DNA of 64,000 nucleotides from assembly GCF_963853765.1 (NCBI RefSeq), contig NC_088854.1:2604001-2668000 (forward strand). Direction: 5' to 3'. The DNA is from Magallana gigas (lineage: Eukaryota). The stretch's first letter is position 1, and every line of letters starts with the position of its first letter. The position numbers were made by a program, and so were the translations under genes. Below the pieces are notes generated by a model. It made no database searches and was not told where the DNA came from. It saw nothing but the letters and a program-made list of their open reading frames with translations. Shown here piece after piece: positions 1-64,000 of this stretch.

Positions 1-2
1 TC

Positions 3-182
3 AGTAATTGTTCCCATAGATTTAAAGGTGGTTGGTGGTATTACACCTACCACAAGTCAAACCTCAACGGACTATACCTGAAGGGCAGCCACTCGTCCTT
101 TGCTGATGGCGTAAACTGGTATCATTGGCATGGCTATCATTACTCACTCAAAACAACGGGGATGAAGATCAGGAGACAGTAG
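3..182 (+). CDS. 3' end of fibrinogen-related domain protein (FReD; ficolin/tenascin-like), partial
   Basis: Reads [59 protein letters not shown] (TAG 180-182), the FBG C-terminal motif, and is a close paralogue of 5751-5986. AATAAA at 252-257. Confidence 0.9.
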
Positions 183-739
183 AACTTGATAACAAGTGTA
201 CATTATGTGTTTGATTCAAGTTTTGTTTTAGTTTTAATCATAATGTCTTTTAATAAACATTTATTTCCAAACTCAAACCTGTTTTTTTTCAGTATTGTTT
301 AGATACAATTAATTTATGAACGCGTATTATTGCGAATTTAAAAAACTCATTTGCTAAGAAAAACGCTTTTATGTGTGTATACTGGATATCAGAATGTGAA
401 AATATAATGACAATACAGTCATTTGGAGTATTTCGAATCTTTTGCTCGAACTTGGTAGCAAAGTTTATAAAAGGCATGCTTATAACTGATTGTTTCGTAT
501 CACCTGAAAAGAGCTTATGGCAGGAAACATGTTTGTGTAACAAAATACATGTATCTATCTTTGAAGTAGTGACTGACAGGAGTTCTTATGACACCACCAC
601 TTTTGTACATTGCGGGTCACTTCCTGGTATTTCGAATCGGTAGCTAAATTGGCACAAAACCGTCCAACAAGAGAAATATTTTTAACCAATCAGTTCACCT
701 TACTTCTTTACAATATAGAAAAAAATAAAGAATTCGTTA

Positions 740-1205
740 CTATACTCTGTCCCGAGTTTATGCTTCCATCGCTTGTTACCTCGATAACCATTAATACCTT
801 TGAGTTCAAACTACGTTCATCCACTAATATGAAAAATGTCCAGATTATTTGTTTTGAAACGCCCCCCTACCACTTCAGGTTTCAATACACATCCCAAAAT
901 TGAAAGTCTACGGGAATTTAACATTGCATCAGCCATTAATAAGTCCGGATAATAACGTTGAAAAATAGCCAGACGTGTCCCGAGTACTTCCGAATGGAGA
1001 AAAGATGTGAACATTTCCAATCTCCGTAAGAAATTTGTTTTCGTTCCTGTGAACTTTTATGGGTGAAAAATGATTATTTGTCAATGAAGATATCTTGGAT
1101 ATATTCCTTTTCATAGATTTCAACTGTATATCTTTCACAGGTATGTGTATTTTTATCAAATATCATCAAAAAGTGATGGAAACAATAACTTGGGACAGAC
1201 TATAG
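740..1205. mobile_element. MITE with about 36-bp imperfect TIRs and TA target duplication (Tc1/mariner-like), copy 1
   Basis: TA|CTATACTCTGTCCCGAG ... CTTGGGACAGACTATAG|TA. The body is similar to 4932-5377 and, reverse-complemented, to 61466-61879. Confidence 0.8.
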
Positions 1206-1826
1206 TATTTTTGTAAAAGCTTTTGACTATTTTATTTTTAATAATACTCCTAAGCGTTGCTCAAACACAATCTGTAGAAACACAAAGAAAACGTGCACAA
1301 CATTATGGTCATTATTTACCAAATCAACATGGTGCAATCTCTGGTAACGTTTTATTCTTCTGAGTTTTTTAACGAATGGTTGACGGATGGGCAGCAAATA
1401 TTAAGACGGTTGATGTCATAAAAACTCTCATGATAACTTAAATGGATAGTAAACTGTCATGATAATTTATATTTTGATTGGTACTATTTGCATAATTATC
1501 GTTACACGCAAATAGCTACGAACATGAAGACCAGAAAACAATATCAATCTTGGTTGTTGTATACACTCTGTGTTTTAAGTATCCTTGGTTATCCTTTAAA
1601 GTCAATACATGTAGTTTACTGATATCAGTAATATTATCTGGGTCTGGTATTCTGATTTATTTTGCTGTCATGAAAACTCTTTACAGTTTTTTTTTTCAAA
1701 ATAACATATAATATCATTGCAGTCCTAAATCCTTAAAAAATATGGATCTCTATTGAACTTTTCAGTGTTACAAATAAAAGAATCACATATATATGAAAGA
1801 AATATATGTGCTATATAGATCCAATT

Positions 1827-2866
1827 CAGAGGCGGATCCAGCAATTTTGAAAAGGGGGGGTTCCAATTGATGAAAATCAATACCTGCAAAATTCATTACT
1901 TGTCAATAAACAAGGACTTTTTGAAAGTTTTCCCTGCGTAAATTTAATAAAAATTTATTTAGTCACTATCTATTTCACATCTATTTTAACATCAGAGTGC
2001 ACTGCATTATTGAGCGTTTTTCTGTTTTGGTTTAGGTAAAGAAGATTTGCATAATTTCTGGCCTTAAAAAAACCAAGCATCCAGCAATAAAAACGTGCGC
2101 CTATGCTTAATAGAAAAGAAACACTAAAAACAAAAAATAATTCGGACTAATTACGACAAGTTATTATAAAAATGGATTTTTTTGGTAATTTTTTATGTCT
2201 TTGATGTTTAGATTCTGAACTATTTATCGATTTTGATTTCTATCGATTGCCTTCTTAGATAAAGGTCTAAATGATCGGATATGACAAAAGAATGGGGATA
2301 ATTTATCTGCTGAATATATGGTATATGTGTAATACAATGGTACAAGCAATTGTCGTCTCAGGAAACTCCTGTAATGGGTGCGCTACATGATCCGGTAGTA
2401 GTACAGATGCGATCATACATGTATAAGTTCTGCATTTTCATAATAGTTTACATATAACCCTTTTACACGGTAGTTTTGTAACAGAATTTCCGATTGTTGG
2501 AAACAAAAAACAAAAAAAGGCTTTTTTTGTGTCTCATGTGGGTATGAGGGTAGATAGCATTCCAGAAAAATAGCATAACCCACGAGTTTATTCGGTGTAG
2601 TAAACACCGGATGCTGAAGGAGAGTACTTTATTTCGATAAAAAAAATCGATAGGGTTTTTTTCATATAGGAACAAAATTACGGTACGTTGTACGAAATTC
2701 TTTAAATAAGCAATTTTATAAGCATTTATTTGAGATTATTAGAGTATTTATATTATAAATGGGGAAATTATCTTTAAATAGGCATTAAAGGTTTCCAAAA
2801 AATTCATTTGTCCCAAAGAAAGGGGGGGTTCCGACCCCCGGAACCCCCCCTCTGGATCCGCCAATG
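1827..2866. mobile_element. Non-autonomous DNA transposon, CAG...ATG ends, 5-bp TSD CAATT
   Basis: Left end CAGAGGCGGATCCAG, right end CTGGATCCGCCAATG (13/15 inverted match). G/C runs lie inside the ends, and CAATT flanks both sides (1822-1826, 2867-2871). Confidence 0.7.
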
Positions 2867-3024
2867 CAATTAATAATATATGGGCGTATCGAGCCACCTT
2901 AAAGTGACGTGCTAAGCGTGTTTATATGTTGAAAGTTTAAAACAGTATGTTGTCATTAGAGTGTAATATGATGACAAGTACGCAGCACATCACGTTACAC
3001 ACACGAACATAACTAATCCTCGTG

Positions 3025-3032
3025 TATAAATA
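3025..3032 (+). promoter_or_regulatory. Candidate TATA box for the FReD gene (possible non-coding first exon ending at a GG|GTGAGA donor near 3108)
   Basis: TATAAATA followed about 75 nt later by a donor-like site. An acceptor (TTTCAG, 4321) precedes the coding ATG. Motif evidence only. Confidence 0.3.
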
Positions 3033-3797
3033 AGCGTAGGAACCTTCAATCAAACTTTTACGGCAAAATAAGTGTACTGTGAAACTCTCAATTAATCAAT
3101 GACTCGGGTGAGAATCCATATCCATTCTTACATTTTATCTCAGCTATTTTGATTTATAATTTGATTATGGTTTTCCTTATTGAATCTTTACCTAAATCAA
3201 CATTCATTTGTTTTGATCTACTTTCTTTGAACTCGCATTACTTTTCCTAGACATAAGCTGGTGTTTTTTCTGCGATGTTTGATTGTGTTTCAAACGATTA
3301 ACATTCTATGCTAATTATTGGTCCAATACTATTTTAGACAATATCCAGGTTTAAAGGAATATATGGCGTTGTTCTTATGATGAAAACTTTTAGATCATTT
3401 TTTATTTCATTTCTTTCATATAAAAATTTGATTTTTTGGGATGTTTTTAAACTCATGCCATACGAAAAGTTATCTTTTCTGACGCCATATTACTACATCT
3501 ATATATCGTCATGCAGATGACGGATGATGTACATTCATTTGATAAACTTATCCTTTCATAGATATTATTTCAAATAGTTTAATAATTAATAGTTAAAAAT
3601 AATTTGCAATTATCGGATACCAGCAGTTTGAAATCTTCTCAAGATAAATTGGACAGTATATGCTTAAAACTGTTATTCTGTACGAGTCTTTTCCCACGAA
3701 ATGTATACAATGTCAACAGTTTAATCATAAGCGACAATAAATAATCAAATTTCAAAAATGTTACCGCTATCATTGATACAAAATTTTCACTTTTTAA

Positions 3798-4290
3798 AGG
3801 GACTTAGACACGATTTAAGATCAAAAATTTTATTTTTATTTTTTATGTATAAAATGCTTTACTGGTGCATTTTAAATGATTGACCAAAATATTGAATGTT
3901 AAAGTCAAGGTACAAGCGAGATACAGAAGTAAGAAATGGTTGTTATTTAAACAAAGCTCGAGTCTTATAGTTGTTTACAAAAAATGTAATGTAGAGAATT
4001 ACCATTTCTTCGACAAAATGACAAGTAAAAACTAATTAAAATAATTCAGTATCTTCATAAATACTATTATCAACAAAAGAAAGATACATTTGATTGAAAC
4101 TTACACCAATACAACACATATGTAAAAAATGACAATATTAGAGTTTGTTTACAAAACAAAGAATTATGAACTCTGTATCTTGCTTATAACTTGATATTTG
4201 ACTTTCAAATTTTGACATAGCATTATAAACTTCTATATTTATCAGTATAAACATTGAAAATAGAAAAATAAAATTTGAAAATTTGCTTTT
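3798..4290. mobile_element. Truncated Kolobok-like non-autonomous element
   Basis: Begins TTAA|AGGGACTTAGACACGAT (TTAA target, RR terminus). A related fragment starts near 58628. No intact right end seen. Confidence 0.4.
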
Positions 4291-4333
4291 AATATTCACG
4301 TAACATTGGGTTTACTTTCAGCGGAAAAGCAGT

Positions 4334-5986
4334 ATGCATAGAAAAATGTCAGATGCAAGTAATCTTAATATTCCGTATGCAGCCCTCGTTTGCTGGTTCA
4401 TATTAACCAATCTTTTGGACCCCACGTTAGGTCAGTAAAAAAATACGTGACCAGGTAAGGCTCTTCTTGGTCATTTTTGTGGACCTGGGCTTATTACGTG
4501 TCGGATTGTTGTTGTATTTAAAGGAAGCAGTTCTCAAATTTTGACATTTTCAATCTTTTTCAGCAAGCTGTCAACGTCCCATTGATTGCCAAGATGTTCT
4601 GTGGTCGGGTCGTAATACAAGCGGTGTCTACACGATTTATCCACAAGGAACAGGTGGATTCAAGGTGTATTGTGACATGACCACGGCTGGGGGTGGATGG
4701 ACGGTATACATTGATAAAATCCTCATTCATATTTTTTTTATATTTTGATATGTCATGTTAGTAAATGTATTATATTTATTTTAAAACTTCAAGTTTTCAC
4801 GATAGTCTTTACATTAGGTTCTTCAAAGACGAATGAATGGTAATGTTGGATTTAATAGGGTTTGGAGAGAGTACCAGTATGGATTTGGCAGTATTGGGGG
4901 AGAACACTGGATAGGTACGGAGCAGTTAAAGCTACAAAACCCTGTCCTGATTTTTTTGCTTCCACCACTTTTTGCTTTATATTTCGATAACCAGAAATAC
5001 CGTTCATCCACTAATATGAAAAATTGTTCAGATTAATTATTTTGAAACGCCCCCTCTACCGCTCCAGGTTTAAATACACAGCTCAAAATTAAAAGTCTAC
5101 GGGGATTTTGCATTGCATCGGCCATGAAATAACCCGGATGATAACGTTGCAAAATTGTTCGAGGTATTCCGAGTAATTCCGAATGGCGAAAAGATGTACA
5201 CATTTTCCATTATAAATCCCCATAAGAAATGTGAACTTTTATGAGTGAAGAATGATAATGTGTCAATGAAGATATCTTGAATTTATTACCTTTTATTGAT
5301 TTCATTTGTTTTTCTTTCACAGTATGTGTATTTTTATAAACAATTGTGATGGAAGCAATAACTTGGGACAGACTATAAGCAGATATATTTCATGCAGTAG
5401 TTGGTTTTTTTCCTGAATAAAGTAAAACTTTCTTAAATAAAAGGAAACCAGAGAATTCATCAGTTGACTTCTCAGGGTTGGTACGAGTTGCGAGTCGACA
5501 TGTCTGACTTCAGCAAGAGAAGCCGATTTGCATACTACCGAATTTTCTCTGTGGGGAATAAAACTTCCGGCTACCGTTTGACGGTTGGAGAATACGAGGG
5601 AAATGCAGGTAACTGTTGCAGTGACGAAATTAAGTTTAGTTTACCCACAATGTCAATAATTTCAAATTTATGTACTATATATATATGTATTTATTATAAT
5701 GATAATCCACAATACCGGTATCAATTTAAAATTTAAACAAAATTTTACAGGAGATTCGTTGAAAGCCCACAATGGACAATCTTTTTATGCAAGAGACAAA
5801 GATAACAATGAATGTTCAAAACTATATAAAGGTGGATGGTGGTATAAAAACTGCCACAAGTCGAACCTCAACGGACTATACCTAAAAGGCAGCCACTCTT
5901 CATATGCTGATGGCGTGAACTGGTATGATTGGCATGGCTATCATTACTCACTCAAAACAACGGAAATGAAAATCAGAAGACAGTAA
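4334..5986 (+). CDS. Secreted fibrinogen-related domain protein (FReD; ficolin/techylectin-like), about 244 aa, 5 exons
   Basis: join(4334-4430,4564-4703,4818-4914,5444-5608,5751-5986), all GT-AG and phase-consistent (735 nt). Hydrophobic leader, then [81 protein letters not shown]. Confidence 0.92.
4932..5377. mobile_element. TA-type MITE copy 2, in FReD intron 3
   Basis: Colinear similarity to 740-1205. The right TIR CTTGGGACAGACTATA is intact and the left TIR is degenerate. Confidence 0.75.
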
Positions 5987-7208
5987 ACTTGGAAATGAAG
6001 TTTGCACTATGTGTGTGGGTTGGTGGGTTTTTTTGTTTTTTTTTGGGGGGGGGGGGGTGCAAGATTTGCTCAAGATTTAATCATACGATTTTTTTTTATT
6101 AATCATCAATATCTAAATCATGAGAAGATGAAATAATTATGCATTGGAACTCATTGTCATCAGTTTATTAAAGGAATGAATTTAGCTGAACAGTTGGGAA
6201 ATTTTTTTAATTTGAAAGAACAATGACATCATTTAGTAGATGATGTTACATAGTTACATGTATATCGTACATTTTAAGAGATTTCAATAATGTTAAATCA
6301 TAAATTTATAAATGCAATCAAAATATCTTTATGCAGTATTCTTTCAAAAATTCTGACACAAGCAAAATAGAACCATTGATTATAGATATGGTTTTGTTTG
6401 AAGTTCATTTTATTATTGATTAAACACTATTAAAATGTATTTTTAAAAATGTGACGCAGAAGTATATCAAACCTGTTTTGTGCAACGATAATGTATTATA
6501 AAAGAATCTCGCTTTTAAGTGTGTAGATTGAAAATCACAATGTGGAATTAATTTATTAACGTGAATGACGACCTACATAGTCCGCTAAGAAAGACAACTC
6601 TATATTCCACTAACCTCTCATTTGCATGATTTTAAAAGTGTTCTAAGCGGGATAACAAGTTCTACGTAACTTGGGTTAACATTTACACCCACTAAGAATG
6701 ATTCATTCTATTTCTTACAAAAATTAATTAACTAGACATAATTAATTTATACCTCTATATAGAAACTGACAGGACTAAAATCTACACGACTTTGTTCTAA
6801 CCAGTTATTAATTGGTCGAAACGTTCAGCAACCTTAAAAAAATATATCACGGGTTACGTTTTTATTCTCCAATGTCGCTTCCTTCAATTCCCGAATGAAT
6901 CACCACCCAAAACTCAGCAAAGGCATCAAAGGAAATGTGAGGGTAAACAGTGACAATGGTCAGTAATCCAAGAAGACTGCACTCTCGGTACATCAGCATC
7001 AAAATTATAAACGACACCCTCCGTTCATTGGATCAACTGTGGATGTGAAAGGGTCCCTCTCTATACAGACAAAACGGTCTCCTTTAACCATAATCCCTCC
7101 CCTAAAAATATATGTAAAGTCATTTTTATTTCATTGTTTATTTAACCTGTTGGTGGGGTGTGAGTGTGACTGGGGTGGGTTTATTTCTCAATGTATCGGC
7201 TTTCTTCA

Positions 7209-7402
7209 TGTATCATACAATTCCGGTATTCTTATACAAACTAACTAAATCTCGGGGGTCCGGGTCAAAGTTTCCGGGGGGGGCAAATTTTTTTTATAAT
7301 CTTTACTATTTTGATTTATCATACAATTCCGGTATTCCTATACAAACTATCCGGGTTAAAGTTTCCGGGGGACCTTTTTTATAATCTTTACCATTTTGAT
7401 TC
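7209..7402. repeat. Two-copy imperfect direct repeat (about 85-108 bp unit)
   Basis: ATCATACAATTCCGGTATTC(T/C)TATACAAACTA..CCGGG..AAAGTTTCCGGGGG..TTTTTTATAATCTTTAC.ATTTTGATT occurs twice. Confidence 0.7.
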
Positions 7403-9579
7403 AACAATTGTACAAAATTTGAGGATCCCACCAATCCGCTCATGTAAACGCAAATTATATATACTCGTCAGGATAGAACGAGAGTCCAGTACACGAGCAA
7501 AACATTCCTTATTCTTGAATAAAATATTAGTCAAAAAAGAAAATTTATATATATATCATATAAATATAGTCTCCAAATAATGTTGTTGCGTTTATTGCAA
7601 TATCAATACCACTTATTCTCCAAACGTAAATTTACAAATGTCGACGGGTGCCATCGTTTTCGCTATTGGATATACCAACTATTTCTCCGGGGATAAGCAA
7701 GCATTTAATCAATGTGGCACTTTAATCATCCCTGGCTTTCTGCTTGTTACATACAGGTTGTATTCATTATTGATGGGTACATCTAAATCCTTCAGTAATT
7801 TAGCGGTTTCTTGACTAAAGCATCGAATTATAACATCAAAAAAAGTTGAATATAATAGAGTCTAATCAAGCTAATCAAACATCAGAGAGGTTGAATATAA
7901 TCTAAGAAATGGAGAGAAAATCGAAGTGATGGGCAAAGATAGAGAGATGGGTTAATGCACACTAGAACCATCAGAAGTCCCATACCGGCGGGTTTTAATG
8001 TATCCCCTGTGATTTACACATGTGTTAAGGTTTAGAGTGTATATAGCGATCTATTCCAATCAGAATAAATCACTCGCTCGTGTATGGCGCCCTCCGCGGT
8101 TTAGAATATCCTCACAGTCTAAAGTAATACTACACCCCGAACCTACTGTAGGCTCAACAATCAATGCATATATTATCTAGTTATAACAAAAATCTCCGCG
8201 CTGCTTTTTTGAGAAGTAAATAGTTACAAATAACGCCTGTGCCGCGGTAGTTGTGACAAACCGGGTTTTCAAGAAGGAAAATCTGTTGCGTTGGTAACGC
8301 GCTTGGAGAATGAAATCACGCGAGACAAGAATAGTATCATCAACCTAGCGGCGTCTGTGCGTACTTTATGCGATATGGAGGTTTGGAATGTTCCTCCTTA
8401 AGAGAAATCATCGAACGTTGCACCGATATCTAATAACTGTTTATTCTGGAAACTTTCAACTGCACGGGCGGGGCCACCGGCTGAAGTGCACGTGCGTCGG
8501 AACCCCAAGGAATCTGTATTCACTCGTATGAAACACTGGGGTAAGTATATGTGTGGAGCCGGTGTGAATGATTGCAGTAGTATGTAGGGTGTGTTTGAAG
8601 GTCGAGGTAATATAAATGTGAGCAGGATATACAATCAATCACATCTCTCCGTCTCACGCCCTGTGGAGTAACAAGATGCAAAAACTGAGCGATGTGACAG
8701 GGATCCATGGTAACGGTTTTATTAATATCATTGGATTCTTTCTCTCACATTACGTAATGTACAAGATATGAAAATAAAAATAGGATCCGTCTAGTGATTA
8801 TTTGGTCTACTCATCCTGGGGGAGGGGGAGGCGAGTGGAGTCTCGTTCTTTTGATGGTGTAGATTGAGCTAATATGCCGGTCTTTGAGGGGCACATGTTG
8901 TAGAGTAAGCCAGATGCATCTCAAACCTAATCACTATGTTAATGACCGTTGAGGCTTCGTGTGAATCCATGTACATGTTGCCGGTAGGTGAATGGCTCCA
9001 CATCCAGAAGTTTTATCTTTCTTTTCGTTATAGAAGGGACCTCTATCAGTCGCTACTGATTATCTATATGGACACAGTGTGTTTGTTTTTGATGACGAAT
9101 TTAAGAATTAAACTAGACTCGATTCTCTGGTTGTTTGCAGTCTGTGGACGTGTGATTCTAACTGTAGTGTTTTGTTGATAACGCTGCCCTGTGTATTATA
9201 AATGGAGCATCAAACCCCGCACTGTCACTCAGGGATCTATCTTCGTTGTCATACGTCCATACCGGTAAATAGGTCAATTCTCCTACACCAAAAAAAAAGA
9301 AGTTTTATAAGGGAAGAAGGGGGATAGGGTTAATTTCTGTTTCTTTGGACAATGTACAAAATATTCCATCGATTCTGAGAGGGATATGATAATTTTCAAT
9401 ACAGATAAAAATAACATTTAGTTCTTTTCCAAACTCTATATAAGCATAGATCTTCCGTCAGGTTTTTATTTACTCTCCTTGTATCAAGCTGTTGTCGTTA
9501 GATATAATGGATATAAGGAAAATGAATAAGTAAATTATCATAATCAATATAACTGTCTAGTAGCTAATGTCAACTTATT

Positions 9580-9582
<3 letters not shown>

Positions 9583-9632
<50 letters not shown>
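9583..9632. repeat. (TC)n microsatellite
   Basis: Direct observation. Confidence 0.95.
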
Positions 9633-9635
<3 letters not shown>

Positions 9636-9961
9636 TATGTACACAAGTATCAACATGGCTGTATGACATTCCCATTTATATAAAACTGCACAATTTGTTC
9701 TTCAATGACATGTTCTAAGTTAAAAGAAATCAACATAGTTTATGCATTTGGTATTTTAGTACAAACTAGTTTCCTTACATAACTGTATTCATTACAAATC
9801 CTGTAACGTAACTCGTCTCAAACTTCTAAATTGCATTATTTACCCTTGTGTGTGTGATAAAACAGCTGGGGGGGGGGGGGATAAACATTCACACCACGGA
9901 TACGCGCGCACACTTGGCATGCTCACTCGCTCAGCCGACTGTAAAGCCCTTCAGTTATGTA

Positions 9962-10716
9962 CACAGGTAAAATTGCAACATATGTTCAACATATGTTTAA
10001 CATATGTTGAACATATGTTCTGAAACATATGTTCGCCATAAAAACCGAGCACCATATGTTAAACATATGTTAAAAAACATATGTTCATCATATGTTTAAC
10101 ATATATTAAACATACGTTTTTGATAACCATATGGTTATCATATGTTTATAAATATATGTTAGACATATGTTGAACATATGTTAATTTCATTTTTGTGTTT
10201 ACTCATTTTCTTTATCTTTTGGGATTATTTACACAACATGTATCACATATGTCATGCATATTTGAAAATATGCCTTTAAATATTTTTTTTTTATTTTTGA
10301 ATTCATTGTTGGTACAGATTTTCTTTCTGAATTACCCTCTTCAACTGATTATCCTGTTTTTACAACACTGAGTCTTTTAAAAATTGCATTAATTTTGCAG
10401 CTCCAGCTATCTGATGAAAAAAAAAACAGAGATAAAAATACATATCATTTTTATTGTTGCAAATATCATATAGACAAGTTTGTTATTCTCCTGTGAATGG
10501 TTCTCACTCACTGCAGCTTTAATAGTTTCTGAAAAAGAAACAGAGAATGTAACACTTTTTAAGATGGTTTATAAGTTTATAATTGCCTATGTTGTTCCAT
10601 TATTAAAATAAAAGTTTGAAGAGTATCAAGATCAAGTTGCAAATACAACATGATTTAAGTTTTTTCATTCTATTCCTTACGTAAATTTTGTTGAAATCTA
10701 ACATCATTGTAAGTTC

Positions 10717-10769
<53 letters not shown>

Positions 10770-12664
10770 TAATAACTATATACCTGCATTAATCCCACTT
10801 TTTGTCCAACTTCTTTTTCGATGTGCTGTTTATCATTTCACAAGTCAAGTCTAAACTTCTGTCTAAAATATTAATACAAGTGCAAGTAACCACAATCAGA
10901 CCTTTTAAAATTTTGCAAATTAAGAAGTGGAAAACCATTAATATATTTGTGTTATGTTTACAAAGTGAGATTTTAAAATCTTACAAAAAATCATTAGAAC
11001 TAAGAAAATTTTATAATTAGCATCAACCATACAGTCAGAGCCATGTTTAAATTTAATTACCATAACTTGTATAGAAAATGTAGTGCAGATATCTTTGAGC
11101 TCAGGACGAATATCTGGATCCTGGATCTTTCATTCATTCATTGTCTTCAGACTGCATCCAAAAAATCTTACAAACCTCTGCACTACTACATCCATTTGCT
11201 ACAAATTATAATACTCTGTCAAACAGTGTTACTCATTATTTGATATTCATTGAACCTAATTAACTTTACTACAATAATATTACATGTTTAAAAAATAAAC
11301 ATAATGCTGCAGTTTTGAAGAAATGTAAGAAATTTTTGTAATTATGTACTGACTTCTTCATAATCTCTGACACTGTGTTATTTGATGCCATCTGTGATGT
11401 GTCAACTATAGTCACTGCATTCCTAAAATAAAAACACTTTTTTCAATTAGCATGTAATAAAAATTACACTATAAATATTGATAAAGATTTTTTAAAAATA
11501 AAAATAAATTGAATTGATATAAATATTTCAATGAAAAGATATAAATCATTGTACAATTTGTGTTGACACAAAATAATTCATTAGGAATTTCCCTGTGGGA
11601 CTGTAAAGACTTTTTCCATTAATAACTGATTTAAAACAACAATATAAGACATACTCGTTGCTTTGCAATGAGCTTTGCTCTAGTTTTGGGGGCTACTTTT
11701 ACTTTCCAAGTTTTTAAATGCGTCTGATCTTAATATATTTTTCAAATCTACATTTTTATGCTTGTTTACCATTAAACTTGTAAGGTCTAACGTTAAATAA
11801 ACTGTAGACAGTAAGCTGTTGAGTTGTAGCTTTGTGTGAAGAAATTTACAGACCTAACCTTTTCTGAGATATTCTACATTCTGTCATTCGTAAACATGGT
11901 AATTACTGTATGATTCATTCACTGTATTTTGATAACAATTTCAACAGCCGTAGAGGTTCAATTATAGAGCTGGTTTTTAAAAAGTTTAACAACAATGATG
12001 ACCGTCGGTTGCAGTTGTTGACATTACATTATTTTATACAGTATGGTTTTTCAATCCGAATTTTTTAAAAGAACACAACTACAGCCCGTAGATTGACTCA
12101 TTGCCACTATATAATTTTAAATAGGTAAATAAAAACGCATTCTTACCGTATAAGTACAAGTTTAAATACATCCTGCAGATTGATCTTCTGCCTCCGTGAC
12201 GTAAAATCTGACGTATGTTTATGAACACTAAATTTAAAACCGATTCAGGCTTAAATCCGGATTTGTTAACGAAACACTTCATATGAAAAAAATGCATGGC
12301 TAATGTTGATTATATAATTTGTTTATACACGTATTCATTACTACATATCTAAAAATTTAAGCCAACAAACATGTTTAATCAACATAACGCAAATTGAAAA
12401 CATATGCTGATCATATGTTTTAAACAAACATATGTTCAAAATATGTTAAACATACGTTGAACATATGATTACCACAACTATATGTTCAACATATGTTTGA
12501 GTCTGTAATATGTTTAACGTATTTTTCAAACATATGTTAACAATATATTTCAAACATATGTTCAGCATACTGTGAAAAATTCATATGTTCAACATATGTT
12601 CAACGTATGTTCAACATATGTTACTCGAAACATATGTTGAACATATGTTGCAATTTTACCTGTG
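9962..12664. mobile_element. 2.7-kb non-autonomous TIR transposon, CAC...GTG ends, TA TSD, subterminal AACATATGTT palindrome arrays (CACTA/EnSpm-like)
   Basis: TA|CACAGGTAAAATTGCAACATATGTTCAACATATG ... CATATGTTGAACATATGTTGCAATTTTACCTGTG|TA, a perfect TIR of more than 30 bp. Many AACATATGTT-type units lie at 9977-10160 and 12330-12650. No transposase ORF. Confidence 0.85.
10718..10766. repeat. (GA)n microsatellite
   Basis: Direct observation. Confidence 0.95.
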
Positions 12665-13120
12665 TAACACGTGTAAATATTATAATAATTTTTCGTGTTG
12701 TTTTTTGGAAGCAATTTGTGAATTATGACACATGTTAAACGTCGTATAATTATCGACTCAAACTCGGCTTCACACTTAGCTTCATAAATATCCTGTTGGG
12801 TGTCTACATGCTCATCAGTATATCGATTCAGGTAGGAATGATACATACAGGTGGACGAAACATGTTTATTGTATAAAACACACAAAAGGGTCAGAGGCAA
12901 GTTCGTACAACTTATACTTGAAAACTAATTTAAGTAATACATTTACCATGCTCCCCTATGTACAGGACTCATCATAATCTATAACCAATCAACACGTGTA
13001 ACACAGGGTTATGGTCAGAGTACATTTATTTTAGCGCTTATTGATTCATATTGTTTTGTATTTAGAAAATTCATTTTTAATATCTATTTTCAATAATTTA
13101 TCATGTGATCAATTTGTTCT

Positions 13121-13122
<2 letters not shown>

Positions 13123-13168
<46 letters not shown>
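13123..13168. repeat. (GA)n microsatellite
   Basis: Direct observation. Confidence 0.95.
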
Positions 13169-13173
<5 letters not shown>

Positions 13174-13441
13174 ATAATAATACAATTGAGTTTTTTAAAA
13201 TATGAAAATAATTTTTATCAATCATTTTCTCTATTTTTTCAGCACCCACGTGAGAAGATTTCGATACAAGGGATAGGCTTATTTATGTTTTGGTGTAAGT
13301 ATTTAACTAATCATTGGGAGAGAGATGGTGTAGCTCTCCAGTCTATATAAGCCACGAGTTATGTTGACCTAAGATTACTTGCTCACATATAACATTAATA
13401 GTGTTTACCCATCTGTTCCTCGCAGATTATACTATGTACCC

Positions 13442-13844
13442 CATAGGCGTCGGAACCGGGGGGGCTAGGGGGGGCTTAGCCCCCCCACTTTTGTTGCAAA
13501 GTTATACCTAACCATTAGAAACATAGCATGATAGAGGGTTCAGCCCCCCCCCCCCCACTTTTTCTCGCAGGAAAGACTATTGTTCCTAAATTTACCTTGA
13601 AAGATTGAGAGGTTAGATTCAGAATACTAGCCCCCCCCCCCCCCCCCCCCCCCCCACGGATTAGGAATTTCATGATTTTGAGAAAAAAAATTTTGGTAAG
13701 TAAGTTTTTTTTTTGGAAGTATAGGTATACCCCCCCCCCCCCCCCACGGATTAGGATTTCCATGATTTTGGGAATTACTTTTTTCTCAATATTTCTGAGG
13801 ATTAGTCTAGCCCCCCCACTTTCAATTTGCTTCCGACGCCTATG
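13442..13844. mobile_element. MITE with perfect 14-bp TIR and 5-bp TSD TACCC
   Basis: TACCC|CATAGGCGTCGGAA ... TTCCGACGCCTATG|TACCC, with internal G/C runs and a duplicated CCCCACGGATTAGGA motif. Confidence 0.85.
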
Positions 13845-15114
13845 TACCCGGCCAGCTTATCGGTGCTTTACTGGATTTTACGAGCCTCGATATATACTGT
13901 CCGTAAACAGCATTGAATCGACACAACAAAAGGGGCGGCTCTAACTTATCCCTCAAAGATAATTTTGCTGAATGAAATCATTGTCAATGATTATATCTTT
14001 GTTACACGAGAAATTACCTCAAGGCAAAAACGATGTAATACACTCGCTTGAACAAGATATTAACAACCCATATTCATAAAGTTATACAGAATGACATAAA
14101 ATGAAGATTTTACAGGGCTTCTTTTTCTTTAAAGTACGTTTTATTTGAAGTCCGCGAAGATCATGTTAGTGAAACAAAACCCGGTCCTTTGGCCTCTGTT
14201 TGTTTTAAAGGATGGCCCGAGGACTAAATTTAATCACTGTTTTTCAAGTTCTTTTCTGTCTGTTCAGGAATGCGTGCTTTTGTCACTGTTACATAGCATT
14301 CGCCCTCTACGCCATTTTAAGACTGGATTAAGGATAACACCCATTCATTCGTTCCTATGTATTCGTTTTCCGAAAAGACCACAGAAATCTTTAGTAATTT
14401 TCTTGCTTCCGAACACCGCTTGTCTTTGTATTTTGCTGCTATTTCCCAATCGATAATTTCACTCATACAATACACGTATCTGATGAAGATTCGATAATAA
14501 ATGCAAGGATATGGTAGAGGTATATAACATCTGTGACGCTCTCGTTTCGTCTAAAAGACTGTGCTGTAGCGACTAAAAAAATTAATCAAGCTGTTATTTG
14601 TTACTGTACAGACCCATTCAACGCCGGATTGTAATTATACAAGCATTTGCATGTCAAAGGCCAGTTACGGGACCTAGCGCAGTAGGACACATGGCAAATG
14701 TTATTATTGTGCTTAAGATAACATGATAATTAGCTGTAACAATCATCGATAATTCACTCAAAATTAGTCAATGGATTTTTTTTACCTATCGATCGCATTG
14801 CCGACCACGTGTATGTAACGCAACATTTCATTGGTTGCCCGTCTGGAAAAGGAATTCTGAAACACCGGGCTATATTTGACAACTAAGCTTTGCAGTAGTA
14901 TGTGTAAATTCAGCATTAAATGGACAGTGTTTTCCCTTAAATCTACGACAAGGACACATATGGCCGAGTGTAATCACAGAGTGAATGTGAGCTGTGGCGT
15001 GATGGATCATATATTTATCGAGCGAGCTGTGTAAAAGATCTGGTGTTTATAAAGGTATACAATGTGACATTCCAAGGATATCTCAGGTGTGTTTACATCC
15101 GCTGGACACAGTGA

Positions 15115-18100
15115 ATGATGGATAATATAGGTAAAGGCGCCGGGCTAGGGTCCCACACCGAGGGGGCATTCGAGAGATTTTTGACAGCCGCCATTGCCAC
15201 AATAATAACTATTATGTTTTCGTGGAGGTTGCTAGAAGAGCAACAGGACCAAGTTGACAATGGCCGACCTACAAAATTCAGACCACAACAAATAATCAAT
15301 CCGACGAAAAAAACCGATAAAAATGATGAATGTGACAAACACAATAAAGCTATTGTGGGTAATTCTACCTCGGTGAGCCCCTCTGCCGAAGTGTCGGGCA
15401 TATCGGGTTCGGACGACGGTACATCAAAACTCGCCACATCTGAAGGCTCGGGGCCAGAATATTACTGTGTTTCAGATGATGACGACGATAGTCCTACCTG
15501 GGCCAATTACAGCTGGGAAGACGACATGTATGGCGGCATACACACCCGTAGGACAGCTAGAGACTTTATCTCGTCAGCCAAAACCTTGAAGGACAGTGAC
15601 AAAAACTCATCGCCGGAGAGCAGTGATATTTCACCGCCGCTGTCAAGTCAACTGCTGGAGGAAATGTATGTAAATAGTGAATACAGAAGCGCCGTAGAGG
15701 AAGCAGATAGTTCTATGCAATTTAGTGACAGCAGTGATGATGAGGAGGATGATGAAGAAGAAGAGGAGGGGAGAGATGAGGGTGAATTTTGTTTCCCGCC
15801 TGCAGATGAAAACCAGGTGTTCTGTCCCCAGCCATTGGCTCCCATCATTGAGGAAGATTCCGACGATGAATATGATGACACTGACGAAAGTGAAACCGAA
15901 AGTGAATGTGTTAGGAACCACAAAGTCCCTGACGGTTTGATTGAGGAAAACTTCATGGATGTAAAAGACTCGTCTAACGCAGAGGTTGTTGAACGCATTC
16001 TCGATAATAGCGAACAGCCATTTGACAGGGATTTAACAACAGTGACAGAGGCAGAAAAACAGCAGGAGGGGAATTTAAATGTTAACGAGATTGAAACTAA
16101 AGAATGTGGGGAACTTGATTCAAAGTCGGATATAATTACCGTTAACAATCGCCCCGAAAATCTGACATACTTTGATTCAGACGAAGCGGAAATTATGTGC
16201 AATTCACCTGTGCGAACATGTGCAATTGACGATGACGAGAATCTCTCTGATGAGTCGTGTAGTACTTGTAGTAGTAGCGCCTCGGTACTGACAGTCGTGA
16301 GTGTCAACACGTGGGAAATTAACAAAGCGAAAGAGAAACTAGATAGCCAGCCCTCTGGGCAAGCGTGCTCTACAATGCCCGAATGTGAAAAGGTCAAAGA
16401 CCCTACCAACCAAAGCCTGCTAGCATTCATACACAATACTGAAAACACTCCAGACGACAGCTGCAAAGCTGACTTAACACTACCCCGCAAAACAGCCAAC
16501 CTCACAGATGACCGAGATTTAAATGTACAAGTACAAAAAGATTTAGAAGTGACCATTCCCGTAGATTTGCATACAACAAACGAAAAGCAAAGAACTGCAA
16601 GTGATTTGGATTATGATGAATTCGTGAAATCTATCAATGATCAAAGTGAAATTCGCGGAGATGATGAAGGGAACAAAATCAAAGAAAACGGACGATTAAG
16701 CCCCATATTCGCGGAGGAAACTCGGAATAGCTTGGCATATGACAGTAGATTTGACGACGATGTCCAGCCGCGAGAGTACAACCCGTTCGAGGACGATTTC
16801 TGTGATTTCAGCGAGGACAGCGATGATAGCGACTCGTTCTTTATGGTGGTCGGCAATAACGGGCATCTCAGGAACTTTGAAACTGTGAACAATTTAAACA
16901 TTGCTGGTCTCTCACAGCCATGTGAAGACTTGAGGACTCTTATGCACAGCCCTAATCAGTCATTGGTGTTCACTAGAACCGAGGATATCAGCATAGAGCA
17001 CAGGAGTAGGTATTTCACCCGGGAACGAAATGCCGACACTGAAAACAGTGCCGAGTACTTGAACAATATCAACGAAATAGATTTAGTCATTCGCGAGTCA
17101 AACGAAGTGGTGAGCGATTGTCTGGTGATTTCGGAGAGTCCTTATCCTCCAGCAGACGACAGAGAAATAACAACGGATACAGCGACCATAATTGGTGGAC
17201 GCTCCGAGGAGGACATTATTGCTATAGACGAGAAAACACGTCTTCTTAACGAAGCCAATACAGCCTCAACCAAGATCGATTTTACTCAGCTAGATAATCC
17301 ATCAGCTGTCCAAACAGAAAGCATTCTATCATACACTACAGCAAGTTTAGATAAAGTTGATGAGGACCCAGAGAGAAGTCGTGACAAGAATTTAATACAG
17401 CGTGCTGATGAAGGAGATGAGATCAGTGAAGGCGAGGAGGGTACCCCAGCGTGTGATGGACAGAGTTTACACATATCAGAGGAGGACCTTGTCCTCGAGA
17501 CAGAGTGCACAGCACAACAAGACGAGCTTTTAAATGACCAACAAGAAAATAAACTACACGAACAACACAGGGAAGAAATAGCAGATAAAACAAACAATTC
17601 TAATGACACCGTAGCTGTTGTTGATACTTTGCCAAATTCAAATATAAATGTGTCCACACGTACTTATCCTAACGTAACACAGACCCTAGAGATTAAATCG
17701 GAATTAAACGCTGGATCCCTCACAGACGACCTAAAACAAAGTCCGACTGATCCTTGCAGTATCGAGGATGAGAAGGTCTTAGACGCGAATAGTAATGTAC
17801 GGGACCTACTTCACATCGAAGAGGAGGCGGGATATTGTGATAACTCCCATTCTGTGGAGGAAATAATTCCTAAATCGGATAGTAAAAGTGTAGAGACGAC
17901 ATTGAACGCTATTGATTCTGGTGTTGGGGAATCCGATTTGGAAATGATGAAACGTTCTAAGCCAATTGATCAAGCCGTGTATGATCAAAACCTAGAAATC
18001 TGGAACAAATATTTAGACAAGTCAGCCCCTAGTCGAGTTGCTCGAACCCCTTTACAAAAACCGTCGTCATTTCGCCGAGATGCAAAGGGCGTGAAAGCAA

Positions 18101-19815
18101 AGCTAACTAAACACGTTCCAAAGATGAGACCCCCCTCTGTGTACGAGTCGGTACTTCTAAATCCGGTGTCAGAGCCCGATAGGAAGACCTTTGTTTTCGA
18201 GTTACCAAAAAATGTACCTCTTTCCAGACAAAAAATATTTGCCATGAGACACAAATTTTTAAGTCAAGAAAGCTTGGCACCAAGTCCTATGCAAGACAAG
18301 TTCGCTTCTTACAAAGCCTCGCTTTCATCCCTCCCACGAACGGGGCGCTACAAAAAACGCGAATTGTCCTCATCGCGCAATTCTCTGAGAAACTCTAGCA
18401 TCGAAAGGATAGATCACATTAGTAGCTTATATTCATCTCGTGTTTCATGTGACGAGTCGTTTGAAAAACGAGAACTACATTCCCTGCATGAAAACTGCAT
18501 GTTCTCACCTGCAATACATGAAGAAATTCTTAACACCACAGAATCCATAGACAATTTAGATGGTAGTTTTTCAATGAGTGGGTCTGATATGATGCGCTAC
18601 AGCTCAATGGCATCTCTGGTAGAAACTGATATAGATACTGGCGAAACAACTGAGACACTCTTTGTTTACCCTGATTCTGATGTTGACTATGACTTTGATT
18701 TTCAGAGTTCCATCAAAAGAGCACACAGTATGAGTGAACTGGGTGCCAAAAAGCAGACGAAAAAGACGTCACGTGGTCGTTTCGCAGATAAAAATGTCGC
18801 CAAGTCAAAGAGTCTCCAGACCCTGGAAACAAACATAGATGACGTGTTTACAGCGAAAGGCGAGGGAAACCTCGCGCGTGTACCTTCTGTTCATGAACTA
18901 CGGGTGTCGAAATCTCTACAAAAACTCAATGTGCCGGACTGGTTTAAGAATTCTAGTTTTTCGCGTAGTGGAAGTACATTTAGTTTATATGGATCCCAAC
19001 AAAGACGGGACTCTACTTCTACCATGTCATCAATAGGCTACCCTCCCAGCATCTCCTCGTCCGCTTGCCAGTCTCCTTTACAACAAAACCCTGTCGTCAT
19101 AAGAACTCGAGTAACGCCCCCTAGTGCCAAATTCTTCCGCGGTCCTAAGCTACCAATGACTCCCGAAAAAGCCCCCATATCTCCAGCTAGTATATCTTTA
19201 CCAAGTGACAAATTTAGAAACAAAGAAAAGCCAAAAGAACTAATGCCCATACCTATAGTGCCTTTCTCACAGTTACGACTTATGTTTGAAAAGAGCACGG
19301 ACTCAAGGGCAGCCGACCCTGCTCCGGTGAAACCTACTGTCAATGCCCCTGTTAACGCCCCTTCTGCAACTTCACCTACTAGGCCTAAACATATCCCAGT
19401 AACAGAGACAAAGGTACCGCCATCTATACTCAAAAAGACAACGCCGATCTCGCCGACGATTGAAGACAGGTCTCCAATGCAGCTTACAGAACATTTCTCA
19501 AACGGCGAGCTCAACCATGAGCCATATAAACAACGCAAGCCTCCTGGGGCGGACCAGGCTGTCCCCAAACCGCAGACCGTCGACAAAGAAAGAATCCAGA
19601 AGGAGGAAGTTACGCCACAGAGGGAGATCCCGGACGGTTCGATTCCTCGTGGTGTGCAGCCAAAGAACGCTAGCAACAAGCCTGCGATGGTCGCCCGCCC
19701 CACGCCTGCGCCTAGACAACCCAAACCAGCTGTAGCTGAGTCCGCCCAGAGTAGAAAAGGTGAGAGAGAAAGTACTGATATTAAGACCATACATCTCTTG
19801 ACATTTGTGTATTAA
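15115..19815 (+). CDS. Uncharacterised 1566-aa acidic, Ser/Pro-rich, largely disordered protein encoded by one 4.7-kb exon
   Basis: Uninterrupted 4.7-kb ORF, GC-richer than its flanks, with an in-frame TGA directly before the ATG and an N-terminal hydrophobic segment. A possible donor AAAG|GTGAGA at 19759/19760 means the C-terminus may be spliced. Confidence 0.85.
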   Translation: MMDNIGKGAGLGSHTEGAFERFLTAAIATIITIMFSWRLLEEQQDQVDNGRPTKFRPQQIINPTKKTDKNDECDKHNKAIVGNSTSVSPSAEVSGISGSDDGTSKLATSEGSGPEYYCVSDDDDDSPTWANYSWEDDMYGGIHTRRTARDFISSAKTLKDSDKNSSPESSDISPPLSSQLLEEMYVNSEYRSAVEEADSSMQFSDSSDDEEDDEEEEEGRDEGEFCFPPADENQVFCPQPLAPIIEEDSDDEYDDTDESETESECVRNHKVPDGLIEENFMDVKDSSNAEVVERILDNSEQPFDRDLTTVTEAEKQQEGNLNVNEIETKECGELDSKSDIITVNNRPENLTYFDSDEAEIMCNSPVRTCAIDDDENLSDESCSTCSSSASVLTVVSVNTWEINKAKEKLDSQPSGQACSTMPECEKVKDPTNQSLLAFIHNTENTPDDSCKADLTLPRKTANLTDDRDLNVQVQKDLEVTIPVDLHTTNEKQRTASDLDYDEFVKSINDQSEIRGDDEGNKIKENGRLSPIFAEETRNSLAYDSRFDDDVQPREYNPFEDDFCDFSEDSDDSDSFFMVVGNNGHLRNFETVNNLNIAGLSQPCEDLRTLMHSPNQSLVFTRTEDISIEHRSRYFTRERNADTENSAEYLNNINEIDLVIRESNEVVSDCLVISESPYPPADDREITTDTATIIGGRSEEDIIAIDEKTRLLNEANTASTKIDFTQLDNPSAVQTESILSYTTASLDKVDEDPERSRDKNLIQRADEGDEISEGEEGTPACDGQSLHISEEDLVLETECTAQQDELLNDQQENKLHEQHREEIADKTNNSNDTVAVVDTLPNSNINVSTRTYPNVTQTLEIKSELNAGSLTDDLKQSPTDPCSIEDEKVLDANSNVRDLLHIEEEAGYCDNSHSVEEIIPKSDSKSVETTLNAIDSGVGESDLEMMKRSKPIDQAVYDQNLEIWNKYLDKSAPSRVARTPLQKPSSFRRDAKGVKAKLTKHVPKMRPPSVYESVLLNPVSEPDRKTFVFELPKNVPLSRQKIFAMRHKFLSQESLAPSPMQDKFASYKASLSSLPRTGRYKKRELSSSRNSLRNSSIERIDHISSLYSSRVSCDESFEKRELHSLHENCMFSPAIHEEILNTTESIDNLDGSFSMSGSDMMRYSSMASLVETDIDTGETTETLFVYPDSDVDYDFDFQSSIKRAHSMSELGAKKQTKKTSRGRFADKNVAKSKSLQTLETNIDDVFTAKGEGNLARVPSVHELRVSKSLQKLNVPDWFKNSSFSRSGSTFSLYGSQQRRDSTSTMSSIGYPPSISSSACQSPLQQNPVVIRTRVTPPSAKFFRGPKLPMTPEKAPISPASISLPSDKFRNKEKPKELMPIPIVPFSQLRLMFEKSTDSRAADPAPVKPTVNAPVNAPSATSPTRPKHIPVTETKVPPSILKKTTPISPTIEDRSPMQLTEHFSNGELNHEPYKQRKPPGADQAVPKPQTVDKERIQKEEVTPQREIPDGSIPRGVQPKNASNKPAMVARPTPAPRQPKPAVAESAQSRKGERESTDIKTIHLLTFVY

Positions 19816-22207
19816 TCATTGATATTTGTGTATGTGAATTTTCATGCGGCTTTCATGTTTTGGTCATTCTGACCCGCTTCGTTGGACAGGTATGGTACTT
19901 TTATTGCTTTGACGTAGATCTACATGTGTGTTATACCTTAACGAGATGTTTACAAGTCATTTATCATGAATATTTTTGTATATTTCAGAGACTACAGTTT
20001 GAAACTGGTGGATCATATAGTTGTGTTTCGCAAAGCAATGTTTACTTGTGTACCATTGCTAGTTTACCGACATCGGGCCATAAATCGGATCTGACTGCGA
20101 CTCAGAGGACATCTACATCCGTGTTCATGTTTTGTGCAGGGTTTCTATGAACATTGTGCACTGGATTTGTTCAAATACTACACAACACATGTTGTTCATG
20201 ACTCACTCCAAATGGAAACAAAAGGAGGGTTTTCCTCCTCTCCTAGTCCTTGTGTCAGACGTTTATGGTGTTATCCCATTTGAAAGGAAACTCCCTTTTG
20301 TGTTTTACCAGATTTGTTGTCTTTTTACGTTTTCTTTTTGTGGAATCTGTTCTGTGTGCTGACCTAGATTTAATCGTATCATTCTGCCTTTCTCGCTGGA
20401 TCTTTAATTTGTTCAAAAGAAATGTTTTGACTCTGACACAAAGACCGATTATTATCCTATTTTGTTCAGAAGAATTCGGAATTTACTCCATTTAGTTGGG
20501 ATAGAAAAAAATATTGATATCAAGGTTGGATTGCCTATTTAAAATACTTTTGGATAATCTGTCGAATAAATTGGTTGAAAGGTTGAAACAATTTTAGCAA
20601 GGGGTTTTTTTTGCCATATTGTACTATTTATTACATTTTACAAAACATATCTGTCCAATTATCTGCTATGTTTATGCTTGGCGGAAATTTTATTTGAAGA
20701 CACATCTGTTGCTTTTATCAGCTTGTGACGGTATACAGTTTTGTTACCTGTAATAAGATGGCTACCTGAGGATGGGGATGGCTCCCAGGTGTACCATTGT
20801 GTCTACCTGTGAGAAGAAGCCGAAGCCTCAGTCAGCTGATTAATAAAAAAATCACCAGGTCGGTCTCCTTTGGCTGGAACAAGATTATTTTCTTTTGATT
20901 AATGGCGTTTGAAATTGCTTTTCCTTGGCCGCTCGCTTTTTTTTTCTTTTCTGTATTGTGGCAGACAACAATTTTGTGAAAATAGCTGATATACGAGGCA
21001 CTACAAGATAGGTATTTGATGTTGGCTTGTATACTGCACAGCTTTTGACATTGTGAAAAGGGAATTTGTTTAAGGGGGTTAAAAAGGGGGGTTTATTTTC
21101 ACACTTAGCCCTGTACAGAAGAGGCAGCCCTAGTTTCGCGTCGATCTGTTTTTTATGGACGTATGTGGCCCCGGGGGGTTATGGTGTCTGGCGCTCACAC
21201 TCTCCGTCATTGACCACGCCAGATCATAAGACGGGGAAACTGGTTATGAAAAGATACACAATGAATATATATATTTATTGTCAACTGTTGTTTTACATGT
21301 TTGTTTGTTTGTTTTAAATGTGTGAAAGAGAGAGGAAGAGGATGGTTTTGAATGTCTCGGAATTCTGTTCATTTTATTGTTTCTGAAAACACTGGCATTG
21401 AGAAGGGCAATCGATCCAATATAGCAAGTATTTTACGATATTTTATGAATTGTACATTATAAAATTGTAACTTTCTAAACTTTTTTATTTAACGATATTG
21501 AATTTTACCAAAAAGTTATGTAAATTTCACACATTGTTAAGTTTTATAACTGAACAAAACTTAATAAAAAGATTGTTTAACTTGATATTCCTCCTTTGTT
21601 AGAAATTCATGTGTCATTTCGTGAGAGATTTCACTCTGTTATTGCCACATGCAAGATACTAAATACTATATTTCAACGATATTGCTATGTTTTACAGTAA
21701 CATTGTAACATTCAAAGCTAGATCATGTGCATATCGCCATTGAGTTCAGATATTGAACACATTTGTAATGATGACACTTCTCTTTTTCTTTATAAAAGTA
21801 AACCCACAAGGTAGAAGTAAGCCAAGCCATTTGGCTTTCTTGTCGCGCCACCTAAAGTCTTGTTCGACAATGCTTCCTATGTAGCCAGAGGGAATCTTGT
21901 AATCAAACGGATATAAAACACAAAACATCTCTCTTTTTCCGTTTTATCTAGTTTACCAAAGACACTTTCGACAACAATCCACGGATCACGCTGATATTTA
22001 CAAACATAAGCAGTAAAGTATGATTGTTTTTAAGTAAAATACAGCACATATCTTATATAAACAGATATTTTCTTCATATAACAGCTTATGAAGAAGCAGG
22101 GCTTAATCTATAGTGTTTATGTCAGGTTTTGTTAAATACTAAAGCGGTTCTGACATCTCCTTGCTGACCCCTCAACTTGTGTGTAGGGTACCTTGCCACG
22201 GTCCGAG

Positions 22208-25200
22208 TCAGTCCTTTAGAACATACCCCTTCCTCTCCGGCACGCCTCGACTAAGTGCTGCTCTCCAGTTTTTGGAAGAAAGATAGGTCACCAATATCTC
22301 AAACACTGAAAAGAAACATTCACACGTGAGCCTTTTGATTAAATTGGCTATGATTTAAAAAATACATCTTTGGAGGTAAAGGTGAAAAACTTTATTGCAG
22401 ATCAAACACATAGATAAAATATCACCCATTTCCTTATTAAAACATTTATAAATACGTTTTCTCCATCATGGTTTACTGAGCACAGTGTTAGTGGAGACCT
22501 TCCATTAACTTATTTAGTGTGAAAATTTAATAGGTGTAGATTCGCTGTATGTTTAATAATGTACGATCGAGTCCAGTTTATCTTCCATTAGTTGTATTGA
22601 TTGCAAACTTACCGGTTTTTTATCGCATTACAGAACATCGAATTACATAAATTATGTAAGCGTATCAGTCAACGACAGTGTGATTTATACCGTGTAGTTA
22701 CGTGATTATTCCGTGGATATATTCACCGTGACCACTGGGTCATTCGTAAACACCCGCCAAACTAGAAATCGGGTTTTTCTAGGAATCAAGGGGGCCTCTT
22801 TCTTTTCAGACTATTCCATGATTCACAGTGCAGTAGTACACTTCTACATGTATAGCAATTACTACAGTAGTAGTATTGGGGTATTTTCTCTTCCATGCAG
22901 TTCACTAGGAATTACCGAATATTTTTATAATGTATTCGCTCCATGTTTTATTATTTTAATTGATCGTGCTTTATTTAGAAACCCCCCCCCCCCCCGCCTT
23001 CCCTGCAGACACGTCCATGTAGCATCGTAAGGGGGGGGGGTCCTAAATAAGGCAACCCTTTTTCTTAAATTTACCTAAGGGAAATTAATTGAATTATCAT
23101 GATGTTGGTCCCCACTTTTTGGAGAGCATGTAAACTATTGAAGTGAAAATCAAGAAATCGGAGCTAAAGGAGGTACATGCGACCCCCCCCCCCCCATCAC
23201 AATTAATTTTTTTTTTGCTTGTCGATAATATTTGGATGAATGGGTCCCCCAATCACAGATTAGGATTTTCACGATTTTCTAAAAAAAAAAATAAAAAATG
23301 AATGGGTCAAAAACGATGCTACGCACCTGCCCCGCGATCATATGATCTTCACATGATTTTCAACGTGTCCTATAAAGTTCCATGAAAATTGAATATCCAT
23401 AAAAGATAACTCAAAGCCAAGTTATTATGAAAAATGAAAAACAAAACGAAAAATCATACAAACAGAAGCTAAGTTCGTTATTTCAATAATACAAAAACCG
23501 TATTACACATACAAGTGTATATGCTCTATTTCAGTCCTGTAACAACGGATGCAATTTACAATATAAAAAAAAACAAATGTAAGAAACCATCTTCACTCTT
23601 TACGGCTGTGAATTGATTTGGACAGCTCCGGGATATGAAGATAACTAAGCTTACCCTGATTGATGGCGAGAATTTGCGAGAAATGAATCTGGTCTTTCCT
23701 CCTCATGTAGCGGTCTATTGGGAGACGGTAGGTGGGGATGTTGGCGGCGTCCGCTCTCTGTTTACTCAGGTTCTGTGGGACAGAAACAACAGGGGTAGGC
23801 CAAGAAGTCAATCCCGATCAAATAAAACCCAAATACCGTAACAAATTATAATGGCTGCATTTAATTTAGCTGGATTATTGAGCGATATGCATGTTAATTT
23901 TCAAGGTCTTCCTTGAGAACGACGATGAAGATGTGAGACAAGTGCGTGTTTATTCAAACAATGTAACGAACATGAAATTATCTTAAATGTTTCTGAGTCT
24001 TATCAAAGATAGAAAGCAACTTTGATAAAATTCTGACACAAGTGTTTGATGTTATTCCAATGTTTATTCTTCACAGTATGCTAATTCTTCTGGACAGCTG
24101 ACGAAACAAGACTAGGAATGCCGGCTATGTGGGAACAAATCAAACGGTCGGAAAAGTTACTAACGGTGTGCTGCAAATAATCAAATATTTGCAAGCAATA
24201 CGTAAACAGAATGCGCGTTGTTGATATGTTTTGAATGAATTCTTGCATAAGGAGATTTAATACTAAATAACGATCAGCTCTAGGTTTAGTTTGGGACTTA
24301 TATATACAATGTATACGAGGGTTGTCCCAAAATAATGTAGACAGGACACATAACTTAAAATCTGTTCACTGCAATTTCATTAGACTTCTATGTTTTCTTC
24401 AATGACCCTTTTGCAAACAATGCTGAAAAGTTCAAATCTGTACTTTATTTATTTCTCGAGAAAATGAATAATTAGTAACAACAGGTTTTGTCAGGCGGCG
24501 CAATGTGCGACGTCGAAAATTTCCAGTTTTACGTTGTTGCTACACCCTCCACATCCTTTACGATAACATTTACGTTTTATTTCCGATATGTCTTAGAAAA
24601 AATATTATCTTTGAACATGTACCCTGAGTGCACATTCAACATAAATTTCTTTTTTTGGTTTTTTTTTTAAATTTGTTCTAAGTACAAACGATCTGTTGGC
24701 TCCAAACTTGCCTTGTATTACTTGTTGTCTAACGTCCGTCTTGCCGAAATGTGTCGTTCAACATTTTGACGTCCATTGATATCGTTCGGAGTTTCTTTTT
24801 TCCACTTATTGTCATCATACTTTTTCAAATATTTTCAATGTCGAATTTCTGTCCTAACATGCTTTCATTTCACTAATTTAATCTCAAACAATATTTGATT
24901 TTAAAACATTATCTGAATGCTAATTTCTTAAACCCTTTGTGGCACAAATTTCATCTACCTTTGTCTTCGATTAACTGAATAACGCCACTTGTCTACGCTA
25001 TTTTGGGACAACCCTCGTATGTACTAACTATTCGAATAAAGTACCTGGTTTGGGAGTATTAATAATTGATCCACAATTCTGGTCTTACTAATATATCGCG
25101 TAAATAAAATTTTCTGATTTGGAATATTCTGAGGTAGACAACCTTTTCCGACCATTAAGTGAATTGATTTAGGCCGGACTGCTGGACCACTGGTTACTGA

Positions 25201-28200
25201 CCAGTTGTGACGTCAGATGAACGACTGCTCACCGACAGGAAGTTAGTTGCGGTCCCCCAGCATCCCCGTCAATTAAGGCGTTCACAAAGAGAATAAAACC
25301 GCCGTTTCCAGGGTTTTGGTGAGACTGGTCCTCGCGTCACCAATCGACTCATTGAGGCAATAAGATTTTATTGGTCTTTTGTTACAAATAAAGCCCGTCA
25401 TGGTTAATGAATACAAACCTGAGATCAAGAACCTTTGTTTAACTACTGTATTTAAATTGTATTTATTTAACTGCTACAATGAAAATATTAATCATAACAT
25501 TCACATATGAAAATTCTAATGGTAGAACATATGCTACCCCTACAGTCTCCGTTTGACACATCATTATATTATATACATCGATTAAATTGATTTTTAAAAA
25601 TTCAAGAACAATAAGGTAAACCAGAGTTTCACTATAATAATCTGGTAGAGCATTGAAAACACAATGACATCTTTGGTTCCATTGCGGCAATTTGTAAAAC
25701 ATATTATGAGTAAACGCGGAATTAAATAAGACATTTGCGTGACAGAGACTAACAATTATTTTAACCCCTATTCTTTGTTTCTCGAATAGAGTCATTTTCT
25801 TCACAACATTTGATATTTACATAAAACTGCTCTTTATTTGCAAACTAAAACCACAAAAATATGTTAAGGTCCAAATATGCATTATTTACCAATTCAAGCT
25901 TTGACTCCATAGGTATCATCGAAACGACCACGCGAGGTTCATGTATTTGATGGTGTCTGACACGGTAATTGGTACTAAACAAAACAGTTCACAGTTCATA
26001 CTGGGCTAACACGTGGTCAGGACGAGAGATACAGGGACCAAAGCATAAAGCGGCCCCATAAATCATTAATGAACTCCATATACACGCCAGTAGCACGTCA
26101 GATACATAGGTAAATATTGTGTGGTTAACAGAGCTCAGTTTTGTTTTTTAGAATCAATAAACTACCATCTTCTACCTTATATACATCAACATTTCCGATA
26201 TTTACAACAATTAAAACGTCGACTATTTTGTCAGAAAATACAATTAAAAAAAGTTTGTGTGAGGATAAAGTTATTCGACAAACAGCTTGATCAGCAGTTA
26301 CGGATTTCGTTTGACACTTTTGATCCAATGTTGTCGCATGCTCCTATTTTATATTCTCGCGATTTGATGCCAAACGGTTTAATCGCGAAATTAAGTACTC
26401 AAATAAAATAAGGAATCTACAGTATTCCATCTGCCTGAGACCCACCTTAATCCACTATTTATCCACCTGAGACCCACCTTAATGTCACTCTCATCCACTA
26501 TTTATCCACCCGAGACCTACCTGAGACCCACCTTAATGTCAATCTCATCCACTATTCCATCCACCGGACACTCACCTTAATGACTCTTTCATCCACTATT
26601 CCATCCATCTGAGACCCACCTTAATGACCCTCTCATCCACTATTCCATCCACCTGAGACCCACCTTAATGACTCTTTCATCCACTATTCCATCCACCTGA
26701 GACCCACCTTAATGACCTTCTCATCCACTATTCCATCCACCTGAGACCCACCTTAATGACCCTCTCATCCACTATTCCATCCACCTGAGACCCACCTTAA
26801 TGACCTTCTCATCCACTATTCCATCCACCTGAGACCCACCTTAATGACCCTCTCATCCACTATTCCATCCACCTGAGACCCACCTTAATGACCTTCTCAT
26901 CCACTATTCCATCCACCTGAGACCCACCTTAATGACCCTCTCATCCACTAGTCCATCCACCTGAGACCCACCTTAATGACAATCTCATCCACTATTTATC
27001 CACCTGAGACCCACCTTAATGACACTTTCATCCACTATTCCACCTATAACATAGACTTTGTTTTTGTCTAATTCTTCTAACATATCAGTTGCATCAGGAG
27101 TGAGGTAGATGATGTCATTAGTGTCAAACAGCTCCAAAACTGGAACCTCTGTCATTTCCACCTAAAACAAAGAAAAGTTCAATCCCACCATTTTATCCAT
27201 CTTGTTATCATTTTAATTAAATAAATGATTTAGTTGATGCATATTGCTGCTAAAAAATAAATTGGCTTTTACTTCTTTTATCGTTTTTTCCAAAATTTAT
27301 CTGAGAAATGCTCAGACAAGTTGAAATGTTTAATCAAAACAATATTTGGTTTCACAATATATGAAACAATGGTCCTATTTTGTGTTGACTGCAGTAATTA
27401 AAGAAAAAACAAAAGAATCTTCAAACACAATTTGCAGGAAGGGTCTGTTGCATAGATGTGTGTCATTTCTGAACATTTTGAAGTCATTTAAAACAACCAG
27501 GTTAATAAAACATTAAGAATTTCAGAAAGAGAACACAATGTGTTCCTACTTGAGACACAAGATGTGAGTCACTTGAGGGATTCCTACATACATTCCAGGA
27601 CAGACATAAACACTAGAGAGAACAGGAAGGTTTTTGAGTTCTTAATGCCGAATTGAAGGACAGCAGGTGAATAGGGAACACACAGAGAAAATAAAACAAC
27701 AATTTACTGTAACACACATTTCTACAGATAATTGAAATCCAACCACAAAGCAGAAGCCAAGTTGTTCCTGAGAGGGAGATTTATGTAACCATTACTTGTT
27801 AAGCTCTAATCAACTCTCCATAAATAAATGAAACAATTACATTGCCATGCAAATTAGAAGCAGCCTGTTCTTAGATGTATTTTCATTTGTACAAAATTGA
27901 GCATGTACATTAGGTATCATGGTAGAAATAATTTATTGGCAAGGAATAAGCTACATAAGATTCATTATTTTACTCATTATCTTTTAAATACTGATTTCTG
28001 ACATTATTGCAATAAATATTTGGTGGGAGATCGATACTTTTTTCTTTTCTTTTGACATTGAAAAGACTAATTACTTTGGCATCCTTGCACTAATCATTAT
28101 TCTTTTCAACACAGTTACATATGCATGTGATTAAACCAATTATACAGACCTCCTCCTATAAATCTAAGAATAGAAATGTCATACCTGATACTTCTCAAAA

Positions 28201-30004
28201 CCATCAATCTTCTGAATGCATTCCTGGTATAACTCTCCGTTTTTGTCAAATCCGGCAAAATAAACATGAGCTGGTGTGTCTGCCTTTTTGTTTACCCCGT
28301 ACAATCGGCAAAGCTGCTGGGCCAGTTTATTCTTTTCCTGCCATTTAAATTATAAAGAATTATTTTAAAAAACACACACAAATTGTCAGTTTGTAACAAT
28401 AAACAATCTGTAACTTTCATACAATAAATTTTTAATTATTTCATATTCCAACATATAATAAATAAATATAATGCCTAATACCTGTATAGGACTACCGGTA
28501 TATATGGCTGTGCGGATTTCGTGAATTTCTATCCATAAAAACAAAATATGGAAAATACCGTACATATCACACTTGATCATTACAAAACTAAAGCTTCAAA
28601 GTGTCACCAGAATTCACCTTTGATGTCATAGTGTTTTCCATGCTCAGGTCAATGCAAATTCTTTGACCACAAATCATGGCCGCCTCGAGCTTAGACTTTA
28701 TTTCTTCTCTCAACTCTTTCCTAGTAGGTTGAACCATAGCTTCCTCTGAATTTAAAGACAAACATATTCACTTTGACAGATGTGACAATGCTTGACAAGT
28801 ATTTTAACTGAATTTGAAATTGTTTAAATCATTTTTTATTAAATCATAAATACTGAATACTGATGACAGAGCACAGTTTTCAAGCATATGTTATGATTTT
28901 AAAATATAATCATAATGGATAAATTATGTTATTTACTACTACAGTATAGAAAGTGTCAAAATACAAACTTTTCTCTTTCTTTGCCTTTTCTTTCATTTTC
29001 AGCTTTTGTAACTGTCTTTTTTCTTTCCTCATCTCTTTTTTTCTTTGCATGGCTAATTCTTGTTTTAATCTTTTTTTCTGTGATCTCTAACAGTATAAAA
29101 AAATCACAAGTTCATATTTTTAAATTAAATTGTTTTAATATTTGTTTCATATGAAATTACTGGTACATCAATATATCATGAAAGATCAATTTTTATCATA
29201 CTTTCTGCATATAAACATTCAAAATAGCAGTAAATAAACATATTATTAACGCAACAAGTACTGTAAACCAATTTTTATTCTTTTATTCGACGACTAATGT
29301 TCGCGACCAAGCCTTATCCAGACCTGTATTGTTATAAAAATTACAGACAAAGGATTGGTTCGCGGCAAGAAATATTCGCAATGACAAGGCTCTCGCTAAC
29401 CTCGCGAAAATTTCTCGTACGCAAATAACCTGGTGGTAGGGTCTAGAAATATATGTTCATGAATACATTTCATTTGCCTATATTTACAAACTTACAGTGA
29501 TAAAACAACCACGGATGTATATACTGGTATTAGTACATACTTCCCTGAAACAACTGATCAGTGCTGAATTTCAATTCATGATGAGCTTATTGTAAATAAT
29601 TAAAATTTATATACTATCTGCTTGGTATATTGCATATCTATTTTTGCCCTTGAACATTAAAAGGTATTCTTTATACCATACTAAATACTTTATCTTTAGG
29701 AAATACTTCATAGGCAGACTATATGTGTTAATAAAAAACACATCTATTGTATTTGTATTACATAAAGTTTGATTGAATGATTCTCACATACCGGTAACCG
29801 CTTCAGTTCAGTTGCCACTGTTTTGTCAGGTGCGTCAAACTGGTCCCTCGTGACCCCATTACAATCACTCGAGGACTTCACTTCCAGGATTTCATCCTCA
29901 GATTTCTCTTTGATCATAGTGGCTGGACTTTCATTCTTAGATGTGTCTTTGTTTCGACTAACTGAGTCGTTATTTTGTGTTTCGTTCTCCTCAATATCAC
30001 ACAT
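22208..30004 (-). CDS. TRMT10B: tRNA (guanine-N1)-methyltransferase TRM10 family, TRMT10B-like, about 324 aa, 7 exons
   Basis: complement join(30004-29792,29086-28969,28745-28618,28337-28185,27161-27015,23772-23655,22305-22208), 975 nt in phase. Motifs RICIDLSME, LAQQLCRLYGVNKKA, IIYLTPDA, VYVIGGIVDES, RLPIDRYM, QILAINQVFEIL, PERKGYVL. Confidence 0.9.
23010..23329. mobile_element. Degenerate MITE related to the 13442-13844 element
   Basis: GTAGCATCGT / ACGATGCTAC inverted ends, G/C runs and a shared internal GATTAGGATTT..A.GATTTT motif. No clear TSD. Confidence 0.5.
24316..25017. mobile_element. Non-autonomous mariner-like element in TRMT10B intron 5
   Basis: TA|CGAGGGTTGTCCCAAAATA ... TATTTTGGGACAACCCTCG|TA: perfect TIR, TA TSD and a mariner-type CGAGGG terminus. 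Confidence 0.85.
26423..27045 (-). repeat. 44-bp minisatellite made of the TRMT10B exon-5 end plus splice donor (14 donor copies including the real one)
   Basis: Minus-strand unit GTGGATGGAATAGTGGATGAGAGGGTCATTAAG|GTGGGTCTCAG versus exon end GGTGGAATAGTGGATGAAAGTGTCATTAAG|GTGGGTCTCAG. Confidence 0.95.
29259..29430. mobile_element. Truncated TACTGTAAAC-type MITE
   Basis: Starts TACTGTAAACC with internal TTCGCG repeats. The right terminus was not found. Confidence 0.35.
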
Positions 30005-30335
30005 TGCACTAACTTTCCATCAGCGTTTTACAATCAAATTTCATATTTTCCTAAATTTGGTGTGTTTCTCTATTTGTTTACATGTCATCCATGCGACTTT
30101 CATTTTAAATAATATTATATCCGGTCTTCAAATTTTAGATAACCTGAACATGTGTTGCTTTCTATTTTTGTTCAAAAAATAACATTTCATGAACATTTTT
30201 GCTAAAATTCAACAACTTTTGCAAGATATAGAAATCTTGTTTAACTACGTTTGTATTATATTTAAATATATAGAATGAATTTTGTGAGAGATGAATTCGA
30301 ATAAACTAGGAACAATCTATCTTGTTGAACAGAAA

Positions 30336-33300
30336 ATGAAAGTCAGGAAAACGTTTCTGAATTTTGGCGAGAGGATATTTTCTGATGCATACAAACTTGT
30401 AAGTTGTAGTGTGTAAAATTGTAGACACTCTTAGAATAAATGGATTTTTCTTTTACAGAACATTTCATAATTTTCTATTCATCGCAACGATCATCGCAAT
30501 CGTTGCAACAAAATAAATCTTTAAAAGCGACAGTAAACATCATTTCAGAGTTTCCCGAGATATGTTAGCGGACAGCAACAACAACATATGGCGAGAGGGT
30601 TGCCGAAAAAACTACCAATTGCAGGAGTTGAGAAAGTCATTGTTGTTGCATCAGGCAAAGGTGGGGTAGGGAAGTCCACAACAGCAGGTACTCACACTTT
30701 AGTCAGTTGTTTTCAAAAGCTCCGTTCAGTGATATGTATATGTAAAATACATACGATCATACTTAAACATGCATGCTGAGAAATCTAGACGCCTGCTGTT
30801 AACCTAATATACTCCCTGATGTCCATGTGTTGTACTTGCTGGTGTCCATGTGTGTATTCCTTGGTGTCCACATGTTGTACGTACTCAGTGTACATGTGTT
30901 GTACTCCCTGGTGTCCATGTGTTGTAATCCCTGATGTTGATGTTTTGTACTCCCTGATGTCCATGTGTTGTACTCCCTGGTGTCCATGTGTTGTACTCCC
31001 TGATGTCCATGTGTTGTACTCCCTGATGTCCATGTGTTGTACTCCCTGATGTCCATGTGTTGTACTCCCTGGTGACCATGTGTTGTACTCCCTGATATCT
31101 ATGTGTTGTACTCCCTGATGTCCATGTGTTGTACTCCCTGATGTCCACGTGTTGTACTCCCTGGTGTCCATGTGTTGTACTCCCTGATGTTCATGTGTTG
31201 TACTCCCTGATGTCTATGTGTTGTACTCCCTGATGTCCCTGTGTTGTACTCCCTGATGTTCATGTGTTGTACTCCCTGATGTCCATGTGTTGTACTCCCA
31301 GGTGACCATGTGTTGTACTCCCAGGTGACCATGTGTAGTAATCCCTGGTGTCCATGTGTTGTACTCCCTGATGTCCATGTGTTGTACTCCCTGGTGACCA
31401 TGTGTTGTACTCCCTGATATCTATGTGTTGTACTCCCTGATGTCCATGTGTTGTACTCCCTGATGTCCACGTGTTGTACTCCCTGGTGTCCATGTGTTGT
31501 ACTCCCTGATGTCCATGTGTTGTACTCCCTGATATCTATGTGTTGTAATCCCTGGTGTCCATGTGTTGTACTCCCTGATGTCCATGTGTTGTACTCCCTG
31601 ATGTTCATGTGTTGTACTCCCTGATGTCCATGTGTTGTACTCCCAGGTGATCATGTGTTGTACTCCCTGGTGTCCATGTGTTGTACTCCCTGATGTCTAT
31701 GTGTAGTAATCCCTGGTGTCCTTGTGTTGTACTCCCTGATGTCCATGTGTTGTACTCCCTGGTGACCATGTGTTGTACTCCATGATGTCCATGTGTTGTA
31801 CTCCCTGGTGACCATGTGTTGTACTCCCTGATGTCCATGTGTTGTACTCCCTGATATCTATTTGTTGTACTCCCTGGTGACCATGTGTTGTACTCTCTGG
31901 TGTCCATGTTTTATACTCCCTGGTGTCTAAGAAATTCCTGCAAGGTTTGTTAGAGCCTTGTTGTTGCGATTGCAGGGAATATTTCTCACCGCAAATCTTA
32001 TCGTATGATTGTTATTACAACACCAGTCTGAATAAGGCTTGCTCATAGAAATAAGTTGTTGCAAACCATGCAGTTTATCATATTAAGTAGATAATGAAAT
32101 AATGTTGTTGCTAATAAAAGTTGATTTACAGATATGTATTTTTCAGTGAATCTTGCCCTGGGATTAGCTGCAAATGATGAGGTACTTGTGTTCTTTAAGT
32201 GAGATCTGTGCCTCTATATTGTCAAACTTATAATCTGTTTCTTTAGCATTATAGCATGTGACATATATATATGTTTTCAGTCAAAGAGAGTAGGTTTACT
32301 AGATGCTGATGTATATGGTCCCTCGCTTCCAACCATGATGAACGTCAATGAAGAACCGGAGTTAAACAAGCGTAGGTGTACTATGTACATACTGAGGGTG
32401 TTCACTGGTTTTGTTAGTTCACTACTAGTGTGCATGTACGTCTTTCAATCTTACTACCCGATAATGTTAAATTGAAAATTCAGTTAACTTATTATATTTA
32501 GCGTGTCTAAATTTTTATTTAATTTTTTCAACAAGATAGCATAGGTTTGATTTTGTGCAATTCAGAATGTACCTATTCACACACACGCACGCACAGGCGT
32601 GCATGTGCGTGCGTGTGAAAATTTAGGGGAACCTGCTTACAGTTACTATTGTATAAAGGATCATTATGAAATATTTTAAAGTGCATGCAGAAGTATCTTA
32701 GAAACAAACTTTATTTTCTGCTATCTCTACTTTGCAGAAAATCTAATGATACCACTACAAAATTATGGACTGAAATGGTAGGTATCTCTTAATACATCAT
32801 TAGACTTTTAGCTCAATCATTCATATCTATGTGATTTTCTGCTAGACATTTCTCTGAGTATAATACCGTAATACAATTTTCCAATGAATAGCATGTCTAT
32901 GGGGTTCCTTGTGGAGGAGAATGCCCCGATTGTCTGGCGGGGAATGATGGTCATGTCTGCCATACAAAAGTTACTAAGACAAGTAAGTACCATGTACTAC
33001 CAAGAAGCAGAAAAATACAGCTATACTGAAACATTCTTGTACATGTACAATACATTATGTTCCAGGTGGTGAAAATTCAGTTTCTTGTACATGGCAAAAA
33101 AATACTAATAGCCATACCTTTAACCAGAAAATCTATATATTTCTTGATATCTATCTTGTATAAGTACATTCCATTTACCATAAAGGTGGCTTGGGGTCCG
33201 TTGGATTACCTGGTGGTGGACATGCCCCCAGGGACGGGAGACACCCAGCTCTCCATCTCACAGAACATCCCCGTAAATGGTAAGACGACTATCAACAGCT

Positions 33301-35092
33301 CTTAAATCTAGCACAGACCCACAAATAGGGACATCTAAACAAGGCATGTAAAGACCAATGCAATGCCAATCAATATTTGATATTTTGGAGATCTATTTGA
33401 ATAAACATTATCCTGAAAATATTACTAAAATCACTTTCCTACTTTTCTTGATATTTGTGGAAAACCCAATTTCACTCCTGTAAATGCATATAAATGTATA
33501 CATGCATCACATAGAGTCATTTTCAAACCTAAGATTATTTTCTTAGGTGCAGTGATCGTGTCCACCCCACAAGACATTGCTCTGTTAGATGCCAGGAAGG
33601 GGGCAGAGATGTTCCGTAAGGTAGAGGTCCCTGTGCTGGGCCTCGTCCAAAACATGAGTGTGTATGTCTGTCCCAAGTGTGGTCACCACGAACATATATT
33701 CGGGAAGGACGGCATTGATAAGATCGCCACAGCCATGAATCTGGATATCCTTGGTAACAGCAATTTATTGTTGAAGCAGTAAATAATCTGTATATGTACA
33801 TCATTTACCGATAAGCATTTTCTGATCACAGATCAATACTTTTCTTAGCAAGAAATAATTCTACATTTTATTGTATTATACAGTACATTTCTTTATAAAT
33901 GTACCATTACTAGATTCAACACTTCCTTCAATTTAATTTTTGACAAATTGACAAGTATTGGTCTCCAGAATTTACGTGTACAGTATTACTCAGGGTTTTA
34001 TCAATAGAGCTGTCTGTAACCTGTGATTGAGCTTTTCTGATGTAGATGATCCATTTATTTTTTATTACGTAACAGGAGACATTCCTTTGAACAAACACAT
34101 CAGAGAGGGGTGTGACTCAGGGAAACCTATACTAGTGACAGACCCTAACTGTCCAGAGGTGAGGTTAAGAGTATTAATATTAATAAAGTTCTTGTCATCC
34201 AAAGGATATTCCTCTTTGTTTTCCTTTGGACTGAAATGCACACTTTCATTGGTATAAACATGGCACTTGACTGCTGGATATATCTCTATGTCCATCTGGT
34301 GAGAAATGATATTTGGCAATACAGCCGACGCTTCACCTACTCATCTTGACATTACATATTATTTAATACAAAAATTGCATTCTGTATGTGGTTAAAATGT
34401 TTGAAGTGGTTGCCCTTTGAAATTACTTTGCATTAGAGTAGTTGCCTTTTGAACTGACGTCACATTGTTGTGTCTGGAGCGGAATAAAATGGTAGCGTTA
34501 AGATTCACTCAAATCTCTGCAGAGGAAAGGGAGAAAATGTTTATAATTAAATAGCACCAAAACATTGTAAGTGAACAAGGGTGCCAAAAAGATTTTCAAA
34601 GACCATTTGAATGGTGATAATGAGAATATTAAAGAGTTCAACTGTGTTAAATTGGACAAGATGTGAGGCCACTTTTACATGAATTTTTAAAATCGCTTAT
34701 GAAATAAATGTCTCACTTGATAGTCCTAAGAAAAACTTAACACTTATTTAGTTTGTTACTGACTGACTAAAGAAATATATCAGGTTGATGAATTTCATAG
34801 ATGGCTCAGCTTTGCTTTGCCACCTCTGAGATTCATCAACCCGATATATATTTCTGTAGTCAGTCAATAACAACCCTAATAAGTACATGTAATAGTATAT
34901 ATGATACATGTGCCCTATTCACATGTAGATTGTTTGGAACACTTGGAAATTCATGCATTTATTCTAATTATAAATGAATCATTTTCAATCTCATTAATTT
35001 TTCTTAAAATGTTATTGCAGTCCCTCATCTACAAGGATATTGCAAGAAAAGTGGCACAGATTTTGAAAAATCAAAGGGACAAGATTACATAA
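30336..35092 (+). CDS. NUBPL: Iron-sulfur cluster transfer protein NUBPL (Ind1, Mrp/NBP35 family), about 304 aa, 10 exons
   Basis: join(30336-30398,30549-30687,32147-32181,32281-32371,32738-32777,32892-32982,33186-33279,33547-33753,34076-34158,35021-35092), 915 nt in phase. Motifs [63 protein letters not shown]. Confidence 0.95.
30806..31928. repeat. 23-bp minisatellite (CCATGTGTTGTACTCCCTGATGT)n, about 49 copies, in NUBPL intron 2
   Basis: Direct observation. It accounts for all the repetitive ORFs at 30785-31907. Confidence 0.95.
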
Positions 35093-35158
35093 ATGATGGC
35101 ATGTGATACGAATGTGTGGACAAGATTACATAAATGATGGCATGTGATACGAATGTGT
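35077..35158 (+). repeat. 41-bp tandem duplication spanning the NUBPL stop codon
   Basis: GGACAAGATTACATAAATGATGGCATGTGATACGAATGTGT x2. Confidence 0.9.
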
Positions 35159-35607
35159 GTTCGTGTGAGCTAATTAAAGTATGTGTGCTTGTGTATGTCT
35201 CAATGGTGTGAATAAAATATAGAAAAAAAAGTGTCTTAGTTATTGATCATTGATCAGGTCAAAATGTATCACTCTCTGCAATCCAGGAAAGGGCATATAT
35301 CCATGTAGCGTTGAACTAATTTTATTCAAGTACTGTCAAAGCTGATACTGGTACATGTATTTCTCACATGATGTAAATTTGAGTCCAATGTGAAAACAAT
35401 ATTATTTCTTTTTTATTGATTTGTTTCTCAATCCTATTCAGTTCCTGTTCATAAATTTACTGATGATATTAGGTTTTTAATATTCCTGCAATGAAACCCT
35501 AACCCTGAGTTGAAAGTATCATGTTCTGCATCATTACAATCACAGCCATCATGTACTATCCTTTGAGAACTATGTGTGAAGTTGAAACCATGGCTGGAGA
35601 CCATAAC

Positions 35608-35731
35608 TTTTCTTAAGTTCATCTTGAATTGAATTTATCCTAAATACCTGCCTCAAAGAAATAATTATTTTTCTTAAGTTCATCTTGAATTGAATTTATC
35701 CTAAATACCTGCCTCAAAGAAATAATTATTT
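35608..35731. repeat. About 61-bp perfect tandem duplication
   Basis: TTTTCTTAAGTTCATCTTGAATTGAATTTATCCTAAATACCTGCCTCAAAGAAATAATTAT x2. Confidence 0.9.
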
Positions 35732-36912
35732 TTTTCTCTTGACAATCAATATAATTGAGTTTTCCATCACATACAATGACAATCTAATAAAACGGAGTAC
35801 AGAAGTGAATTTACTCAGGATTGTCAGCAAAGCCACTCTCTGACAGAACCAGTTTTGATGAATCAAAATTAAGTTTTAAGATTTCTTTGAAACAGAGACT
35901 GAATTCATTTTTAATAGCCAAGGGTATAATGCCCCATTTCTTATGATTTTTCTCTGAGAAAAAGAACAGGACCTGATTATTAATCTTCAACAGTGACGAT
36001 GGATCAACTGAATCATGGCCTACCAGATCTGGTGTTGACACAAGTTCTCATTAAAAATTATTGCCTGTGTATTGCTGAAAGAATTTCAGTTTAATAACAC
36101 ATATTGGTCTTAAAATTGTGTATATATACATTTAAAAAAATTGTATGCATTGATTAATATTTTATTCCATTTTTGGTAAACATGCATGTACTTATAACAG
36201 ATATTTATACTATTTGTCAAAATAATTTCACAAAAAATTGACTTGGAACAAGTGGATCTCGACAACATGTTATATAATGATCCCAGTCTCTCATCTGCCA
36301 GGGTATATCAGCTGTGTGGACTAGACATCATTGAGATGGTCACCATCTCAAAGAGCCCCACTTTTATAATGGGCAATAGGATGAAAAGCATTTCAGAGAA
36401 CTTTACTTTCACCTTAACCTATGACTTAGATATTAGCATAGAGCTATAATTCTAGCTCATTACAAACCTGTGTTGCAGATCTATAGAGGAAAGGGGGGCG
36501 GTCCAGACCTCCCATCCCCTGGAAAATCCAATTTTTTAAAATTTACATAGTAAAATTACTAAAAAATATGCCTTGGACGTCCCCAGCCCCAACCCCCACC
36601 CCCCGCAGAAAAAATTTCTTGAACCGTGCATGAAACCCTTACCTACAAACATTCGTTTTGTTTGATCTGAGCAAGATTTCAATAATGAGAAAGATACACA
36701 GGATATGATTAAAAAAGATAACATTTGAGGTGTTAGGACAGAGAACTCATGGTACACGGTTTTCTCAAACTGTTGCTGCCTGAAGAGCAAATGTCACAGA
36801 GACCTCGCTACTTATCATCACACTTTCTCCTTTAGTTTTCTCTGGACACTGCAGCCACTTTTTGGTTATCTGTTGTTTGCACTAGTTCTGTATCTCTCTT
36901 TTTACTGACACA

Positions 36913-39900
36913 TCATGATTTTCTTTTCTGTTTTCTCTGTGATGCTGTTGCCATTTTCTTCTGATTTTCTGCTTTGTTTGCACCAGCCTCCGACTCTGCT
37001 GCCATTTTTCTCTTCTTTGCTGGGCTCTTTGAGCCACCACTAGATTTATCTGTTTTGCTCTGAATATAATGAATAACCTACTATTTATAAATGTAGATTT
37101 CTGCTTATTTGTCAAATTTGTTTCAACATCAATCATTCATCAACAGCACTGTAGAGTTATATCTGTTCTGTATTTACAACAAATTACAGAACACCAGTAA
37201 AATTTTAAATAGCTTGCAGGATTGCTGAGAAGGGTATACAATTTGGTCTGCCAGGTGTCGCATCAGAGGCGAGTTCAACAGAGCGAGTGCTTGCGATCGC
37301 TCGCCAAAATTTGTGTTGCGGGTATAGGGAATTTTGGCGAGCGCTCACGAGCGCTCGCTCTGTTGAACAGGCCTTAGGTCTTAATCTAGGTCATGTGATT
37401 ACTCGAGTATGACTTCAAGAAAGTGAGATATATCTAGTAAATATTTGCAATTTTTGGAGATTTTTTGTAGGTAAGATATTTTCTATATATTTTTTCCAAC
37501 AGTATTTCTTTCGTTTGAACTTATTACGCTGCCATAGTGCGGTATGTTGTAACAGGAATAGAGAAACCAAAATGTACAGCAAAAAAAAATACTTCTTTTT
37601 AAGGTGGCTCTATACACCACTTTTTGATGATGCAGTATGCAAAAAAGTAAATCTGGAAGTATGCAATTCCGGTACTGGCTGATTTAAAATGGAAAATTCA
37701 TTACTTAAAGTAATGTGGTATATGACACCTTCACGTTGTGTTGTATGGGTTCTTTCAAAAGATAATGAATAGAGTAACTAACTATAGGAGAGAGTGTTCT
37801 AGAGGCTTTCTTTGTGCAATATGAATGGGTAATAAATGAAAAATAACAATCTACACTTGAGTTATCACAAGACCTAGATTCAGATCTGGGGTCCATTCAA
37901 GATTGTAGCTGCTACAGATGGCTATGTAGCAGTTACACTGTTGAACGACAAGCTAGCCTAGACAATAGATATACATAACCTTTATTTTTCAGGCTAAGCA
38001 TTAAATTCAAGATGGCTACTTTAGTTACCACTTTGTAACAAACATGAAATTCATTTTATTTAGTGATATTTTATTAATCCTATTTACATTTTTAACTTGT
38101 ACTAGTATATTTCTGCTTGAAATTAACAAATTGTGTTGATGTAATTAGTCTTTACTTGAATATTTCCAACTTCAAATCAGAGACCCAGTGGCTAACCAAG
38201 CGGTCTGTTCAATAGACCTAGATATCTACGACCTAGCGGCTAGACTAGCTGCTACAATTTTGAACGCAGCCCTGATGTGATACCTGACTGACCAAACTTG
38301 ACACCCTTTTATGATGTATCATTATGAATCACCATACTTTAGATGATGGAATTTTGTCCTTTTCTTTAAATTGCCTCAAATCTGCTGTAAAAAGCACCTG
38401 TAAACATAAAAACAGGCATCCTGAAACATTTTTACTATTTCTTTTAGTTCATGAAACTTGATTTTAAAATTTGGACTGCTTTGAGGTTTACATACGGCCT
38501 GGGCCCAGCCTGCATAAGGTCCCCACAGAGTTCTAAAATGGTCACCTACAATATAAACACACTATACTTAATTCTTTTTTTTGTTCAACATCTGTTTCAT
38601 TATATGAACAGTCATTACTCTTCCTAAGAACAGAATCAATCAATCCTTGCATGATTTATTCAGATGTTAGCTAATGCAGTAACTAGTCTATGCTACCTAT
38701 TTCATTTTACAGTTTGTCAGTCAGAGAGAATTATTCCACATTACCTATTTCATTATACAGTTTATCAGTCAGAGATTTGCATTTGGACAGACTTGGCATG
38801 TATCCACGTGCAGCAATCTGCCAGACATGGGTGTCTACTGGGAGAGCATCTGTCTTGTCTAGAGACATCAGACAGACACAGTCAGCAACCTACAAAATCA
38901 CAGCATGCATAACATCATACTAAATTTTCAAAAGCTTCTGGCACAATTACTATCTATAAAGCTTTAGAAAAGTTCATTCCTTGCCTCTTCACAGACTCTA
39001 CAGTATATAAATAGTGCATTTGCGTTGGTTGACAATGGTTTTCTCAGGGTGTCAATTTCAACGGTTACCCTCCCAAACAGGCACTATTTATTTTATTATA
39101 CTGAATGTCTTAATTTTAGAGACAATTTTACTGCTTTTATATAGAAATGACGTGAATTCTACTGTGAAACATATGCACATAATTTACGCACATGTATCAA
39201 TTCAATGATTCATTGTGTTAATCATTGCCAAGTGTGTTTCTAATGCTGAGGGTAACAGAACGGATTAACAACTGTGTCTAAACCAATCAGATTTCATTAT
39301 TTAACATGAAAGTATAACAATGTTTGTAGGTGAAGTACCTTTGCTCCCACTCCATTCAGGGCCAGTAACTCTTTCTTTGCCTCTGCATATGGAATTTCTC
39401 TTAAAGCTCTTAACCAAGTTTCCCCTCCTTTTTCCAAAATTTGCTGTGCACTCTTGTTAATGTATTTGGCTCTGTAAAAAGTTGAAGACATTATGAATGT
39501 ATAGTTACACACTCTTACTGTATGACTAAATCACAAGTGTAATAGGACTCATGCAATTCTATACATGATAAACAGACATCTATCTCTACCTGTATCCAAA
39601 TCCTAGGTTCCGTAACTCACTCTCTACTCCATCCTCCGACAATTCAAAGATGGTGGGAAAACTAAAGTAAGTCTTTCCATTGAACTTGCCCACTTCTCTG
39701 CCATAGTTCTCGCAGAGCTTTTCTACCATAGAGGAGATTCTGGAGATGTGGTTATTGGACGAACAGATGAACGAGAATAAATTCTCCACAGGATCCTGGC
39801 GTAGAATGCGTATTCCTCCAAACTTTGAAGATATACTCTGAAAGTTTGAATCCACATCGGACCACTTTTGATAAAGATTCCCTACCTTTATGTTCAGCTG

Positions 39901-40922
39901 AAAGTAGTCTTTGATTAAATCTTCATAACTGTTTTCACAATGTTTCTCCTCTCCTTTAACAGATTGTTTGATTACGCTGTCTGTGGGAACAATATTTGGT
40001 TCCTTCAAGCATGTAGCCACTTCTATCTTCTTGGAACTATCAGTTGCTGTAACTTCAACTCCCGATTCCTGTTTTGTGTTCCCAAATATTTGATAAGATA
40101 TGGTAGTTTCTGATTGCCACAATTTCAATATTTTGTCAAATAAAACACCAGTCCAAATTCCTGGATTCTCTAGATCTTCTTTCCATCTTATTAAATAAAA
40201 AGCAATTAAGGTTATTAGCAACCCAAGAAAAAATTTAAAAATTAGGTAAAAATTGTGACTCTTGTTTTGGTTAATTGACAGGAGTAGAATGTAGTTTTTT
40301 TTTCATATATCATTAACTTTGATTGCAAATATTATTATAATACATGTACATGTACTCATAATTGTTAATTTTCTTCAATTTAATATTTTAAAATCATCAT
40401 ATTATTACTGATAAGACAAGGTTAATATAGAATTGACATCAAAACTTTGATTTGTTAAAGTAGCATTTTGGTGTACAGACCTTCATTGAATGTAATAGCT
40501 GGAGTTGTCTACAGATCAATTTGTAAGTGAAATCAAAATTTACAGAGACATATATAACATATTAGTATATACGTCCCTGAAATATATAACCAAAATTAAG
40601 TGTTCAATGATATCCATAACAAATGTGTGGAATATAGTGCATTGACTGTGTGATCAACTTTTAAATACTGTATATATTTTCTCAGAATTTTTAAAATTTA
40701 CGATATTTAATGTAAGGAGAAAACCAACACATTTTATAATGGCGTTCGAATTTCCTCGTTGATAAAATAAAACCAAAGAAATAAGACATGCATTATGTAA
40801 CAATAATGATTACTTTTAAAGTAAAGGGTCTACCTGAATGACTGGCCATTGACAAGAATTCTATCTAACCGAATCTCCGAAATATGACAAAGAATTCTGC
40901 CACTACTAATGGGGGCTGACAT
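36913..40922 (-). CDS. OGG1: 8-oxoguanine DNA glycosylase/AP lyase, about 406 aa, 7 exons
   Basis: complement join(40922-40834,40186-39590,39471-39339,38889-38745,38545-38496,38397-38338,37059-36913), 1221 nt in phase. Motifs GQSFRW, RILRQDPVENLFSFICSSNNHISRI, LGFGYRA, HhH GVGAKVADC, PVDTHV, WGPYAGWAQAVLF, and a C-terminal PAKKRK NLS-like motif. Confidence 0.95.
37268..37373. mobile_element. About 106-bp foldback MITE (44-bp arms)
   Basis: GGCGAGTTCAACAGAGCGAGTGCTTGCGATCGCTCGCCAAAATT ... AATTTTGGCGAGCGCTCACGAGCGCTCGCTCTGTTGAACAGGCC. Confidence 0.7.
37888..38272. mobile_element. Degenerate MITE with GGG...CCC ends (Harbinger-like)
   Basis: GGGGTCCATTCAAGATTGTAGCTGCTA versus TAGCTGCTACAATTTTGAACGCAGCCC, inverted. 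No clean TSD. Confidence 0.5.
38697..38775 (-). repeat. 48-bp two-copy duplication of the OGG1 exon-4 end plus donor
   Basis: TCTCTGACTGATAAACTGTATAATGAAATAG|GTAATG followed 48 nt later by TCTCTGACTGACAAACTGTAAAATGAAATAG|GTAGCA. Confidence 0.9.
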
Positions 40923-41395
40923 TTTTCTTACGAACTGTAACATGCAACGGAAGTTATCATTGCGTAATGAGCATAAAATTAGAGGCACTTCGAATGGAGG
41001 ATTTCCGTTGTTGTGGGAAACGTTTACAAATGGCGGACAGGGGAAAGGAAAGTGAAATGACAAAAATTATGGATTTGTGGTACGAAGATTGTTTTTTTGT
41101 TGATTTCCGTCTCTAAATAAATAAAGATATATGTAAACATTGAATTCATAAATCCGTCAATGAGGCATAATTGACTGTTTTGACGATGTCACTTTTAACG
41201 TTGCGTTGAGATGCCATAATGATTTGTTAAAGTTTATTGCTGAAATTTCGCATTATAATATCAGATAGCATAAATACTTTACTCTTATTTTTGCTCGAAA
41301 TTTGTCTAAACAACAAATGCATGTTGCCTAAAATCAAGGTGACTCAAAAGACCTCTAGATCTATATTTTTTCTCCCAATCAAATCTTCCTTCCTT

Positions 41396-41397
<2 letters not shown>

Positions 41398-41448
<51 letters not shown>
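41398..41448. repeat. (TC)n microsatellite
   Basis: Direct observation. Confidence 0.95.
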
Positions 41449-41452
<4 letters not shown>

Positions 41453-41611
41453 AGACCTTTTAATTTGCTGCAGCTAACATTAATATTCTATGCGGCCATG
41501 CATCTATTAATATGTACATATTTGAACTTTGTAGAGAAAAGACATAATGTCATCAGACTCTGATCTGTTTGCAATATTTTTATGAAGAGAGTATAACAGT
41601 ACAGGAGCAAT

Positions 41612-44600
41612 ATGGTCAGCATTCCTGATTGGTCAAAGTTTGGAAAACTCCATGAAAATGTTAAAGAACCAACCAATTTATTGCTCAATAAGTACTACAA
41701 GCAGAGAGAAGAGCAAGCTATCAGACAAGCTGAGGAGAGGGGGTATTTTCGAGTTCCCACTCAGGAGTATCTGATAGAGGAATCAAAGAAGAGGAATGAT
41801 TATAAATACAAAGATGTCAGTCACTTGAAGCTCATCAAGTTGTGTGGTGTTCACCTGAGAAAAGTGGGCGAAATCTCAAGCTGCCTATATCTCAGAATAT
41901 GCATCATAAACAACAACTTTTTGACAAAGATTGATGGGCTAATGTCATGTCATCATCTGGTGAAACTGGATGTCCACAGTAATCAGGTATTATTTTAATT
42001 TAAAGTATTTTTACTAGGCCTAAATAACATTTGCAGACACTCTCTTGAAAAGAATTATATTTTATTGCTTTAAACTTAATAGACTTTATTCAATTTATAC
42101 ATGCATAACTACATGTCAGATGTTCAAATAACTTAGTTTTCATTTTAACTACTACTAAATTTCATGACTGTGTTTAATCTTTTAATGCATTTTTTAATTT
42201 ATAAAACTGTTTAAAATGAAGCATAACATGAAACACTTTTGTTTTCTAGTTATCAGAAATTCCAGGGATCCCTTTTTGGTCTGGAATGAGAAAGCTTGAG
42301 ATGCTGTTTCTCCATGACAATCCCCTGGGGAAGTATGAGACCCTACAGAGTCTTGCCACATGCCCAAATCTGATTGCCCTCACTCTGTATGACACTCCTC
42401 TCAGCCTCAAGAAAAACTACAGACACCATGTGGCCAACAGCATTTGGACACTGAAGGCCTTGGATCATTATGTGGTTTCTGATGAAGAGATTATAGAAGA
42501 TGCTGTGTTTGGGGGACAGTTTGGGACACTGAACCCAGCTTTTCGAATTAATCTGTGTCCTCCCACTCCAGAGGTTAGTTGTAGTCAACATCCTCATTAA
42601 ATATGTCAATGTATGCTTTGTAAAATGGTTAAACTCTATTGACACCTTTCATATAATTTTGTAGATGTACTGAACAAACACAGTGAAAACCAGAACTTTT
42701 AATTCATAAGATTAGTTTAGAGTTATCTCCCTTTGACTCCTCTTGTATTGTAGAACACAACATATGAAGAGGAGAGACATGTCTTTATGTTGGTGATCGC
42801 AACTATCAATGACATCCAGGCACATCACTCTCCTGTCCTCATCATCCAGAGATTTATCCGCGGATTTCTGACCCGTAAAAGGTGCAACTAATTACTCTGC
42901 TTTTCCCCATCTGACTTATTCGATTTTTTATTACTATTTTGATAAAAGCCCATTTTATTGGCCTTGGGATTCAGACCTGTGAAAAAGTGAATTTACACAG
43001 TAAAATTTAATAAGGTGCTTATCTTTATATGGTACAGAAGTGTATGACTAACATTTAATCTGTCTCTTCTCTCACCTTAATCCTTGATAGACAAAAATAT
43101 TTTATTTACAAGTATCTTGATTGCTGTAGTTGTAAACACCAATCTGAGTTCAAAGTAAGTTTATGTACAAAAAACTATTAAGGCATGCATTAAACTGTAT
43201 CTGACACAGATTTCCTTTTCATGTGTATTTAGACTTGGACATACTATCAAAAAGCCAAAGACAGCATCAGGGCTTCAACTTCCCAACATCAACCAAGAGT
43301 CCCACATTCCCCCTCCCCCAAGCTCCTCCCCGGATCTGTCCCATGCCATCCTTCAGGACTCCAGTTACACCAATCTGGAACTGGATCTGTTCCCAAGGAC
43401 CAGGCCCGAGTCATCAGCCCCTAGTGAAAGCTTGACCACCACAAATTCATTCATTAGAGAGGTAACTTATATGATTTTATTTTAGGAGGAAGTGGAATTA
43501 TTTAAATGCATGAACAGTATTCCTTTTTTATGGTAATGTCATAAGATGAAGTCATATTTATACCAATTACAGTAAAACACGCTTATAACAAAGTGCCAGG
43601 GAACGAAGATTTTCCTAAGCTATGAGAGTAATTCGTTATATATTTCAATTATGGTAAACAACATGTAATTAAGTCATGGGGAATGTAAATCACTTCGCTG
43701 TCAGCATCAATTCATTATAAGCATGCTCGCTATAACTGTGTTTTTCTGTACTCAGAGTACCCATTATAAGTTTGTTTACACTCCTGTTCCAGCCGCCCAT
43801 GTCCCCAAATGATGCACTGACGCCTGTACCACAGGATGCAGATGTTCCAAAAAAGAGAAAGAATCTTCTGATCAATCTTGCCAAACTTCAGAGTGGTACA
43901 TTCTCTACTTTGTATGATGAAGCCATAGCCATAGAGACAATATTACCTGACTCCTCATATGATAAGATAGGATCAGCCAGGCTAGAGACACGACGCAGCA
44001 GGAGGAGAAAAAAGAAGGAACCACAGCGAAGAATAGTGAAGAGTGTGAAGCAGTTCTTTGGTCCTGTGGTGGAGTCGGAGAAGATTGAAGACGTGGCTGC
44101 AGAGGTCCCTGGTGAGGAGATCCCGATCACAGAGTATCGCTTGAGGGGAATGAAGCCAGAAATCTCATTTATTGATGCAACAACTGAAATGATCCTAGAG
44201 AAACAAGAAGCAGGTAGGCTGATCAGAGATGCAGAGGATGTCATTCATATCCGCGCCAGAGATGCTCCAAAGCCAAAAGTAACTCCTCGTAAAGCAGTCA
44301 CAACGGATCAGCGGATATTTTCTAGAGTGCACGGAACTATGGGTATATCCAGTTTATTGGCAGTTCATCAAGCTTACAAGGACAGAGAGAAGGCTGAGCA
44401 AGCTGCTGCCAAGATGGAACACATTTTAAACCTGAGGGATGAAAGAGATCGAGCAAAGGAGAGGATCCGCCTGTTTCAGGATGAGAAGAGAAACCAGGCT
44501 TTGAAGAAGAGGGATCAAGAGAAAGCTAGGATGTTGGATGCTCTGGAGCAGAGAGAGATGAAGAGACTGAGTTATCTGGACAGAAGGCAGGATTTCAAGG

Positions 44601-45130
44601 CCAAATCTTCAGATATGACTCGCTCAGTAAAAGCTGATTTCACATTCATCACCGAGTTCAGTAATCAGCATACTTCAGTGTCCAATGCACTGATGCGCCA
44701 TGACAAACAAGCCAAACAAGAGGACATGTTCAATCAGAAGTCAGAGGTTGTGATGGGTCATAGGTCAACAAAGGTTGAGCAGCAAGATGTGGTAAAGAAA
44801 TACTTGGAGCATCGACAGTTGATGAGACAGACTGAGTCTGCCATGGCTAAGAATGCTCTGGATGCCAGAATGCTGCAGGAGGCCAATGATCGGCTGATGG
44901 AGGCGAAACAGAGAGTGGCTCAGCAGAAGGCCAGAAGAGAAACGGTGCAGGCCTTCTACCCTCTCCCACAGACGGTCAATCCAGCCCCGGCTACCCCCAA
45001 CACACGGAACTTACCTCCCCCCACGGCCCAGTCTCTCCCAACCACCCCAGCAGCTGGGGCCAGTCATTTCGAGGCCAACGTGATAGTGTCTCAGGGTCGC
45101 CTTGGAAAACACCCAACCCTCGTCACGTAA
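41612..45130 (+). CDS. LRRIQ3: Leucine-rich repeat and IQ domain-containing protein 3-like, about 797 aa, 5 exons
   Basis: join(41612-41986,42250-42573,42754-42881,43233-43461,43793-45130), 2394 nt in phase. LRRs (LVKLDVHSNQL, LEMLFLHDNPL), LRR cap (YRHHVANSIWTLKALDHYVVSDEE), IQ motif IIQRFIRGFLTRKR and a coiled-coil C-terminus. Confidence 0.85.
43570..43748. mobile_element. TA-TSD MITE (Tc1/mariner-like) in LRRIQ3 intron 4
   Basis: TA|CAGTAAAACAC ... GTGTTTTTCTG|TA. Confidence 0.65.
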
Positions 45131-46980
45131 CCATTTTCTGATAACGCTTTGCGTTAGTTTGTTAATCTTGGGCATGAACTGTCTCCTATCTTACTTACCA
45201 GTAACTAACTAAATTTAACATCAACTTTTAATGAATGAATGTAGGTATCATGTATGAAATGCTATTGATGTATGTGAAACAGGGACATTTAAAAAATTTC
45301 ATAAAATTCTTTATTGTTTAGCAGATCGAGCTGCCCCCTTGCTCACTGTACACTGTGCTGTAGGATTTTCTCGTGTCTCCCTGTTTGTCTTTGTCATTAA
45401 TGATAAAACATCTTACAAGAAAATTTAATGTTTTTGTATGTGCATACAAGAAGTATTTCAAGCAACAACAACCATATGTTAACTTATTTACTCAGGAATA
45501 ATTTATTTTATAAATGAATTTTACTGTCAATTTAATTATCTAAATATGATGTACCTCTAGATTAGAGCACTGTTATGCATGTATTTGTTTATAATGTAGC
45601 CCCAAACCCACATACCGTATACAAAGTGATTCTTACAAAGAGCGAGCCATGTAATACCGAGTAGTAGGAGGAATTACTGGCTGTTTTTTATTTGTGTATT
45701 TTTATATGACCGTTATACTAGAACTAGCCTACAAATATACCCTAACATGTCAGCATGTGTGTACATTTATGTTATTTATTCATTAACAGCTTACTGAGAT
45801 TTAAAAAAAAACTCTATTGTCATATCTTTTCTGACAGACAGTTTGAAATAATTGCAGTCCTACTATATAGTTGGATGCCAGAATTCAATCAGTAGACAGC
45901 CAATGTGACAGTTTTTGTACCCAATCCAGTGCCAAAGTCTCCAATGTTCAGCATTTAATGAGCTGGTTTGCTCAGTGTTATGTGGACCATTTAGTTGCTG
46001 CAGTCAGATGTATGTGTTATAGAATGCTGAATGGGGTCTGTTTGTACAACAATAAATGTAACAGCATTACTTACAGCCAACAATTCCAAGTTTGTATTGA
46101 ACTGCTTTCATCCTGTGAAAATTTTCTGTTTTGTCTTGCAAAGATATGAAAATCATAGCTTTTTGAGTCGATCATTGATTTAACTACTGTTTGTTTTGTA
46201 TTTTTGATAACGAGTCTACTTTTCTCCATCTGAAGGTTGTGACATCGTGCTGAGGTGTGCGAGTTACCTCCATCTTTGAACACTCTGCCATCATGTTTCA
46301 GCTCTCTGTGATATTATGTGTTGTGATTATTCCTTCTGTTGTGTTTTTGTTTAATCATTATTAATGTCTCAATTCTTACACAATTTAAAATAAAATGAAA
46401 AAATGAAAAAAACTTTTTTGAGAATTATTTTGATTTAGCATGTATATGACTTCAAATGTTAATGATTGGAATGGGATTTCTGGGGCTTTTATCTTATTGA
46501 AACTCAATACCAGGTCTAAAATTGATGTTCAAAGCTCAAGTTTAAAGCCATGATAAACATTGTAAAAAGATGAAATTTGTAGCTAAACCAGAATTATAAT
46601 GAAAAAGAATTTTATAAGGTAAAGTCAATTCAAACAAAGTAAAATGTTTTAATAAAACAAGACAAGTGATCATCATAATGAATTGAGATCACATGCAGGG
46701 AGAGCCTTAAAAAGATAAACATAAAACAAAAGTTATTTGAGATTCCATTTATTTTCAAAGTCAATGATGACATAAAATATTGTGTTTATCTTTTACAAGC
46801 AATTCATTTTCTGAATTGCTTATGTTCATTATAAGAGATAAACTGCCTTTGAAAAAACATATTAAGAACAGCAGGAGTATAGGAAGGGACTCAACAACAA
46901 ATAACAATATCCTAGAACAAAGTAAAACAACAATGACAGCCAGGAACACAGTAATAAATAGATAGAGGGCTCGCTCGGAC

Positions 46981-49900
46981 CTAGTGTTGTAAGTTGTCTA
47001 TGACAGCGTGTGTGAAGTCTGAGGTGTAAGCATAGCCTCCCATGTCCCTGGTCTTCACCTGAAACACAAAAACAATCATGGATTATTCTTTTACAAGACT
47101 GTTTTCAATTTCAGTAAAAGTGTTAAATTCATCAGAACTTATTTAACCCCATTTCTTGCTATGACTATGGAAACACCATCAGATACTAGACAGGTTTTAC
47201 TGTGTTTACTGTGTAGACCAACCTTCTGGGTCTTTATGACCCTGTGTACAGAGTCCTCGATCAGCTTGGCGTGGTAATCCAGGTGGATGTGCTTCAACAT
47301 GTTGCAGGCCGACAGTAAAGTCGCTGTGGGGTTAGCTATGTTCTTTCCTATGGCTTCAGCAAAGGCATGTCTTGCACCCTAACAGAAATACACAAAAAAA
47401 AGATTACAAAATTGTATGCACAGTAGAAAATCTAGGCAAGACTTAGCTGAACTGAATCTCACCTAAATTAGAACAACAGAAATCCATTTAACTAAGCGCT
47501 CTCTCCTCTTTCTGACTGAGAACATACTGTACCTGTTCAAACACTGCTACATCTGAGCTGTAGCTCTCCCCTGGGACTACCCCTGCCCCACCCACTAAAC
47601 CGGCTGCAAGGTTGTCAACAATGTTTCCATAGAGATTTGGCATCACCATGACATCAAACTGATGGGGATTAGAAACAAGCTACAAAGACAATGAGTAAAA
47701 AGTGTAAAAAAAAAATGTACCTGGAGACATTGTATTAGTCTTTGATTCAGAATGATTTAAAACACATCATTTATTCCTTTTTTCCTTCTTTAGTACAGTA
47801 TCTCCTTTACTGTTAAAAATTTGGTCATTGTAAACAAAATGTACAGATACAATTAGGCATACATGTATGCTGTACACGATTATATGGTACCTGCATACAA
47901 CAGTTGTCAATAATCATTGTGTCAAACTTGATCTTGGGATAAAACTGTGCCACTTCCTCACAGCATTTGATGAACAAGCCATCTCCCAACTTCCTGTGTA
48001 CAAAAGCAGTAAATGAATAAATATGCTACAGTGAACACACAAATATATATTTTTACACACACATTACTTGGAATCTGTCAACTGAATTAAAAATATTAAT
48101 ATAATATTGCAGTATTATCACTCCATCTAACACTAAATACATGTATACCAGTATTCTATAATAAACATGTATACCAGTATTCTATAATATTAAACTTTAA
48201 TCATGTTATTATTCATAGGACAAATGATAGAAAACAATATGTTCATATTCTAAGAACAAATGAATTTTAAAATAAAGCTACGACAAAAAAATGATCGATA
48301 TGACATCATTCTGTTAGTATATTAGACATGAACTTGCGAAGTTTGACTTACATGATGTTGGCTTACTTACATGGTGTTGGCTTACTTAATGATGTTGGCT
48401 TACTTAATGATGATGTTGGCTTACTTAATGATGTTGGCTTACTTACATGGTGTTGGCTTACTTAATGATGTTGGCTTACTTAATGATGTTGGCTTACTTA
48501 CATGATGTTGGCTTACTTAATGGTGTTGGCTTACTTACATGATGTTGGCTTACTTAATGATGTTGGCTTACTTAATAATGTTGGCTTACTTACATGATGT
48601 TGGCTTACTTAATGATGTTGGCTTACTTAATGATGTTGGCTTACTTACATGATGTTGGCTTACTTAATGATGTTGGCATACTTAATGATGTTGGCTTACT
48701 TACCTGATGTTGGCTTACTTACATGATGTTGGCTTACTTACATGATGTTGGCTTACTTACATGATGTTGGCTTACTTAATGATGTTGGCTTACTTAATGA
48801 TGTTGGCTTACTTAATGATGTTGGCTTACTTACATAATGTTGGCTTACTTACCTGATGTTGGCTTACTTACATGATGTTGGCTTACTTACATAATGTTGG
48901 CTTACTTACCTGATGTTGGCTTACTTACATGATGTTGGCTTACTTACATGATGTTGGCTTACTTAATGATGTTGGCTTACTTACATGATGTTGGCTTACT
49001 TAATGATGTTGGCTTACTTAATGATGTTGGCTTACTTACATGATGTTGGCTTACTTAATGATGTTGGCTTACTTAATGATGTTGGCTTACTTAATGATGT
49101 TGGCTTACTTACATGATGTTGGCTTACTTAATGATGTTGGCTTACTTAATGATGTTGGCTTACTTACATAATGTTGGCTTACTTACATGATGTTGGCTTA
49201 CTTACATGATGTTGGCTTACTTACATGATGTTGGCTTACTTACATGATGTTGACTTACTTACATGATGTTGGCTTACTTAATGATGTTGGCTTACTTACA
49301 TGATGTTGGCTTACTTAATGATGTTGGCTTACTTACATGATGTTGGCTTACTTACATGATGTTGGCTTACTTAATGATGTTGGCTTACTTAATGATGTTG
49401 GCTTACTTACATGATGTTGGCTTACTTAATGATGTTGGCTTACTTACATGATGTTGGCTTACTTACATGATGTTGGCTTACTTAATGATGTTGGCTTACT
49501 TAATGATGTTGGCTTACTTAGTGATGTTGGATTACTTACATGATGTTGGCTTACTTACATGATGTTGGCTTTGTGAACTGCTGTCACTTTACTTCTGTTG
49601 TGCTTCATGGCATAGTCAAAAGCAAACTTGGCGATTCTCTTTGAGTTTTTCCTAGTGATGATTTTCAAACTCTCAACAACTCCAGGTACTGTCTGTCAAT
49701 ATGTATGAAGTTAATCCATTATTAAGCATTATAGAAAAGTTAAAAATATTTCAAAAGATTTGTAGAAATGATCCACATTTTCCCACTTCAGTTATACCAT
49801 ATACCAAAGGCTGACTTCAAAACTTAAAGCATTGTACAAATACACTCTTGTAGTTTTGAGTATTAAAGATGTTGGCTGATAAGAGCCCAACATCATGTCT

Positions 49901-51888
49901 GTACATGCACAATTACAAGAGGGAGCTGTACCTCATGTTCCAGGGCACTGTACTCCCCCTCCGTCTGTTCGCGGATAATCACAAAGTCCAGATTCTTGTG
50001 TCTTGTCTTGAATCCTGGCAGACTTTTAATGACAACTACGTTGGCAAACAGGTCTATTTCAGTTCTAAAATGTAACAGGTTTATGTAATGGAATCTAGTA
50101 CATTGTTAAACAGATCCAGAGTACAGTCCATTTCTTTACAGATGTTTTATTTCTTTTAGTGTGTAAAATTGACCCTACCTGATCTTCATATTAAGGGTCT
50201 GTAGGATCCCTCCCTTCAGCTGGCTGGGCGTGCTGATAATGCCCTTCAGTCCTACCCCATTCTTCTTGAACGATTTAACAGCTGTGTCTAGATTTGCACT
50301 CATGGATGGATTAGTTTCACTGAGGAAAGAAGACCACATCGCATACAATGATAAGCCAAAACACTACATTGATCATCTAGCATTTGGCATTAATGTGTTC
50401 ATCAAATGTGAGAATCTGTTTTCTTAACTCCATTAGGGATAGGATATAATGCATTTATCTGATTGTATCAGTATCATTGAAAAACAAAATGCTTTTAACC
50501 TTGGTATAAATTAGTAAATAATACATATCATAGTACAACTTTACCTTAAATAAATTTCTTCAAACTTAACAGGAACTCCTGCGGCTTGGAAGACGTCCTT
50601 GACACTGTGCATAAGTTCTGGTCCCACCCCATCCCCGGGGATCAGTGTCACCGTCTGACAGCTATCAGCAGACGAATCCTGGGTCTTTGAAACAAACAAT
50701 GAGCATCAAAGTCTTCAAATTCTTAACTAAGTGTAACTATGATATTAGATGCACAATATTGTTGATAACAGTTCATAGCATTACACAGATACTGTAGTAA
50801 CTTACTGATGATAAAGCAGGTATGCTTCTGTGGAACAGACATTTAGAGAGAAAAGATGCCTCCTGCTGCTGTAAAAGAAAATCAAGATTTCACTCTATAA
50901 ACAAAGCCTTACTTATGATTATATATTAGAGAATTGGAATACAACATGTATATACCAGCTACTGGTCGAGTACCTAAAGGCTGGCTTCACTAAAATTTAC
51001 CAACCAAAATATCTCCTGAACCTGATTGTTATCTGCCTATTGTTTTTTTGAGATTATAGGCAGGTTCTTTGGGTATCTAGATCTCATAACTAAAATGAAG
51101 TGACAGAACTTAGGGGCAAACAGACTAATGATCGACAGAGTGTCCAGAGAGCTGGTGAAAGCTTATTTAATATATATCTCATTACATTTGAGAATCAATA
51201 TCTCATTACATTTTAGAATCAAATAAACTAACTCTCACCAAGTTTATTTCATTCATGCCGAGTGCTTGGCTGCCTCGATAAACTTCTCAATTATATATTG
51301 CCAAGAGACATGTTTGTATAATTATTTAAAACAGCACTAGACACTAATTTCTGTGATTAAGTATCCCAATAGTGTAATATAATAATACAAGCTACCTAAC
51401 ATTTAGGTTTTTATAAATATTTAATAATAAGCAAATGTGGTGTAAGGATATCTTTGGACAGAGTATATAAACCTACTGCACGCCAATAGACCCCTTCACG
51501 GTTACTGTGATATTGCTCTCCTGCAGGGCAAATTGATATCCTTTGCCGAAATTTTCTTTGGTATATAATTAGATGATGTAAATGAAACAATTGACGTTAC
51601 ATCATATTTTACCAAATTATGTCATTTTGCCCTGTAAAAGAGCAGTACCGCAGTTACCGTGAAGGGGTTAATAGTACATGTACAAGATTAATTCCTTCCA
51701 TCAATATGGTCAAATATTTGGTACAGAAAAGATCAAATATTGGGAATTAAAATCATTATTTAAATTTTAAATAAACGATACCTTTAAGTCTTTTATTCAT
51801 GTTAAATATTTAGTTCTATAACATAAAACAAGAGTACAAAGAAACAGTGCAGACCTCGCGTTAACTTAATTATGATTGTGGCAAACAT
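46981..51888 (-). CDS. IDH3B: Isocitrate dehydrogenase [NAD] subunit beta, mitochondrial
   Basis: Firm exons (minus): 50684-50545, 50319-50179, 50064-49932, 49692-49559, 47993-47891, 47679-47533, 47378-47223, 47058-46981. Tentative presequence exons 51888-51855, about 51285-51239 and 50868-50806. Motifs [74 protein letters not shown] (beta-type), KTRDMGG. Confidence 0.92.
48346..49571 (-). repeat. 18/19-bp minisatellite made of the IDH3B exon end plus GTAAGT donor, about 65 copies
   Basis: Minus-strand units AAGCCAACATCAT|GTAAGT (19 bp) and AAGCCAACATCATTAAGT (18 bp), continuous with the exon end ...CAC AAA GCC AAC ATC AT|gtaagt. Confidence 0.95.
51485..51673. mobile_element. About 190-bp foldback MITE in IDH3B intron 1
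   Basis: ATAGACCCCTTCACGGTTACTG ... CAGTTACCGTGAAGGGGTTAAT, with inner arms also complementary. Confidence 0.7.
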
Positions 51889-52173
51889 GTCTGCTGTTAC
51901 TTATAAATCATTTTTTTCAAATTTTATTGATTTTTTAACAGAAATTTCTTCTACTGATGAATTATACTCAATCTTAAATGAACCCTCCAAACAATAAACA
52001 AAGTCACAACCGTTTTGTGCTTTAAATAATTGTAAATACCTTGATTTGACAAAGTCGTCTGAAGACAGTCCTTGAAACGAAAGAGGACATGTTGCCTGAA
52101 TAAACAGATTACGGAATGTCGAACCCGAACTAAATTCGTCACTAATGCATTGCTAAGCATAGGGTTTTGACAC

Positions 52174-53314
52174 TTTTTATACCCTCGCTCCGAAGGAGAG
52201 GGGGTATTCTGTTTTACCCTTGTGTGTCTGTCTGTCTGTCTGTCCGCCCGTCCGTCCGTCTGTCCGTCCGTAACAAAAATTTCTGTCGCATTTATCTCAG
52301 CAACTTTTTATCGCAGATGCTTGAAATTTTTACACAGTGTTGGTTAAGGCATGCCATATCGTGGGATATATTTTTGTACCAATCGGACGTCAACTTCCTG
52401 TTAAATGACGACTTTGCTTATTTTTTAACTAAAATTTTCAAACAAATTTTCGTCAAAGATTTCTCAGCAACTATTTATCGCAGATACTTGAAATTTTTAC
52501 ACAATATTTGTATAGGTATGCCATATCGTGGGATATATTTTTGTACCAATTGGACATCAACTTCCTGTTAAATGACGACTTTGTTTATTTTTAGCAAAAA
52601 TTTTCAAACAAATTTTTGTCAAAGAATTCTCAGCAACTGTTAATCGCAGATGCATGAAAATTTTACACAGTATTTGTATAGGCATGCCATATTGTGGGAT
52701 ATATTTTTGTACCAATCAGACGTCAACTTCCTGTAAATGACGACTTTGTTTATTTTTAGCAAAAATTTTCAAACAAATTTTTGTCAAAGAATTCTCAGCA
52801 ACTGTTTATCGCAGATGCTTGAAATTTTTACACAGTATTTGTATAGGCATGCTATATCGTGGGATGTATTTTTGTACTAATCGGACGTCAACTTCCTGTT
52901 TAATGAGTACTTTGTTTATTTTTAGCCAAAATTTTCAAACAAATTTCCGTCAATGATTTCTCAGCAACCATTTATCGCAGATGCTTGAAATTTTAATACA
53001 GTATTTGTATAGGCATGCCATATTGTGGGATAAATTTTTGTATCAATCGGACGTCAACTTCCTGTGAAATAACGACTTTGTTTATATTTAGCCAAAATTT
53101 TCAAACCAATTTTTGTTAAAGATTTCTCAGCAGCTATTTATCGCAGATGCTTGAAATTTTAACACACTATTTGTTTAGGCATACCATATTGTGAGATATA
53201 TTTCTGTACCAATTGGATGCCAGCTTTCTGTTAAATGTCGACTTTGCTTATTTTGCATATTCACATCAGAGCGGAGGTATCACTAGTGAGCATTGAGTCA
53301 CAGATATCTTGTTT
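52174..53314 (+). mobile_element. Helentron-associated interspersed element (HINE-type) carrying about 6 copies of a 166-bp satellite (Cg170/HindIII-like)
   Basis: 5' TTTTTATACCCTCGCTC box, then a (GTCY)n microsatellite, then monomers at a 165-167 bp period (ATCGCAGAT at 52310, 52477, 52643, 52808, 52974, 53140). The 3' box GAGCGGAGGTAT is inverted to the 5' box and is followed by a short stem-loop. Confidence 0.85.
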
Positions 53315-55142
53315 GCTGTTGCTTAGATTCTGTCAAACCCATGTGTTGCTAGATTATGAATTCTTGTTCTGAAAAATTTATTAATTACTTCTTTAATCCC
53401 TGATACTGGGTGAAACATTCTACCTATATTTCCACGCAGTACACATTTATATAATTATGTAAATGTAAAAAAATTTGCCCTATTCGTTGTGATCCTATTA
53501 ATAAAAGGTTACATGTATGTAAATAATGATATTCATCAATAATTTTTTTATTTAAATCAAAGTCATATGATTACATGTCAAACTAAATTTTTCTGACCCC
53601 AGATTTTGACACTAATAATTTATAATTGCATCTCTTAAAAGCAGACCCTGCACACTTTTGTTCTTAAATATGAAGTGAGCCTAGCAGAACCAGAAATCTC
53701 AAACACAACTTCAAATGATTATTTGATAATTTAATCAAAATGCATATAAATGTAGTTGTACACAGAGATCTAACAGCACGGTCAGGTTTTTATGATTTGA
53801 AAAAAAAACCCATTAACTACAGTTATATACATGTAATTTAATATTGATCTTGGATATTCAAAGAAACATTGTAAATGTACCTACAATCTTCAGAGAAGAC
53901 AAAAATTTTTATAAATGTAAAGTACTATTTTCTCAACAATTTAAAATATCCCAGAGCATACATAGTACAATGTCCTTTGAAATTTCTAAAAATAAAATTT
54001 ACTGGAATTAGTAAATTTTTAGTGGCATTTTTAAGACTGTAAAGACACAGACAGTAAATTACAAATCACTTAAAATGCTTATAGACTTGTTCCGGGAAAT
54101 CTCTACAGTAGGTATAAACATGTATACCTTGTTGTTTCAAATTTTCTACTGTAATTAATGTTGAACTTCAGAGATCAAAATAGAAAATGTAAAAACCAAA
54201 AAACAAAGGTCACATATTGCACGCATCAAAAACACACACTCTACATATAGAACTACACATAATACTATATATGCACATGATATAATAAATAACTGTTCAT
54301 ACAATTTCCAAACACTGAGTGGTAATTTTCTAGTCATATCATGGTGAATATAAAGAATACAAAAATGACTGTGTATAATGGAATGCATCTATTGTCCTAC
54401 ACAACAGCTATGCTGTAACCACTGGGGCTCGTCACAATCTTTTTTGTTTTCTATTTTGTGGTCAAAAAGTTAAAAGACAAACAAATCAGGATGAGTCCAT
54501 GCTGTGGCATTCCGAAATCATCAGACTTTGAATCTGGTGCAGTACCAGTATAGTCTCCCTTTTGCAAGTGGCTGTACAATTATAACAAATACACATAAAA
54601 CCTTCCAGAACATCAAACACAACAGTCCAAATTTTAGACTAAATCGAAATCAGTAACTGTTATGCAAATTATACATGCAGAATTCTAAATGTATCACAAA
54701 CACGTTAAAATATATTTTACCTGAACAAAATTGCACGCCACAAAAATGATTCCTTGTAAAAAATGATTGGATAAACAAATTTTATCATAGAACAAAATGT
54801 CAATGAAACACATGCAGTCAGTGAATTAATCTACATTTCAATGTCAATACAAACATGTATGTTTTGATTCTTTCTTTGGAAAATAAATACATGTAAAACA
54901 AGTCTCAACTATTTACATAGCTAAAACTTTTCTAATAGAAACAATCTTTTCCTATTGTAATGATGTGAAAAATCACTGTTTTACTTCTTTCCAATGTGGC
55001 CTTAGTACAAAACAGTGAAATCCTTTAACTTGTACATTCATAGTTCCAAATCCTGAGGGACACACTTGCATTGGTTGGTAGTTTTGTTTTATCAGAACAT
55101 ATGGATTAAGAACTTTCCATTGGCTACAATCTTTTCTCCTGG

Positions 55143-58100
55143 TCACACTGGCATGGGAAACTGTTGTGCGTAGTTCAGAGGTTTGTCACTTTTAACATAT
55201 GATGAATCTTCACTGGTAACAAAGCATCAGATAAGATAAGCAGTAGGAACACAATGCACATCAATACATTAGGTGATAAAATCAACAGAGGCATTTTATT
55301 TTCAATTAAAAGTGATTGTTGATAATTTCACTTATCTTTATTATAACTCTAAATGTCTCCAATTCACAATAAATGCAAATTCAGAGGCAATATTTTCATA
55401 TGTAGAGGTATAATGGTGTTACCGGTAATATTTACATGTTGTTTTGTCAAACTGAAAATTATCCCACAAGGAGCTTTCTACGTTTACAGGAACAATCAAA
55501 CTATCTATCTCTATAAAAAAGAACTTGATAATTGAATCTGTCTGGGGTGATGACACCAATGAGACATTACCAATGAGACATTACCTGTGTGTATGGGTGA
55601 TGACACCAATGAGACATTACCTGTGTGTATGGGTGATGACACCAATGAGACATTACCTGTGTGTATGGGTGATGACACCAATGAGACATTACCTGTGTGT
55701 ATGGGTGATGACATCAATGAGACATTACCTGTGTGTATGGGTGATGACACCAATGAGACATTACCTGTGTGTATGGGTGATGACATCAATGAGACATTAC
55801 CTGTGTGTATGGGTGATGACACCAATGAGACATTACCTGTGTGTATGGGTGATGACACCAATGAGACATTACCTGTGTGTATGGAGAGTCGCATTCTGAA
55901 GATGAATGGAGTCTGGGAGGAGTTCTACGTTCCTCACGCTGCCAAAGAAGTCCGTCAGTAGCACTTTGTTCACATCTCTCCTAAACAGGTCCGTACGTTT
56001 AGCCACTGTCGATATGCACTGGTATTTGGGACAAACCTCAAGCTACAAATACCACAAAAGATTCATCTCTGTGAGATCTTTGTTACAGAGAGATGTATAA
56101 ATGTCTACCCACATTGACAGACTAGAGAACAGCTGCAGTGATTGACTTACAAACTGTCCCATGGTTTTCTTACTGCCAGGAGTGACCGTCTCCAAAAATT
56201 CTAGTGCATAATATGTATATCTATCAATGACATACACACCAATGCTTGGGTCCACGTGATGCTGAAACATACAAACAGCAACATGTCACTTCATTTTTTG
56301 AAGAACTAACAATTGTAATTACATGCACAAGAAAAATGTGGTTCGTATACTACTGTGTATGAATTTTATAGCATTAAATACATAATTATAATCATTATCT
56401 ACACAACAAATTCACTGAATTCTTTTTCCAAATTTTTTTTTATCGCCACCAACATTGTGCTCTGCTCGCATCCCATAAGGAAATTACTGAGCACGTATAA
56501 ACTACAAGCCATGTTACTAACATTATTTTGCTTTGGATTGTGCATTATTATCTCCCTTTAGAGTGTGCATCATCATCTCCCTTTAGAGTGTGCATTATTA
56601 TCTCCCTTTAGAGTGTTCGTTCTTCTCTCCCTTGAGAGTGTAGTCTGGCTTACTCGTGCGAGGCAAGTCTCGAGAGCGAGAGTCTGGGGTAAGCGAGACT
56701 ATTGAGAGTGTGCATTATTACTTCCCTTGAGAGTGTGCATTATTATCTTCCTTGATGAGAGTGTGGATTTTTACCTCCCTTGAGAGTGTGCATTATTATC
56801 TCCCTTGAGAGTGTGGATCTTAACTTCCTTTGAGAGTGTGCATTATTATCTCCCTTGAGAGTGTGGATTTTTACCTCCCTTGAGAGTGTGCATTATTATC
56901 TCCCTTGAGAGTGTGGTTTTTACCTCCCTTGAGAGTGTGCATTATTACCTCCCTTGAGAGTGTGCATTATTATCTCCCTTTAAAGATTATGATAACTCAC
57001 AGGGGCATCGTATCCGCTCTACACTCTATGACATTATATAAATAATACACAAGGGAAGAATCGAAAGTAGGACACGATTTGTAAACAACGTCAAAAAACA
57101 ACTTACTTGACAAAAGTTACGCAAATCCTCCCACACAATGTTGCAAATGTTGTCAAAAAACATGTTCACACTCAAATATTCCTAATAAACTCGGTAAAAA
57201 GCGTTTTTATCACATTAAAATCGCTGTCTGCTGCAGAAACCTAATCTCTTCGCCCAAGAAAAGATAACTCTGTGCTTTCTCTCTCTATATATATATGTTC
57301 AGTTATGATAGAAATTTCCGCGGTAAACTGTAAAATGTCTAGGGAAATTTTTGTCTTAATAAAATATGTAACTACCGTAAGCATAATAACATTCGTTCCG
57401 ATATATTTGGCATGTACTTTAATTAGCGTAATTTGATATGCAATTGTTTAAAAACAAATATATTTCCTATCATTTAATGTAGAAATGTAAATACACTAGT
57501 AATTTGATATTGACAATAAAACAATGCTGAAATTCTAGGCAACGACAATTAATTTTGAAGGAATGGGTTGCAAAGACAATAAATGAATTATGAGTATTTT
57601 AATTGTTGAATAAAAAAATTATTAAAAAAAATTATATGTCAACACCAACGTAGTTTTTCATTAACATTTTAGAGAAGAAAAAAAATATCTAAAATTAAAT
57701 ACTTTTTCATCATCATTAATTTTCATTCTAAAATTACAAAATAAATTCCTTAATTAAATTTAAACTTTACGAGTCTTTTTCTTCTAAATCAAATGGTCTT
57801 TCTCTAGTGGTCAGTATAAAGTAATTGCAGTAGCAGGTCGAACAATATTCATTGTTTTCTAATTTCCTATCATTACATGTATCTTTAAGACAACAAATAT
57901 ATACACCATAAATATAAATTGTGACAGCAGATATGCATTATTTTAAAAAAATATACATATATTTTGACATTTTAAACTGAATTCTACTTATTTATTTAAA
58001 ATTAGATTGTCCATCATTCAAAATTCACCCTACCCGTGCTGCAAGTTTAGATCTGCAGATGTATGAAATTTATTTCTTTGTTTTGTTATTGATGTTTCGC

Positions 58101-61100
58101 GGAATTTTACTATGTATCGTTACTGAACATATAGAGAGTCCTGAGAGTTTTCGGATGGCGAAAGTACAGAGTTATCTTTTCTTGGGCGAAGAGATTAGGT
58201 TTCTGCAGCAGACAGCGGTTTTAATGGGATAAAAACGCTTTTTACCGAGTTTATTAGGAATATTTGAGTGTGAACGTGTTTTTTGACAACATTTGCAACA
58301 TTGTGTGGGAGGATTTGCATAACTTTTGTCAAGTAAGTTGTTTTTTGACATTGTTTACAAATCGTGTCCTACTTTCGATTCTTCCCTTGTGTATTATTTA
58401 TATATATGTCATAGAGTGTAGAGCGGATACGATGCCCCTGTGGATAACTGTAAGGGAATACATACTGAGAGTGAGTCCTCTCCCACTTTACTGCTGGCCA
58501 CGGCTAGAATGTTGGGGGAGTAGAACTTCTGGAACATGGACTCCGCCTGGCATGTATCAATCATGAAAAACACCTCATGGTATCTGGAAAATAAATTTTG
58601 ATTAAATTAAATGAGAATTTCCACTTTAAAGGGGCATAATCATGATTTCAGCTGAACATTTTTAACTATTTGCTTTTCAATTCTTTTTGACTTTGACATT
58701 TTAAAGTATTTTTATTGGGTACGCAAAATTTGAACGTAGTTGCTGTTTAATGAGTAAGACACAGACCTCATAATTCTTTTGCAAAATTACAAGTTTGGCC
58801 AACTAATGGACATTCTCTATGAAAACATGCGTATATGGTGATAATAAGCCCACAATACATGTACTCCTACCTTCTCTTCTGCCACATTTGTTCAAAAGCA
58901 TCTGCCAGTTCAACATTGGAAATTTCCTCTGCATCTTGGAATTTTAGAAATCCATCCCCTCCGTGACCTGCATTAACACAAAATTTGTAAACATTTCTAT
59001 AAATCTTACTGTTTATCAGCTCATTCGATACATCCATCAACTATTTTCAGGCAAAATTCATCCATCAAAAGTCTACCTGTCATATACACCAAAACATTGG
59101 AGTGTTCATCAGACAGCAGACGTTTACTTCTTGGGGTGCTAGGGGGCAATCGGCCAGTCAGAACTCGAATGAAGTTTTCCACTGTTACCTGAAATAAATA
59201 CCACAATACACCGGGCTCAAATCCACAATAGTCCACCTTTACCAAACACGTACTGGTACACTTCGTATCTAGGATAAACCATCGCCTCTAGAGGCACTCA
59301 CCTTGTATCCATGATAGTCCACCTCTACTAGAGGCCCTTGCCTCATATCCACAAAAGTCATTCTCTACTAGAGATACTCATCTTGAAGGCTCAAAAATCC
59401 ACTTTCTACTAGAGGCACCTTGTACCCACATTTAGCCACATCTACTAGGGGCACTCACCTCCTTTCTATCATAGCCACCTATAAAAGAGGCACTTACCTT
59501 GTATCCATGATAGTCCACCTCTACTAAAGACACCTGCCTTGTATCCATGATAGTCCAACTCTACTTGAGTCATTCACATCCACAATAGTCTACCTCCACT
59601 TGAGTAACTTACCTCGTATCCACGATAGTCCACTTCTACGTCGTCTCCATACACATTAATCTGGTTGTTGGCATTGTTGAAAACAGTAGCTGCAAAATAT
59701 CAAATGAACCAAATTCTAAGTTCTCAAGATACAAAACAGCAGAATTACATGTAAGTATTATCTTGTAAAATATGGAATCTACATTTTATGAGCTTAAATC
59801 TTAAAAAATGTATTTGAAATTTAAGTGGCCAAGCTAAAATAGGAATTTCTCTTTACAATAAAACTCAGTTGTATTTGCAAAGTCATAAAGACCACAAGAT
59901 TTACCTCACTATATCCATTATTTGATACATCCATAAAACGAATTTATAATAGATAAAGATAATTTAAAAAAAAAACAAGTTTTAATAAAGAAAATAACAT
60001 CTTGAAGCTTTTTAGAAACTCATGATTTTCTGATTGAATTATTTCTGTGGAAATAAATTCCTTCAAACAATAATGTAAATTACTATTGTTAATTTCTAAA
60101 ACTTTTAAACTTCATTATTTTCACATAATTATACAGAAGCTGAACTCAAAATCAATTGGCTGTATTATTCAATTCATTTTACCAGTGTTTTTTACAGCTA
60201 ATTTGCTAGAGATTCCAGAAGACTATGCTATGATAGTAATTTTCTGTATCTGCACTAATACAGAATGAGTTTAACTGTAATTTCTTCTATTTTCAGCCTT
60301 GATCAAATGCCTCAGCCATCATTCCAAAATTACAAAAGTACAAAGGTTGGCTGTAAAATTGGTTATCAATTTTATGAAAAAAGCAAAGATTTCATGCAAT
60401 ATGTTAATGACAGGCTATTTAAATGAATAATGTCTCTTCTTACCAGGCCTTGGATTTCTGGGATTGCATGCCATGTCATCTGCCACCATCAAAATAATGC
60501 GACTGAAATCAGAATATTGTGTCTTAATTAAATCAGAATAAGGATTCATTATCATTAGCTCTCTTTAATAGCAATTTACGTAATGATTCTACTTTGATAT
60601 TAATTTCATTCCTGTTATTTTTTTTCCATGTCCGTTTGACAAACATATCCTTGTGAATAAAAAAAAAATCTGAATTGAACAAGTACTTATTCAACAATTT
60701 GATTTAAAATCCAAGTAATGGCGCATGTGGCAGAAATGACAAAAATGATAAAAATATTACACAATTAGTTAATCCTTCATAAAGACCTAATTTACACAAA
60801 TCAATTCAAAACTGTCAATTTTTGATAACAAGTAGTCACTTTGGAAAAATATTTTTGAGCAAAACTAGTGGAGAAATTCTTTATTTTTTAATCTACAACA
60901 AAATCATTCATTTCTTAAAATACACAAATTAACCAAAGTACAATTATTATTTGGGCGTTGATGTATTGAAATACACCAAACCTGTCAGGAATTCCAAGTC
61001 TTTTACAGCTTCTATAGATAGAGAGAACATTGGCAACATGTCGGTAATTAAACCAAAATCTAGAGGTGTCCACAAGCACTGCCCAGTTATTTGTATGTCC

Positions 61101-64000: not shown

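What the first reader, a model, noticed from the sequence alone, without database searches (positions are those of the whole stretch)
26423..59640. Recurrent splice-donor-seeded tandem arrays in five introns of four unrelated genes
Seen: in TRMT10B intron 5 (44 bp x14), OGG1 intron 4 (48 bp x2), IDH3B (18/19 bp x about 65), PIGK intron 9 (36 bp x9) and PIGK intron 4 (about 40 bp x about 11, decayed), the repeat unit is the last 12-33 nt of an exon plus the GT donor plus a few intron bases. The authentic exon end is always the first copy in transcript order and the array runs into the intron. All five are in minus-strand genes, and I saw no equivalent at acceptors. The set resembles an age series (2 copies, homogeneous arrays, decayed array). 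In every case reading past the true donor meets an in-frame stop before the next intact donor. Four of the five units have AG|GT at the junction. Established: tandem duplication of AG|GT segments is a proposed route to intron gain, AG|GT sites underlie recursive splicing, and premature stops trigger NMD. Inference: this may reflect a mutational process targeted to 5' splice sites (for example transcription/spliceosome-coupled pausing, R-loops or slippage), or tolerated/selected decoy-donor arrays whose copy number tunes productive splicing through NMD. The stops alone are weak evidence of selection because GTAA and AT-rich introns are stop-rich.
Basis: partly seen in the sequence, partly recalled or inferred. 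Interest (0 to 1): 0.85.

Follow-up and report, generated by a model that had tools for sequence, protein, structure and literature searches.

The report
Splice-donor minisatellites in oyster genes
In four neighbouring Pacific-oyster genes the end of an exon plus its splice signal has been copied in tandem 2 to 66 times into the intron; this repeat type is already known (amphioxus "mirages", human F7). It also turns up at the same exon ends in other oysters, which points to a duplication process prone to exon boundaries rather than a new regulatory device.

Summary
All five arrays are real. Each starts with the authentic exon end, and an in-frame stop precedes the next intact donor.

**Evidence for the authentic donor**
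- RNA contigs place both PIGK junctions at the first copy.
- A transcript-derived OGG1 protein does the same.
- Homology fixes the IDH3B and TRM10A exon ends.

**What they are.** They are exon-boundary minisatellites, a known kind: amphioxus "mirages" and human F7, IFI6 and CBS. This scan has already logged about 30 donor and 10 acceptor arrays elsewhere in this genome.

**New here**
- Three tandem copies of AGGTAAGT occur 8 to 17 times more often per occurrence than the reversed word. An acceptor word shows no excess.
- In Crassostrea virginica the same TRM10A and OGG1 donors carry arrays with different units. The same IDH3B intron there holds an acceptor-derived array.
- Other oyster-like contigs show repeats at the PIGK exon-9 donor.
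- 34 of 46 donor-word arrays lie within 8 Mb of a chromosome end.

**Not supported.** I found no use of decoy donors and no constraint on them. The process is not exclusive to donors.

**Verdict.** Most likely these are neutral, boundary-prone tandem duplications tolerated by first-donor splicing. They are new members of a known kind with an interesting evolutionary pattern.

The parts
26423..27047 (-). TRM10A-like intron array. The 44-bp unit is about 33 nt of exon end plus gtgggtctcag. There are 15 junction copies and all keep GT. The authentic exon ends at 27015.
   Evidence: Exon end, and from the cross-species exon ends.
27015..27161 (-). TRM10A-like exon ending ...GGIVDESVIK, phase 0. 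It supplies the first copy of the array.
   Evidence: Pfam tRNA_m1G_MT profile 70-120. PDB 4fmw alignment.
38680..38775 (-). OGG1 48-bp duplication, 2 copies of about 31 nt exon end plus about 17 nt intron. The authentic exon ends at 38745 and the second junction lies at 38697|38696.
   Evidence: z=14.6. P0002 reads NEIG|DHF.
48346..49571 (-). IDH3B array of 66 units of 19 nt (gccaacatcat|gtaagtaa) or 18 nt (first G lost). The authentic exon ends at 49559 and the stop TAA overlaps the donor.
   Evidence: Gene identity. Junction.
55555..55885 (-). PIGK intron-9 array of 36 bp x9 (about 12 nt exon end plus 24 nt intron), with a 14-bp sub-repeat at the far end. The authentic exon ends at 55873.
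   Evidence: RNA joint 55212/55873 in X16 and X15. DNA word depth is about 7-fold in X3.
55213..55872 (-). PIGK intron 9 (660 nt), about half of it array.
   Evidence: joints table.
59216..59634 (-). PIGK intron-4 decayed array, about 40 bp x about 9 (about 21 nt exon end plus about 19 nt intron). Of the 7 junction-like copies, 5 have GT and 2 have GC. The authentic exon ends at 59613.
   Evidence: z=15.5.
59189..59612 (-). PIGK intron 4 (424 nt), almost wholly made of array units.
   Evidence: joint 59184/59609 with the cut moved by 4.

Best explanation
These are exon-boundary minisatellites of the kind called 'mirages' in amphioxus and exemplified by human F7 intron 7.

1. A short segment straddling an exon end and its 5' splice site was duplicated in tandem.
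2. It then expanded by slippage or unequal exchange.
3. The gene tolerates this because the spliceosome uses the exon-proximal donor. The array therefore stays intronic, and any read-through would meet a stop.
4. The arrays carry no detectable function of their own.

Their excess at exon ends, their presence at orthologous exon ends in other oysters and their clustering near chromosome ends are best read in one of two ways. Either a duplication process, probably tied to recombination, favours exon boundaries. Or the array is repeatedly re-seeded from the one copy that selection keeps intact. A tolerance filter would then make donor arrays commoner than acceptor arrays.

Shown: the anatomy, first-donor use for PIGK and OGG1, the genome-wide excess and the cross-species occurrence. 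Inferred: the duplication mechanism, neutrality and the filter.
For: - Anatomy and first-copy position.
- Only first-donor junctions in RNA contigs of two studies, and no reads inside the arrays. The OGG1 transcript-derived protein agrees.
- An independent 2012 DNA run supports the 36-bp array at about 7-fold word depth, and its contigs match the decayed array exactly.
- Known kind: PMC1557585 (F7, IFI6, CBS, LMNB2, PDGFA) and PMC3087553, PMC3902484 (mirages).
- Genome-wide donor-word excess, and none for an acceptor word.
- Six of 11 evaluable AGGTGAGT arrays start at a clear coding exon end: helicase, P-loop, RNR large subunit, LamG and two others.
- C. virginica has 32 bp x >=36 at the same TRM10A donor and 44-47 bp x4.4 at the same OGG1 donor, with different unit boundaries. 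Saccostrea has none at TRM10A.
- The PIGK exon-9 donor is repeated in other oyster-like contigs (z 8.1).
- Decoy donors vary as much as the rest of the unit.
- 34 of 46 donor-word arrays lie within 8 Mb of chromosome ends (p 1e-11), against 5 of 15 for control and acceptor arrays.
Against: - The genome-wide test rests on exact 8-mers and counts matches. At the level of loci the excess is smaller: about 25 loci among the first 100 donor-word matches (C1-C6), against 11 loci genome-wide for the control.
- AGGTGAGT gave only 63 against 41.
- The 6-mer version is swamped by minisatellites carried on transposable elements.
- In a random 200 kb, only one of about 14 tandem repeats lay next to a donor, and its unit shows no similarity to the exon.
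- Neutrality is inferred from weak tests. Raw RNA depth was 121 reads, so rare decoy use and NMD targets would be missed.
- The species of several comparison contigs are unknown.
- An ancestral array that was later remodelled cannot be told apart from independent origins.
Confidence: 0.6

Rival explanations
1. A mutational process is aimed at 5' splice sites as such. Polymerase or spliceosome pausing, R-loops or transcription-replication conflict at the donor would cause local re-replication or slippage, so donors are intrinsically hot.
For: There is a donor-word excess of 8 to 17-fold per occurrence and no excess for an acceptor word. The same donors are hit in two Crassostrea species with different units. 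Earlier notes log about 30 donor against about 10 acceptor arrays.
Against: Acceptor-spanning arrays occur in the same IDH3B intron of C. virginica. They also occur in the IDH3B and PIGK genes of other bivalves and elsewhere in this genome. A tolerance filter can produce the donor bias without targeting. The clustering at chromosome ends fits a regional process, such as recombination, better than a splicing-coupled one.
Confidence: 0.2
2. The arrays are selected. Extra U1-binding sites behind weak donors would help exon definition, or decoy donors would tune output through NMD, so the array state is conserved while its sequence turns over.
For: Arrays sit at orthologous TRM10A and OGG1 donors in two species although the introns cannot be aligned. 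Most authentic donors here are non-consensus: GTGGGT, GTAATG, and an exon end of ..CAT. From memory, not checked here, F7 repeat number has been linked to mRNA level.
Against: - No inner-donor junctions were seen.
- Donor positions in the decoys are no more conserved than the rest of the unit.
- Half of the IDH3B units have lost the first G of the donor.
- Saccostrea TRM10A and three IDH3B relatives lack the arrays.
- Arrays with perfect consensus donors are common.
- Stops are expected in AT-rich GTAA introns.
Confidence: 0.12
3. The repeated AG|GT units are recursive splice sites that remove the intron stepwise.
For: Four of five units regenerate AG|GT.
Against: The introns are short (196 nt to about 3.2 kb). 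No joint ends at an inner AG. The IDH3B unit has no AG|GT. Recursive splicing is a feature of very long introns (established knowledge).
Confidence: 0.03
4. The arrays are assembly artefacts, or they mark newly gained introns made by AGGT duplication.
For: Short-read contigs break at the 36-bp array, so the copy number is not independently fixed.
Against: Word depth is about 7-fold in an independent DNA run, and contigs match exactly across the decayed array. Comparable arrays stand in a separate C. virginica chromosome assembly. The intron positions are old: the ANIM intron is shared by many taxa and the TRM10A intron by three oysters.
Confidence: 0.02

Closest known systems
Human minisatellites whose first monomer spans an exon/intron boundary: F7 IVS7 37-bp VNTR, IFI6 (6-16) intron 2, CBS IVS13 31-bp VNTR, LMNB2, PDGFA intron 4 (PMC1557585)
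   Same: The unit is exon end plus 5' splice site plus intron start. The authentic site comes first and identical pseudo-donors follow. Normally only the most upstream site is used. Unit sizes are similar, and the arrays are variable in length.
   Different: The human cases are isolated. Here there are five in 33 kb, dozens logged across the genome, up to 66 copies, and arrays at the same exon ends in a related species. Use of the second and third sites, as seen in IFI6 and CBS, was not seen here, though depth was low.
Amphioxus 'mirages': Adh3, globins BflGb6 and BflGb9, TnC, PGBD5 (PMC3087553, PMC3902484, citing Canestro et al. 2002)
   Same: These are tandem duplications of exon/intron boundaries at either the 5' or the 3' side. 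They do not disturb splicing, they vary in length, and they are suspected to be general in the genome. From my own knowledge, both amphioxus and oysters are highly polymorphic.
   Different: This is a mollusc rather than a cephalochordate. In this window all arrays are on the donor side and the units are shorter (19-48 bp, against up to about 160 bp). The cross-species occurrence and chromosome-end clustering shown here were not reported for mirages in the papers I read.
Intron gain by tandem duplication of an AGGT-containing segment (Rogers model, as cited in PMC3087553)
   Same: Tandem duplication of a segment carrying AG|GT creates extra splice signals.
   Different: No new intron is created here. 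The introns are old and the duplicates lie inside them.
Recursive splice sites
   Same: An AG|GT junction lies inside an intron.
   Different: There are no long introns and no junction evidence, and the units derive from the exon end rather than from a 3' splice site fused to a 5' splice site.

Membership tests
Exon-boundary minisatellite (mirage / F7 IVS7 type) | Head-to-tail array of a 10-200 bp unit | tested here: met
   TRF periods of 44, 19, 36 and 40. The OGG1 48-bp x2 was found by eye and by z=14.6.
Exon-boundary minisatellite (mirage / F7 IVS7 type) | One end monomer spans the real exon/intron boundary, so the splice site is reiterated | tested here: met
   PIGK x2 by RNA joints. OGG1 by P0002. 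IDH3B by profile continuity and the conserved ORF end. TRM10A by exon ends in three oysters.
Exon-boundary minisatellite (mirage / F7 IVS7 type) | Mature mRNA uses the authentic (exon-proximal) site | tested here: met
   Met for PIGK introns 4 and 9 (contigs X15 and X16) and for OGG1. Not directly tested for IDH3B and TRM10A. Raw-read depth was too low to exclude rare use.
Exon-boundary minisatellite (mirage / F7 IVS7 type) | Copy number varies between individuals (VNTR) | tested here: inconclusive
   One RNA-library contig 'goes back 196' within the intron-4 array. Short-read contigs break at the 36-bp array. No long reads were available.
Recursive splice site | Junction reads from the upstream exon to an inner AG|GT, in a long intron | tested here: not met
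   No such joint. The introns measure 196 nt to about 3.2 kb.
Intron gained by AGGT tandem duplication | Intron absent from relatives and flanked by the two duplicate copies | tested here: not met
   The ANIM intron position is shared by many taxa. The TRM10A and OGG1 introns are present in C. virginica, and the TRM10A intron also in Saccostrea.

The most novel reading that the evidence does not exclude
Oysters, and perhaps hyper-polymorphic marine invertebrates in general (amphioxus included), may have a tandem-duplication process that strikes at exon/intron boundaries. One example would be recombination or repair tracts that start in conserved exons and misalign where allelic homology collapses. 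Such a process would seed minisatellites again and again at the same exon ends in lineages whose introns no longer align. It would be most active in the terminal megabases of chromosomes.
Probability: 0.3. Interest if true: 0.8.

Novelty: new member of a known kind. Interest (0 to 1): 0.5.

Why it matters
Each array on its own is an ordinary example of a known oddity. Together they matter for three reasons.

- **Splice-site choice.** They give a large natural set of genes in which one authentic 5' splice site competes with up to 65 near-identical copies. That is the situation used in F7 to study how the first donor is chosen.
- **Origin of minisatellites.** The excess at exon ends, the presence of arrays at orthologous exon ends in a second oyster, and the clustering near chromosome ends suggest that minisatellite birth is not uniform along genes. 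This bears on how introns grow: PIGK intron 4 is almost all array, and about 1.2 kb of the 1.56-kb IDH3B intron is array.
- **Practical use.** Gene prediction, primer design and short-read assembly in oysters will fail at these exon ends.

Tried and rejected
- **Random genome sample.** I planned 2 Mb. An unbiased share of boundary arrays therefore could not be measured.
- **Content of the 200 kb.** Only L002 (50 bp x30) sits next to a donor. It starts 25 nt after the donor, and its unit is not similar to the exon end.
- **Six-mer test.** GTAAGT x3 gave 4368 against 1494, but both lists are dominated by dispersed minisatellites carried on transposable elements. I do not rely on it.
- **Next TRM10A exon.** I sought it with Pfam and PDB and could not confirm it. 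The candidate lies at about 23.6-23.8 kb.
- **Raw RNA reads (X22).** Only 121 reads were laid, too few to test rare decoy use.
- **Literature.** Canestro et al. 2002 is not held. No paper on this in oysters was found.
- **Stops and strand.** I considered the stop-codon pattern as evidence of selection and rejected it. Five of five is expected about one time in ten for AT-rich GTAA introns. 'All minus strand' is trivial, because the four genes simply share a strand.
- **Other arrays in the window.** The 23-bp x49 array (30810-31927) is intergenic and the 25/50-bp array (56531-56982) is deep in an intron. Neither is derived from a boundary.
Full report
**Observation**

TRF finds minisatellites at 26519-27042 (44 bp), 48346-49571 (19 bp x66), 55569-55884 (36 bp x8.8) and 59288-59639 (40 bp x9, 66% matches). 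Reading the minus strand shows that each begins inside a coding exon and runs across a GT into the intron. A 48-bp two-copy duplication at the OGG1 exon end was missed by TRF. It is plain in the sequence and in a local-alignment test (z 14.6).

Counting junction-like copies gives:
- 15 for the TRM10A-like gene, all with GT;
- 66 for IDH3B, with 19-nt units and 18-nt units that lost the first G;
- 10 for PIGK intron 9;
- 7 recognisable for PIGK intron 4 (5 GT, 2 GC);
- 2 for OGG1.

Units hold 11-33 nt of exon and 8-24 nt of intron.

**Gene identity and exon ends**

PDB and Pfam matches name the genes: IDH3 beta, GPI transamidase PIGK, OGG1 and a TRM10 methyltransferase closest to TRMT10A.

- **PIGK.** RNA contigs of two studies laid on 54400-60300 give six introns. 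Two of them are 55213-55872 and 59189-59612, so the exon ends at 55873 and 59613 are the first copies of the two arrays.
- **OGG1.** P0002, a 411-aa protein predicted from assembled contigs and 99% identical to the window's exon, reads ...KLYNEIG|DHFRTLWG.
- **IDH3B.** The exon ends at Iso_dh profile position 191 and the next exon resumes at about 192-196. ORFs from many taxa stop right after ...HKANIM, so this intron position is old.
- **TRM10A.** Similarity among three oysters ends at ...IIK|GT.

With the frames fixed this way, an in-frame stop lies at +27, +11, +1, +1 and +36 nt. In every case that is before the next intact donor (with frames corrected from the ORF coordinates).

**Reality of the arrays**

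An independent 2012 DNA run has contigs that break at the 36-bp array, with word depth of about 171 against about 25 nearby. Its contigs match the decayed array without a difference. Assembly artefact is therefore unlikely.

**Use of decoys**

No joint from an inner donor appears in the contigs, and the polyA raw reads leave the arrays uncovered. Only 121 raw reads were laid, so rare use cannot be excluded. I examined ten arrays: three of the five here, two in C. virginica, and five from elsewhere in the genome. The nine donor positions of the non-authentic copies vary as much as the rest of the unit (0.082 against 0.078, Wilcoxon p 0.43). The decoy donors are neither preserved nor purged.

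**What is known**

Minisatellites whose first monomer spans an exon/intron boundary are described for human F7 (37 bp, only the most upstream site used), IFI6, CBS, LMNB2 and PDGFA (PMC1557585). In amphioxus they are called 'mirages', occur at either boundary, and are suspected to be general (PMC3087553, PMC3902484). I found no paper describing them in oysters.

This scan has met them before in this same genome. About 30 notes concern donor minisatellites and about 10 concern acceptor minisatellites. Several were followed up with the same verdict.

**Is the recurrence more than chance?**

- Within PIGK, two of six RNA-verified introns carry donor arrays and none carries an acceptor array.
- Genome-wide, three AGGTAAGT words spaced 8-38 apart occur 200 times against 35 for the reversed word. 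At spacings of 39-69 the counts are 220 against 19. The single word is the rarer of the two, at 16,687 against 24,509. That is 8 to 17-fold per occurrence.
- By loci the excess is smaller: about 25 among the first 100 donor-word matches (C1-C6), against 11 genome-wide for the control.
- The acceptor word TTTTCAGG shows no excess: 5 against 32, and 19 against 21.
- AGGTGAGT is only mildly enriched, at 63 against 41. Of its 11 evaluable loci, six start at an obvious coding exon end: an SKI2/MTR4-like helicase, a P-loop exon, the ribonucleotide reductase large subunit, a LamG exon and two others.
- A six-mer version of the test is dominated by minisatellites carried on transposable elements, so I set it aside.
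- The random sample I could fetch was only 200 kb and holds one donor-adjacent array, whose unit is not exon-derived.

I conclude that the excess is real. Its size is only roughly known.

**Other species**

The OGG1 exon led to the C. virginica locus L051. There the gene order IDH3B, LRR gene, OGG1, NUBP-like gene, TRM10A is conserved. Exons are 69-93% identical and introns do not align.

- **TRM10A donor.** C. virginica carries 32 bp x >=36 copies, with 14 nt of exon plus 18 nt of intron. C. gigas has 33 plus 11.
- **OGG1 donor.** C. virginica carries 44-47 bp x4.4 copies, with 22 nt of exon. C. gigas has about 31.
- **IDH3B intron.** In C. virginica the same intron holds >=15 copies of an 88-bp unit made of the acceptor and the start of the next exon. 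The authentic copy is the last.
- **Saccostrea.** It has no array at the TRM10A donor.
- **PIGK exon-9 donor.** One oyster-like contig ends 11 nt into what looks like a second copy. Another lineage shows three decayed copies of about 78 nt (z 8.1). A distant bivalve has none there, but it has a 106-bp duplication spanning the acceptor of exon 7.
- **IDH3B donor.** The array is absent from three relatives. One of them has a 98-bp x2.6 duplication across the acceptor of the same exon.

Boundary-spanning repeats thus recur at the same exon ends with different units, and they occur at acceptors too.

**Position on chromosomes**

Of 46 donor-word array loci on the six chromosomes of known length, 34 lie within 8 Mb of an end. 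The expected share is 26% (p 1e-11). After merging neighbouring loci the count is 24 of 36. Control and acceptor arrays give 5 of 15 (Fisher p 0.011).

The density of the single donor word near the start of C1 is close to the genome mean. The window lies 2.6 Mb from the end of its 61.5-Mb chromosome. The C. virginica ortholog lies 2.4 Mb from the end of its chromosome.

**Explanation**

The best reading is neutral minisatellites of the known boundary type. They arise by tandem duplication and expansion and are tolerated by first-donor splicing. Their genesis or persistence favours exon boundaries and chromosome ends. A tolerance filter makes donor arrays commoner than acceptor arrays.

A strictly donor-targeted process is weakened by the acceptor cases. 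A selected decoy or U1-recruiting role has no support but is not excluded. Recursive splicing, intron gain and artefact are rejected.

I offer two hypotheses only as inference. One is that recombination tracts misalign where allelic homology drops at exon edges. The other is that the conserved exon copy keeps re-seeding the array.

Noticed in passing
L051:1-1335 (C. virginica IDH3B intron): An 88-bp x >=15 array made of the acceptor plus the start of the next exon. The authentic copy is the last (exon from about 1339). It lies in the same intron that carries the donor array in C. gigas.
   Followed up: partly
L057:2098-2295 and L060:2823-3077: Two other bivalve contigs carry 106-bp x1.9 and 98-bp x2.6 duplications. 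They span the acceptors of PIGK exon 7 and of the IDH3B ANIM exon. In each locus this is the highest-scoring tandem repeat.
   Followed up: partly
G000 chromosomes C1-C6: Donor-word minisatellite loci are concentrated in the terminal 8 Mb of chromosomes (34 of 46). The window and its C. virginica ortholog both lie about 2.5 Mb from a chromosome end.
   Followed up: partly
window 30810-31927: A 23-bp x49 minisatellite with no splice signal. It lies in the gap between the divergently oriented TRM10A-like gene and the NUBP/ParA-like gene (plus strand, exons about 32.2-34.3 kb).
   Followed up: partly
window 52295-53254; also L013:4758-6215, L015:1566-2017, L017:775-1630, L018:4-581: Arrays with periods of about 161-171 bp turn up in the window and in four of twenty random 10-kb pieces. 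They may be a dispersed satellite or a repeat family carried on a transposable element. In the window the array is flanked by a (GTCC)n run at 52221-52271. I did not test whether these arrays are related in sequence.
   Followed up: no
window 9973-10184 and 12398-12653: Decayed arrays built on the palindromic word AACATATGTT (periods 11, 22 and 25).
   Followed up: no
window 56961-57157 and 58143-58536 (PIGK intron 7): DNA word depth is in the thousands in an independent run, so high-copy dispersed repeats sit in this 2.2-kb intron beside the 25/50-bp array at 56531-56982. In one other oyster-like contig (L053) the same intron is only about 310 nt.
   Followed up: no
G000:C1, many loci between 0.8 and 2.8 Mb: Dispersed copies of minisatellites with units such as a 20-bp GTAAGTCATGCTGGATTATT and a 41-bp GTAAGTCAAATAG... 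unit. These look like internal repeats of mobile elements that happen to carry a donor-like hexamer.
   Followed up: no
window 55514-55924 (minus): A second reading frame stays open for 137 codons through the whole PIGK intron-9 array. It is not the PIGK frame and probably means nothing.
   Followed up: no
window 36916-37077 (minus): The transcript-derived protein P0002 places the last, lysine-rich OGG1 exon here. The OGG1 gene therefore runs from about 41.1 kb to 36.9 kb, ending about 2.6 kb beyond the last coding exon of the NUBP-like gene.
   Followed up: partly
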